Shown: positions 1-64,000 of the stretch, piece by piece | Layout: each line of letters starts with the position of its first letter | How positions within the stretch are numbered: position 1 is the first letter of the stretch | Source of the DNA: Takakia lepidozioides | Lineage: Eukaryota > Plantae > Bryophyta | NCBI GenBank assembly: GCA_030704615.1 | Contig: CM060733.1 | Span: 10,850,001 to 10,914,000, forward strand | Direction: 5' to 3' | Length of the DNA stretch: 64,000 bases | Program-made: the position numbers and the translations under genes | Notes under the pieces: generated by a model | What the model was told of the DNA's origin: nothing | Seen by the model: only the letters and a program-made list of their open reading frames with translations | Databases searched by the model: none

Positions 1-2542
1 GCATCATTTATGCTCCCACATTTGGCATACATAGCAACAAGGGCGCAGTCCAGAATGATATCTGGCTGAATTCCAGCTTTGATGAAGTCAGCATGGACCT
101 CTCTGCCCTTTTCCAGGGCCCCTAGGCTGGAGCATGCCTTCACAGCGCAAATGAAGGTAACCCGGTCAGGCATTACCCCTTCCTGTATCATTTGCTCATA
201 GGTTTCCAAAGCCTCCCTACCGCACCCATGCTGAGCATATCCTGTGATCATTGCATTCCACGAGACCACAGCTCGTTGAGCCATATTGTCAAACACTTTA
301 CGTGCATCCGTCATGCTCCTACATTTGGCATACATGTCTATTAAGGTATTCTCCAGGGTTACATTGGGCATAATTCTGGCTTTGATGATGTCAGCATGAA
401 CCTCTTTGGCCTTTTCCAGGGCTCCCAAGCTGACACATGCCTTCAGAGCACAGAGGAAGGTGACACGGTCAGGCATAAACCCTTCCCCTATCATTTTCTC
501 ATATGTATCCAGGGCCTTCCTACCATACCCATGTTTGGCATATCCTGCCATGAGTATAGTCCATGTAAACATATTCCGTTCAGGCATTTTGTCAAACACT
601 AGGCGTGCATCCACAACACTCCCACACTTTGCATACATATTGATGAGGGTGTTGTATAAAAAGAGGTTTGGCTTAAATCCGTTTTGGATTATGTGGGCAT
701 GCACCTGCTTTCCGTCTGCTAGGCCTTTCATCCTGATGCACTCCTGCAGGAGATAGATATAAGTATTGGAGTCTGCCGAAATGCCTTGTTCGTTCAAATT
801 CTGCAACACATGCCTCAGTTGTCCTGCCTTACACAGTGTCCTCACAATCCCACTAGTGCCAGAGGAGTTCTTGTGGACTTCCTCTCTTGGTCCTCTTTCA
901 AAATCGGTTGTCATGGTGGACGTCCCTGGTTCAAACAAATATGTTGCCACTGCTTCCAGTTGACCCTCTATCCATGCAGGTTTCTTGTAGCTATCAACCC
1001 ACAGTCCCTCGTTGGCACTCTTGTGCTTGAAATCTGGTCCTCTGGGACGGATCTGCAACCATAGTCCATCCTGCCTCCAATAACAAGATCCCATCCTATG
1101 CTGAATTGCTGGCAAAAGCGTGTGAGGGAGAGGCAGATAATGACATTTTACAAGAAAGTTTTTCAAAGCATCTTGTTGTCTGCCTCGGCTGTAACATAAC
1201 AGGCATCAACCTTTCTGCCTCAATTGTTCCTCCAGTGACTCTGGTTTGAAACACGTTCCTTCCAAACATTCTCCTTGTCTCTATTTTGGCTTTTAGAATA
1301 GTTGCCTGCAATCCCAATAGCAACATGTCAAAAACTCAGATCATCAGAGATACCCTACGAGCTACCTTACCAAGCCAATGATAAAAATGCAGTCTACTTG
1401 CTGTGTAAGCGAACCCCAGGTGGAAAAGGGGAAAAGAAAGAGGCATGAAAAAGGGGTAAACTCAATCACCTGATCCATCTGATAAAGAAACCCATGAAAT
1501 TCTTAACGTACTGTTACGACACTTACCCCTAGCTGCATCCAGTGTTTGCAATTCACCCTCCACCCAAGAAACATTGCTATCAATCCATAGAGTGTCATCT
1601 GCACTCTTGTGCTTGAAGTTTGGTCTTCTAGGATGAATCTGCACTTCGCACTCAATCCATTCAGCTATTATGGTCTCCACAACAAAAAAAAAAGTACAGA
1701 TTCTCCCTCACTGCAAGTAGCAACAATAACATTCCCTACTTTATATAGCAGCATCCACCCCTAACTACCAAATCCTAGCTCCTATGGCAAATCTGTGGCG
1801 AGACTTAGAAACAGTGTGAAAAGGATGGCTGGAAAACGTCGGCTCCGGAATACCCTATCGTACAAGCGATAGGGTATTGTTTGAAGGGCTGGCATTGGTA
1901 TCATATTGGGAGCACGCTATTGATATCAGCTGTGCTACATCATCCCTCCATCTATGACGCATGTGGGTTGCTGCAATACCAGTTGCACTTCGCCCAGTAC
2001 AGAAAGGGAGAGAAATGTTGTCACGTGCAACCTTGGAACCGGTTCGAGGTGAGACGGACTGGAATCCCCATAGCGTTCGGGTGCAGCCAAGGACAATTCG
2101 GTTACAGGGATTTGAGTGATGATCAGTGGCAGTGCCTTCGTACTAAATTAACTGATGATCCAGCACTTGCTCAACAAATGTAACAAATTTGAACGTGCTT
2201 GCACTGCCAGTCAAGGTTAGAGGAGGAGAGAGAATGTACTCACGAGACGTTGTACACTTCGAGAGAGAGAGAGGCCAGCATCATTAATTGGAGAGAAAGC
2301 TTATCTCTGCTTCTGCTCTAACATTAACAGACATTCACCTTAACCGCTGGATAGTTCCACCATTGGCGGGGGTTTCCATAACATTCGACCCAATTCTCCA
2401 CGACTGCATTTTGTGTTTTTCGATTTTTGCGTTTGTGGCCTCGTTGCTCCACCCCCCGCTCGTAAAGTTGGTCCTTTCCTGGTGGTCTCCAGCGCCGCCC
2501 AATTGGCTTGAAACCGGTTGCAGTCCAATTGGGAAGATGCAC
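1..2542 (-). CDS. PPR gene A: PLS-class pentatricopeptide protein with two N-terminal OSB-type PDF motifs; 3' end runs off the window, start uncertain, one in-frame TGA at 1222-1220
   Basis: Exons: ?-2339 (VENWVECYGNPRQWWNYPAVK|gtgaat), 1638-1527 (IHPRRPNFKHKSADDTLWIDSNVSWVEGEL), 1305-1211 (ENVWKERVSNQSHWRNN*GRK|gt), and 1052-<1 (IRPRGPDFKHKSANEGLWVDSYKKPAWIEGQL...MTTDFE...LLQECIRMKGLADGKQVHAH...MYAKCGSVVDAR). The PPR frame is absent from the ORF track because it has no stop inside the window. Confidence 0.8.
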
Positions 2543-4809
2543 ATGGATCCCATCAGGAGTGTACAGCCCACAATTTGAAGCTCTCAGCAGAGGGCCAGGG
2601 TTGTGAGGGCATCCCGAGAAGCCTTCAGCACATGTAGAGGGAGTCCAGCATGCTTAGCAAATGAGCTGCAATGGCTGCTCATTCTTCAGCACTTCGAATA
2701 CAACACACAGTCTGGAGACGGAGCAAATACTCTGGAACATTCTCCTAAGAAATGAGCCTTCAGTTCAGGCAGGGTTTGGTCGTTCGGTCTGTCCCACCTG
2801 GATTCTGTTATTGGAAATTTGGTTGTGGACTTGGATCGACAAGAAATGATCAGAACAAAAATTTACAGGCACCTCATTTGGGTTTCTATAAAGCTTTACA
2901 GAGTTGTATACGCCAATTCTTGTGAAATGTTCCTTTGAGGGTGAGTTCGAAGGATGCTACTCTTTCCGCGATGACGCACCCGTACTTTCACTGCAGTTGA
3001 ATTTGATTGTCTGATCGATGTGGGAGTGCAAAGACTTGAAACATAGAATTTGAATTTCATATGAGCTACAGTGTACACAGTGATTTGACCGTACAGATCT
3101 TCCCAGTTGTTGTGCTTCCAAAGCTTTTCACAAGTCCCCTGATATCTTGTGTAATAGAAGAACGGGTACTATGCTTGCTGCACCAGCAATCTTGTGCAAT
3201 CAGTAATAAGGATTTCGTCCTACAACTTGAGTGCTGCTTTTGGTATACCTGGTGACAGAAATCATAAATTTCCTTGCTACCTCACCTCCCAAGTCTGTAC
3301 AAGGTGTAGACAAGAGAGGCAAAAGCCATGTCAAACTGTTCTATAAACCTCTTCACAGAACATATTAGAAGCTGAGAAAGGCCGCAAAGGGTAAGAAGCA
3401 GCCATGGCCTACACACCATAACTTTGGGGCAAAAGAGACTGAAGGCACAGAAAAAACCCTCAAAAACTCTGGTCATGAACTCTCTCTCAGTCTTAGGTGG
3501 ACAAACAGCAGAATGACATGTCCACCAAGGCAGCCATCGCTACAAGCACCTTGCATTAAGGGAGACTGAACATGAAATAATCATTTACTGCATGAGAAAG
3601 TGTGTACATGTGGGAAAATATGCATACCCCATGTCAGGGGTTGCATTTCCGTGACAGTACTATCTGTTAAAATCTTTGAACTTTCCAGCTTACCTTAAAG
3701 CATAAAATTAAATGCAAAACCTTCGCTTGCATCTAAGCTCAGAAAAACAAAGAAATGCTCAAGGGAACAGGAAACATATTTTGGTGATCAAATAATGGGC
3801 CTAGACACCTGGACTTGCTGGTGCGGCTAATCTCCACTCCTTACGTCTTGGCCATCTGATAGTCATCCAATAACACACCCTCAACTGAGCGTGATGAAGG
3901 CAAGGCCTCATTCAGGGGCCACAGTTGACATACGTCACCCAAGCCTGACTGAGTCAAAGAGTCGGGCCGAAGCGCAGGGCGATAATACAACATACACCAT
4001 AAAAACTCTCGCAGTGTCATGATGATGACGCAGCCCATCTCAACTCATCGCAGCACCTGCATTTCCTAACAGCAGCTACTGCCATGCCTCTCCTACCACT
4101 ACAGCATAAGATGGGAGGCGAATAGTACTCAAATGACTGTAGCACATACAGCCTATAAATCGACATCAAACTCAGCCTAGAAAGGATACTTCCATAACCA
4201 AGTCACACTACCTTCAAGGAGGAAGCACCGAAGATAGGAAAGGGAACCTCTTAACAACTCACCTGCAATACAAAATATTCCATCGAAGTCAAGCAATAAG
4301 TCTTAGCTCTCTGGTTCCATAAAAAATAGAAAGCAACCAAGATTGCAAGATCAATGAGGATTCCTACTAAAGTAGGTGGCATAACTAAATACCATGAAGC
4401 CCACCTGAACAGGAATCTTGGAGCACAGAGGCAGCAGCTGTAGAAAGACAACACCAGCACAGCATGAACAACCATTGGACGTAGTATTAAACCAAACAAG
4501 ATCAACTGTGAGTAAGCTTGAGATTCACTTTGATAACTATGTTTGGCAGACCTCATCTGCAAGAATGCAAACATTCCTATACAAAGAACTTTATGTGACA
4601 CTCATGCGAACAAACAGACACAACAAGACACAATCGAGGCAAACCCACTGGAAAATGTCATGCAGACACCATGGCTGCTCCGAATTTGAGTGAAAGATTC
4701 AGGTTTTGTCGCGATTCTCATCCACCTTTTGCTCTCATCTCTTGGCAACAATGTAGTGTATGCCTCCTTCTGACCTCACGCCTTATTGCAGGTGAAGCAG
4801 TTGGGCTCC

Positions 4810-7800
4810 CTAGGACAGGAAGGTAGTCTTATCAAAAATAGGCAGGCCATGAATCCTGGCAGGGTCAACAACTGCTGCTACACCTCCCCGTGGTTGGTGA
4901 AGTCCCGCAAAACTGCGCCGGAGGGCAGCCGAGAATGGATATGCAGCAAGAGCCAACCGATAATACTCATCTAGGGCACTTTCCTCCCCAAGTTGAGCCA
5001 GTAACTGCCCTGCCTCCACCCAGTCCCCTTCAGGAGCTAGTGGACAAGCTTCCACTAAGGAGCTCAAGAGCAGTGAACTCGCCCACCCAGCAGCAGCGAA
5101 CCCCCTGATGCTGCTCAGATCACGTGCAAGGAGCCTACAAACAGATAACACTACATCCAAATTGCCAGGCATTACCTCCAGCATGCCCTCTAGGAATACA
5201 GCTACATCCTTGTGCAACCTTGGCTTCTCTGAAAGGAGGCTTTGCACCAGATTATTCATGACAGAGTAATCTAAAGGGGAGGGACCTAGGATAGAGTCGA
5301 TGAAAGAACGCACACTGCGCTTTGAGATGGTTTCTAGAAGCCTGTTTGAGAGTGGAGTCAACTTGCAGAGCATGCGAGTCTCTACCCAGCACCTGTCTAA
5401 AACATCAAGAACAAGACCTGCCCCACCACCTTCACCAAGGGCAATGCAAGCACCCATCTCTCTCCAGCAGTGCCCTACATCCTCTATACTGACTGCTGCT
5501 TTAACACTTCTTTCTACAGCATCTTGCGCTCTTCCCATCTCCCCATCAAGCATGTCAAAAAGTGCAAGGTTCAACCATGCAAAAACAACATCTTGACCTA
5601 CCTGCCCATAGCTGCCATCAGCATTTCTGTCAGTCATTGCTATGGCTTCTAGAGCCTTCCTAACCTCACTATTTCCCTCTCCCACCTGGCCAGAAGCCCA
5701 GCCATTAAGGATAGTTCCAGTACGGGCACACTGGGCTAGCACGCAGAGGGCCGCATTCTTGCCATTCCATTGCAGCACATGCGCAGCATACTGGCTCCAC
5801 AGCCGCTGTAGGCCAACCTGATGCGCCGGCCACTGGTGCAGGACCTGCTCAAAGACATCCACCCCTCGTTCCTTGCCCTCCATGCGTGCTGTGAGCAACA
5901 CCAATTCAACACAGTCCAGATGAACTTTGAGATATTCACGGGCCATGGCCAGAGCTTGATCGCACCCATGGTACAGTGCCAGGGACTGCACATGGTTAAC
6001 TGCAAAGGCTTGCACAGCCCGTTGTTCCGAAGTCTCTGCAAGGCAGCTCATGCCCGCACATATCAACTTGATGACGTACGCACCTGAGCTTGGTTGCAGC
6101 TGTTGGCGTCTGTCCCAGTCCAGGTTCAACGGTAACTGCTGCGTGCACCCTAGATGCTGCAAAAAGTCACGGGGCAGTTGACCAAATGCCATAGCATATG
6201 CACACCCCACCCACAGGATGCAGACATCATGGGGGGTTAAGCAGGCCAGCAGCGATCCACTACTAGCTCCTTGGTCAACCAGGTCATCCACCCAGGAAAG
6301 TAGGGCAGTGGTTTGATGTGCAACACATAGGCAGTCCAACATCTGCAGTGCAATGTCTAAGATGCAAGCACTCTGTTCGTCCCGATCATCTTTCTCCTGA
6401 GAAACAAGACCTTTCAGCCCCAACTTGTATGCCTCCAAGCGTGTCTCGAGCTGTGGTCGACTATTGATATATAAGAGCCACAGCTCATAGGAACCTTGAT
6501 TGAACACCACCTGCAAACCAGCAGCCACCCCAGCATATTCTCTGTAGACTCCTCACACAATTTTCCTTGCATTCCTACTGCTGGCTCTGACAGTACCCTT
6601 TCTATCTATGACCAAGGTGCTACACAAAGGAACCCTCATAAACCCTCCCCCTGCTCGATTTCCATAAACTTAGAAGCCAAAGGACTATCTGCTTTTGTTT
6701 TGTCTGCAAATTACCAACACACTTAAACAGCAAGGGCCAACAGAAAACAGAATCTTTGAGGTCACTTGTCAACTCAAAGCGCAATACAGCACACAACATG
6801 GATCCAGATTTCAACCATGCATCCTCTTTACAGCATGTAGAGAGGTACCGCATGATGGAACATGTCATCGGTGCCGATGCTGCTTTTACCCTGGTAGAAC
6901 AGGCATATGTAGACCACCCATAATGCCACTGCACTAGGATTGGCCTCCAATGCTCGTGAGAGCACAAACAGGGCCTGCAATCCCCCTCCCCGATAAACTC
7001 ACATGAGCACTCTTGCAAAGACTCCAAGTTGACCTTACTTCACAGAGAAAGAAACCTCACCCATTGTCTGTTTCCAAGACTTCATCCAAGAGCTCCAAAA
7101 CTTACATAATTGCGAGCATCAATGTCCTCACAACTGCAGTCAAATCCGATGCGTGTCAATGCTAGTTCCAATGACGCTTCCACATCCCCAGGCTCCTCAA
7201 GCACATGTTCCTGTTGCAAAGCCAAAGCCACAAGGAAAATCTCAGCCATTTTTTACCACAATTATAACTGTCCTACACACTACGGCCACCAATGTTTGAG
7301 CTTCCCACCGACTGCACATAACAACCGATAAGGTGCAATGACCCACAAAGTCATTTAATACATGATACAGCTATGAGACAGGTTTGCACTTCTAGGGCAA
7401 CCATGGGCAAGTACCTCAGCAAAAGCCTGTGATTCCCGAGCATCTTCCATGTAGCGGCAACTTCTCTCATCTGCTGCAATGGAAAGTTTGTCACCCTCTG
7501 ACATGGGTGTTGGCAAGCAGGGCATGTCTAGTCCCCATGGCCTGTGGATAGAAGGCGACAGTAGTGGGGAAGAAAGGGTGCCAACTTCCACATGGTGGCG
7601 TAAACAACACCTCACTCTACTCCATGGACTAGAGTTATATGGCTTGGTGAGATATGAACCAATCCGATAGATGGGCACACATATACCCTTGTTGTTCAAT
7701 GGCAACTTGTGTGAGAAAAGTTTGTTGCCACTGATGGTTGCAGCACCAGAATTCTGCGCTTCACTGATAAGTGCTGTAGTTACTGCATCAAAGGCTCTTG

Positions 7801-10800
7801 GAGACATATCATCATCCTCCACCTGTTTGTCAGAGTTAACATAACCAGACAGCTGAGACAGGAGGTCTCTGGGGCTAAGAGTGTAGTCAGCCACATGCTG
7901 CCAGGGACAGGTATCATTGTTGCACTTGCCGCGGTGTTCAAACTTGCAAAGTGGTTTAAAGGGATCAATGGTATGACTCCATGTCTTAGATGCAAAGCTG
8001 TAGTGCCAAGCTGTCTGAAATTGAGAGCACATCCTGTACGAGTGGAAGACACTAAGAGGGCTTTCATACCTGCCTAGAGGAATTGAAGACAGCTGGCCAT
8101 CTTCTTTCCCATCTGCTTCCTTAGAATTAAGGCAAAGAGTGTCATGAGTTCTGCCAAGAATGTAAGAGACACAGCTGAGTACCACAGAGAGCGCAGCTGA
8201 TGGCAACTGCTCATATTCACCGTGTAATTGCCGGTCCTCCTCTGTCATTGAGACCACACCAGTGATGCCATGTCCCACTTTATTGAAGAAAGTGTGAGAC
8301 TGTAACGCCTCTGCATGAATGGATCCATTTCCCCTCTCTTCCTGCTCATGCACCTCCTGCCCCCCTATATCCTCTTGAGCAGTTTGTGCTCCTATTTCAA
8401 TCGACGTGATAGTTGTACTCAAGCAGGCTGCCTTTTGCCCATCCTCTTCCATACTGTCTACATGGGGGGTTTCGCGGCTACCAAATGAAGAATTTTCATT
8501 TATCTGGAAGTCACACTGTTGGACAGCAGCCTCCAGAACAACTGGTCTCAATGAGTGTGAAAGCCTGAGAAGCTCCAAGTCTATGACCCCAGCCACTTTT
8601 TCTGCTCGAGCAGTATCCTTGTGATTCACAATCATCTGCTGGTTTCCATCATCATCTGCTAACGCTTTCAACCCAGTAATCTCTCGTATGCACTTCTGCC
8701 CAGTCATCACAGCTTCTTCATCTGGGGTCTCCTCTTCATCTGGGTCCTCATCTCCACCACTCTCACCTTGGCTGTCCTCCTTGGAAGATCTGGTTCCATC
8801 GTCCGCCATGCTGCATGTTGTAACAATCCTTGATGGCAGAACTTGCATTTTCACATGAAAGTCTGAATGGTTGTCCATAATCCTTTCCTGCGATTTATTA
8901 ACACATCCCACCTTGTTACTTGGTTGTCATATCAGTGAAGTTCTATTTTGGACCGAGACACAAAAGGCTCTGTTTCATTTTCATGGGTTTGTTCTTTCCA
9001 GACAACACAGCAGCCTAGACGCTTTTGCATCTGCATTACACTTGAAACTGACACAAATCAACACTGCAGCCTCACCTGATCTGCAGCATCAGCCAAGCTG
9101 TCTCCAATCCCACTTCCAAAACCAGTTGCTTGAGAGACGTGTTGTCTATGACAAGGAGCTGGATCAAGAACTGCAGGTTGCACCAAACAAGATTCAGTTC
9201 CCATGAGACCAACAAAAACTCAAAAGTATCTAGTGTAATTTCTCTGGCCACATAAGGCTACATTAGAAGGTTACCTCTTTCTTGTGCATAACCGTCCTCC
9301 ACATCATCCGCCCCATGATCACCGGAGACAGTTGCATCATTCGGTTCTGTGCAAAAAGAGTCGTGCTCATCTATAGTCACACCTTTGCGGTGACTTGTGG
9401 GGCTACCCTCATCCTCATGACCTTCCTCGTCCATCTGGTCATCCTGCCGGAGGCACACTGTCACAGATCCTCTTGAATCTGAACATACGTCTTCCCCATC
9501 AACACCTCCACTATTTGTACAGACCGCCTCCACTGATGTACTCCGGTTCCCCACAATTGCATAATAACCATCTACACCAGTAGCATCCGAGTTCACCATC
9601 ACATTCCCATCTTGTAGAGACGTGGCCACACTTGCCACCTCATGACCAGGCAGATGTTGTGCTTCCTCATATTGAACTGTTTCTGTGCTTGTCTTTGCCT
9701 CTGTCGTGTTAGTACCAATGGTCGCTTCAACACAGGGAAAACCCTCCGGCAATATGGGAGACAAATTGGCTGCAGACTGCAAGCTCTGAGGCGGGCAGGG
9801 AGATCTGTTGCTTTCACTAGTTTCTTCTTGTTGTTCCCTCTCTGTCAAAGCCACCTCAGAATCAATTGAAGGAAATTCCCCAATTGCATGTTGTCTCTGG
9901 CCAGAAATGTCCAAGCCTTGTGCCTTGATTTCTACAATATCGGCCCCACTTTTTCCCTCATCAGCATCCTTCTGCTCCCTCATGGTAACAACTGTTAGAA
10001 CCTCCATCCTCTCAACAGCAGCTTGCTCGACAAGGTTTTCAGGAACAGCTGCATTGCAACCATCAAGAGGATACAGCTGGCCCTCCTTCGATCCCAGAAC
10101 GTTATTCACAACAGCACGGTGATCTTGTAATGCAACTGTTGTAGAATAGTCAGTTTGACCATCCATGCTTGCAGCAGCAGCTGATGTGATCTCAGCAGGG
10201 CTTTTGTCTTTCCATGGTCCTTGCAGTGGAACCAAACCGACATTGTTATCTAGTATTGGCAAATCTCGCTGACCATCAATGGTGAGGACAGATTCTTGCT
10301 GCAACACATTTTTTGCAATATTCTCCATATTCTGGGTCACAAACGGATCAAGAGGATTGCTACAGACGTCTTGAACACCACCACTGGCAGTGCCCCTCTG
10401 CACTCCCAAATATTGGCCCCCAATAGGCTCCGACAAAGACTGAGGGAATGAGCTACCAGAGCTTGTTTCAAAAAAGACCGCAGCCATACTCATTTGCAAT
10501 CCCAAAGTTCGGTGATCGTGAGCTGGAGCAGCCATAGTAGCTAGTACCTCCTGTCCCATGAGCGACACCTGTCCATGGTTGCCGCTTATGTGTGCTGTCA
10601 ATCCTAAAGCCTGTCCTCCAGGTGGCTGGTGGTGGCTGGCCCACACAGCAGAAGGAAGGACTGCAGGTCTTTCAGAGACGTGTGGGCGAAGGTCATAGGG
10701 TGCTAAGTTGTTGCCATGCAGAGGAAACAATGGTGGATGCAGCCGTGCTGCCGCAGAAGACTGCTGAAATTCTGAAGCATGTATCCGTGCAGCCAATAGT

Positions 10801-13800
10801 TCACGATGTTGAAGAAGTCTGTCGCAGAGGTCATTGGACGAGTGAAGAGCTGTCAGGGCATCACGATACTGGCGGCGTGCATCCCGCTCACGCATTTCAC
10901 ACTGTCGCCTGCGCTGCTGTGCTTCCTCCAGGGCCCTGTCCACCACCTCCTCCTCCTGCTGCAACTGCAACACTGACAGAGGAACAGATCCTCTCCCAGG
11001 TTCCAAACTCCAAATGGAGCCATGCATGCCTGATGGCTCTGGTTGGCTTGCAGCTGTCTCAGATTGATGCACAGGTGGCCACCCTGCATGACCTGATGGG
11101 TTTGGGAAAGGGCGCATCACATCCACATTGTCCTGTCCTGCAGCATTTGTTGAATAATTTGGACTTATTTGGACACATTCCGTGCGCCTCAGTGAAGGAG
11201 ATGGCACTGGCCGAGCCCATTTCAAGTCTTTCATGCTGTCAGGCAAGGAAGATGTTAGACTAGTACATGCTACTGAACTTGGAACCAAAACTGCCAATGC
11301 TGAGTGGGTCTCTTGTGTGACTGACTGAACCATGTTGGCAGTAGAAAGCTGCACTGCTGCACACTGGGTGACAGGAGGGCATTGCAGAGCATCTGCTGCA
11401 AGAAAAACTGCCTCTTGAAGACTTGAAGATGACTTTCCACCTTCCAGACTTAATGGCTGTCCATCAGCAACAAATCGTGCCTTTGGAAAGACTCTAAACT
11501 GGCTATCATCCACGAGCTGTGGCCCAGCATTGGGGCTACTTGTACACTTATTCCCCCCTGGAATGCATATGTCTGTATGACTCAAATCACAAATTGAATC
11601 CTTGTCAGCCACTCTTGTGATTGGTTCTTGCTCTGCAGAGGTCCTTAAACAGCACGTGGAGCTTACAGTACATGCCAAGTCTTGTGAGCCAGAAGATAAA
11701 ATCAGTTGAGTTGATGGATGGTCACCCTCAGCAGCTGCGATTACAGACAATCTAATAGAAGGGGTTGGGTGTAGCACTGAGGGCAATTGGGCGGTAGTTT
11801 CTGGTAGACCCTTTGAAGAGGATGGGAAATGCACAACACCTGAGCTCAGACCAGTGGAAAAATCTCTGTTTGAGAAATTAGCTACTTTGGCTCCGAAAAT
11901 AGACCTGCCTCCTGCAGGGGTGGCAAACTGTTGATCTGCTTGGTGTTGAGGAGCTAAGCCCGCATGCAGTGTGGCTGACATACGAGGCTTCTTGAAGGCT
12001 GCAGTACCCATGCGATCTGTAGACTGACCTTCTGCTGCCTTGCGCTTTACACCCACATGATTATCTGCCTGAGCTGAGGACATTTCCTCACAAAACATGC
12101 TCTTGCTACCAACGTTATTACCCTCCTCCCCATGCAGTTGCCCAGTAAAGTTCTGCAGTTTAGGCAGTATGGGATGTGGAGGCGTGCACTCTGGTCTGTG
12201 AACGCTGTTCCCTCCTAGAACCTGTACATCTGAAGCTACCCTTTTCACAGCCACAACTATCCCTGAATTTGGTGGAGGTGCTCCATCATTGCCCTCAATC
12301 TCTTGAGCATGTGCAAGACTTGTTAAATCAGGCTCAAGATGTCTAGAACCCAATTGTACAGGCTCAGACTGTCTAACAATGTTTCCCTGGCCAGCCCTTC
12401 CAGGACCTAAAGCACTCATCCTAGCAGCATTTCCTGCTTTCAATTGCCCACTCCCCACTTTGCCAACACCCATATCCCTCCCAAGTGATGAGCGTGAACC
12501 CACTGCAGCTACCTTGCGCTGGCGTCTCTCATTCAATTCACTCTCCTTCGCTGCTATTTGTTGGCGCAGACTGTCCAGATCTGCCCCAGCCTGCATTGCC
12601 CCGCGCTTGGCCATTGCTGGAGAGTGTCCAGTTGAGAATCCCTTGCTATTGGTGAATGTCTTTCCCTTGTTGCGCTCTAAGTCAGCAATCTGCTTCTTCA
12701 TGCGATCAATATCTCCTTTAAGGTCTGCTGGACTCTGGATAACTGCACCTAAACCTGGCTGGCCACCTGCAGCAACAACTTTGTCGAAGCCACTGTTGCT
12801 AGATTGGCCCTGGGCTGAGCTGCACTGCTGCTGATCCCCTTCACTGTCACTGTCACTGTCAAACTTGATCACGAACTTTTCTCCATGTTCAGAACCTGTG
12901 GATGGATGGGAGGAGGGGAGAAGTGGAATGCGCAGGCTGGCAAGGAACGCCTCTGCTTCTTTGCGAACACCACCCACTGGCACAGCTGCAGCCAGTGGTG
13001 GCTGTGATCCTGCAGAGATCAGCATGTTATATGGATCTTGCCTTCATATTACCACCAAGAGATGATGGTGGATGCACCTGTACATTGGTTGAACTTCAAG
13101 TCACATGACTAACAAACCAGCACAGTTCATATCACCTAGGGACGTACAGACCATTGTGAAGGAGGGCAAGGAAGTGAGTCAGCACACCTGTCAATGCTGC
13201 ACCAGCACCTAACACAGGAGACGCAACTGTGGATGCAGCCACCGGGGGGGCTCTGGTGGTTACAGAGGAGACTACAGCTGCTTCTTTGCTTGTACTCTTT
13301 TTACCATGTGCAAATGATTGCCCAAGAAGAGACACACTCTCACGCTGTGCAGGCACAGCTGCTGTGGCTTCAGACAGCCTCTGGGTCCCATTTTGACAGC
13401 CTTGGAATGACTTTCTGTTCCTTGTTAGAGCTTGCACTGATGTCAATTCTTGACTTACCGAGCTTACATCTGCAGGTCTGGGCTGCATAATTGCACCCTC
13501 AAAGACATTAGCTAGCACTGTGAATGATTTGGCCACACTGCAACTATTTATAACCTGACCACACAAGCAATGAATTACTGGATGAAGACCAAAAAAATCT
13601 CAAGAGAATGAATGTACTCGAGCCATTCCCTGCCAACGTTAGCTTGCCAAAGCCTTACAGCCATTGGCCCCACAGAGAACTAACCCTCCTGGAGCCTTTC
13701 ACGGGGTTTGCACCCACTAAGGTTTAGCTTCTCCCCACAGCTCAGCTGCAGGAATAACTTGTTTCCCCACAACTGCCATCAACTTGCCAGGCCAGTTGCA

Positions 13801-15785
13801 GGGTTATTAATCTTAGTTTTACAGCCCGGCGTATACCACAGAATTGACATGCATGGGAAATGTGCAGCTTCTGCCTGTCACTCTGGGCTCTGGGCAGGGC
13901 AGAGACCATCAAGAGAGAAGCTACTTACCTAAACAACTTCCTCACTTAATGAACAGTACCAAATGTGTGCTTACCTGAACTTGTGACCTTGAATCTGCTG
14001 CTAAACCTGCGTCTGTCCCTGCACACAAAACCACCAACCTCATTGGACTAATGCCTTCTATCTATCATTCAGTTGAGAAAGGCATGTTTGTAGGTATGGG
14101 CGCATTTGATTTTCACATACTGTGCCAAGATGCCTTGAATATTTACAGCCTTCAAAAATTTCTCTCTGACCCTTACACGACTTGTGTTTCCTTTTCCCAT
14201 TGACATATTACTCCATGCACAATCAGGGCACTGGCATATAATAGAGACCCACACAAAAGGGTACAGCATGCCATAACAAATCCAGGTAACATTCTGAGCA
14301 ACTGCACCCAAATAAACATGTGCACACATAGATACGAGATGTCACATGCCACTCATTCACAGAAGATGTTGAGCAGATAACAGCCATATTGTGGCAATAT
14401 TGACAAGCATCACAGTCAAAAACTTTGCCAATTGGCAGAGTTTATTTGTCTTTAACAGAATACGACTGCCACAGACAGGCTGCTCAACTTACCCAGCTCT
14501 GTTCCCTGAAGAGCAGACAAAGGAGGAGCCTGTGCACTAAACACATTGAGAAGGCGTGACTTGTTAACTATGGAAACATGAGTTGCTGGTGATAATAGTT
14601 CTGTCTTGAAAATATTGGAAGTGACATAACTGTGTGCCCCCTCCTTTACACCAGCTTGACATTGCACTCCAAGGCTCGGAGCACCTATCTTTGGAACAGA
14701 TGATGGAGGCGTGCCCTAATTGCAACCAACAGAGAGCATGCAAGCAATATCATCAGGGAAAGTCCATAACTCTTCAGAAATCATCCTTACTGCCATCATG
14801 GAGACCATTGCCACCGAGGCATCACTCAACAGCACCCAAACATACAAACCCTAACTAGGGCTTAGTAAGCTGGTTAAGAGAGGATATCATGTGCAAAACA
14901 AGAATCATAGCATTTCGACATGCTTTACCTCAAGTCCACAACTAACAAACCTTACCTACCACAAGTCTAACTGGGGAAACTTAAGCTACACCCTACTTTC
15001 ATACAGTATATGTATGTAGCAGGCCCTTTGGCCTTGGTGGCAACAACGTGTCGGATCAAGCTGAAAAATGAGGCTCGCAACTTAGCCAGAGGGCAGTGCG
15101 ACCCAATGTGGGTGCACAGGGAGAACTCAAACAGCTCTGCATGTGACTGCTATGGCTGCAATACAAGACTGTCATGCCGCTGTGATCAACTTTCATAGAA
15201 AGAGCCATCACACACAGAAAACCTACTGCGAGAGTTCATAATCCACATCTTCAATCCATCACCTCCAGGAATGTCTAAAGTTCAAAGTATCCACATAAGG
15301 ATTCGTCCTTGAGTATTAAGACGAAACAGACATGTATGGAACAAGAAGCATCCATCATGACAATCGCATATACATCGTAGCAAATAGATAATGCGGAGAC
15401 CCGTATATTCCAAAACAGGACGAGGATCCAACCACACAGAAGAAGTAGAGAGCCATCTTCCAACACACTAAGACTCTCGACACAGCAAACAATGCCGAAA
15501 AACACGATCCTGTTCATGAGGAGAAGAAAACGAAGACACGAACAGTGTAGACTAAAGGGCTCATCACATAGACATATGCAAACGAAAAGCGAGACATGGA
15601 GGAGCAACGGCAGGAAGGGACAAGTACAACACCTCCACATCCTCCTCTGAAGAGAGCTCGCCTTCTTCTTTATCTTCTTTCTCTTTATCTTGCTGATGAG
15701 GGGCTGGTTGTGGTCTCCGCGACACGGACGGCATCGATGCAAACGCAAGAGCCCTCAGCACATCTATTGACCTTGAATCCCCCAT
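4810..15785 (-). CDS. Multi-exon zinc finger C3H1 domain protein (ZFC3H1/Red1-like nuclear RNA surveillance factor, plant type)
   Basis: N-terminal KEEGELSSEED (ATG 15785) and large low-complexity/coiled-coil exons (13025-9275). YESPLSVFHSYR...WSHTIDPFKPLCKFEHRGKCNNDTCPWQH zf-C3H1 lies in ORF 7355-8911. A helical HAT/TPR-like C-terminal exon (6515-4810) starts NQGSYELWLLYINSR. Internal exon borders are approximate. Confidence 0.8.
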
Positions 15786-16341
15786 TTCGTCCCGAGCTTT
15801 GAATGTTGGACATACCTTCCACCCTCCCCACGACAGCGTGACGAGTGACACCGACCTCAATACACAGTCTCAATACACATAGAGAGGACCCACATCACCA
15901 CAACACACAAACAGCAGCCCAAAAGTCACGTTCAGAGATTGAGAAGGAGATGAGCAGAACACGCATCCCGCACCCCTACGCCTGGAAAAGCCCGCTCTTC
16001 TCTCTCTCGATTTTCCAAACGCAGATAGAGGAAGAGAAGTCGGGGCGGCGGCGTGGCGTCATCCTGACGTCCGTAGCCATGGATGCACCCCGCCCAATGC
16101 ATGCATTCATGCTTCACACCAGCCTCTCATGCTCCTAACGTCCCAAGAGCCTATGTGTCATACGATTACCCCACAGTCCGGTCTTGAGACCATAGCTGCC
16201 ATATGGAACGAAGAACTGGAAGATTCTGTTCCCTGACTCAGCCTGCTTGGTGGGCTGAGGAAGCGGGTCAGTAACTAATCTTTATTGGGAATCTGGGTGA
16301 TGATAAGAGATCGAGAGAGAGAGAAAGAGAAAGAGAAAGAA

Positions 16342-16994
16342 ATGACGGATGGGGCTGGAAGCCACCCTCGTCAATCCAAAGCCGACGAGATGATGAAGCG
16401 CGCATCGTTTTGGATATTCATGTTCATGGGCGCCGCTGCAGTATGGAGTCTTCCCTCTCCTCTGCTCTCCTTGTAATCGGTTAGCATGTACACACTTCAA
16501 ATACTGTAGTGCGATTCGTTATCACTAGTAAAGGAGCCTACCTGTCTAAGCGTCCATCCGTCTTGCAGGATTGTCACCTGTTGTTTGTGTGGGTGCATCA
16601 AAGAGCTGATTAGAGAAGCTTGAAAGACTTTGTAGGATATTTGCTGTTCTGATCGATTGCCTCGACACAATCGGAGACTGCAATGTAGTGGAGGATTCTA
16701 ATTTTGTAACTCCTCTCTATAAATCATACGATGATGGGGTGGGCGGCTTCGACGACATGTAACTGCCGCCTGGAATATGAAGGAAATAAGTCAGAGAAAG
16801 TCATTGTGTGGGATTTAGAGAACTTCTTCAATATTTGAAACTACCCATAGACTGGCACGCTGGTTTCTATGAGGCACTGGATCCATATACTTGAAGGTAA
16901 GCAGGTAACTGGATTACAGTGCCTGAGCATCATCGTTGGCAGATTAGGACTCATGAATTTTGGTGCCCACACACACACACACACACACACACAC

Positions 16995-17046
<52 letters not shown>

Positions 17047-18760
17047 ATTGTTGTCAGGCCATTTAGGCATCTGTAGAATGCATGTTGTGCACCTGTTATG
17101 GCTTTAATGACTTGTAACATTGCAGATTGGGAATGTGTTTGCTCTTCGCAGGCGCCTTTTGAGTATTGAGCGAGGATATGCGCAGGTATTCATTTGTGCA
17201 TTTACTTTCTGTCTGGTTGTTTCTGTCTGCATGCCTGGTTGGTGTGATGTTATTTCACCACTTTCAAACATCTTGTTCCACTTAAGCTATTCTCAGAGAC
17301 CATAATGGATGCCATTGAGTTAGGTACCCAACTTTGTTTGTCTTCTATGATACATTTGTTGTCATCTCTCTTAGGGTTTGGTTAATTAGTTGTCAGACCT
17401 CTCCGGCACTTTTCTAGCTATTATCTCTGAATACAGAAATGAGGACCTCAAACAAGCGAGTTTAAGTATTCGTTGAATTTGGTTAGTAAATCGGTCAGAT
17501 CAAAGTTCCCCTACACTGGGTTGTTTTAATGCATCTGTTGCTCAACTATGACATTTTCAGGTCGTCTTAGAGTGCTTAACTGACAGAGGGTCATGAATAG
17601 AAGTGCAAGTTTGCAATGTGTAAGAAAAGCTAGTAGTGGGGTGACTCAAACAGGGTATATAAAGTGAAGGCTAGCTGCAGTATTTTCTGAAGAAAGTGTC
17701 TGGAATATCGTTGAGTCAGGCTTGGGGCCTGGCAGTGGTGAGGGGCTGTATTTAAAGTTGGTAAATCAGGTTGAAGTTGACAAGAGAAGCAAGTGGTAGG
17801 AGGTAAGTCTGCGGGATCACTTCAGCAAGCATGGAGGTCAGAGTAGCAGTAGTTTCCTTAAGTACAATGGCTGAAATAGGGGTGAGGCTTTTGGGCCTGG
17901 TGGATGGTGGAGATGGGATGCAGCTAACAAAATTGCTAGATCTATTTGTTTTGGGAATGGAAGGGTAACAGTACAAGACATGGTGGAGACCACGGCAGCT
18001 CTGCTCAGTATGAGAAATGGGGCTCCGGCAAGGGGGAAGGTGAAAGGTATGCACGTGCAAGAGAGGCAAGCTCAGCTCGAGAAGCACAGCGCCAGTGGCA
18101 AGTGCACATAGAGGAGCAGCAGCGAAGGGTAGGGTAGTGGTTCCTTTGTTCCTTTGCTCAAGTTACTTCCATGAACTTTCCCCTTTCAACTTGTGTGAGG
18201 AGGTTATTGAGAACTGCAGTTCCACCATCCACAAGCCAGATACATGTATCATATGAGCTGGTATTGCCTTTGCATACAAGGGTAATGGAGTGGGCACCAG
18301 TGGGGCTTTGTGGCAGGAACGCATACGTCGAATGCAGGAGGCCTTTGCAAGGGAGAAGGGATCGTACACCAAAACGTATGAGGCATGGCATGAGCGTCAT
18401 GGTGACAAGTGGGATTGGAGACGAGAGGGTGACCGATGGGAATGGAAAGGCGAGGAGCAGCGACAGCAGGCAGAAAGGGAGAAGGAGAGGAAAAGAAGTG
18501 AAGAGAAAAAGCATGTTTCCAGTTATGAGTTACTGAAACGTGCCAGACTTGGACATCACTATGCTGTGTTAGGCCTTGATGCAACCCGTCGACAACCATA
18601 TTCAGACACTGAAATCAAGGCAGCCTTCCGCTCCAAAGCTTTGGAGTATCACCCAGACCAAAATCAAGTCAATAAGCAGGCTGCTGAGGTCAAGTTCAGG
18701 CAACTTCTGGAGTCTTATCACATGCTTAGGGCCCAATCGAGTTCAAATAGGACCACTTGA
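16342..18760 (+). CDS. DnaJ-domain protein with an N-terminal hydrophobic segment and a C-terminal J domain (multi-exon)
   Basis: The last exon (from about 18317) encodes ERIRRMQEAF...HHYAVLGLD...EIKAAFRSKALEYHPDQN...KFRQLLESY with the HPD motif. Upstream exons at about 16342-16440 (FWIFMFMGAAA), 17172-17205 and 17972-18128 are bounded by AG/GT; these are less certain. Confidence 0.8.
16968..17045. repeat. Compound (CA)n-(CT)n microsatellite in an intron of the DnaJ gene
   Basis: Direct reading: cacaca...caactctctc...tctcacacaca. Confidence 0.95.
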
Positions 18761-20861
18761 ACACCTTGTATTCCCTTCTTTTTCGCTGGGGCAAGCAGGG
18801 TGTATGAGTGATGGTACACGAAGGTACTAGAGAGGCTCACCGGTTCTGAAGTTTAACCTCAATGAGAGTTGAGAGATCCAATCACAAGGCATGGGCTCCC
18901 TCTCTTCCGCAAAGGTTCTCTCTAACACCAAGGGTCTGTTTCTATGATTGGAGAGCCAGTTTGTGAATTAGGGAAATGCAGCCCTGGTATGGAACATCAA
19001 CACCGTAAGATTTGAACTTCAGTACCAGATATAGAGATGCGGCTGGTCAGCCAAAAGTACGGAAACCTTCTTTGAGGTATTCACCCTCCCCCTGCCCTTC
19101 GGAGAATGCAGACAGATGCAGACTATTACATCTGATCACAAGGGTATCAGATCACTGCCTTGCAATTCAAACAGGTGGATGAACTTCACCTCCACGACCT
19201 TCACCTCAAAGGGAACATTATACTAAGTGTCCGTTGTCACTTGTTCTATCTCTTGTTAGCAAGTTGCACAATTGGAATTAGAAGTCAGTGAATGTGCGAT
19301 GGAATTGATTTGCTCATGCTCAATGCACGGTCAGTAGATCCTTGAAGCATACCTTCGGATGCCAGGATTGATCCAAGTTGAGTCATCTCCTCATTTCTCT
19401 ATTGATCTCCCATACCATCCTCTGTTCCTGCAGTATCTGAATTTTGTCCCATTTTCTCCTTGCTCTACTAGGAACTGTGAGTGCACCACTACATCATAAT
19501 GGAGAGTCGGCCCACCGGGAGGCCGGCACAGGTGAAGCAAAGTCCGTGCTAGTACTTTCCTACGCAACAATCGCTTTGTCAAGCCCAGATTTGATGCAAT
19601 GTTAGCAAGCTTAGCTTCTAAAATAATACACATGTCGCAGATAGTGTAAGAATTGTGTACAGAGCCTCCGTGTGTAACCAATTCCACAATTGTGGCTCCA
19701 CCTTCCCAGGTAGCATTGCAGATGCAGTTGCCACCTTCATAGAGCTTATTAAAAATATGTTTGCCAGGCTACCCCTTCAAGGCGCTGGAGGACTATGTGG
19801 TTTATGCAAAGGAATACACCATGGCTGTGGATGCTTCATAGTGTTGCAAACACCCTGATATTACCATGTATGTAGTACACTTCTTGTTGTACAGAGTTGT
19901 TGTCCAAAGCAGCCTGTTATAAGATCCAGGGCTCCATGACAGCACACTGGTGGAATCTCAGCAGTGCGGGTGCTATTGTTAGTGTCGTCAGAAATTGTTT
20001 AGGTGAAGATGCACATAAAGAGGATGACTTTTTGGAGTGATCATATCAGATGATGACCTTTATTCAGTGGTTATCTCTATCATGCATACAGCAAGTTGAA
20101 CCTCACAGAGGGCTTAAGCAGTGTTGTTCTTGTATTACATTTTTCACATGGCAGCCGGGTCTAAACATTATTGTCTTGAAAGTTTTTTATACTCATAGCT
20201 GGTCCTAAGTATCTCAAAACAAAAATGTGTTTGATACCAGTCTGCTCTAAATACTGGATCAAAATCTCAAAATGAACTACCTAGTATCAAGTATCAACCT
20301 GGACTTAATATGTTTCCAGGGCTGGAAATGGGGCATCTTATAGATTCTATCCCAGTTTTTAACTTCATAAAACAAAAATTCACCATGAGATTTTCCCACC
20401 ATTGTTAGATGAACGGCCAGAGGATAGGCCCATAGGCTCTTCTACTATATATATTGGACAGAGCTCGGAGGGAGGAACGATAGCTTGTCTAAAGGTATGA
20501 AAGCCTCGTGATGCAAGACTCTCTCGTTCAGTCCATGGCTGCTCAGCTGCCCCATGGCTGGTTTCATAGCAATATCCAAGATCGCCAGACGTCAGACATA
20601 AGAACAAGGGAGGTCCTTTGGATTGAATGTTGGTCGAACCCTCCTTGGGTGAGAGAAGAGCTATCTGTGAAGATACAAGATGGAACAGAGTCTAGTGATT
20701 GTTCTGATGTGGATTTACGCCATGCTGCTCCAGTCCGAGAAGACGACGGGTATTTTTCTGAAAATGGAATTGACGCAGTTTTCCTAAATGTATAGGACTG
20801 CAATTGTTTTGTGATGCTGTTTTGTGGCAAGGACCCTGTCATTATGGAGTGATCTTACAGG

Positions 20862-23075
20862 ATGGCAGGTTTGAATCAATTACAAATGTTTGTTGACAGG
20901 GGTGGCACCTCCATCACCACCACTGCTTTTAAAACAATAGAGAGGGTCAACAAGGACTCTTCTGGCACTTGTAAGAATGTGAGAATGTTGTCTAAGGCAG
21001 GACAACTGAAAGAGGCATTGCACATTTTGAAGCAAATGGGCATTCAGGTGGACTCCACTACCTATGTCTGTCTCTTGCAGGAGTGCATCAACATAAAAGG
21101 CCTAGCAGAGGGAAAGCAGGTCCATGCCCACATAATCCAAAGTGGATTTAAGCCAAGTAAGTTTATACTCAACACCCTCGTCAACATGTATGCCAAATGC
21201 GGGAGCATCGTGGATGCACGCCGAATGTTTGACAAAATTCGTGAACGAGATATTTTCACGTGGACGATGATGATAGCAGGATATGCCAAGCATGGGTTTG
21301 GTAGGGAGGCTTGCAATCTCTACGAGGTAATGCAACAGGAAGGGGTCACACCCAACAGGGTCACGTTCATTTGTGTTCTCAATGCCTGTGCCAGCCTTGG
21401 AGCCCTGAAGAAAGGCAAGGAGGTCCATGCTGATATCATTAAAGGTGGAATTTCACCAGATATTGTTATAGAGAATACCCTAGTCCACATGTATTCCAAG
21501 TGTGGAAGCCTGAAGGATGCACGTCAAGTGTTAGATAATATGGCTACACGGAATGTGGTCTCTTGGAGTGCAATGATTGCAGGGTATGCTCAGCATGGTT
21601 GTGGTAGGGAGGCTTTTATGATCTACGAGCAAATGCAAAGGGAAGGGGTGATGCCCAACAGGGTTACTTTCATTTGCATCCTGGATGCATGTGTAAGCCT
21701 AGGAGCTCTGGAAAAGGGCAAAAATGTCCATGCAGACATCATCAAAGCTGAGATTTTGCCAGATATAAATTTGGAGACTGCCCTTTCTGACATGTATGCC
21801 AAATGCAGCAGCATGAAAGATGCGCTTAGAGTCTTTGACAATATGGCTAATCGAAATGTTGTATCATGGAGCGTCATGATTGCAGGATATACTCAACATG
21901 GCTACAGTAGGGAAGCTTTCAAGATCTATGAGCAAATGATTCAGGAAGGGGTGAGGCCAGACAAGGTTACATTCAACTGTGTTCTCAATGCCTGTGCCAG
22001 TCTAGGAGCCCTGGAAAAGGGCAAAGAGGTCCATGCTGATATGAGCAAAAGAAAAGTTGCACCGGATATCATTCTGGAGAATACCCTTGTTGACATGTAT
22101 TGCAAATGTGGCAGTGTAAAGGATGCGCGTCAAGTGTTTGACAATATGCTTCACCGGGATGTGGTGTCATGGAATGCCATGATTGCTGGGTATGCTCAGC
22201 AAGGGTGTAGTAGGGAGGCCCTCCAATTATCTGAGCAAATGCAACGGGAAGGCTTTAAGCTAGATGGTATTACCTTTGTGTCTGTTCTGTCTGCATGTAG
22301 CCATGTGGGCCTAGTGGATGAAGGTCATCACTACTTTGATTCCATGAGCCGATATCATGGTCTCACTCCTATGGTGGAGCATTTTGGCTGCATGGTGGAC
22401 CTCCTTGGCCGTGCAGGGCGATTGGATGAGGCGGAGGACTTCATTGTAAAAATGCCAGTGGAACCAGGTGCTTCGGTGTGGGGGGGGCCGTGCAGGATTC
22501 ATGGCGATGTGAAGATAGCAGAACGTGCAGCAAAATGTCTTATCAAGAGTGACCCACAGCATGCTGGGAGTTACGTGCTGCTATCTAACATCTATGCCGC
22601 GGCTGGCAGGTGGGATGAGAAAGCCAAGGTGAGAAAATTGATGGAGGAGAGAGGCGCCAGAAAGGAGGCAGGGCACAGCTGCATTGAGGTGGACAACCGG
22701 GTGCATATGTTTGTTGTAGAAGACAAACTGCACCCACAGATTGAGGAAATTCATGCTGAGCTGAAGAGATTGTCTTGGCAGATGAAGGAGGCTGGGTACG
22801 TGCCTGATACACGCTTTGTATTGCATGATGTAGAGGAAGAGCAAAAGGAGCTTTCTCTTTGCCACCACAGTGAGAAGCTGGCCATTGCTTTTGGCCTCAT
22901 CAAAACACCCCCAAGTACTCCTATCCATGTCATAAAAAACCTTCGGGTGTGTGGTGACTGCCACACTGCCAGCAAGTTCATCTCAAAGATTGTTGGGCGA
23001 GAAATTGTTTTACGGGACGCCAGCCGCTTCCACCACTTCCAAGATGGGGTTTGTTCTTGTGGGGATTACTGGTGA
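20862..23075 (+). CDS. PPR gene B: PLS-E1-E2-DYW protein (4 S-P units); upstream PDF-motif exon 20570-20749 is frameshifted
   Basis: 737-aa ORF with a 101-aa PLS period, HSEKLA, CGDCH and CSCGDYW. The upstream exon reads YPRSPDVRHK, then after a 2-bp deletion TREVLWIECWSNPPWVREEL. Confidence 0.93.
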
Positions 23076-24459
23076 AACAAGATAATATGATACTTCAATC
23101 AGTAAATCTGGCTGAAGGGACCCAAGCATAGCTGTGTCGCGACATATTCTCCACCTGTATGTTCATGAAGTGGGGACAACGTGGACAAGACACCAATCAT
23201 CCTGTTTGGGCAGTTACAGCATGGGCTCACCATAGAGGAGATCTGTTGATTGGTGCTAACCCCTCCACAAGTTTGCACGGTACACCCTCGAACTCTTCGC
23301 TTGAACTGTTGTGGAACTTTCCTGGATTTGATAACAGCCTCCCAGGGCAGACTCAGAAATCCAGGAAAGTCCTGGGGTAAGAATTTTGTCATAAAGAATT
23401 GCTCAAAACCTTTCCCCTGCCCATGCCTGGGTTATGAAAATGCTGGACTGTAATCCAATATCCTTCTTCCCCGAGCCACATAATCCTTCTGCTTGGGGAG
23501 GTCAGTATAGTTACAAAATGAATTTTTGAGTAGTGCTTACAGGAGCCATAATGCTGTCCAGGAACTTGAGCGCTGGTGTACCACATGTGAATTGCTAGTG
23601 GTACCACTTGTTGGAATGACGGATCTTGGTCCAAACCCATCTTTATTAAACCTCAAGATGGAGCCTATTCCCAACATTGAAATGATTGTGGAAATGAGGT
23701 GCAGACTGCACAGAGGATGGGCATGCGATCGTATGTGGTGGCCTTGCTGTCATGGCTGAATTTCCTACTTTGTGAGCTCCTTGCATACATGCTACCAAGT
23801 CTCTAGAGAGAGTTTCGATCTTGCCTTTCACTGATCAATTTGACAGATATGTGCAGGCAGCAAAGGAGGTGGGGTCCTATATGGTTGAACGAAGATAACT
23901 TCTATTAGTTTGTTGCTGCTTTACCAAAAGAGGCAAGTACTCTTTAGTCCTCTGTGAACTGACAGTTAGAGTGAGAAGGCATGTGATGCTACACAGCCCC
24001 ATTTACTGCTGAGTGCAAGTGGCAAGGCCAAGATAATCTATCTGCCAATGCCTGGTTGTCTCAACAGACACTCAGGTTTCTTAGAGCTCTCTCCAATCCA
24101 CCACCAAAGATCTTGACATAAGTTTTGGACCACTGAACTCCCTTCTTGGTTCAACCCTCAACATTGTTTTGAGTTGTCATGATTCCCTTAATAATATTGG
24201 ACAACTCTTTCAAACAAGCTCATCTTGCCGGTCGGTGTGCTCCAACAACTGTGTTGCTAGCTGCTGCCTTCACTTGACCATCCACCCACAAAGGTTTCTT
24301 GTACATAGCTATGAATCCATAGCTGCTTGTTGGCACTAATGTGCTTCAAATCTGTTCCTCCAGACTGATGGTTGTGCCTCGATTGTCCCATAGTTGACTG
24401 AAGTTCGAAAAACTCTCCACACACCTAGAGCTGCACATCCGAAACTTCTGAAAACACCT

Positions 24460-24600
24460 AACGAAGAACCTCAGATAATGTGGTGACTGCCACCAAGTCA
24501 ATCGCAAAGACTGTTGGTTGAACTAGTGTGATATGGGGTCGCTTCACCACTTCCAAGATGGGCTTTGGTCTTGTAGGGACAAGATATAGAGACAAGAGAC
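24460..24600 (+). pseudogene. Degenerate remnant of a DYW-domain 3' end
   Basis: aagaacctcagataatgtggtgactgccac...cgcttcaccacttccaagatgggctttggtcttgtagggac matches KNLR.CGDCH...[10 protein letters not shown] of the neighbouring genes, with stops and indels. Confidence 0.85.
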
Positions 24601-25288
24601 AAGATACCCTTTCCCATTATTGGTCTTTGGGTGTCTTTTGGTTGCATGAGGCTGGTACAGTTAAAATCACTGCATCCACAGCTGTACATCAGCCATCACA
24701 AATCTGGAGGCAACTGACCTTTGCCTAGAGGCCGCTCTCAAACAACACCTCGTCATTTGTTCGCCAACAATCATCTAAACACCAACATCTATCTCAACAA
24801 TCTGAAACATTGATTTGAAAAAGTTCACAAAAGCTAGAAATTTCACAGTTTGAAGGTTTGCACTTTGCACTGATCACAGAGCATAGCAGCAAGCTAGCAC
24901 TCTCAAGCATGTACAGATGAAGGCAGAGAGAAGGTAAGCTAAGAATAGTCACAAAAAGCGAAGTAGGGAGGGCTCCCTGACGGCATCCGTGACCATTGTA
25001 GCGAGAATTTGATCCTGCCCACTGTGTGGAGCGCGGCGGGAGGTTTTCTGGAAGGTTGGATACATGTCTGCAGCCCATCGCCAAACAATACCTCTTTAAA
25101 ACACCCTTGCGCTGCGCCACGATTGGCCACTCCTACCGTTTCCGGACCTTCCAAAATCCCCTTTAACGATGCAATGACAAACAGCGAGACGATGATTCAA
25201 ACTTTGTTTAGCTGGATTCAAATCAGTCAAAAATCTGGAAGGTATCCCTTGAGTCCTCTCTTGCTGCGCGCTTTGTTCTCGCCAAGGC

Positions 25289-28200
25289 ATGGCGAAGTGC
25301 TGCGCGGCTCTCCTGAGCGCGCAGCTAGAATCCACACCCAAGACGCCGCCTTCTTCTTGCGATGCACAGGCGGAAGGACTCACAGCAGGCAGCAGATTAG
25401 CTGGGCAGGCTGTGGAGCTGAAATGGGCATCCACCTTGGCAATGTCGGACCAGAGATCCTTGCAAGTGTTGGATACTCCGGCATACAATTCTGCAGGGAG
25501 ACCGAAGACAGGTGTGTGGACATGGACTTTTTTGAGGTTGCTAAATTGTGTGCGTCAGAGGCATCCAGGCTCCAAATTGCCCTTGACCCATGTCAGCAGA
25601 AACTGGTGAAAGATGTCAACTGCATGATCATATAAGGGCAGATGAACTTGAGTATATGTTCACTCTGTTATCCTACTCGATCAGCTTCTTCAGGACATCC
25701 TTTGGCATCTGTTGCGTCTGGTTGCCTTAGTTGATTTGAATTCATTGCATAAGAGAGGAACTTATTTACATTGCTAGCTTGGGGCCATTGTCCCTGTGGG
25801 ATACCCTGGTACTTTGGGAATGGGCATCGGTTTTCTCTCAGGGTGGGAGTTACGCCATAGCTCGCGCATAGTTGATGGAATTCCCTGTCCCTGCTCCAAG
25901 AGGTGGAAGCATATTGAGCTAACTAGCCCTCAACTTACCACACATGTAACATACAGTGCTGTAGTCCGTTTGCAGAATCGTAACTGCAAATGCCGGTCAC
26001 ACCCAGGTATGGAGAAGTGCGGGGAGAGAGAGAGTGTGTATAGTTTTGGGAACAACCAACACAGCTAGTATTGGCAATATGACTCGGAGATCCTAAGGAC
26101 CTGTGTTTGCCCGTGGTTCCATGCAGACCCAGATCCTTCGCAGTGGTGGGACAACAGGTTTGATAAGGTGAGTCTACCTTATATTAGTACACAGTCCTTT
26201 CTCTTCCTAGAACAAATTCCTTTCCTAAGCTAGGCCGGTCATCTGTGTCTATGGACTGGTGTCATGGTTTCCATTGCTAATCCACAATAGCGGTGAAGTT
26301 GGTTTCGTCAAAGTTGAGGCCTGCTGTTTCAAGAGGTGCTACTGGAGTTTTGGAAGTTGTGGCCTGGTTTATGTGATGTTGTAGTTGAAGCTATAGCTGC
26401 TGAGCTGCCCACTCTGGGGTTTCACAGAAAACTCCGAGATCACCAGACTTCAGACATATGCTCACAAAGGAGGTCCCTTGGATTGAGGATGGGTCAAGCC
26501 CCCTCCAGGTGAAAGCAGAGCTAGCGGCCATGATACAAGGTGGAGCACACTATGGTGATGATTCCAATGTCAATGTCCGCCATGGAGCTCCAAGCCAAGA
26601 ATACACCCGGTATTGTGTTGATGATGATGATGATGATTCAAGGAATTCAACGCAAGTAGATAGAATGGTACAGTATATTCTGACTCTATTTGTGACTGCA
26701 CCACTTGTGCACCCTTGTTGATATGTACTAAGAAGCTATGTCATAACGGGACATTTCTTTGAGTAGTACGACATTTGAGATATCTGTGTGAGTTTCAGCT
26801 AAAAGGTTTGTAGCTAACAGTTTTCATTCATGCAGGATAGCAGGGTTTCGTGAGGCACAGGTGCTTGTTGGACATCCGACTGGCGGTAGGGATAGCACCT
26901 CCACTGTTGCCACTGTTTGTGAACAAGTGCCCCGAGCGGAAGTCAAGAAGAACTCTTCTAGCACTTGGGGAAGTATGAAGACCCGATGTAAGGCAGGCCC
27001 ACTGCAAGAGGCATTGCTCACTTTGAACCGGGGAGGGATGCGGGCGGACTCCAATACGTATGTCTGTCTCTTGCAGGAGTGCATCAACATGAAAGACCTT
27101 GCAGAGGGGAAGCAGGTGCATGCCCACATTATCCAAACTGGATTCAAGCCAAACGTCTTTCTTTTCAACACCCTTATCAACATGTATGCCAAGTGTGGGA
27201 GCTTGGTGGATGCACGACAAGTGTTTGACAAAATTCCTGAACGAGATATGTTTTCATGGACTATGATGATGGCAGGATATGCCAAGCATGGGCATGCTGA
27301 GGATGCTTTGAATATCTATGCGCAAATGCAACAGGAAGGACTCACACCTGATAGGGTTACGTTTATATGCATTCTCAAGACATGTGCAAGCCTAGGTGCC
27401 CTGGAAAAGGGTAAGGAGGTCCATGGTCACATCATCAAAGCTGGAATTGGGTCATATGTTAATTTGGAGAATAGCCTTGTTGACATGTATGCCAAATGCG
27501 GGAGCATCAAGGATGCACGTCAAGTTTTTGACAATATGGTTACACGTGATGTGGTCTCGTGGAGTGCGATGATCATAGGATATGCTCAGCATGGGTGTGG
27601 TAGGGAGGCTTTCGAGATCTATGAGGACATGCAACTTGAAGGGGTGACCCCTGACAGGGTCACCTTCATTTGTGTTCTGAATGCCTGTGCAAGCTTAGGA
27701 GCCCTGGAGAAGGGCAGACAGGTCCATGGTGCTATCATCAAAGCTGGAGTTGGGTCATATATTAATCTGGAAAACAGCCTTGTTGATATGTATGCTAAAT
27801 GCGGGAGCATGAAGGATGCACGTAGAGTTTTTGACAAGATGCCTAAAAGAGATGTGGTCTCGTGGAATGCTGTAATTGCAGGATATTCTCAGCCTGGATA
27901 TGGTAGGGAGGCTTTGAAGATCTATGAGCGAATGCAACGACAAGGGGTTGTGCCTGACAGGGTCACGTTTATTTGTGTTCTAAATGCATGTGCCAGCCTA
28001 GGAGTCCTAGACAAGGGCAAGCAGGTCCATGCTGACATCATGAAAACTGTAATTGAGTTGGATATTATTCTGGAGACTGCTCTTGTTGACATGTATGCCA
28101 AATGCGGGAGCATGAAGGATGCACGTCAAGTGTTTGACAATATGGTTGAACGAAATGTGGTCTCATGGAGTACAATGATCGCAGGATATGCGCATCATGG

Positions 28201-29383
28201 GTTTGGTAAGGAGGCTTTTGGATTCTACGCGCAAATGCAATTGGAAGGGGTGACACCCGACAGGGTCACATTTATTTGTGTTCTCAATGCATGTGCTACC
28301 CTGGGAGCCCTGGAAAAGGGAAAAGAAGTCCATGCTGATATCATCAAAGATGGAATTGCCTCATACACCAAGTTGGAGAATACACTTGTTGACATGTATG
28401 CCAAATGTGGGAGCATAAAGGATGCACGTCAGGTATTTGATGAAATGGCTGAACGAGATGTGGTCTCGTGGACTGCAATGATCGCAGGATATGCCCAGCA
28501 TGGGCTAGGGACAGAGGCTCTGCAATTGTTTGAAAAAATGCAACAAGAAAACTTGAAGCCGAATGGTATCACCTTTATATCTCTTCTATCTGCTTGTAGC
28601 CATGTGGGCCTGGTGGAAGAAGGTCGCCATTACTTTGACTCCATGAGTTTGGATTGTGGTCTCACTCCTACACTCGAACATTTTGGCTGCATGGTGGACA
28701 TTCTTGGCCGTGCAGGGCGATTGAAAGAGGCAGAGGACTTTATTGATACAATGCCTATTGAACCAGATGCTTCTGTGTGGGGGGCCTTGCTTGGTGCCTG
28801 CAGAATTCATGGCAATGTGAAGCTAGCAGAACGTTCGGCAAAAAGTGTTCTCAAGTGTGAACCGCAGCACGCTGCAGCTTATGTGCTGCTATCAAATATT
28901 TATGCTGTGGCTGGCAGGTGGGAGAGTAGAGCAAAGGTGAGGAAAATAATGGAGGAAAGAGGTGTCAGAAAGGATTCAGGCCGCAGCTGCATTGAGATTG
29001 ACAATGAGGTCCATACATTCTTTGCAGAAGACAAATTGCATCCACAAATTGGGGAAATCCACGCTGAGCTAAGGAGCTTGTCTGGGCGGATGAAAGATGC
29101 CGGTTACGTGCCTGATACGCGCTTTGTGTTGCATGAATTGGAGGAAGATCAAAAGGAACTTTCTCTGTGCTACCACAGTGAGAGGCTGGCCATTGCTTAT
29201 GGGCTCATCAGCGCGCCCCCTGGGACACCAATCCGTGTCATTAAGAACCTTCGGGTGTGTGGTGACTGCCACAGTGCCACCAAGTTCATCTCAAAGATTG
29301 TCGGGCGAGCAGTTGTTGTACGGGATGCAAACCGCTTTCATCACTTCCAAGATGGGGTTTGCTCTTGTGGGGATTACTGGTGA
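25289..29383 (+). CDS. PPR gene C: leader + PDF motif + PLS-E1-E2-DYW protein (5 S-P units), 4 exons, frame fully open
   Basis: Exons 25289-25511 (MAKCCAALLSAQLES...VELKWAS, phase 1), 26127-26167 ([14 protein letters not shown]|gtgagt), 26428-26609 (KTPRSPDFRHMLTKEVPWIE...VKAEL, phase 2) and 26836-29383 (IAGFREAQVLVGH...HSERLA...CGDCH...CSCGDYW). Splice phases join without stops. Confidence 0.9.
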
Positions 29384-30445
29384 GACAAGCAAGACGCCCA
29401 AAAGAAATTCTATCCCTCCAAACTTGAAGATGGGAAAAGCTACAATTTTTTGTATTTTTACAATCAAAGTGTAAAGTTGAAAATGACAACATCTTTCATG
29501 AAATGCAATAGCTAGTAACTGCCTGGGTGATGGGTACAACAATGTTGTCATGCAATAATACCCTAGATAGCATCTCTTGACAGGCCGCAAGTTCACAAAG
29601 TGATGTTGACAAGATTGAGGAACACTTGGTATGGAATTCATCGGCGTGACTAGGCAATTTCGTATATCTCATGATGCCTGTTACTCCAGTTGTCACGAGC
29701 TGGAGAAGCTTTCAGACTGATAGCTCTCAAAAGCAGGCGCCCCACCATTGGGAATGTGAGAGTTGAGCTTCCAGTTTGCAGTCTTAATCAAACCAAATAA
29801 AACTATTTGTGGGTTCTTGATTCCAAGTGGCTACAGAGTGGCAATACATTGAAGCTGCTACAGTTTGTGCAGATAAGTTGCAAGTTTGATTGATTTCCAG
29901 GGTGCACTTCCCATTTAGTGACTCAGCCAAAGTCAGCGATATGATGCTATGGCTCTCTACCAAATTTGTACCAAATTTGTATGCATGGCACATAAAGAGA
30001 AAAGTGTGCTGACAGCCAACATGGTTTTGGTGTCTACACTTAGAAAATTTTATGCCTTTGCTCCCTAATTGAAGTCTCATCCATATGAAGTGCACTTGAG
30101 TATGTTCACCAGTGGATGGGTGGTCACTGGATTTCTATTTTACTGAATGGAAAGACTAGTCTTGGCAAAAAGTTTGTTTGTGATTTCGCACTACAGGCGT
30201 TCTGTGGATACTGATCAGCAGTTAAGTGAACTTCATTCCTTATGTTCCGTTGAGTCTTAGTATGTTGTAGGCCTTGAAACTCGGGACTGAAGTAATGTTC
30301 AACACTCTGGTGGAAGAGGAAATCCCCAATCAGGTGTTATCAATCTAAAAAATAATTGAAAGCAACATGTGTGGAGGAAATGAGAGACAACGGCTCACTA
30401 TGATCTTTCTGGCTTCACCCATGTTCTACAGTGAATGTTGCATGT

Positions 30446-33400
30446 TCACCAGTAATCCCCACAGGAACAAGCCCCATCATGGAAGTGGTGAAAGCGGTTG
30501 GCATCTCGTACAACAATTTCCCGGCCAACAACCTTGCAGATGAATTTGGTGGCAGTGTGGCAGTCACCACACACCCTAAGGTTCTTGATTATACGGATAG
30601 GCGTCCCAGGGGTAGTGCTTATGAGCCCATAAGCAATGGCCAGCTTCTCACTGTGGTAGCAAAGAGAAACTTCTTTTTGCTCCTCCTCCACATCATGCAA
30701 TACAAAGCGTGTATCAGGTACGTATCCGGCCTCCTTCATCTGCTCCGCCAACCTCTTTAGCTCAACATGGATTTCTTGGATTTGAGGATGTGACTTGTCT
30801 TCTACAACAAATGTATGCACGCAGCTGTTGACCTCAATGCAGCTGCGACCTGGCTCCTTCCTGATGCCTCTTTCCTCCATCAATTTTCTCACCTTTGTTT
30901 TTTCATCCCATCTGCCAGCTGCAGCATAGATGTTCGAAAGGAGCACGTAAGCTGCAGCGTTTTGTGGATCTGTCATGAGAATGCTTTTTGCCGCATGTTC
31001 TGCTAGCACCATATCACCGTGAATTCTGCAGGCACTGAGCAAGGCCCCCCACACTGAAGCATCCGGTTCCATAGGCATTGTGCTAATGAAGTACTCAGCC
31101 TCACCCAATCGGCCTGCACGGCCAAGAAGGTCCACCATGCAGCCAAAGTGCTCCAGTGTAGGAGTGAGGCCATAATCTCGACTCATGGAATCAAAGAAAT
31201 GACGGGCTTCCTCCAATAGGCCAACATGACTGCATGCAGAGAGAAGAGATACAAAAGTGATGCCATTTGGCTTCAAGCCTTCCTGTTGCATTTTGTCAAA
31301 GAGTCGTAGGGCCTCCCAACCATACCCATGCTGTGCACATCCTGCGATCATTGCACTCCATGAGACCACGTCTCGCTGGGCCATATTGTCGAACACTTGT
31401 CGCGCATCCTTCATGCTCCCACATTTTGCATACATGTCTACAAGGGTATTTTCTAAATTTACATATGGTGCAATTCTAGCCTTGATGATGTCAGCATGGA
31501 CCTCTTTACCCCTATCCAGGACTCCTAAGTTGGCACATGCATTGAGAATGCAAATGAATGTGACCTTGTCAGGAGTCACTCCTTCCCTGTGCATTTGTTC
31601 ATAGATTCTGAAAGCTTCCTTAATATACCCATGCTGGGCATACCCTGCGATCATTGCACTCCATGAGACCACATTTCGTTTGGCCATATTGTCAAACACT
31701 TGTCGCGCATCCTTCATGCTCCCGCATTTAGCATACATGTCAACAAGGCTATTCTCCAAGATAATTTCTGACACAATTCCAGCTTTGATGGCGTCAGCAT
31801 GAACCTCTCTGCCCTTTTCCAGGGTTCCCAGGCTGGCACATGCATTGAGAACACAAGTGAATGTGACCTGGTCGGGCATCAGCCTTTCGTGTTGCAATTG
31901 CTCATAGACCTGCAAAGCCTCTCTACCACACCCCTGCTGAGCATATCCTGCAATCATGGCATTCCATGAGACCAGATCTCGTTTTACCATATTGTCAAAC
32001 ACTTGACGCGCCTCCTTGATGCTCCGGCATTGGCCATAATGTTAATAAGGCTGTTTTCCAGATTAATATATGAAGCAATTCCAGTTTCATAGGTTCAATG
32101 TGGATGTGTTTGCCCTTTTCCAAGGATCCTAGAGTGGCACATGAATTCACAACAGAAATAAAAGTGACCCTGTCAGGCATTACCCCATCTGCTTGCATCT
32201 GCTCATACATCTTGCAAGCCTCATCACCACAGCCATGCTGAGCATATCCGGCAATGATTGCATTCAATGACACCACATCTCGTTCGGGCATATTGTCAAA
32301 CACTTGCCGGGCATCCTGCATGCTCACACATTTGGCATACATGTCAACAAGGTTATTTTCCAAATTAATATACGGGGCAATTCCAGCGTTGATGATGTCA
32401 GAATGGACAGCATTAACCGTTTGCAGGGCTCCTAGGCTTGCACACGCAATGAGAACACATACGAACGTGACCTTGTTGGGGATCACCCCTTTCCATTTCA
32501 TTTGCTCATAGATCTAAAAAGATCCCCTAGCACACCCATTCTTTGTATACCCTGCCATCATCATAGTCCACGAAAACATATCTCGTTCAGGCATGTTGTC
32601 AAACACTTGGCGTGCATCTTGAAGGCATCTGCATCTGGAATACAATATTATAAGAGTGTTCAGCAGAAAGATGCTTGGCTTGAATCCACTTTGGACAATG
32701 TGGGCATGCACCTGCTTTCCCTTTGCAACGTCCTTCACATTGATACACTCCTGCAAGAGACAGACGTAAGTATTGGAGTCAACCTGAATGTCTTGTTGGT
32801 TCAAGATGTTCAGTGATTCCTTCAGCTGTCCTGCCTTGCATAGGATCTTAACATCCAAACAAGTTCTAGAAGTGTTCATGTTGACTCCTCTTGGTCCTCC
32901 TTACGAAGAAGTGGTGATATTGAAGGTGGTATGCTGGCTGCCAGTCTGATGTCTATCAAACAACCATTCCTGATTCAAACCTGTCAACCTGCATGATTCA
33001 AACTTTCAGTTTCAAAACTTGGAGACTGTGACTCAGGTATATCTGTTCAAAGCTAATATTCAAAGAATCATCATGAGGAGAGGTTTCTTAATACTTTGGT
33101 TGCAAAATGACGGGAGTCATCTAATTTGAGAATAAACCATACCAATTCATTCTACCTTTTATATTCTTGGCCTAGAGCTCCATCATGTACATCGACATTA
33201 GAGGTAGCACCAGACTGTACTGGACCTTGCATCATGGCAGCCAGCTCTGCTTTCACCCAAGGGGGATTCGACCAACTCTCAATCCACCGGACGTCCTTCG
33301 TGCACTTATGTATGAAGTCTGGTGATCTTGGACTTCTCTGTGGAACCCCCAGTGGAGAGCAACTGAGCAGCCATAGCTTCAACCACAGCTTGTGCAAACC

Positions 33401-34562
33401 AGGACTACAACTACCAAAGCTGCTAAACAAGAAGCGCCTACTGATGCCAAGGTCATAACCAAAGCTGCCTATCATGATGAAGAGCGAATTGTCATTTATC
33501 TAAGCAAATAGAGACACAATCCAGTCCACAAAATGTCATCGTGACCTTCCTCCACAAAGTCTTTCACTCCCACTGATGATAGCCTCACCTTATCAAACCT
33601 GTTGTCCCACCACTGTGAAGGATTTGAAAAGAACTCCTGCCAGAGGAGTTCGGTGGGTCATGGATTGACCTGCATGTCAAAAGTGCAAAGAAGAGTATTA
33701 TGCCACATTGCGGTGGCCTCATTCCTTATAAAGAGTGCTAGGTGTAGGTTGGCTAACATTTGAAGCACAAAAGAAAAAGATGTTGCACAAGACACTGAGA
33801 ATGTGGTGGAGAGACTGCCCTCCAAACCAGGCTGATCGTGGGTCATACTCACATTTCTCCATAGACGGTCTTTGACCAGACTCAGAGCTTGGACCATAAT
33901 CTGCCACCCCGGCAGAATCTGGACTGCCATCTTGAAACTTCAACGGAGATCCGACATTTACACCGGAATTAGAGCTGTACTCTGATATCCATCCCCCATC
34001 GCACTGCGCTCGATCTGGTGTCATGGTAGCTAGCTCTGCCATCACTCAACCGGGATATCAAGGGCTATGACTGCAAGCTAGCCATTTACTTGAGTATCTC
34101 TCAATGAAATGAAAGCAATATACCAGAAGTCTAGATGCTACAGGAGCTAATGGAGGAGGACAAGGGTGTACATTATTCTCACATTCCTTAGAGCCTCTGT
34201 ATGACGATACTTCGAACTTTTTCCACCAAAATGGCTGTAGCTTCTGCTGGTATGGGTCAAGGCCAATTTGGAAACCTGGATAGCTCCGAGGCTCACAATT
34301 TTGAGACCCAAATATAACGCAAATGAATCCATGTCTACCTATAGTCTATACCTTTCTTCGGACTTGCTGGAGGTTGGAGCAGGGTCATCACAACTTGCGA
34401 GGATCTCGGTCCCGGTATTGCCGAGGTGGATGCCAGTTTCAACTCCATAGCCTGGCTCTTCAATCTGCTGCATGATGTGAGGTCCCCCGCCCTTTCAGCA
34501 CTGGGAGTGATTGGTCTGGCCTCTGGCTGCGTGCTCACAAGAGCCCATGAGCCTGCTACCAT
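30446..34562 (-). pseudogene. PPR gene D: disrupted PDF-PLS-DYW paralogue; the 3' 518 codons including the DYW domain remain open
   Basis: Exons 34562-34352 (MVAGSWALVSTQPEA...MELKLAS), 33669-33589 ([21 protein letters not shown], 81 bp, a +1 frameshift), 33337-33156 (RSPRSPDFIHK...WSNPPWVKAEL) and about 32988-30446. Lesions in the last exon: in-frame TAA 32903-32901, TAG 32516-32514, and frameshifts near 32085 and 32030. Confidence 0.88.
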
Positions 34563-34709
34563 CGCTCGCCAGAGGAAAACAACAAGACATACTATCGATT
34601 TTTGTAGCAGTAGGGAGATCGTTCCCGTGTGCCAGTATTTGTAGACTTTACAGGAAGTGGTGTTTTTGCTTTTCTTAGAAGAAAATCAAATGGGTAACGG
34701 CAGTTCAAT

Positions 34710-35150
34710 CCATGATGGCCCCCCTTTGGGCTGTGCAATCCGTTCGATTTCTTCTTCATGGGTTCCGGGTGGGCTCCCACAACCTACGAATAGAGACTGG
34801 CAGATGACAAAACCTGCAGCGGGAGGACCGCCTATGTCCTGCTTGCACAGGGGGAATTGAAACTGAAGAACACTTCTTCTCTATACTACGAGATGCGTGG
34901 GAGATTCCACTGTCTATTCCGCGGAACCCAATCTCTCACTGAAGTCTTCCACTATGAGGATCAGAAATGCTTGGCAGCTTACCTGCAAGAGGCACTCCCC
35001 TTTTAGACAATCACTCGAGCAATAGTTTTTATCTTTGGCTCTGGTTTTGTTTCCTCTCTCGTGTTTTCTTCCATTTTGTCCCATAAGCTCTATGAGCTTG
35101 AGTCAGCGGACGTTATACAGCACCATTTCATTTCATTTCATTTCATTTCA
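34710..35150 (+). mobile_element. 3' fragment of non-LTR retrotransposon family B with (CATTT)n tail
   Basis: Near-identical to 48110-48530 (ggttccgggtgggctcccacaacctac...gaagaacacttcttc...gaggatcagaaatg) and ends in catttcatttcatttcatttca. Confidence 0.85.
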
Positions 35151-35814
35151 ATTATGGGAGTATGAGTAGTGGTCACTCTGGAATGGAACCTCAATTTACT
35201 GGACACCACACTACCAAAGCAGTCGGTCATTGAAAGCAACAGCTGGGAGCGAAGTCACGCTTCATGCCAACCTCCAGATCTGATCTTTGAGCACAGTTCA
35301 CATCCAGCTTCTTTTCCAAATTGTATTCCATGGTGGACAAAGTACCAACAACTAAAATCATTTGTCGACTTAATAGAACTGCAAATGCGACTCTTGCATT
35401 GCAATTCTGGGGGGGCTGCGTATCCAGTAGAGAAGAATCAATCTGAAAGCCTCTCCACTCTTGTGGCCTCTAGAAAGTGTCAACAAGTATAGGGAAAATT
35501 GGAAGAAGGCATCTTCTCAAATCATTATCCTCTGAACACCCACCCACTCTTTCTGATTCTTTTGGAAATCCTTGTTTAACTTTTTGTACAGCATAGTCTA
35601 TTCATATCTTCACGGGACTTCACTGGTGCTGTTTGATAATCATACTTACCATAAAATATGATCATCACCATTGGCAGCTCACAAAAATGTGGCACTGCCT
35701 GTCCCACTGAATGACAATCAATTACTAGTTCTCACTTCACTCTTTGCTCTTTAAATAATGGCCTTTCCTTTACTGCGTTGAGCAACCTGTGTCCTTTCTT
35801 GCATGTTGCTTGTT

Positions 35815-38800
35815 TCACCAGTAATCTCCGCAAGAACAAACCCCATCTTGGAAGTGGTGAAAGCGGTTGGCGTCCCGCAGAACAACTGCTCTCCCAACAA
35901 TCTTTGAGATGAGCTTGGTGGCAGTGTGGCAGTCACCACACACCCTAAGGTTCTTCATGACGCGAATAGGCATCCCAGGGGGAGTGCTGATGAGCCCAAA
36001 AGCAATGGCCAGCTTCTCACTGTGGTGGTACAGAGAAGATTCCCTTTGCTCCTCCTCCACATCATGCAGTAGAAAGTGTGTCCCTGGCACATACCCGGCC
36101 TCCTTCATTTGTCCAGACAATCTCTTCAGCTCGGCATGGATTTCCTCAATTTGAGGGTGCAATTTATCTTCTACAACAAATGTATGCACCCGATTGTTGA
36201 CCTCAATGCAGCTGCGACCTGGCTCCTTTCTTACACCTCTGTCCTCCATCATTTTTCTCACCTTTGTTTTCTCATCCCGTCTGCCAGCTGCAGCATAAAT
36301 GTTTGAAAGCAGTACATAAGCTGCAGCATTCTGTGGATCTGCATTGAGAATGCTTTTCGCCACACGTTCTGCTAGCTCCATATCACCATGAATTCTACAG
36401 GCACCAAGCAAGGCCCCCCACACTGAAGCCTCCGGTTTGATAGGCATTGTGTTAATGAAGTTCTCTGCTTCATCCAGTCGTCCTGCACGGCCAAGAAGGT
36501 CCACCATGCAGCCAAAGTGCTCCAGTGTAGGAGTGAGGCCATGATCTGGAGTCATGGAATCAAACAAGTGACGACCTTCTTCCACTAGGCCCAGTTGGCT
36601 ACATGCTGAGAGAAGAGAAGTAAAGGTGACACCATTCGGCTTCAAGCCTTCCTCTTGCATTTTTTCAAACATCTGCAGGGCCTCACGGCCACACCCATGC
36701 TGGGCACATCCTGCAATCATCGCACTCCATGACACCACATCTCTCTTTGCCATACTGTCAAACATTTTGTGTGCATCCTCCAGGCTCCCACATTTCGCAT
36801 ACATGTCAACAAGGGAATTTTGAAGCATGATATCTGACACAATTCCAGCTTTGATGATGTTAGCATGAACCTCTTTGCCCATTTCCAGGCCTCCTAGACT
36901 TGCACATACATTAAGAATGCAAGTAAATGTGACATTATTGGGCATCACCTGTTCGTGTTGTAGTAGCTCATACATTTCAAATGCCTCCCTACCACAGCCA
37001 TGTTGGGCATATCCTGCAATCATGGTGTTCCATGAGACCACATCCCGTTTGGCCATATTGTCGAACACTTGACGTGCATCTTTCATACTACCGCATTTGG
37101 AATACATGTCAACTATGCTATTCTCTAGATTGACATATGACACAAGTCCAGCTTTTAAGATCTCATTATGAACCTGTTTGCCCTCTTCCAGGGCTCCTAG
37201 GCTGGCACATGCATTCACAACGCAAATGAATGTGATCCTGTCAGGTGTGACTCCCTCCTGTTGCATTTGCTTATAAATCACCAAAGCCTCCCTACCACAC
37301 CCATGCTGAGCATATCCAGCAATCATTGCACTGCATGAGACCACATCGCGTTTAGCTATGTTGTCAAACACTTGACGCGCATCCTTCATGCTCCCACATT
37401 TTGCATACATGCCAACAAGGCTATTCTCCAAATTAATGTATGGTACTACCCCAAGTTTGATGATGTCAGCATGGACTTGTTTGCCCTTTTCCAGGGATCC
37501 TAGGCTGGCACATGCATTAAGAACACAAATGAATGTGACACTGTCAGATGTCACTCCTTCCGCTTGCATTCGCTCAAAGATCTCGAAAGCCTCCTTACCA
37601 CAACCATGATGAGCATATCCTGCAATCATAGCATTCCATGAGAACACATCTCGTTTGAGCATACGGTCAAACACTTGATGGGCATCCTTCATGCTCCCAC
37701 ATTTGGCATACATGTTGACAAGGGCATTCTCCAGATTAATGTATGAGGCAATTCCAGCTGTGATAATATCAGAATGGACCTCTCTGCCCTTATCCAGGGC
37801 TCCTAAGCTTGCAGATGCATTGAGAAGACATATAAATGTGACTCTGTCTGGGGCCACTCCTTCCCATTTCATTTGCTCATAGAGTTTGAAAACCTTCTCG
37901 GCATGCCCGTGCTTTGCGTATCCTGCCATTATTATAGTCCACGTAATCATATCTCGTTCAGGCATTTTGTCAAACAATAGATGTGCATCCACCAGATTCC
38001 CGCACTTGGCATACATGTTCACAAGGGTGTTGAGTAGAAAGATATTTGGCTTGAATCCACTATGAACAATGTGGGTGTGCACCTGCTTTCCCTTTTCTAG
38101 GTCTTCTGTGTCGATGCACTCCTGCAAGAGACATACATAGGTCTTGGAGTCTGCCCGAATGCCTGATTGGCTCAAAATATGCAGCGCCTCTCTCAGTTTT
38201 CCTGCCTTACATAGTGTCCTCACATCCATAGAGATGCCAGAATGGTTTTTCTTGACTCCTTCTCTTCGGCCGCCCTCAAAAGTGGTCATGGTGGAGGTGC
38301 TGACCCTGCATGAGTCAACCCTGTTGGTCCTGCATGACTCAAAACCCTTGGTTGCAAACCTTTACCATACTGTCTCAAGGCACCTAGATTTTCAGAGACA
38401 GATAATTATTCACGAGGAAAGGCTTCTTGCTACACATTAACAAAATTACACAACCACTGCAGTCATCTGCTGGAGAATAAACCATACAAATTCTATCTAT
38501 CTGAGTCCAAGCCCTTGATACTCATCATCACATACCTGTCATGTTTTTCTCCTAGAATTCCATGGTGTGTAGTGACTTTAGAGCCATCACCGGATTGTGC
38601 TTGTATTACGTCAGTTAGTTCTGCTTTCACCCATGAGGGGTTCAACCTACTCTCAACCCAAAGGACCTGCTTTGAGCTCTTATGTCTGAAGTCTGGTGCT
38701 CTTCGATTTCTCTGACCACAACAGATGCACAGCTCAGCAGTTATAGCTTTAACCCCAGTCCAGTATAGATCAGGCTATAAACACCAGTGTCTCCTCAATT

Positions 38801-39647
38801 AACAGGCCAGCAAAAAGACTACTGATCCAACCAACAATCAGAAACTCTACAACAGGTATAACATACAAGAATCTCATTACTGGCAACTGAAACCATGATC
38901 CACTGTGCAAAATGAAATCAAACAAGATTCACTGCGGAAAAGGCCACTACCAGTATATCCTAGAAACTACAAATTATTGGGTAACAACTCACCTTATTAG
39001 ACCTGTTGTCCCACCACTGTGAAGGATCTGCCATGAAGTCCTCCCAAAGCCGTTCTATGCTTACTGCTTGAGCTGAGCGCAAACAACATATATTCAGAAC
39101 TTCAGTTTCTTCTTTGGGGATGCTAGTGTCGGCTTTCTACAAAATTAGTGCCTTTCCCTCTTCTGCCAATTTTTCAGTCGGCCTTCACTGTCAAACTGCT
39201 GCTCCACAGGGATCACAGCAATGTGGGTAAAATCTGTGACAGTTAAATAAACGACTAAGCTAGAATGCTTGCACCGGGATTTCCATAGGCTATGTGCGAG
39301 CTGGTCATAATATGCTACAGGGGTTATACTGATCTCCAAGGTAGTGAAGTTAGTACAACAGAATTTGCATACGACTAAAGTGATGCAAACGGGTGTCAAT
39401 TACGCTCGCATTCCTCTACAATCCTTGTATGTGCACTATGTGGACTCTTGGACCGATTTCTGCAAGGATGATGCGAGGTCAATTTGGAGCCTGGATTCAC
39501 TGCGACGCGTACAATTTACAGAATTGTAAGTAAATTCATCTCTATACCTTCCTCCGGGTCTGCTGAAGCCTGAGGAGGCGGGGAAGCCATCAGTTGCGGG
39601 GTTTTCGGTCCCGGAAACGCCATTTTGGATGCCAGTTTCAGCTCCAT
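35815..39647 (-). CDS. PPR gene E: complete PDF motif + PLS-E1-E2-DYW protein (5 S-P units), 4 exons
   Basis: Exons 39647-39548 (MELKLASK..., phase 1), 39072-38993 ([26 protein letters not shown]|gtgagt), 38711-38536 ([32 protein letters not shown], phase 2) and 38329-35815 ([18 protein letters not shown]...EPGRSCIEV...HSEKLA...CGDCH...CSCGDYW). The ancestral ATG near 39767 is out of frame. Confidence 0.9.
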
Positions 39648-40157
39648 CCCCTGGCCCTTTGATCTGCAGCATGATTTGAGGTCTCTCCCCGGTCCAGTGG
39701 CAGAAGCTTTATTAGGTTATGGCCTCCAGCTGCGTGCTTAGGAGAGAGCAGGAGCACAACCAGCCATCAGACCATAATAGCTCAACATCACTCTACCCAG
39801 TCGGCCACATTTTGGACCAAGTTTGATAGGAATTACCTTCACTAAGGAAAGCCTTTCACTATTACAAGCTAAAATCTGAATCCACAGGCCCGTCCAATGT
39901 GAGACCTGAGACCCAACAACCATCGCAAAACCCAGTCTCGAATCAATGAATGAATTTGACCTCACACTTCCAATTTGATTTGATGGCAGTTCATCATCTT
40001 GGCAGGGATACAGTATCGGTGTGATCGAGTCAGCATCGTTGTGGAGTACTTATCCAATTTGGTAGGATTGGGTTATAGAGTGGCCGGGATTCTGGATCAT
40101 GCAGCAGAAGCAGCAAGCTATCTTGATAAGCTCTGGAGTTTTTGAATTCATCGAAGT

Positions 40158-43100
40158 ATGCTTGCTCGAGGTGCGGAATATGGTATGGCCAGCATGATCG
40201 GATTGCTGGTGCTGCACGTCTTGTGTTTGGTGGTGTCGTATTCAGGAGGTGTCCAGGCTGGGAAGCCCATCAATGTGTCGTATGACCACAGGGCTCTTAT
40301 TATCGATGGGCAACGACGTATGTTAATATCTGCTGGAATTCATTATCCTCGTGCTACCCCCGAGGTGGGTCTATCTCTTCCCATTTGCTCTCCCTCGCTC
40401 CAAATATAAAAACATGTATGGCGGACTGAATATGCGTTGATGATGCTCCAGCAATGCACTGGCAACGGAAAAGGTCGGAACCCGCACTGAGGTTTAAGAG
40501 AAACTAGAACTTAAGCAGTGCGTAGGTGAACAGGTGCGTAAGAAAGAAGATCAATAATTTAAATTAGCTTGGTGCCAAGATGACAATGGAAGCTATGCAT
40601 TTGCATATAGTCACAAGCGGGGAAGTCCTTGTAGAAGGGACCTTCACGCATCATCTTTCATTTCTCACAAAGTGACGAAGTAGTTTGGCTTTGTTAGCTT
40701 GTAACCGATTAGAGGTGCAATGGCAAATACTTTAATTTGTCTCACCAATGAGCTAACGGTGAGCAAGAAGTCCCGGGTGACAGCCGCCTGTGCCTCTATC
40801 CTTTATGCTGGAGATGGTCGGGCCTCCTCATGTCACAGGTGATACCCTTGGTTACTGGGTCCAACGGGAACTCTATAGTAACTGGTTGAGCTGGACACTT
40901 TTCAGAGGAAAGAATGATTGATGTGTAAAGTTGGGAGAGCTTGCCATGGATTGGCTTGTGCTGCCCACAGTAGTATCTATCCCACATTTGTAATTTTACC
41001 TTGCTACCATCTTGTGGTCTTTTGACCTAATCAGGGCTTCCTGAAATCAATGCATATCCTTCAAAATCATTAATCTGGAGGGGTGATTGACGATATCAAG
41101 CACCGTCACTGAGCACATCATCTAGAAGGCAAAAAGAAGTATGCTTTAAAAGATAATGCTAATCTGTGCTTGAAGGCCTTATTTCTTCCTACATTCAACT
41201 AAACTTGCTTGATAGGCCTGCCAAAGGATTTTGGCCCCTCCTTAGAATCCACCCATGTGATCAATGGTCCTGCCAAACTTTTGCCCGAGTATACCTATTT
41301 CATGTGGGCAAGCTGCCTTCTTGCATGGAAGAGGACTTTGGGGCTGATGGAAAGTTTTAATGGTAACTGACAGATGTGGCCTGAGCTGATAGCGAACGCC
41401 AAGGAGTGGGGAGCAGATGTGATACAAACTTATGTATTCTGGAGCGGACATGAGCCTCAGCAGGGCATGGTCTGGTTCTTCCCTCATTCTCATGATTGCT
41501 TGTTTACCTGCAGCAATTGAGTGAAATGGGTTTGGCTGAGAGGTTGGACCAAGTGTGGCTTTCATGTACACCTTCATGTGGGTGGGTGCGCAGTATAACT
41601 TTGCGGGAAGATACGATCTGCCCAAGTTTGTGAAGCTGGTGGAGGAAGCCGGCCTCTATCTCAATCTGCGAATCGGCCCTTATGCATGTGCAGAGTGGAA
41701 TTTTGGGTAGACAATGCCTGAATTTATACTCTTTTATACTTTTTCTCATCCTATTGTATTTCTGAGATTTGTCCTTTGTGCCGTGGTTCCCCTTTTCTCC
41801 ATCCTTCTGTCCCTCTCTCCTCTGGGCTGCCATGTCTCAAACTTGGCTGTTACCTTTTGTAGCACAGTTGTTTTGCTATTTCTGCATGAGGTAATTTGGT
41901 TGCAAGTTGCATGGTCGGGAAATGAAGACGTGGCATGAATGAAATGGTTGGGTGCAGGGGCTTTCCAGTGTGGTTGCGTGATGTTCCCGGAATTGTGTTC
42001 CGCACAGACAATCAACCCTTCAAGGTGAGTTTGAGCCTCTAAAAGGATTTGGAGGCTTATTTACGCCTAGTATCATCCAGCAGGCTCAAGCACATGCTTC
42101 TCATATGTATGAAGGCTTGCATGATGTGATGCCTCCACATGGATTATTCATTTGTGGTACTGAGAAAAAGGATAAGAATTACTTGCCTTGTCGCACTCTT
42201 TTCAAATCAGTAGTCTGTCAGATTTGAGAGGGGTACTAATAAAGAGAGAAGCAGGACTTGATTCCAGCTGGATCTGCCTGCAATTGAAGGTGATGGGGAG
42301 TACAATGCAAACGTCCCTTTGGCAAGTTGAGCCTTGAGAAATAAGAGTAGACTTACCAGGGTTGTTTAATGCACTCTAGGAACGCAGCGGTTTCTCAAAT
42401 GAGAGTGGATGAGAGCTTTGTGCTCACACCTTATGAAAATACTGTGAGTGTGTATCTCAGTCTTCGGAGGCAGCTGCTTAAGGTCAATGCTCAGATGATG
42501 ATGTGATCTCCTGCCCAGTGTTTCTCACATGGAATGAGATGCCGTGTCAAAACAAAGTTGTGTACGCTTGCTTGGTCTGTTGTGAACACAGATTTTCTTT
42601 ACGCCAGCTCTAAATGCTGCACATTTGCAGTGCAAATCAGAGCTAGCTTGTAAACATGCTGACCCCTTGTAAGCAGAGAGGAAGGCATTGCAAGTTAGGC
42701 AGTTCATATACCTCAGCAGCCGCTTGCTTGTCTTGCTGGCTACAGGATGCAATGGAGGGATTTGTGAAAATGATTGTGAACCTGATGAAGGAACGACATT
42801 TTTTTGCTTGGCAAGGGGGCCCTATCATCTTGGCTCAGGTCTCTGTCTCTCTGAACACTGTACTGGCAGGTTGATGGTCTTGTCTATCAATCCCATTTGT
42901 GTCCAATCTGTATTTGTTGGTGAGCTACATTTTGGCAAGATTACCATCCTGATATTAGTAACTTGCAGCCAGCCTTTTGTTGGTTGTCTTATATCAATTT
43001 AAACTCAAAAAACACAGTCTTTTGTTAAATGTCCTGGCAATTTGATTTGGAGGCAGATAAACCTGTGGGAAATATAGTAGTCCAGAAGTGTTGTGGGGAG

Positions 43101-46100
43101 ATGTGCTAGTTGCGACACCCATCAGATAAGAATGTACTCATAAGACGTTGTTTGCCGTAGCCTTGTGCCCATCAGATAAGAGATGCAGTCAAATGCCAGG
43201 TGCATACTGCAGACATACTGCAGACATACTACAGACTGCATACCTTTGTGGGCATCATCCATGATCTTTGAGCTGGATTGTGGCCACAGAGTGTGTGATG
43301 TTGCCTGTCCTTCTTTATTGTGTTTCTGTCCCCTCATCTGATTAATCTTGACCTTAATGTTGTGTGTGTGATAAACGTTTGACGCAACATTTGGTAGTTC
43401 TAGTTTAGAGCTAGGGACAGTGTTATCGACATTAGACTGTATGCCATGTGCAGATTGAGAATGAGTATGGCGACGTAGAGGGTGAGTTTGGGGCGGGAGG
43501 GCGGCGTTATGTGGAATGGGCAGCAAGCATGGCACTAAGACTCGAGGCAGGTGTGCCCTGGATCATGTGTCAACAGGCCGATGCTCCTTCCTCCATAGTG
43601 AGAGTCTCCTTACATTTGTTAATTTCCTATGCTTTGTCATAAAAACAAGACTTCTCTGTTAACTTCTTGAGAACAGGGAGGTCGTGGAGTGCAGGAGTGC
43701 AGTCTAGAGTGTCTAGGAAGCAGAGAAACATTGGGGGTAAGGGGACTTCAATAACTGTTCTGTTGTGCGAATGTGCAGATCAACACGTGCAATGGCTACT
43801 ACTGTGATGGCTTCAAGCCTAATAGTCCTGATAAACCTGTTTTCTGGACTGAGGATTGGAACGGCTGGTATGTCCATTCCCATGCCTGCTGCTCTGGTGC
43901 TGTACAATGTCTTGGAAACAGGACCCCTGCCAAACAGACTAAGTCCTGGCAGAAGAGAGTAGAAGAGATTCTCAAGGATCTGAATCTGAATCCGCAAGTC
44001 TTGACCCATCTGACTTAGAGGCTGTAGTGTCCAAAGCCATGTCTGTTGCCAGGAAATTGTCTGATGAAAATGAAGTTAGGCAGAAAACTTCCCTGAACTT
44101 GTTTCCAGTCTGTGACATGGTGGAGGACATCATGGATGACCTCAAGGGTCTACCCACTCTCGGCACTAGACTGAAATTTAAACTCAGGGCGGGAAGCCTA
44201 CCTTTGAACAGCAAACAGAAGCAGAGAGTGCAATTGCCCGTTGTGTGGGCAACCTGAAGATAATATTCATTTCCTGATTCACTCTCCAGGGTTCTCTCAC
44301 CCGAGAGACGCTCTCCTCAAATCTATCATGGGAATTGTGCCTGTACCTCTGTTTACCAACTTCGAAAGTCTCGAGGCTGAGCCAAAAGCCCAGGCCCTTC
44401 TGGGGCCTAGTTATTGGGCAAACCACACACAGCAGATTGATGCTTGTGTGAAGGGATTTCTAGAGGATATCTGGAAAACCCGGATCAATGTTTTATATCA
44501 AGGTAAGTCTTACTACCGACGTCAGCCCCTGACAGAGGTAGGTTCCTTTGTGTTCCACTCAAACTGGGCGCGGGTCAATGGCCACAAGGCTACGGCAAAC
44601 AACGTCTTATAAGTACATTCTCTCTCTCAAGATTCTCAAGGATCTGAATCTAAGTCCACAAGCCTTGATCCTGCTGGATAAATCTGACTTGGAGGCTGTA
44701 GTGTCCAAAGCTATGTCTGTTGCCAGGAAATCATGTGATGACAATGACGTTAGGCAGAAAACTTCCCTGAACTTGTTTTCAGTCTGTGACACGGGAGAGG
44801 CCATCATGGATGACCTCAAGAATTTACCCACCCTCAGCAATAGACTGAAAAACAATCTCAGGGCCTGAAGCCTACCTTTGAACAGCAAACAGAAGCAGAG
44901 AGGAAAGGGGGATTGCAAATGCCCATTGTGTGGGCAACCTGAAGACAATATCCACTTTCTGATTCACCAGAAACATGTCCTCTTCATATCCATCAAGAAA
45001 ATTGTGCCTGTACCTCTGTTTACCAACTTTGAAAGTCTCGAGGCTGAGCCAAAATCCCACGCCCTTTGGGGCCTAGTTATTGGGCAAACCACACACATCT
45101 CTCCCTCGTTCTCTCTAAGATAAGTGTACCCACTCTCGGCACTATACTGAAATTTAAAGTGGAGGCAGGAAGCCTACCTTTGAACAGAAAACGGATGCAG
45201 AGTGGAAAGGGGGATTGCTAATGCCCATTGTGTGGGCAACCTGAAGACAATATTCACTTTCCGCATGCTTATGCTCATGCTCATGCTTACCGGCATGAGC
45301 CTCTGACAAAGGTAGTTCTGTCCCTTTGTGTTCTGCTCAAACTGGGCGCGGGGTCAATGGCCACAAGGGCTACGGCAAACAACGCCTTATTAGTACATTC
45401 TCTAAGATAATCAATGCTATTTCTTGGAAGCAAGACCGTCCTGTCAAACAGGCTAGGTCTTGGCGGAAAAGAGTAGAAGAGATTTCCAAGTATCTGAATA
45501 TTAGTCCAGAAGAATTAACCCTGCTGGATGAAGCTGACCTGGAGGGGGTTGTGTCCAAAGCCATGTCTGATGCCCAAAGACTGTCCGATGAAAATGAAGT
45601 TAGGCATAAAACTTCCCTGAGCTTGTTTCCAGTCTGTGACATGGGCGGAGACCTTAAGGATGATCTGATGCTTGTGACAATCCAAGTGTGGAAATAGAAG
45701 TTCTGCAGATCCAAATTCTTGAGCAAAATGTGAATGTTAAATAGTAATCAACTGCATAGTACCAAATTTCCACTAGCAGTCCTAAAACTCGCCATGGAAA
45801 TTAGTCCATAATATCTGAAGTTCAGTTATTGTCTTTAAATTCTGTTTAGCAGTAGTTCTGCACGTTCTAAGAGAGTTCATGTCTTATTCGGTGCCAAGGT
45901 ATCAGAATTGGGGGCATGCCATGCCACACAGGCCTGTGGAGGACAATGCGTTCGCAGTGGCGAGATTCTTCCAGCGTGGTGGCAGTTTTCATAACTACTA
46001 CATGGTACATTTGACCCAGATCATGTGGGACCAGATGCAATGATGGGGAGTCTATGCCTCACATGTTAGGTGAATAATTGATAAGACACTAGGAATACAG

Positions 46101-49100
46101 AAGGAGTTAGAGGAGGCTCATTTGGATGCAGGGAGTAAGAGCTTGTGTTTGGGATTGTGCTCAACATTCCCTTCTTCTAAGAATGATGTCAATGAAAAGT
46201 CTGTAGGTGGGTGCGGGATGGATGGTCATAGTTGAAAGTACGGATTAGTACTTGTTGCTGAAATAAACCTAGCAGTAGGATAAACTTTGGATGGGGGCTT
46301 GGAGATGGCAGTTCTTTGGAGGCACCAACTTTGGGCGAACTGCAGGCGGACCATACATTACCACCAGCTATGACTATGATGCCCCTGTTGATGAATATGG
46401 TGTGTTCATGAATGTGCCTCTCTCCTTGCCTACAGAAAAGTTGCAAGACTCAAGCAGCAAAAAATAGCCAATTCATGGTGTACTTGTGGTGAACGCATGT
46501 CCAGTTTGTCTAATGATTATTTTGTCCCATGCATTTTACTGGACAAAGGAAGACATGTAAACTTGGTTTTACATCAACGTAGGATAGATGATGTGTAAGA
46601 TCGGTGAAGATTGAGGAAACTGACTGCACCATCCACGCTAGCTAAATCCAACAAATGATGTTGGCATATGATGAAGTAGGCAATGCATGGGTGCAGGGCT
46701 GGTTCGGCAACCAAAATGGGGGCATCTGAAAGACCTTCATGCCGCTCTTAAGCTTTGTGAGCCTGCTCTTACATCTGTCAGGGGAGAGCCCATGTACATC
46801 GTGCTTGGCCCTCACCAAGAGGTTCCAGATCCGGCCCCTTCTCTCAGTATAGAGGCTCTCCCTTCTAGTGGATGTCAAAGAGTGGAAGAAATAAGCTTGT
46901 ACTCATTCCCACTGGTGTGTACTTCAAGCACCAAGCACATGTAAACACATAAGATCTTCATGTGACTTAGATTTCACGTCTCTTGGTGAAATCCTAATCA
47001 GTTTGTGTTGGAGTGTGGGTCGTAAGGTGAAGGCTGATATGTGAACAATGGGGCAGGGACATGTGTATGCAGGGGATGGCCAATGTGCAGCCTTCCTTGC
47101 CAACATTGATGAGCGATCAAGTGCTACTGTTCAGTTCAAGGGTGAACATTATGAGTTACCTCCATGGTCAGTCAGTATTCTACCTGACTGCAAGCAAGTC
47201 GTCTTCAATACTGCCCAGGTTAGTTGTTCTATCATATTCAGCAGCTCGTGCTCACATGCGGACTGTGTTGAACTACGCAGATTTGATGTCATCCAGTGAC
47301 TGGTCAACCTGCAGCTGAAGTGCTAATGCTCATTATATCTTGTTAAGGCAGTATGTACATACTGGAAGAGAAGAAGATAAGTCTTAGACTCGGGCATGGG
47401 TGTGCAAAACAGGTTGGAAGTCAAACAACAGTGAGAACCATGAGGAGAGTGGTCCCAAAGTTTTTCCCTGCTGCCAATCTGCTATCCAACATGCTGGATG
47501 AACGTAACTCAGGTGACACTGGGCAAGCTGAGCTTGCATGGCATTCGTACTTGGAACCAGTTGGGGCACAGGAAGGGCAGGGAATAGCTGCAAATTTCCT
47601 GTTAGAACAACTTAACACCACCAAAGACTCCACTGACTACTTCTGGTACACGACCAGGTACTCTTGGGCTCGCTGTTGGCCATCCCTCTTCCTGTATCTG
47701 TGTTCACCATCTGTGTATGTACTGCGGTCTTGGATATCTAGCTACATAAAAAGCAAGGTCAGTTATGTGCAAATGCAATAGCCAGCACTAGTTTGTGTAC
47801 AGTAGTCTTAGATTTTTGTTGTTGCATCTTTAAGTTAGCTTCTAGTACTGGGCCAAGTCAAATCTACTACTCCCTAGTATGGATGGTGAGCTATGAGCAT
47901 TTGGTCTTTTCCTTTTTGAGTCTGGTCTTTCGGGGGTTGTGCCTAACACTGATTCTACTGCATAGGTGTAGTTTGACATGCCATTTGTACAATTCTCGGC
48001 CACATGTTATGGTGGGGGATCGCTTTCATCATTATTATTAATTTCTGGCTGCAAAATCCTTGCTCTCTCTTCAATTAATCAATTACCTTTCGGCCTCTTT
48101 ATCTCCTTCACTCCTGAGGGCTTTGGGGCGGTTCAGGGTGGGCTCCCACAACCTACAGATAGAGACTGGCAGATGGGAAAACCTGCAGCGGGAGGACCGC
48201 CTATGTCCTGCTTGCACAGGGTGCAGCCAGGAAATTGAAACTGAAGAACACTTCTTCTTCTATTGCCCCCTATACTATGAGATCCGTGGGAGATTCCATT
48301 GTCTATTCCGTGGAACCCAATCTCTCACTGAAGTCTTCCACTATGAGGATCAGAAATGTTTGGCAGCCTACCTGCACGAGGCATTCACCCTTAGACAATC
48401 ACTCGAACAATAGTTCTTTTCTCTGACTCTGGTTTTCCTATTTTCTCTCATGTTCTTCCTTCCATTTGTCCCATGAGCTCTATGAGCTTTCCGCGGACGT
48501 TATAAAGCACCATTTCATTTCATTTCATTCTCTCTCTAAAAAGAAAAGCTCGCGAGATTGTAATGAAACTCATGGTGTGTGTCATCCTGGTCTAGCTCTC
48601 AATTCTTGTAAAGTGGTCACGGGTGTGGGCTTCTATGGTTTCTTCAGCACAAGCAGTGATTCACATGGCGCAAAGGGTATATTCTTTGCTTTGTATTGGG
48701 TAAACAAAGTGAGCACCACGTGCAGATAATTTTGTGTCTATCTCTATCTCTTAGCTTCCTAGGCCATTATAAAAGATCTTTCATCCAAGTACCTGGTGTG
48801 TGCAGTTTCTTGTCCTTTCCTCTGTTCTGTGTATGTCTCTCCCTCAAATCATTGTAACGTGAGACTGTTGAAGCATGCAGTCATGGACATTGGAGAAGCA
48901 GGAAAGGCTAGTCGTTTTTGGAAGTTTGCATGGGGGCCCTAAATGGACCTGTACTTGTTTTTGTATGGAAAAGTGTTCTGGTGTCACAAGGGGATGTGGA
49001 AATTCTGAGAAACATTGGGGTTCAGCCACGTTTAGTGCTGGAGGCGGTGCGTGATGCTGTGCACGTTTTCGTAAATGGAAAGCTGGCAGGTGCTTTTCAA

Positions 49101-52100
49101 CTTATGTGTATGATCTCTAGTTTCTCACAGTAATTAGCTTGGCATTCACTTTCTTTTACAATGTACTCATAAGACGTTGTTTGCCGTAGCCTTGTGGCCA
49201 TTGACCCCGCGCCCAGTTTGAGCGGAAACCAAAGGGACAGAACCTACCTCCGTCAGGGGCTGACATTGGTAGTAAGACTTACCTTTATAAATAGAATTAA
49301 TTCGGGTTTTCCAGATATCCTCTAGAAATCCCTTCACACAAGCATCAATCTGCTGTGTGTGATTTGCCCAAAAACTAGGCCTCAGAAGGGCCTGGGCTTT
49401 TGGCTCAGCCTCAAGACTCCTTGAACTTATTGATGAATCAGTTCACGTGAGTGAGGATGCAAATGGTCCAGAAGTCCATTCTGGCCAGTTCAGTGTTGGG
49501 TTGCCTCCATCAAAATCTGCTTACCTGGCCTGTGACAGTGCATCAATAAAACCTTCCAAGCTTTTAATAAAGCAGGCCTAGACCTGCCATCTCAACAGCT
49601 ATCTTGCAATCATGGGATGAGCTGAAACATCCCGCAATTCAGGCTGCTTCAGCATTCTTGATCAATAATTCTTCCCTGCAGTAGTCCCTGAGCAGCATGT
49701 GCATGATCAGCACCAAAGTTGTCCTGGCCCATACAGTTGAATTAGCTGATCTACAGAAGCTGGAGATAGGATGCGGTCTTATTAGTCAAGGATTCTCTCA
49801 CTTACATCAACCGTGGATGTTTGTGTTCGTGAGCCCATGTCAAAGTGGACAAAGATGCTTCACTGGCATACCCAATCTGTGCAGACTCAACCTGTTAATA
49901 TATTAAATATGCATGCTTGTTCAATAGCTTCGTTTTGCAGAATCACAGTTGAACTCTAATCTAACCTCCAGTCCATACATACATTCTTTCACAGGCAGCA
50001 TATTGATCCAGGAGGTTAGATGAATGATGTAGGGCTGATGGTGAGTATGAGCTGAGGTTGTGAAGTGGGTGCGTGCAGGAAGTGCAACAGGTCAGTGGAT
50101 TCAAGTGGAACAGCCTGTATCAATTAAGGCAGGCAGTAACGACATCGCACTTCTGTCCATGACTGTTGGTCTGCAGGTTCACTATTATGACCCCAGCCTT
50201 TGCATGAAGTTTGTGATTGGGCTGGCTCCTCTGTTGTGGAGGTTCTCTGTGTTGTCTCACTGGAAAATCACACTGATGAGCTTCTGACCTCATTGACGCT
50301 CATATCCTGCTACATCCAGGGGCACTAACTGGATTGCCAAATTGGCCCCTACACCTCAGTTCTCTCTTGAGAGGTTCTCTGTGAATCATACAAAACCTTG
50401 TAATTACGTTACATATAATTAGTAAAAATATCCTTAAATATCTAAAATAAGGTGTATTATGAGTAAAGATAATCCTGACCACTGTTTTGATTTGTCTCTG
50501 GAAGCTCTCTGCATATCTCAGGGACGTCTTGGGCGCACCTTGAGAGTCAGTTCTTACAACCTGCAGATCGAGCTGGGGCCCTCGAGTAGCACTCCAACCA
50601 AGACTAGAATCTGGCTTATTTGTACCACCTAGGAAGAAGAGACTTGAGTACCTTTAATTCTTCTCCTGTTCGTCTTACTACGAGATCTGAGGATGATATT
50701 ATATTTTCTTACAATTTGTGGCAGAAGCTTCAGCTTTGAGGTCCCGAAGTACAGTGAGAGAACCGGAGTATGAGGATACTTGCATACACATGCCCATGTG
50801 TATGAGCATCTGACAGAGTAGTGTGTCAATGTTGAGGTTGAAGTTTTGCTATGAGGTTTGAATGTACAAACTACGAATGTAACACCAACCAGTTGTATGA
50901 ATGGTTTTCACCTACCCTGTCACACCTAGTTATGTCAAACACCGTCTGGTTCCAAGGAGGATTACAATTTATCTCTCCAAGCACGTCGCTCTTGCATGGT
51001 ACTCAAAAAACGTTATCAGCTCGGAAGACATAATTTCCAGTATGTTTCCGGCATGAGCAGAATTATGGAGCATATCTGGAGAAAGAGGGTGCCGGTCTTC
51101 AAGGGTCCGTTACTTTACAAGGCCTACCATCTGGAAACCAGGATTTGACTACTGTAAGATGGGTGCACCAGGTATATGTCTCTCTCCCTCTCTCTTCTTG
51201 TGCAGTACCCACTAGAAGATCCAGTGTGGATACAGGCTTCTTTTGGAGATCCTTGTCCTTGGCAGAGGCCTTTTGTGAGGACATGAAATGCTGAAGATCT
51301 ACCTGCATGTTCCATCTTGCGGTATATGTCCAGATATATCCCACTGAGAGGGCTAGCATGATGCAATCTAAGCTTTGGTGTCTGGCATGCAGTGGTTCCT
51401 CCATCTTTCATTTTTCTTTCTCACGAAGAAGAGGGGAAACATTGCATAGCATGCTGTTATATAAGATCGTCTCTAAAGGGTGACAGTCTAAATGTACTGT
51501 ACTTACAAATTTCTAAAGCCACAAACAATGGTTTTGCGCTTTTCAATACATGTTCAGGTGGGATTGAAGGGAGAAGACTTGAAAATTTTCACACAGGGGG
51601 GTGCTGACAGTGTAACTTGGGATTCGCCATTCGCACTTCAACAATATACACCCCTCATCTGGTATAAGGTCAGTATCTCTACGATAATCCACTGTGAGCA
51701 AACAAAGTCTGTAGGACTAGACAAGGGATGGCTATAGATGGTTACATGGTTCTTATTTCTTACTGCTTGGTATCGATTGCATGTGCACTCCCTTCATTTC
51801 AATTTTCCATTCATGATGTCGTGCATGGGGTGGTGCAGACCAAGTTTGATGCACCACAGGGGAAGGAGCCTGTGGCACTAGATCTGGGCAGCATGGGCAA
51901 GGGGCAAGCATGGGTGAACGGAAAACATCTGGGCCGATTCTGGCCATCCCTGCATGCCCCTGAGACTGGTTGCTCTGATACTTGTGATTATCGTGGCACC
52001 TACTACGCCGAAAAATGTGTCACCAACTGTGGCCAACCTTCCCAGCGCTGGCAAGTTCTTCTGCATGTTAGAAATTGTAGTTGGTGGATATACCCCATTC

Positions 52101-55100
52101 TGAGTCTCTAGAAAGGTCATTATCTCGGACATTATAAAGTTACCTTCTTTTTGTTCTCTACCCCTCCCTCTACATCAAGAACACAGTCCCTGCACCTCTG
52201 TCCACCAAAGTTTCAAAATCTCAAGGCTGAGTGCGAAAGCCCTGGCCCTGTTGTGGTGTAACTGCTGGGCAGATCACACACAGCAGATTGGTTCTTGTGT
52301 GAAAGGCTTTCTAGAAGAAATCTGGAAAGCTTATATCACAGTAAGTCCCACTACTGGAGTGGACCCCTCACAAACGTTGTTTCTGTTCCCTTTTCTTCCG
52401 CCCAAACTGGGCGCGGGGTCTATGGCCACAAGGCTATTGCAAACATCATCTTGCGTGTGCATTCTCTTCCCTTTGGGCCTTCCAAGAAAGAGTTCTTGCG
52501 CTCTTTCTTATGTCTGTTCAAGGGGATCATGGTGAGGATAGCTATTCCCCCTAGGATGTGGGTGTTTCTTTCTTTTCTTCCCATAAGCTCTATGAGCTTT
52601 CTGCGGACGTTAGAAAGCACCATTTCCTTTCATGTCATTCTTTCTCATTTCTAATCTGTGGGGATGATGGTGAGGATAGTGGAGATTTATTATGCAGTCT
52701 GAGGCATTCTCTTTGAAAGCATCAAACAGACACCTGTCAAGAAGCTTGAGACAATGTGGAAGCTATGGCTTTCCTTGATTCTGATTTGGTGAATACTCAC
52801 ATCAAAATCATTCTAGAGTTCAGAATTTTCTAAAGAAAATTGAGGCGTAAATCCCACTACTGGAGTGCACCTTCAGTGTAGGACGAAGAAATTAAGCAAT
52901 TTGATGAGATATATGGAGAAAAGTCTTTCCATCCGATGGAGCGTACTCACGGCTTCCGTCTTTTCTTTCTACATATTTTTACATCCATATCAATTTGCTT
53001 CATTCAGGGTCCAGCTTAAGATCTTGCAGGTCTTATGAGTAGTTGAGAGAGATGTCTTGGTACTCTGCAGTTCTCCAAAAGGCAACTGGTGAATGCTTTT
53101 TCTAATGGCCATCCACCAAACCAGAGGGCATTGTGAAATCCACAATAGCATTTTTTAAGGGACAGGTGAGTTGTAGCGGATGAGCCCCCTTTAGAGAGAT
53201 CATGCCATGTTGCACCCAGAGCCCAGCAAGAAGATCAAAATCCCAGTGGGGCTGCTCACGTTTTCAGACAACTTACATGAATTGCAAAGCATCTTTAAAA
53301 AAACGGGTACCAGTTTTGCTCAGAAAATCTGCCTAACCCTTCTTTTTAATGTTCTGAAATGCATGTGTGGTGCAGGTACCACCTTCCACGTGCTTGGCTG
53401 AAGCCCAAGGACAATTTACTAGTCCTGTTTGAAGAAATGGGAGGTGATCCGTTACAGGTGTCAATGGTGACAGTATCACAGGACGCTGTTTGTGGTCATA
53501 TGTCAGACTCACACCCGGCACCCTTTCACATGAGGATGCATAATGCAACACAATATACAGTGCCTTCTGCAGGGATGCGGCTTGAGTGCGCAAAAGGCTA
53601 CAAGATTCTGGACATTGCCTTTGCGAGTTTTGGTAATCCAGAGGGCAAGTGTGGCAACTTCCACCAAGGGACCTGTCATGCTGTGAATTCTCTCGCCGCT
53701 GTTCATGAGGTTAGTATGATTCCAGCATCAATGACACATCAAAAGGATACTGTAGGATCTCTCTCTCTCTCTCTCTGCACTAGACTGAAATTTGAACTCA
53801 GGGCCAGAAGCCTACCTTTGAACAGCAAACAGAAGCAGAGAGGAATGATTGGCCGTTGTGTGGGCAACCTGAAGACAATATTCATTTTCTGATCCTTTGT
53901 CCCGGGTTCTCACCAGAGAGACGCTCTCTTCAAATCTATCAAGGGAATTGTGCTTATACCTCTGTTTACCAATTTTGAAAGTCTCGAGGCTGAGCCAAAA
54001 TCCCACGCCCTTTCGGGGCCTAGTTATTGGACAAACCACACACAGCAGGTTGATGCTTGTGTAAGGTCTTTCTAGCGGATATCTGGAAAACCCGGATCAA
54101 TTGTTTATTCCAGATAAGTCTTACTACCGGCGTCAGCCCCTGACAAAGGTGGGTTCTGTCCCTTTGTGTTCCGCTCAAACTGGGCGCCAGGTCAATGGAC
54201 ACAAGGCTACAGCAAACAACGTCTTATGAGTACTCGTCTGCAGAGTTATAAGTACTCGTCTCGAGGTTGATCTGGAGTCTAGAGGTTGTTTCCACGAAGG
54301 CCAAGCTGGCTTTCGGCGAAACAGGGGCTGTGTGGATCATATCTTCACTCTAAGCCAGATTATCCAGGGAAGGAAAAAAGAAGGGAAACCCACTTATGTC
54401 TTTTTCCTGGATGTCAAAAAGGCTTATGACACAGTGTGGAGAGATGGCCTATGGTTCCGCCTCTGTCTTGTGGGATCAAGGGAAAGATGTGGAGAGTTGT
54501 CCACAACTTGTATGCTCACACCAAAAGCTGTGTCACTGTTAACGGACAGAAGTCCAACTTCTTTGACATAAACCAAGGTGTAGCTCAAGGATGTACTCTC
54601 TCCCCTCTGCTCTTCAATGTTTTCATCAATCAACTCCTCGAGGATGTGGAAAGTGAGGGATTTGGGTTAAGGGTGGGTGATACCACCATACCAGCCCTTA
54701 TGTTTGCGGATGACTTCGCAGGCATAGGGGAGACTCCAACCAATCTCCAGGAGTTGATTGATTGCGCGAAGAGATACTTTGATCTTTGGGGGCTAGAGGC
54801 TAATGTCAGCAAATGTGCAGTGGTAGCATTCAACGACAGAGGGGAGGGAGGAAGTGATCTTAAGTGGCAGTGGGGTAGCCAAGAGATCCCGGTCCTCCCT
54901 TCCTACACTTACCTGGGCGTTGAGTTCTCCTCCAATTGTAATTGGGATGCACATATCCGGAAAGTTGTTCAAACTGGCAAGGGCAAAGCTCTGGGGCTCA
55001 CTAAATTTTTCCACTGCAGAGGGGTCAACTCTGAGGTTAAGAAAACCATGCTTTGTCGCGTTATTAGACCTGCCTTGGAGTATGGATCTGCTATATGGGT

Positions 55101-57076
55101 TGATAACTCCAACCAGGCTAAGTCTCTAGAATCCATTCAAGTGGGGGTGCTTAAGGAGTGTATGTCAGCATGCTCCAAAACAGCCAATGTGGCTGTTCGG
55201 GGTGAGTTTGGCATTCCGTCCTTAAGCTCCCGACGAGATGAATTCAAGGTCAGATGGTGGGGTCAGCTGCAACATATGCCCAACACCCGATATCCTAAGT
55301 TAATCGACTCTATATCTTGGAAACAGGACCGCCCTGTCAAACAGGCTAAGTCCTGGCAGAAGAGAGTAGAAGAGATCCTCAAGGACCTGGACCTGGATCC
55401 GCAAGTCTTGACCCTGCTGGATAAATCTGACTTAGAGGCTGTAGTGTCCTCAGCCATGTCTGTTGCCATGAGATTGTCTGATGAAAATGAAGTTAGGCAG
55501 AAAACTTCCCTGAACTTGTTTCCAGTCTGTGACATGGGGGAGGACATCTTGGATGACCTCAAGGGTCTACCCACTCTCGGCACTAGACTGAAATTTAAAC
55601 TCGGGCAGGAAGCCTACCTTTGAACAGCAAACAGAAGCAGAGAGGAAAGGGAGAGTGCAATTGCCCGTTGTGTGGGCAATCTGAAGACAGTATTCATTTT
55701 CTGATACACTGTCCGGGGTTCTCTCACCAAAGAGACGCTCTCTTCAAATCTATTAAGGGAATTGTGGCTGTACCCCTGTTTACCAACTTTGAAAGTCTCG
55801 AGGCTGAGCCAAAAGCCCAGGCCCTCCTGAGGCCTAGTTTTTGGGCAAATCACACACAGCAGATTGATGCTTGTGTGAAGGGATTTCTAGAGGATATCTG
55901 GAAAACCCGGATTAATTCTTTATATGGAGGTAAGTCTTACTACCAACGTCAGCCCCTGACAGAGGTAGGTTCTGTCCCTTTTGTTCCCGCTCAAACTGGG
56001 CGCGGGGTCAATGGCCACAAGGCAAACAACGTCTTATGAGTACAATCTCGCTCTCTTTACCAACTTCAAAAATCTCGAGGCTGAGCCAAAAGCTCAGGCC
56101 CTTTTGGGGCCTAGTTATTGGGCAAATCACACACAGCAATAGATGCTTGTGTAAATGGATTTCTAGAGGATATCTGGAAAATTCGAATTAATTGTCTGTT
56201 CCAAGGTTGTTTCTGTCCCTTTGTGTTCCGCTCAAACTGGGCGTGGGGTCACTGGCCACAAGGCTCTGGAAAACGTCTTATGAGTATATTCTCTCTCTCT
56301 CTTTAAACTCAGGGCAAGGAGTCTATCTTGGAACAATACACAGATGCAGAAGGGAGATTGTCAATGCCCAATGTGCGGGCGGCCTGAAGACTATCCTTTT
56401 TTGATACAATGACCGGGGTATTCTCATCAGAGAGCAACCCTCTTCAGGATAATCAAAGACATAGTCCCTGCACCTCTGTGGACTAAGAAGTTTCTCTCTA
56501 TCTTGTGGATGACCTCAAGTTTACCCACTCTCAGCACTAGACTGAAATTTAAACTCGAGGGGGAAGCCTACCTTTGAACAGCAAACAGATGCAGAGAGGA
56601 AAGGGGGATTGCAAATACCCGTTGTGTGGGCAAACTGAAGACAATATCCACTTTCGGACTCATTGTCCTGGGTACTTTCACCAGAGAGACGCCCTGTGCA
56701 AATTCATCAAGGGATTTGTTCCTGTACCTCAGTTTACCAACGTCGAAAATCTCAAGGCTGAGCCAAAAGCCCAGGCCCTTTTGGGGCCAAGTTCGAGATT
56801 TTGTAAATACTTCAATTGTCCTGGGCATGCGGTGGGGTGCAGGCATGTATGGGGAAGCAGCAATGCACGATAGCTGTAGCTTGGTCAACCTTTGGTGCAG
56901 TTGATCCTTGCCCCACATTGCCCAAGAGTTTGGCTGTCCAGGTTCACTGTTCCACTATGCACCACAATAAGTATGAGGAGCCTCTTGCATATCCCCATCA
57001 CATGTGGCAGCGATCAAACGACGGGCCGACGCATCTTTCAAGGGTAAAGCATCCTTTGGGTTATCTCAGCATGTGA
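40158..57076 (+). CDS. BGAL: Beta-galactosidase, glycoside hydrolase family 35 (BGAL9-like), with signal peptide and C-terminal galactose-binding (SUEL) lectin domain; 19 exons
   Basis: Exons 40158-40364 ([22 protein letters not shown]), 41374-41469, 41594-41706, 41958-42024, 42746-42838 (QGGPIILAQ), 43454-43597 (IENEYG), 43779-43867 (WTEDWNGW), 45899-46004, 46312-46399, 46697-46821, 47057-47218, 47413-47657, 48974-49089, 50079-50176, 51061-51171, 51558-51668, 51839-52050, 53376-53709 and 56843-57076. Early exon sizes (96, 113, 67, 93, 144, 89, 106, 88 bp) fit the usual plant BGAL structure. Confidence 0.95.
43911..45665 (+). mobile_element. Tandem stack of four fragments of non-LTR retrotransposon family A in BGAL intron 7
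   Basis: About 43911-44627, 44629-45100, 45128-45402 and 45403-45665 each match parts of 55310-56043 ([56 protein letters not shown]). Confidence 0.9.
48080..48530 (+). mobile_element. 3' fragment of non-LTR retrotransposon family B (C-terminal CCHC zinc-finger region, (CATTT)n tail)
   Basis: ORF 48060-48413 reads [16 protein letters not shown]...EDRLCPAC...[13 protein letters not shown], followed by a short 3' UTR and catttcatttcatttcatt. Confidence 0.85.
49160..49418 (-). mobile_element. Antisense 3' fragment of LINE family A (a shorter antisense 3' tip lies at about 43130-43172)
   Basis: Reverse complement of the family A 3' end (gtactcataagacgttgtttgccgtagccttgtggcc...). Confidence 0.9.
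52186..52640 (+). mobile_element. Degenerate LINE family A 3' fragment (about 52186-52470) followed by a family B 3' tip (about 52555-52640)
   Basis: cacacacagcagattg...cccaaactgggcgcgggg...ggccacaaggcta, then cccataagctctatgagctttctgcggacgtta...caccatttc. Confidence 0.75.
53777..54240 (+). mobile_element. LINE family A 3' fragment inserted after a (CT)n tract
   Basis: tctctctctctctctctc is followed directly by gcactagactgaaatttgaactc...aacaacgtcttatgagtac. Confidence 0.9.
54245..56043 (+). mobile_element. 5'-truncated non-LTR retrotransposon (LINE family A) encoding reverse transcriptase and a C-terminal zinc finger; two frameshifts
   Basis: [17 protein letters not shown]...[44 protein letters not shown] and [18 protein letters not shown]. 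Frameshifts near 54465 and 55603; no endonuclease domain or ORF1 seen. Confidence 0.95.
56053..56790 (+). mobile_element. Three further LINE family A fragments stacked behind the main copy
   Basis: About 56053-56302, 56303-56480 and 56505-56790 repeat family A segments, separated by short CT-rich tracts. Confidence 0.85.
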
Positions 57077-57444
57077 TGCAACATTGAGGAATGTATCTGA
57101 TCCCTTTGTTAGCAACTTTGAATTTTGGAGTTTGAACTTCTGTGCATATGGTGAGATATGTGATCTTATACATCAACTTGAGAGAAGAGCTTGGGATGTT
57201 TATTATGAGAAAGACACTGGTCCTTGGAAGGGGAATGCTTGTAGCAGTTCCTGGATTGGTTTGGAATTTTTGTGTGAGGCATATAGCTTCCACTTGAAGC
57301 AGATGGACTGATGGAAGCAAGCTACCATCTTGGTTCAGTATTCTGACAATTCATGTCTTTGTAGCCAGATTATTTTACCCTAACAGTGCGATAATCTGTG
57401 TTAAATCCATAGCAATTCAGTTCTATGTCTCTGTCTCTCTCTCG

Positions 57445-57570
57445 TTGGGTCTTGTTCTGCCCGAAGTGGGGACAGGGTCTATGGCCACAAGGCTATGGCA
57501 AACAATGTCAATACATTCTCTCTCTTCATAATGAGGATCAGAGATGCCTGGCAGCACATCTGCATGTTGC
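57445..57570 (+). mobile_element. Short degenerate tips of LINE family A and family B downstream of BGAL
   Basis: ggccacaaggctatggcaaacaatgtcaatacattctctctct, then aatgaggatcagagatgcctggcagc. Confidence 0.65.
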
Positions 57571-60500
57571 TTTCCAACTTAAAATAAACTTTGGACCACA
57601 GGCTCCCTTTATGAAGTTCCTTCTTTCTCCCATACATGTAATGAATTTCTTTGTTTTTGGTTATCCTACCAAATTCTTCATGGGTCTTCAGGACCGATGT
57701 GGAAGTTATAAAGTTTTTCTTCCTGTTCCTTGTTGTTTTGAGCATACTGGGTGAACTGAGGCAAATGCCTTTTGTCTCTTACAGATTCTCAATCTTTACA
57801 GAAGCATCTTTGGATGTGTAAAATTTCTGAAACTGGTCTTTGTTCATTGTCCCTGCATAGGCCCTGTGGACTTTATAGAGTTTCGTTTTCTCTTTCCCTC
57901 AGTTGTCTGTCTATGGTCTTGTGGACAAATAAAGGGTGTCTTAGGATCACACCGTCCCCAACATTAGGCATTCTTACAACAAAATCGGAATTTCATCAAT
58001 CAATGGACGGAGGAACCAATCCCAATGTGGAAAATTTGGAACTGGAGTGGAATAAAATCCAAAAAGTAAATCAATTAATGAATCACTATCACTCTTGAAA
58101 TTAGCCTGAATTCAACTTGCATGCCGCAATGAAATTGGTAGGAGGGTCCAAATATTCCCCTGATAACAAAGATTTTCCTACAATTTTGTAAAACGATTCA
58201 GTGAAGTGAATTCCTAACAAATGATGTGTTTGATGGGATCTCAAGATCTGTAGATGTCCAAATCCACAGTTTTCCCTTCAAAAGTTACGTTGTTCCCACA
58301 TGCCAGAGCTGTTGAGGTTGTCTGGATATCCATGTCCACAGGCCGCCTCAAGAACATTTTCTTCCAGAATCCTATAGGACACGACGGGATCATTAGCCTA
58401 GTGAGTCAATTATTCCAAGTGTATAGACCAACCAGTATATTTATTGGCTCTGTCCCACGAGGGATAGAGGCATTGTGGAGACATCTTGCCTAGGGGGAGA
58501 ACTAGGCTTATCCATTAAGCCTAGTCTATGGAGGGTTGATGGGCATGATTCATGAAGCCGTGGAAAAAGTATAAAACAACAACCCCAAAATCACCCCAGG
58601 AAAGAGCAAGGACAGAGCCTCTTGTGGCGGAGCTGCTTGTTTATATACTTCATCTCCTGGCGCGATTTCATCTGCTGCCACAATTTCATTTTCTGACGCA
58701 ATTTCCATCTGCTGCCGCAATTTTTCATCTATTGGTGCGATATTTCTCCATGTGGTCTATTCAAATGTAGTTTGTTTGATGGGAATTCTAATTGATCATT
58801 TCCTTTGTCTGAAAGCAAATCACCAAAACATGACATCTGATGGCCATGGGCAATGCAATTGAATTGGTTAGACATCATTCCCTAGGGGGACGAGCATAAC
58901 TATTATAGGTGAAAGTAGCACCGCGAACATAGTGTGACACATGATGCTCATTGTTGTAAATTTTGTACCTCATAACACTAAAACTGAAAAAACTAATGAA
59001 CGCATAAGACCATAACAAAGTGAATAAGATTGAGAGGATAAGACCACAAAAACAAAGAATTTGGTGCAAGATAGAAATCGGAAGGCTAACCAGGTTAACC
59101 CATTCATTATATATTGGCTATTTAATTCTTTTTAAATGATCATTTTGGCATATTTAAACGATAAACTCTCTTTTTTCCTTTTCTTTTAAAGGAAAATACC
59201 TGGTAGCGACGTAGCGACCGCTCACAAATCAGGCCCCTTAAATAGAGTGAGAGGAGAAAATAACCTCTTTCATAGTAACCTCACCACTCTCCTTTGATGC
59301 GCTGGTCCTCTGCCGCTTTCTTGTTACTATTTTCTACTTTCTCTTTCTCCTTCCCCCTAGGTCCTGGGAGCTCCCCCATGCGTCCTTGCCTTCATGGCTA
59401 CTTGGTGGTTATTTTTTCCACTATCTTTGTCCCCCCTTTGCCTTCATCAATAACTTGATCTGTCCCCTGTTCTCTAAACTAAATAATAAATAAATGAATA
59501 AACCCTCGCCATGAGGCGCCAAGCACAGGGACACCGCCCAAGGGAAGGGGATTATACCACGAGTCCCTTTTTTCTTTTTTTCTTTTTTTCTTTTTTTTAA
59601 TTTTAGAATTTTATCTCTTTGAAAGTAAGTTACTCTTGTTGGCCCTCTGGTCACTGGCTTGCCTTCCCTAACTGTATGTGTACCGGCCTTTTGGCTCTCT
59701 TACAAGGTTATTTTTTCCTTGTTCGCTTCTTAATTTGATTACCAAAGCACTGCCCCGCACTTCACTTTCTTTTCCAAAAAACAAAAATTAATATTGACAA
59801 CCATAGAATAATCACAGGATGTACTATATGGTGTGCTATAAAGATCGGTTAGAGAAAGATAAATTTTACTAATAGGGAACTTCCAACTTCTTGTCAATAT
59901 GCTGTCAATATTAGTCACTAGAGTAAAGTTAATTTAAAAAATCCTTTTGTAAGTCAAAGTTTAGGAAGAAGACCTGCTTTTATCCCCCCCCCACTTTCTA
60001 ACCAGCCCTTTTTTTTGCATTTCTGCATAGGCGTGGACGTGGTGTCGGAAGTCACGCCCCGGCCCCAAGAGTTGATGAAAATGCCAGGTGAAATCCTAGA
60101 GCGCAAGAGCTAGCCCATCCCTTGTAGTGGAAATGTCATATAATGGAGTGAATGTTTGTCTCACAGTCCTAAATGGCATAAAGGGGTCGGGTTGGCACCG
60201 CCCTCTGTCACGGCCCGCAAGCCTCAATCCACCATTCTGGGGGTAATAAACAATGTTGGACTGGTATCACAAAAATATGATACCACACTGGTCCTGGTAT
60301 TACAAGGGCCCATATTTCCCAAGACTGGTATGGTCCTGCTATTGGGGTAAGGGGGCCGGGTAGGGTATAGGAGGGGTATCAATAACCTAACTTTGTGGAT
60401 GCATAGCAGTAGGGTATCAATATTTGTTTTTTTCCATCTCATATGGGGAAATATGAATATTGCCCGGGTAGGTATATGGACTATTCAATATATTCAATAA

Positions 60501-60656
60501 CCTGAAAAACAATTGACCTTCACATGATCACAATCTCAACACAAATGCACACATACTTACAAGACCGGAGTGGAGCTCACACAAGTATCAAAAAGCTGCC
60601 ATAAATGCCATAAATGTCATAAATGCCCTTGCCTAACTCCACACATACACCTACTA

Positions 60657-61560
60657 CAGTCAAACTTGGATAATTGTTATGCTCCAAGAGTAGGAACTCT
60701 ATAACAGCCTAAATAACAGTAAAACCGGTTGAAATTTCATAATGTAACAATTAGAAATTTAACATTAAAACAGGTCCTTCAGATGTAAGATAGCATTTAG
60801 AAGAGGGCAGAAAATATGACGTCATGTCTCTCTGCCGGCAGTTTGTCTTGCTTAGCAAAATGCAATTCCTTCTCCATGGATAAAACACTTTGAAAGAGCA
60901 GCACCAGTGTCGTAAGTATGTTGTGCACGCTACAAATGAACCGTTTCTATAGCCCTTTTGACCTTAGAATAAGAGACTGAAGGTATGATCTTCAAACTCG
61001 AGGTATTCCAAAACGTCCATAGTAGGCGCCGTAGTAGGTGAGTCAATGTCATGATGGACCGAGAGCTCAGCTAACTGTTCTAATAACTTGTCAATCTCTG
61101 CAAGCTCAACCTGAGGACCATGTACAGGTGAACGGTGAACGTACATAGTGCTTAACCTACTTTTCTCTCTTTCCATAAACATTCGCAGTATCCTACCAAG
61201 AGGTTCTTGAGTTCCCTAGAGGCCCCCCAGACCCTAACAGGCGACGATTAGGGTTCTCCTTGCCATTTCAATAGTTCAAATGCCCATCTCAATATTGAAA
61301 TGGCCATTTCAATAGTTCAAATGTCCATTTCAATAGTGAATTTGAATTTGAATATTAGTACCATTTTTATTTTATTGTTATTATTTTATTGAATGTAACA
61401 ATTACAGAGGTGTTTTAACAAGAGGAGAGTAGGTATTCAATAACAAATAACAATAACACTCTTTTTGTCATTCTTAGTGTATATTTTTACAGAGTAAGAA
61501 AACCATAACGTTTAGGATGATATAACAAAAAAAGATATAACATTTATATAGGTTTGACTA
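60657..61560. mobile_element. Non-autonomous pogo/Tc1-mariner-like DNA transposon (about 900 bp)
   Basis: Left end TA-cagtcaaacttggataattgttat versus reverse-complemented right end TA-tagtcaaacctatataaatgttat: 21/26 identical including the TA flanks. A CAGT..AAC start with a TA target is typical of pogo-like elements. Confidence 0.65.
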
Positions 61561-62210
61561 TATGCCGTATAATGGAGTCTCACATCGCAACAATACTAAT
61601 ATCAAAATAGCAATCTCGTCCACGCAATACCAGATAGGTATGCTGTACACCGCAGTATGGAGCGAGATGTGTATTGCCCCTAGTATGGTATTGCCCGGGT
61701 ATTGGCCACCCTACCTACCAGCTGGGTAATATGGTCTTACCTACCCGGATTGATATCAGTATTGATACCCCGGTTGGACCTATATACCGTTCCAAACATT
61801 GGTAATAACAGGTGTTGTCCTGGTATTGTGGGTCTTCCCGGGTATCAATAGTAGGTATCAGCAGGTTCTTCGAGAACCTACCAGTCGGGTACGTGATAGG
61901 TCGAATACCCAAGGCACACTGGCATGGATTACAGTTGGAGGCTCCTATTTCATATCGGGTTGTTACCATTATTGTGCGGCTATGAGAGCTTAATATTCAT
62001 ACTACAAGCACGTATCGCTGGAGATTTGGTTGTGCATCCTGGGTAGGGTATCGCAAACACTAAAGACACGTAATGGGGTGACGCCGCCATTTGAATATTC
62101 GAATGAGCCATTTGAATAGTTCAAATATTGAAATGGATTTGGGCTATTCATATGGCCATTTGAATATTGGAATGAGCCATTTGAATAGTTCAAATGACCA
62201 TTTCAATTTT
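61262..62210. repeat. Two clusters (61262-61340 and 62085-62210) of a roughly 20-bp quasi-palindromic repeat gccattt(c/g)aatagttcaaat
   Basis: Direct reading of repeated gccatttcaatagttcaaat / gccatttgaatagttcaaat units. Confidence 0.8.
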
Positions 62211-63480
62211 GGAGCTCCGCGATCCAAGCTCTATTTGGTTATTGAAGCTTGTTTTTCTTTTCCTTCCCCTAAGTTCTGCCTTGTGGTGCTTCGCTCTACT
62301 AGTTGTTGGTCTCTTGCCTGTAGGCTATGGTGGCCCTAGTGTTGGCCTCTCTGTTGTCGCGCTCTTCTCTTCTTCTTTGCTTGCCGGTGGTATCCCTGTC
62401 GTACTGCCTTCATGGCCTCCACAAGATTATTTTTTCCCTACTTTTTGCTGACTTTTCTATGTGTTCCCTGGCTTTGGCTCTTTATTATTTAAAAATAATA
62501 ATATTGATACCCGTATTGATATTCAACTGATAGTTTTTTTTTTAAAAAACCCAAACTATTGATACCATATATTTTGCATATCTAAGGGAAATACTTATAT
62601 CAGCATACTATTTGCAAATTTATCATTCTCACGCTTTCGTGGGCGAAACAGAATGAATTGTGTGTAGTTTGCATATTAGTGATTGCTACGAGTGTCAAAT
62701 GCACATGATTAAATATGAAACTATTAATCAACAAAAAGTGTTGATGGAGATGGCACTGACAGGAAATTCCTTATGCCCCAACTTTGCGTATCTTTGTGCG
62801 TGAGCACAAATTTCACATTTTAGTTTCTCTAGAGCATTTTTTTAAGAATATTCTTGGAATGTGTGGCATATCTTCTTCTGCTCACGTGAGCAGGCGCATG
62901 GAGACATGAGCCTGCTCACGTGCTACCCAACCTCTCTCACCCCTAAAAACTCACAGATTTCAGATGATTTTTTTTTCCCCCCCCCCCTCACATTGGCATA
63001 TCCCACCTACTCACTGTTGCAATTAAGTAGATTCCTTGTATTTAGCCTGTAGCAAAATTGCAAGTGAATTTGTGGGCTGCCCATTCTTGACTCACCTTCA
63101 GCGACCCCCTAAAATCAAACTACAAAGGAGCTACAAACAAAACAACTGAAAAAACGCTGAAAATTTGTGGAAAGTCCAGGGTTATCTAGTGAACAATGTG
63201 CTCCCGAAAAACAACTGAAAACAACGCTGTAAGTTAAGGAATTTTGATAAGACCACTGAATTGTTTTGCCCCAGAAACTACAACCGTCTTGGGTTATTTT
63301 TGTTCTCCAATAAATTGTTATAATATCCCAAATTTCACTGTGGATGTCTCAAGGTACTAGGGAGCCAATCTAGATAACTTTGTATACGGTCAGTTTTCAT
63401 GGATGCTACATATGTATTAGATACGGCCCTTTCGCTCATTGGAGGTGCAGTTTTGCAGTACTGCCAAATAGGGACATTTA

Positions 63481-63879
63481 GAGCATCTCCACAGTGCCAC
63501 GACACTTGCCCGAAAACGGCAATCTAATGGCGCGGGGTCCAAAAAAGTAGTGCAGCTTGCTCCACGGTTGGCTCGGCCCGGTAGAATTGCCGTCGGCCCC
63601 ACCTTAATTCTGCCTCCCACCCCGACATTTTGCCAATCATACCGGGACCCGCCAACCACATTACATTTGTGAGTTATTTGTGAGTTAATGAGATATGATG
63701 TCCTCGGTCAACGCGCCAAGATTGTGCTCGAGCGGCGGGCCTGCCTGGGGCTATCTCTACCGGGTCTCCTACCGTCCCAACCGTGGAGCATCAGCCAACT
63801 AGTCTTTGTAAAAAATATTGTCGCCCCTGTAACCAGGGTATATAACGTTTGACGGGCTGTGCTCACCGTGGAGATGCTC
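63481..63879. mobile_element. PIF/Harbinger-derived Tourist-like MITE (399 bp)
   Basis: TIRs GAGCATCTCCACAGTG / CACCGTGGAGATGCTC (15/16), flanked on both sides by a TTA target-site duplication. Confidence 0.9.
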
Positions 63880-64000
63880 TTAGGGCCCCTTCAGACTACG
63901 GATCAAGACCAAGAAACCTTTGGACCAATTTGAAGGTAATTGGTCTCAATAGTGGTCCCTAGATGCATATTAAAATATTAATATCCTAGGGACTAAAGTG

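Follow-up and report, generated by a model that had tools for sequence, protein, structure and literature searches.

A cluster of five PPR-type organelle RNA-editing genes (A-E) lies in the 64,000-nucleotide stretch of Takakia lepidozioides DNA analysed here (the window), and it descends from an old liverwort, moss and clubmoss family that bears an OSB-type module, the PDF motif, at its N-terminal end. The genes are best read as C-to-U RNA editors of the ordinary type to which an accessory module has been added; this module is predicted to bind single-stranded nucleic acid and appears to be dispensable in many copies. As an earlier note on this DNA had claimed, PDF sequence is found 5' of the PPR array in all five genes, although its state differs from gene to gene. 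The motif is both complete and in an open frame in E alone; it is damaged or lost in the other four copies, of which B and C still have intact DYW frames, indicating that the PDF is an accessory part. The PDF-PPR architecture is not limited to this cluster or to the Takakia genome, and no description of it was found in the literature searched.

Gene E (minus strand) is composed of four exons. The coding part of exon 1 (39548..39647) begins at the ATG at 39647, and an RNA-like contig (X1, 39783-39548) ends exactly at its donor. Exon 2 (38993..39072) encodes the N-terminal half of the PDF motif, including helix 1 and WWDNR, and has a phase-0 donor after a lysine; exon 3 (38536..38711) encodes the C-terminal half and a linker; and exon 4 (35815..38305, with an alternative in-frame acceptor at 38329) encodes the PLS-PPR array, E1/E2/E+ and an intact DYW domain (HSEKLA, CGDCH and a terminal DYW). 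Splicing of 39647-39548, 39072-38993, 38711-38536 and 38305 (or 38329)-35815 gives an open frame of 948 or 956 amino acids. In-frame stops at 39740 and 39719 separate the ancestral start, ATG 39767, from the rest of the frame, which leaves E with an N-terminal peptide some 40 codons short of those in C and D and makes import of the E protein uncertain. The transcript check that had been proposed was borne out in part: the exons of E are covered by RNA-like contigs and the intron bins are not, but the exon 2-3 and 3-4 (PDF-to-PPR) joints are absent among the listed read joints.

In gene C (25289..29383, plus strand), joining exons 25289-25511, 26127-26167, 26428-26609 and 26836-29383 yields an open frame of 997 amino acids, so that the open spliced frames described earlier for C and E are both confirmed; all introns of the two genes are GT-AG with phases 1, 0 and 2. 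Helix 1 and the final conserved tryptophan are missing from the PDF of C; the DYW domain of this gene is intact. Gene D (30446..34562, minus strand) follows the four-exon plan of E and is a pseudogene: its PDF motif is well preserved and complete, but exon 2 does not continue the reading frame, exon 4 is interrupted by stops and frameshifts, and the DYW domain is present in a broken frame; exon 1 still lies under an RNA-like contig. The PDF peptides quoted in the earlier note were all located, at 39058-38993 and 38711-38613 (minus) for E, 33651-33589 and 33337-33236 (minus) for D, and 26129-26167 and 26428-26529 (plus) for C.

Gene B (plus strand) contains an intact PLS-PPR-E-DYW open reading frame of 737 amino acids with its own ATG (20862..23075) and a frameshifted remnant of the PDF C-half (20571..20670) with 78% DNA identity to exon 3 of E (E-value 7e-17). 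Homologs of exons 1 and 2 were sought upstream of B and none were found. Gene A (minus strand) carries two split PDF motifs. The first (1527..2398) is divided by a 700-nt phase-0 intron into a divergent N-half (2398-2339) and a C-half exon (1638-1527). The N-half of the second (1211..1305) contains an in-frame TGA at 1222-1220, and the last exon (1..1052) holds the PDF C-half and the PPR array in one exon and one frame, open for 350 amino acids to the window edge. The proposed fusion of the PDF to PLS-PPR(-DYW) proteins is supported for the family; the C-terminus of A, with any DYW domain, lies beyond the edge. A decayed intron-less PDF fragment closest to the PDF of A is also present (24264..24417, minus strand), opposite a decayed DYW fragment on the plus strand (~24460-24585).

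The homology of these sequences to the PDF motif of OSB proteins is supported by profile, predicted fold, a shared intron and independent genomes. The profile comparison with OSBs for which the earlier note had called was carried out on unspliced exons using an HMM whose 169 PDF motifs came solely from SSB-domain (OSB) proteins, and both this HMM and hhalign match the exons individually. Scores per exon pair were 39.5/35.8 bits for E (exon 3 and exon 2, respectively), 36.6/28.8 for D, 33.1/31.7 for A, 20.5/18.2 for C and 11.0/9.6 for B, the last being at the chance limit; the best score among 20 shuffled windows was 10.5 bits, and this control rules out chance similarity. The separate exons of E matched the OSB motifs with hhalign probabilities of 98.7% (exon 2) and 98.5% (exon 3). 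The module is predicted to be a folded 56-residue alpha/beta unit (AlphaFold pLDDT 87.4), and the Atlas cluster nearest to this model is a plant SSB (PF00436) family (TM 0.89, rmsd 1.0). The core residues W, W/D/R, K, P/F/H/K, L/W and P/W show 89-99% conservation among 165 fused motifs, compared with 68-100% among 177 OSB motifs. A phase-0 intron after WWDxRxxK is shared by the window genes, a Calypogeia fusion gene and an OSB gene; the PDFs of an OSB1-like gene (L006) lack an intron, so this feature is not universal in OSBs. No solved relatives of the PDF were identified by PDB sequence, Foldseek or VIA searches (best Z 2.6), and an ESM Atlas feature search was blank. Pfam contains no model for the motif, which is therefore missed in domain scans.

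The cluster proteins are not OSB proteins. They share with OSBs the PDF profile (hhalign 99.9%), the predicted fold, the invariant residues and the internal phase-0 intron. However, the PDF of OSBs is C-terminal to the OB fold, whereas in the fusions it is N-terminal to the PPRs, and the N-terminal SSB/OB-fold domain of OSBs is absent from all 134 database fusions and, using an SSB HMM built from OSBs, from the window. Mis-joining of a neighbouring OSB gene and a PPR gene was rejected because the window has no SSB domain, and it is also ruled out by genes with PDF and PPR in one exon (the last exon of A, and Calypogeia and Sphagnum genes) and by the database fusion P0219, which is one open reading frame on one contig.

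Downstream of the PDF the proteins resemble established editors, in which the PPR array recognizes the RNA by sequence and the target C is deaminated by the DYW domain. E, C and B contain P-L-S repeats with Pfam PPR matches and 5/last pairs ND, TD, SD, NN, SN and TN, together with PF20431, PF20430 and PF14432 (E1/E2/E+, and DYW with HxE and CxxC). The likeness to PGW-type PLS-PPR-E-DYW editors such as Physcomitrium PPR56 extends over the P-L-S triplets, canonical 5/last residues, E1/E2/E+, a PG-box-like motif and, in B, C, D and E, the HxE and CxxC zinc motifs and terminal DYW; the window genes, as candidate editors, differ in adding an N-terminal PDF from two extra exons. A U-to-C type of editor was rejected, since the window DYWs have the signature HSE[KR]LA...DYW and the U-to-C (DYW:KP) signature, an HAE-type motif with GRP/DRP/KP termini, is absent from them and from all 134 fusions. 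In Escherichia coli, PPR56 is active as an editor when no more than 14 residues precede its first PPR (PMC10482289), and a PDF-like module is therefore not needed for editing; PPR56 editing is also inhibited by RNA structure (PMC10482289). An accessory nucleic-acid or helper domain on a PPR protein has parallels in PPR-SMR proteins and in PPR fusions with RRM, MORF and RanBP2 zinc-finger domains (PMC13386178), and that kingdom-wide survey of PPR fusions does not mention OSB or PDF.

A search for proteins combining PDF with PPR/DYW, also proposed earlier, retrieved 134 database proteins, with Calypogeia, Sphagnum and Diphasiastrum as the organisms named. A DYW core is present in 54; about 60% of the fetched fusions lack one as annotated. 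Tandem PDFs (two or three) occur in 30 of the 134, and likewise in OSBs, and no database protein with both SSB and PPR was found. The OSB comparison set was drawn from a full HMMER scan; a homolog search sized for OSBs gave almost only short fusions. Of the 30 fused PDFs in the PDF tree, 27 fall into a single group (SH-aLRT 93); a tail motif occurs in 92 of 130 fusions versus none of 61 OSBs. Identity across liverwort, moss and lycophyte is 64-71% for the PDF compared with 48-56% for the adjoining PPRs, a contrast biased by the choice of homologs by their PDF. In an unrooted E-DYW tree from a biased sample, a 100/99 branch unites the window genes, long-linker Diphasiastrum fusions and PDF-less Ginkgo and angiosperm proteins, and PDF monophyly is recovered in 18% of bootstrap trees.

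With moderate confidence, we favour the interpretation that these are nuclear PLS-PPR C-to-U editors whose ancestor captured an OSB PDF that adds a grip on single strands. An OSB-type gene of early land plants would have supplied this ancestor with a single PDF module that already contained the intron; homology, the shared intron and the presence in liverwort, moss and lycophyte argue for the capture, from which we infer a single early origin. The PDF would most likely add sequence-independent affinity for single-stranded nucleic acid, contacting either the stretch of RNA that lies 5' to the PPR footprint or the ssDNA of nucleoids and transcription sites, and could thereby raise the local editor concentration or keep the target unfolded. 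Judging from sequence, tethering or added affinity of this kind may be its role. The PDF motif of AtOSB1 alone is enough for ssDNA binding (PMC6963530), and the preference of OSB1 and OSB2 for ssDNA over RNA (PMC4166229) argues against the RNA-clamp version. A wider scenario is rather doubtful: the PDF would have been an ancestral land-plant editor part that tied C-to-U editing to nucleoids or nascent transcripts, would have been retained and multiplied in the liverwort, moss and clubmoss lineages, and would have disappeared from seed plants with the rise of MORF-type helpers. The branch that joins PDF-less Ginkgo and angiosperm proteins to the window genes in the E-DYW tree, and the N-terminal cap repeat retained in Ginkgo proteins, would fit it.

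The PDF might instead cap the PPR solenoid structurally at its N-terminus or mediate protein interactions, as a built-in stabilizer in MORF-less plants that does not bind nucleic acid. This model-based proposal would suit the compact Calypogeia/Sphagnum form, in which some 10 residues separate the PDF from the first P motif, the AlphaFold prediction of the PDF with the first repeats (pLDDT 92, linker ordered at 85-90, pTM 0.75) and the restriction of MORFs to seed plants (PMC13386178), in which database searches revealed no PDF-PPR fusions. However, the linker is longer and intron-containing in the window genes, tandem PDFs recur as in OSBs, and the basic and aromatic residues of OSB are kept, so we regard a cap as unlikely. 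A functionless relic of a captured OSB 5' region or promoter would agree with the four damaged local copies, B and C among them, and with Ginkgo relatives that have the same N-terminal cap repeat without a PDF. It is improbable for the family, because the PDF is better conserved across lineages than the adjoining PPRs; in addition, its core residues are near-invariant across the fused motifs and the OSB PDF, being C-terminal, lies outside the 5' end. The earlier suggestion of a relic of an OSB-like 5' end fits all the local copies but E, and is unlikely for a family conserved in liverwort, moss and lycophyte. That the PDF steers DYW-mediated deamination to organellar ssDNA and so makes the protein a programmable DNA cytidine deaminase is highly improbable, and the earlier proposal to this effect found no support: the PDF prefers ssDNA (PMC4166229) and designer P-type PPRs are able to bind it (as cited in PMC9508816), but the PPR code, PG box, E motifs and DYW resemble those of ordinary RNA editors, many fusions have no annotated DYW core and no DYW activity on DNA was found in the literature searched.

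Well over 100 editing-factor-like proteins annotated in public databases for seed-free plants carry a conserved, so far unnamed N-terminal domain, probably overlooked for want of a Pfam model. If the PDF binds single-stranded nucleic acid, it would allow a direct test of where editing occurs, whether at the nucleoid or co-transcriptionally, and of how structured targets are handled in MORF-less plants, and this 56-residue unit could be appended to engineered PPR editors.

Five PLS-class PPR genes lie in the window, A (-), B (+), C (+), D (-) and E (-), with unrelated genes interspersed and with A extending past the window start. [quoted passage not shown] Gene B has an intact PPR-DYW ORF (737 aa) with only a frameshifted PDF C-half upstream, D follows the exon plan of E and C with exon 2 out of frame and with stops and frameshifts in exon 4, A has two PDF motifs interrupted at one identical site, the second with a TGA at 1222-1220, and the motif of C lacks its first helix and last Trp. 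Computational joining of the exons of E and C, as a frame check only, gave open frames, as the earlier note has it; they measure 948 or 956 aa and 997 aa, respectively, with three GT-AG introns each in phases 1, 0 and 2. In E two in-frame stops come after an older start codon (39767), so that its N-terminal peptide is 40 codons shorter than in C and D. A decayed intron-less PDF fragment at 24264-24417 (-), with 75% DNA identity to the last-exon PDF of A, adjoins, in back-to-back orientation, the decayed remains of a DYW domain at about 24460-24585 (+); a sixth PDF-PPR copy probably left both pieces.

A profile (A1) built from PPR-fused motifs only matched 1,229 representatives, and an SSB-like domain occurs in 65-68 of the best 150 (Pfam-confirmed on samples). 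In the reverse search, an HMM from 169 OSB-only motifs gave 18-40 bits on the window's unspliced exons, with matches breaking at the intron position (maximum for shuffled windows 10.5 bits); the gene B remnant is borderline (11.0 and 9.6 bits) but matches exon 3 of E at 78% DNA identity. Fused and OSB PDF profiles aligned in hhalign at 99.9% (E-value 1e-36), and exons 2 and 3 of E taken singly reached 98.7 and 98.5% against OSB motifs. The two approaches agree, exon by exon, with the original identification of the motif as the OSB PDF, whose 50 residues are enough for binding ssDNA, in a family whose members OSB1 and OSB2 prefer ssDNA over dsDNA or RNA (PMC6963530, PMC4166229, PMC6451138). An AlphaFold model of the PDF is compact (helix, three short strands, helix; pLDDT 87.4), and the Atlas cluster closest to it is that of a plant SSB-family protein (TM 0.89); solved structures yielded no match. 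The model also matches uncharacterised phage (Uroviricota) clusters of 187-199 aa in the ESM Atlas (TM 0.76 and 0.67), from which the fold may derive or to which it may be related. Database proteins P0204-P0207, P0212 and P0217 carry 6-11 tandem PDF motifs, with neither an SSB nor a PPR domain detected. The window's genes and a Calypogeia fusion gene both have a phase-0 intron after WWDxRxxK. An OSB gene has it too, in three of its four repeats, with an intron displaced by two codons in the fourth; this sharing points to capture of the PDF at the DNA level from an OSB-type gene.

The fusion is evident without reliance on splicing in gene A, where the C-half of the second PDF shares the last exon and a frame with the PPR array. 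Exon 4 of the Calypogeia gene holds a PDF C-half and the entire PPR-DYW, a Sphagnum gene has the PDF and first PPR within one exon, and database protein P0219 (locus L007) is one ORF of 1371 aa on one contig and combines three PDFs with PPRs and an E motif. Two runs, probably RNA, were examined as contigs over 33950-39900 at 90% likeness, so that paralogs add to depth. Depth falls on exons 1-4 of E and is zero in wholly intronic bins, and a contig with 99% identity to exon 1 of E stops exactly at the predicted donor 39548. Given the paralog depth, and with the exon 2-3 and 3-4 joints not among the matches listed, the full splice path of E is a supported prediction. Exon 1 of pseudogene D (34352-34627, -), covered by a contig from run X1 that ends at splice donor 34352 and carries a 4-nt deletion at 34528, is apparently still transcribed, and polymorphic. 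A 400-nt repeat between D and E (34761-35142), 85% identical to a copy at 48130-48529, is covered to a very high depth by contigs of either run.

Pfam also identified a zf-C3H1 finger (PF10650) in a large multi-exon gene at 4810-15800 (-), which we take to resemble ZFC3H1/Red1-like proteins, a DnaJ-domain exon (PF00226) at 18290-18760 (+) and a LINE-type reverse transcriptase fragment (PF00078) at 54436-56800, to which copies at 43900-45700, 49150-49420, 52190-52470 and 53770-54230 are related (several 70-93% identical). Exons at about 41000-54000 (+), broken up by repeats, presumably belong to a plant beta-galactosidase gene, going by motifs.

Takakia lepidozioides is a moss with a 325 Mb genome (PMC13120521) and 2,016 PPR genes (PMC13386178). 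A PDF-region search of long proteins gave 125 matches; all 120 matches listed contain PPR domains, with Diphasiastrum complanatum (the majority), Calypogeia fissa and several Sphagnum species as named sources, and seed-plant fusions were absent from the search matches. The proteome check suggested earlier was positive: among all proteins fetched, 134 combine PDF and PPR (54 with a DYW core, 30 with two or three PDFs), and none of these 134 joins SSB to PPR. A tail motif directly follows the PDF in 92 of 130 fusions versus 0 of 61 OSBs. In the PDF tree, which has only 59 columns, 27 of the 30 fused PDFs cluster together (SH-aLRT 93, a branch without a star); the three PDFs of P0219 lie outside this cluster, and this protein may represent a second, independent capture. 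Identity between lineages is 64-71% for the PDF versus 48-56% for the next repeats, a contrast biased upward by selection of homologs by their PDF. In the unrooted E-DYW tree, the four genes of the window cluster together (100/97), and a 100/99 branch joins them to seed-plant proteins that have no PDF and to Diphasiastrum fusions with a long linker; loss of the PDF in seed plants is a hypothesis only, since this tree is unrooted and drawn without PDF-less bryophyte editors. Ginkgo and the other seed-plant PPR proteins retrieved bear no PDF trace.

In genes B, C and E the PPR code pairs are canonical and the E/DYW motifs intact, and the PDF core residues are conserved. The window fusions share those features of PLS-DYW editors that sequence could check and putatively work like them; OSB identity was ruled out, as the OB fold is absent. 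Since a PPR array lies on its RNA with the N-terminus on the 5' side, a module at that end would sit upstream of the footprint, far from the DYW site. We lean towards the reading that the PDF adds non-specific single-strand affinity, which would tether the editor to nucleoids or keep the RNA open. A structural cap or interaction module is an unlikely second choice, with which a compact modelled form of the fusion with an ordered linker (pTM 0.75) would agree. Slightly less probable again is a relic, an alternative already raised in the earlier note that is true of most copies in the window but unlikely for the family as a whole. PDF-guided DNA deamination by the DYW domain found no support and is highly improbable.

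The literature searched (subscription papers being outside its scope) contained no description of the PDF-PPR combination, nor are OSB or PDF mentioned in a survey from 2026 of domain fusions in editing factors (PMC13386178); the variant is apparently undescribed so far. Judged from its sequences, PDF-PPR is a real, old variant of PPR editing factors with a putative function, one intact copy of which lies in the window.

Follow-up and report, generated by a model that had tools for sequence, protein, structure and literature searches.

The closest described systems to the genes considered here are the PLS-class PPR editing factors and the OSB proteins, which carry the PDF motif. A 2026 survey of editing factors lists PPR, MORF, RRM and zinc-finger fusions, does not mention PDF or OSB, and counts 2,016 PPR genes in Takakia lepidozioides (PMC13386178). 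Conversely, a 2026 phylogeny of OSB proteins retained only proteins with an OB-fold plus PDF, and does not mention PPR (PMC13393729). The PDF motif alone binds single-stranded DNA (PMC6963530, PMC4166229), although for the OSB-type motif this has been shown only with Arabidopsis OSB1 (PMC6963530). We found no paper on PDF-PPR fusions, in a searchable literature that is incomplete. The complete motif consists of W...NP..WWDNR..K (front half) followed by.NP..PDFKHK..LW..P.W..L (rear half). A reading of PDF as peptide deformylase was rejected by reasoning, since none of the peptide deformylase motifs is present.

The window, that is, the whole stretch of 64,000 nucleotides of T. lepidozioides DNA that was analysed, is land-plant DNA and carries five genes for PLS-class PPR proteins, of which A lies at the left edge and B to E further right (Table 1). 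It also holds a zinc-finger gene and J-domain, beta-galactosidase-like and retroelement reverse transcriptase genes, the last three identified by reading the sequence. Gene A can be read only up to window position 1, any E/DYW region falling outside the window. Its layout is that of the PDF-PPR family described below, with PDF exons 5' of a PLS array and in the same register; this array is recognized by Pfam PPR matches (PPR_2, E 3.9e-41) and repeating triplets from 914 to 3. PDF modules are present twice in tandem, a phase-0 intron dividing each of them, and the ancestor of gene A would have joined a targeting peptide, both modules and the PPR array.

Table 1. Coordinates of features in the window (window positions; X1 and X2, DNA runs; X5 and X6, RNA runs)
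Feature	Position	Strand	Remarks
Gene A, ATG, N-terminal linker and start of PLS-class PPR array	1-914	-	ATG at 914; continues past window edge
Gene A, PDF copy 2 rear half and linker	915-1052	-	open, intron-free, in frame with PPR array
Gene A, ancestral phase-0 intron in PDF copy 2	1053-1210	-	158 nt, GT..AG; retained in RNA contig
Gene A, PDF copy 2 degenerate front-half exon	1211-1305	-	DNA runs X1, X2 and RNA run X5
Gene A, phase-1 intron	1306-1526	-	221 nt; spliced
Gene A, PDF copy 1 rear-half exon	1527-1638	-	PNFKHK...LWIDS...WVEGEL; 40 bits; in RNA contig
Gene A, phase-0 intron inside PDF copy 1	1639-2338	-	700 nt; spliced
Gene A, first exon seen in RNA	2339-2740	-	ATG 2740 in PDF frame; in-frame TAA 2656-2654; degenerate copy-1 front half (NP..WW); RNA contig X5 record 19 spans 2738-2339, 0 differences
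RNA contigs of runs X5 and X6	3570-4259		between zinc-finger gene and gene A
Zinc-finger gene, multi-exon	4810-15750	-	zf-C3H1 domain (PF10650), like ZFC3H1/Red1; RNA contigs at 3' end near 4649-4800
J-domain protein, small	18290-18760	+	C-terminal J-domain, HPD motif
Gene B	20570-23075	+	rear-half PDF exon frameshifted; PLS-E-DYW ORF 20862-23075
Decayed DYW-domain remnant	24430-24580	+	KNLR, CGDCH, HHFQDG
Gene C	26128-29383	+	front-half exon shortened, ends 26167; rear-half exon 26428-26609; phase-2 intron; PLS-E-DYW exon
Gene C, PPR part	26861-29383	+
Gene D	about 30446-33670	-	good PDF halves; linker stop; frameshifted PPR part; pseudogene
Gene E	35815-39647	-	predicted 956-aa PDF-PLS-E-DYW open frame (local translation, Pfam, HSE/CxxC/DYW motifs); exons 39647-39548, 39072-38993, 38711-38536, 38329-35815, GT-AG-bounded, phases 1/0/2
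Retroelement pieces	44241-45700		related to the reverse transcriptase ORF
Beta-galactosidase-like gene	about 47300-53900
Reverse transcriptase ORF, non-LTR retroelement	54436-56039	+

The original prediction was that a PDFKHK stretch runs without intron or stop into the PPR array of gene A. The frame is indeed open for 350 stop-free codons from 1052 to 3 on the minus strand, which translate in order into 46 codons (IRPRGPDFKHK...KKPAWIEGQL...PGTST), MTTDFE at ATG 914 and then PPR motifs; as noted at the time, it is absent from the list of open reading frames, because the ORF leaves the window at its edge. A frameshift or assembly error between 1052 and 914 would have undone the observation, and DNA and RNA contigs both cover this region with 0 differences and 0 gaps. 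The DNA contigs over the junction stem from two runs of one sample (X1, 817-995 and 972-4800; X2, 817-996 and 968-4800) and the RNA contigs (X5, 817-997 and 968-1304) from a different sample and a different study, and over 817-1304 all are identical to the window. An open run of 46 codons is by itself weak evidence, since it is seen in 8% of shuffles; the rear-half motif is above chance, at 48.0 bits (iE 1e-13) in a six-frame scan of the window with a profile built from public proteins only.

The stretch begins immediately past an AG acceptor (1054-1053), carries the pattern PDF(K/R)HK..LW..P.W..L and, judged by its sequence, is best read as the rear half, and only the rear half, of an OSB-type PDF motif. 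It had been called the most canonical half-motif in the window, which is correct for the literal hexamer PDFKHK but not by score, as the rear half of gene E is equal or better (54.8 bits versus 53.8 for gene A against the public-protein profile, and 53.2 versus 48.0 in the window scan). A Pfam scan of the 46 codons matched no family, and a word search with the half-motif gave two candidates, neither of them significant. The KKPAWIE residues were also considered as a displaced DYW PG-box, an idea rejected by reasoning, since they align with the P.W of the PDF motif.

The same stretch had been put forward as evidence, independent of splicing, for a fusion. This it is for a PDF-PPR fusion in the ancestry of gene A, but it does not prove a fusion protein today, and the claim of such a protein is overstated because the front half requires splicing, has degenerated and contains a TGA, because a TAA lies upstream, and because an intron is retained in the RNA. 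The front halves of gene A score only 6.5 bits (copy 1) and 2.8 bits (copy 2), versus 47-49 bits in genes D and E. In copy 2, five of the ten conserved positions are altered, the conserved Arg of WWDNR is replaced by an in-frame TGA (1222-1220), and no joined in-frame W...NP..WWDNR..K can be read. The first exon ends at its 3' boundary in a phase-0 GT donor, and the frame from its ATG 2740 ends at the TAA after 28 codons, leaving no in-frame N-terminal organellar targeting peptide. No OB-fold or SSB-like domain was recognized by eye upstream in gene A, in three frames over 4900-2300 or in the RNA contig.

RNA run X5 contains one 850-nt contig that is placed at 2738-2339, 1638-1526 and 1304-968 with 0 differences. 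As two GT-AG introns have been removed from it, the contig is RNA and gene A is transcribed. Both stops, TAA and TGA, are present in this contig, and the 158-nt intron of copy 2 is kept; its acceptor is purine-rich, but that of the spliced intron in copy 1 is equally so. Splicing of 1210-1053 would not help in any case, since in local translation the TGA closes the frame three codons ahead of the junction. Nothing supports U-to-C editing as a rescue of the stops, as the RNA contig carries the genomic letters. With two stops and a retained intron, gene A has no single open frame that runs through an entire PDF domain into the PPR array, and its X5 transcript encodes no intact PDF-PPR protein. 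The product is at most a half-motif plus PPR from ATG 1094, which lies within the retained intron and in frame with the array, or a PPR-only protein from ATG 914. Twenty ATGs precede the former in the 725-nt leader seen, and 24 precede the latter. This 5' structure rests on one RNA run, and Logan contigs omit rare isoforms and give no start site; there may also be a shorter transcript that starts near 1300-1100.

We put the probability at roughly 0.7 that gene A is a copy eroded at its 5' end, from which no complete PDF domain is made. It would belong to an old seedless-plant family in which two 3' exons of an OSB-type gene stand before a PLS-class PPR(-E-DYW) editing factor, the borrowed part comprising the phase-1 intron, front half, phase-0 intron and rear half of the PDF module. 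Gene A would later have gained nonsense codons in exon 1 and in the copy-2 front half and have retained the in-module intron, with the rear half staying in frame only because it and the PPR array lie together on the last exon. It is probably poorly translated or becoming a pseudogene, since both remaining starts lie behind many upstream ATGs, with no obvious targeting peptide.

Structure predictions bear on whether half a motif could work. With matched alignments of 63 sequences, AlphaFold confidently predicts the complete motif as an alpha-beta-beta-beta-alpha fold (pLDDT 93.8, pTM 0.77), to which the front half contributes the first helix and the first strand. The rear half of gene A alone reaches a pLDDT of 76.5 and a pTM of 0.38, although short peptides score lower anyway. 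The comparison supports, but does not prove, the idea that the rear half has no confident fold without the front half. PDF rear halves occur in 91 public PPR proteins, and in 89 of them the front half precedes the last rear half, the two exceptions being a degenerate fern protein and an annotated Diphasiastrum isoform (P0272) that begins within the motif. Fold searches with the complete motif gave no Foldseek match at E<=0.001 and a best VIA Z of 3.1, which does not imply that the fold is novel. A PDB sequence search gave no match, and an ESM Atlas search no usable match.

It is unlikely that gene A is instead a working editor with a new N-terminus, for which the retained intron supplies ATG 1094. 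Its rear half would then have been selected as a targeting peptide or as a reduced nucleic-acid contact, perhaps completed in trans by a second protein that bears a PDF. Such a start is in frame and within the RNA contig, the PPR frame that follows is open for at least 304 codons, and isoform P0272 likewise starts within the motif. The rear half keeps P-D-F-K-H-K, L-W and P-W, scores like intact copies, and is basic, with 7 R/K in the first 40 residues. Its good state next to the worn front half could reflect continued selection, but the conservation contrast between the halves of copy 2 is not significant (Fisher p 0.40), and the 20 ATGs in the leader and the half-motif without a confident predicted fold also argue against this interpretation. 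In a wider proposal, seedless plants would have a large class of editors with an OSB-derived PDF, which we consider likely, and the module of gene A would have been cut to its rear half and reused through the ATG of the retained intron, which is doubtful to the same degree as the new N-terminus.

That gene A is an ordinary PPR protein made from ATG 914 of a shorter transcript, with the whole PDF region as 5' UTR, appears improbable. This ATG has a good context (ACCATGA) and is common to gene E, and the RNA contig depth is 17.6 over 817-997 versus 9.2 upstream, a measure that cannot rank gene parts. However, the equivalent ATG is internal in the intact gene E, and the 40 residues after the start contain four acidic ones, which judged by composition only is unlike a targeting peptide. 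The last alternative, that the stops or the contiguity are artefacts of the assembly or of the individual and that gene A encodes an intact PDF-PDF-PPR protein, is largely refuted, since no base differs between the two DNA runs, both from one sample, and the RNA run, from another sample and study, and nothing was found in its favor except that Logan contigs can hide rare alleles.

Phase-2 GT-AG introns are predicted between the PDF exon and the PPR exon of B, C, D and E. Gene A does lack this intron, but the different intron state attributed to it is not peculiar to it: when public proteins are mapped exactly, with splicing, to the genes that encode them, the junction intron is present in both Ceratodon genes and in Diphasiastrum and absent in Calypogeia fissa and Sphagnum compactum. 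The proposed alignment of gene A with B to E shows a match to their last exon from TSTMTT on, with a linker about 25-30 codons shorter in gene A. The simplest account of the missing intron would be 3'-end intron loss or a short in-frame deletion, favored because the start of the last exon of gene A still aligns with B to E. The intron-free junction probably arose independently of that in Sphagnum and Calypogeia, as the linker of gene A aligns with those of B to E, unlike the short linker of the other two genera. The idea that the TYLFEP codons are an exonized intron end was dropped, since they align with the coding start of the last exon in B and D.

The other two introns are more uniform. All five mapped PDF-PPR genes and an OSB gene of Riccia have a phase-1 intron ahead of the front half and a phase-0 intron that separates the two halves, and gene A has both (1526-1306 and 1210-1053). 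The position of the phase-0 intron within the motif is common to gene A, Ceratodon, Calypogeia, Sphagnum, Diphasiastrum and the Riccia OSB gene. The latter (Riccia fluitans, L013, 1745-2447) carries its PDF motif with the phase-1 and phase-0 introns as in the PDF-PPR genes. These shared introns speak for recruitment of the last exons of an OSB gene by PDF-PPR genes as the probable direction of transfer.

Each of the four paralogs has E, E+ and DYW domains, in which the HSE and CxxC motifs are present. Gene E, in its predicted model, holds a complete PDF and the PPR array in one open frame, and we regard it as the best intact PDF-PPR example in the window; two in-frame acceptors lie 24 nt apart, at 38330 and 38306. 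No front-half exon was found for gene B, and decay of the PDF module is the rule in this PPR cluster. Relative to C, D and E, gene B also misses four residues in its last S motif before the E domain, and the DYW-domain remnant lies about 1.4 kb beyond its end. The RNA at 3570-4259 is perhaps a long 3' UTR or an unrecognized 5' exon of gene A. Further right in the window, the retroelement ORF and fragments adjoin and sit within the beta-galactosidase-like gene.

The PDF-PPR fusion family is real. The 91 public proteins come from a liverwort, mosses, a lycophyte and a fern, and annotated examples include Ceratodon purpureus M758_3G008300 and M758_7G001800 (both with DYW), Calypogeia fissa P0027, proteins of Sphagnum species including Sphagnum compactum CAM6033764, Diphasiastrum complanatum O6H91_21G032400 and Adiantum GOP47_0023879. 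One search returned 72 PDF-PPR clusters from Diphasiastrum complanatum, with one to three motifs each, and an intron-free Logan contig carries three complete PDF motifs in a single 1,371-aa PDF-PPR frame. Metagenome contigs show the same split PDF exons ahead of decayed PPR genes. When 1.84 billion representatives were searched with a profile of the window's five rear halves, 441 proteins matched at E<=0.001; the best 150 of these include many SSB-plus-PDF proteins and 8 PDF-PPR proteins. Searches used exons singly, and exons were joined only for local frame reading. An exact look-up of five window proteins found none in the searched protein collection, and the motif was absent from Ginkgo and conifer PPR proteins among 120 relatives of gene E, a small sample. 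The profile search also returned P0121, P0125, P0126 and P0129, in which 8-13 PDF motifs form an array and PPR is not matched. Among them, P0125 shows an unusual variant with long spacers and is possibly from a eukaryote other than a plant.

In Takakia itself, the summed contig depth over 961-1120 is about 3,000 times that of the single-copy flanks in the DNA runs, which is not a copy number but indicates many paralogs of this motif type in the genome. Depth there is high in the RNA runs too, 33 contigs over this segment carry one common substitution at 998, and loose contig ends represent paralogs in which the motif is followed by an Ala-rich helix. Together, these observations suggest that the PDF-PPR subfamily is very large and is expressed.

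In mosses, liverworts, lycophytes and ferns, PLS-DYW editors often carry an unannotated nucleic-acid-binding domain. Pfam has no model for it, and it escapes gene finders because its coding sequence is divided between two small exons. We think it rather more probable than the opposite that the PDF has a function in these editors. By analogy with OSB biochemistry, its most likely role in intact members would be that of a sequence-unspecific single-strand grip that aids PPR loading on organellar RNA, or of a nucleoid tether, and it may take the supporting part that falls to MORF proteins in seed plants. Gene A itself adds little new; it illustrates the loss of a module, which starts in the front half and involves stops and a retained intron, and it teaches that an in-frame half-motif is no proof of a fusion protein. 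For study of the fusion, gene E is the preferred copy.

Compared with known systems, genes A to E resemble the PLS-class PPR-E-DYW C-to-U editing factors in their P, L and S repeats (Pfam PPR, PPR_2), but differ from them by the additional N-terminal PDF exons. With the OSB proteins (OSB1-4 and pTAC9) they share the same PDF motif of about 50 residues and, in the case of the Riccia OSB gene, phase-1 and phase-0 introns at identical places. In OSB proteins, however, the motif is C-terminal, whereas here it is N-terminal and followed by PPR, is incomplete in gene A, and has no OB-fold or SSB domain that could be seen by eye upstream of it. They also resemble the unnamed PDF-PPR proteins of seedless plants, which have the same domain order, one to three PDF copies, and introns around and inside the motif, but whose public models have complete motifs, unlike the degenerate and stopped front halves of gene A. 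At the level of the family, these are known parts in a new combination, of which the gene A locus is a worn example.
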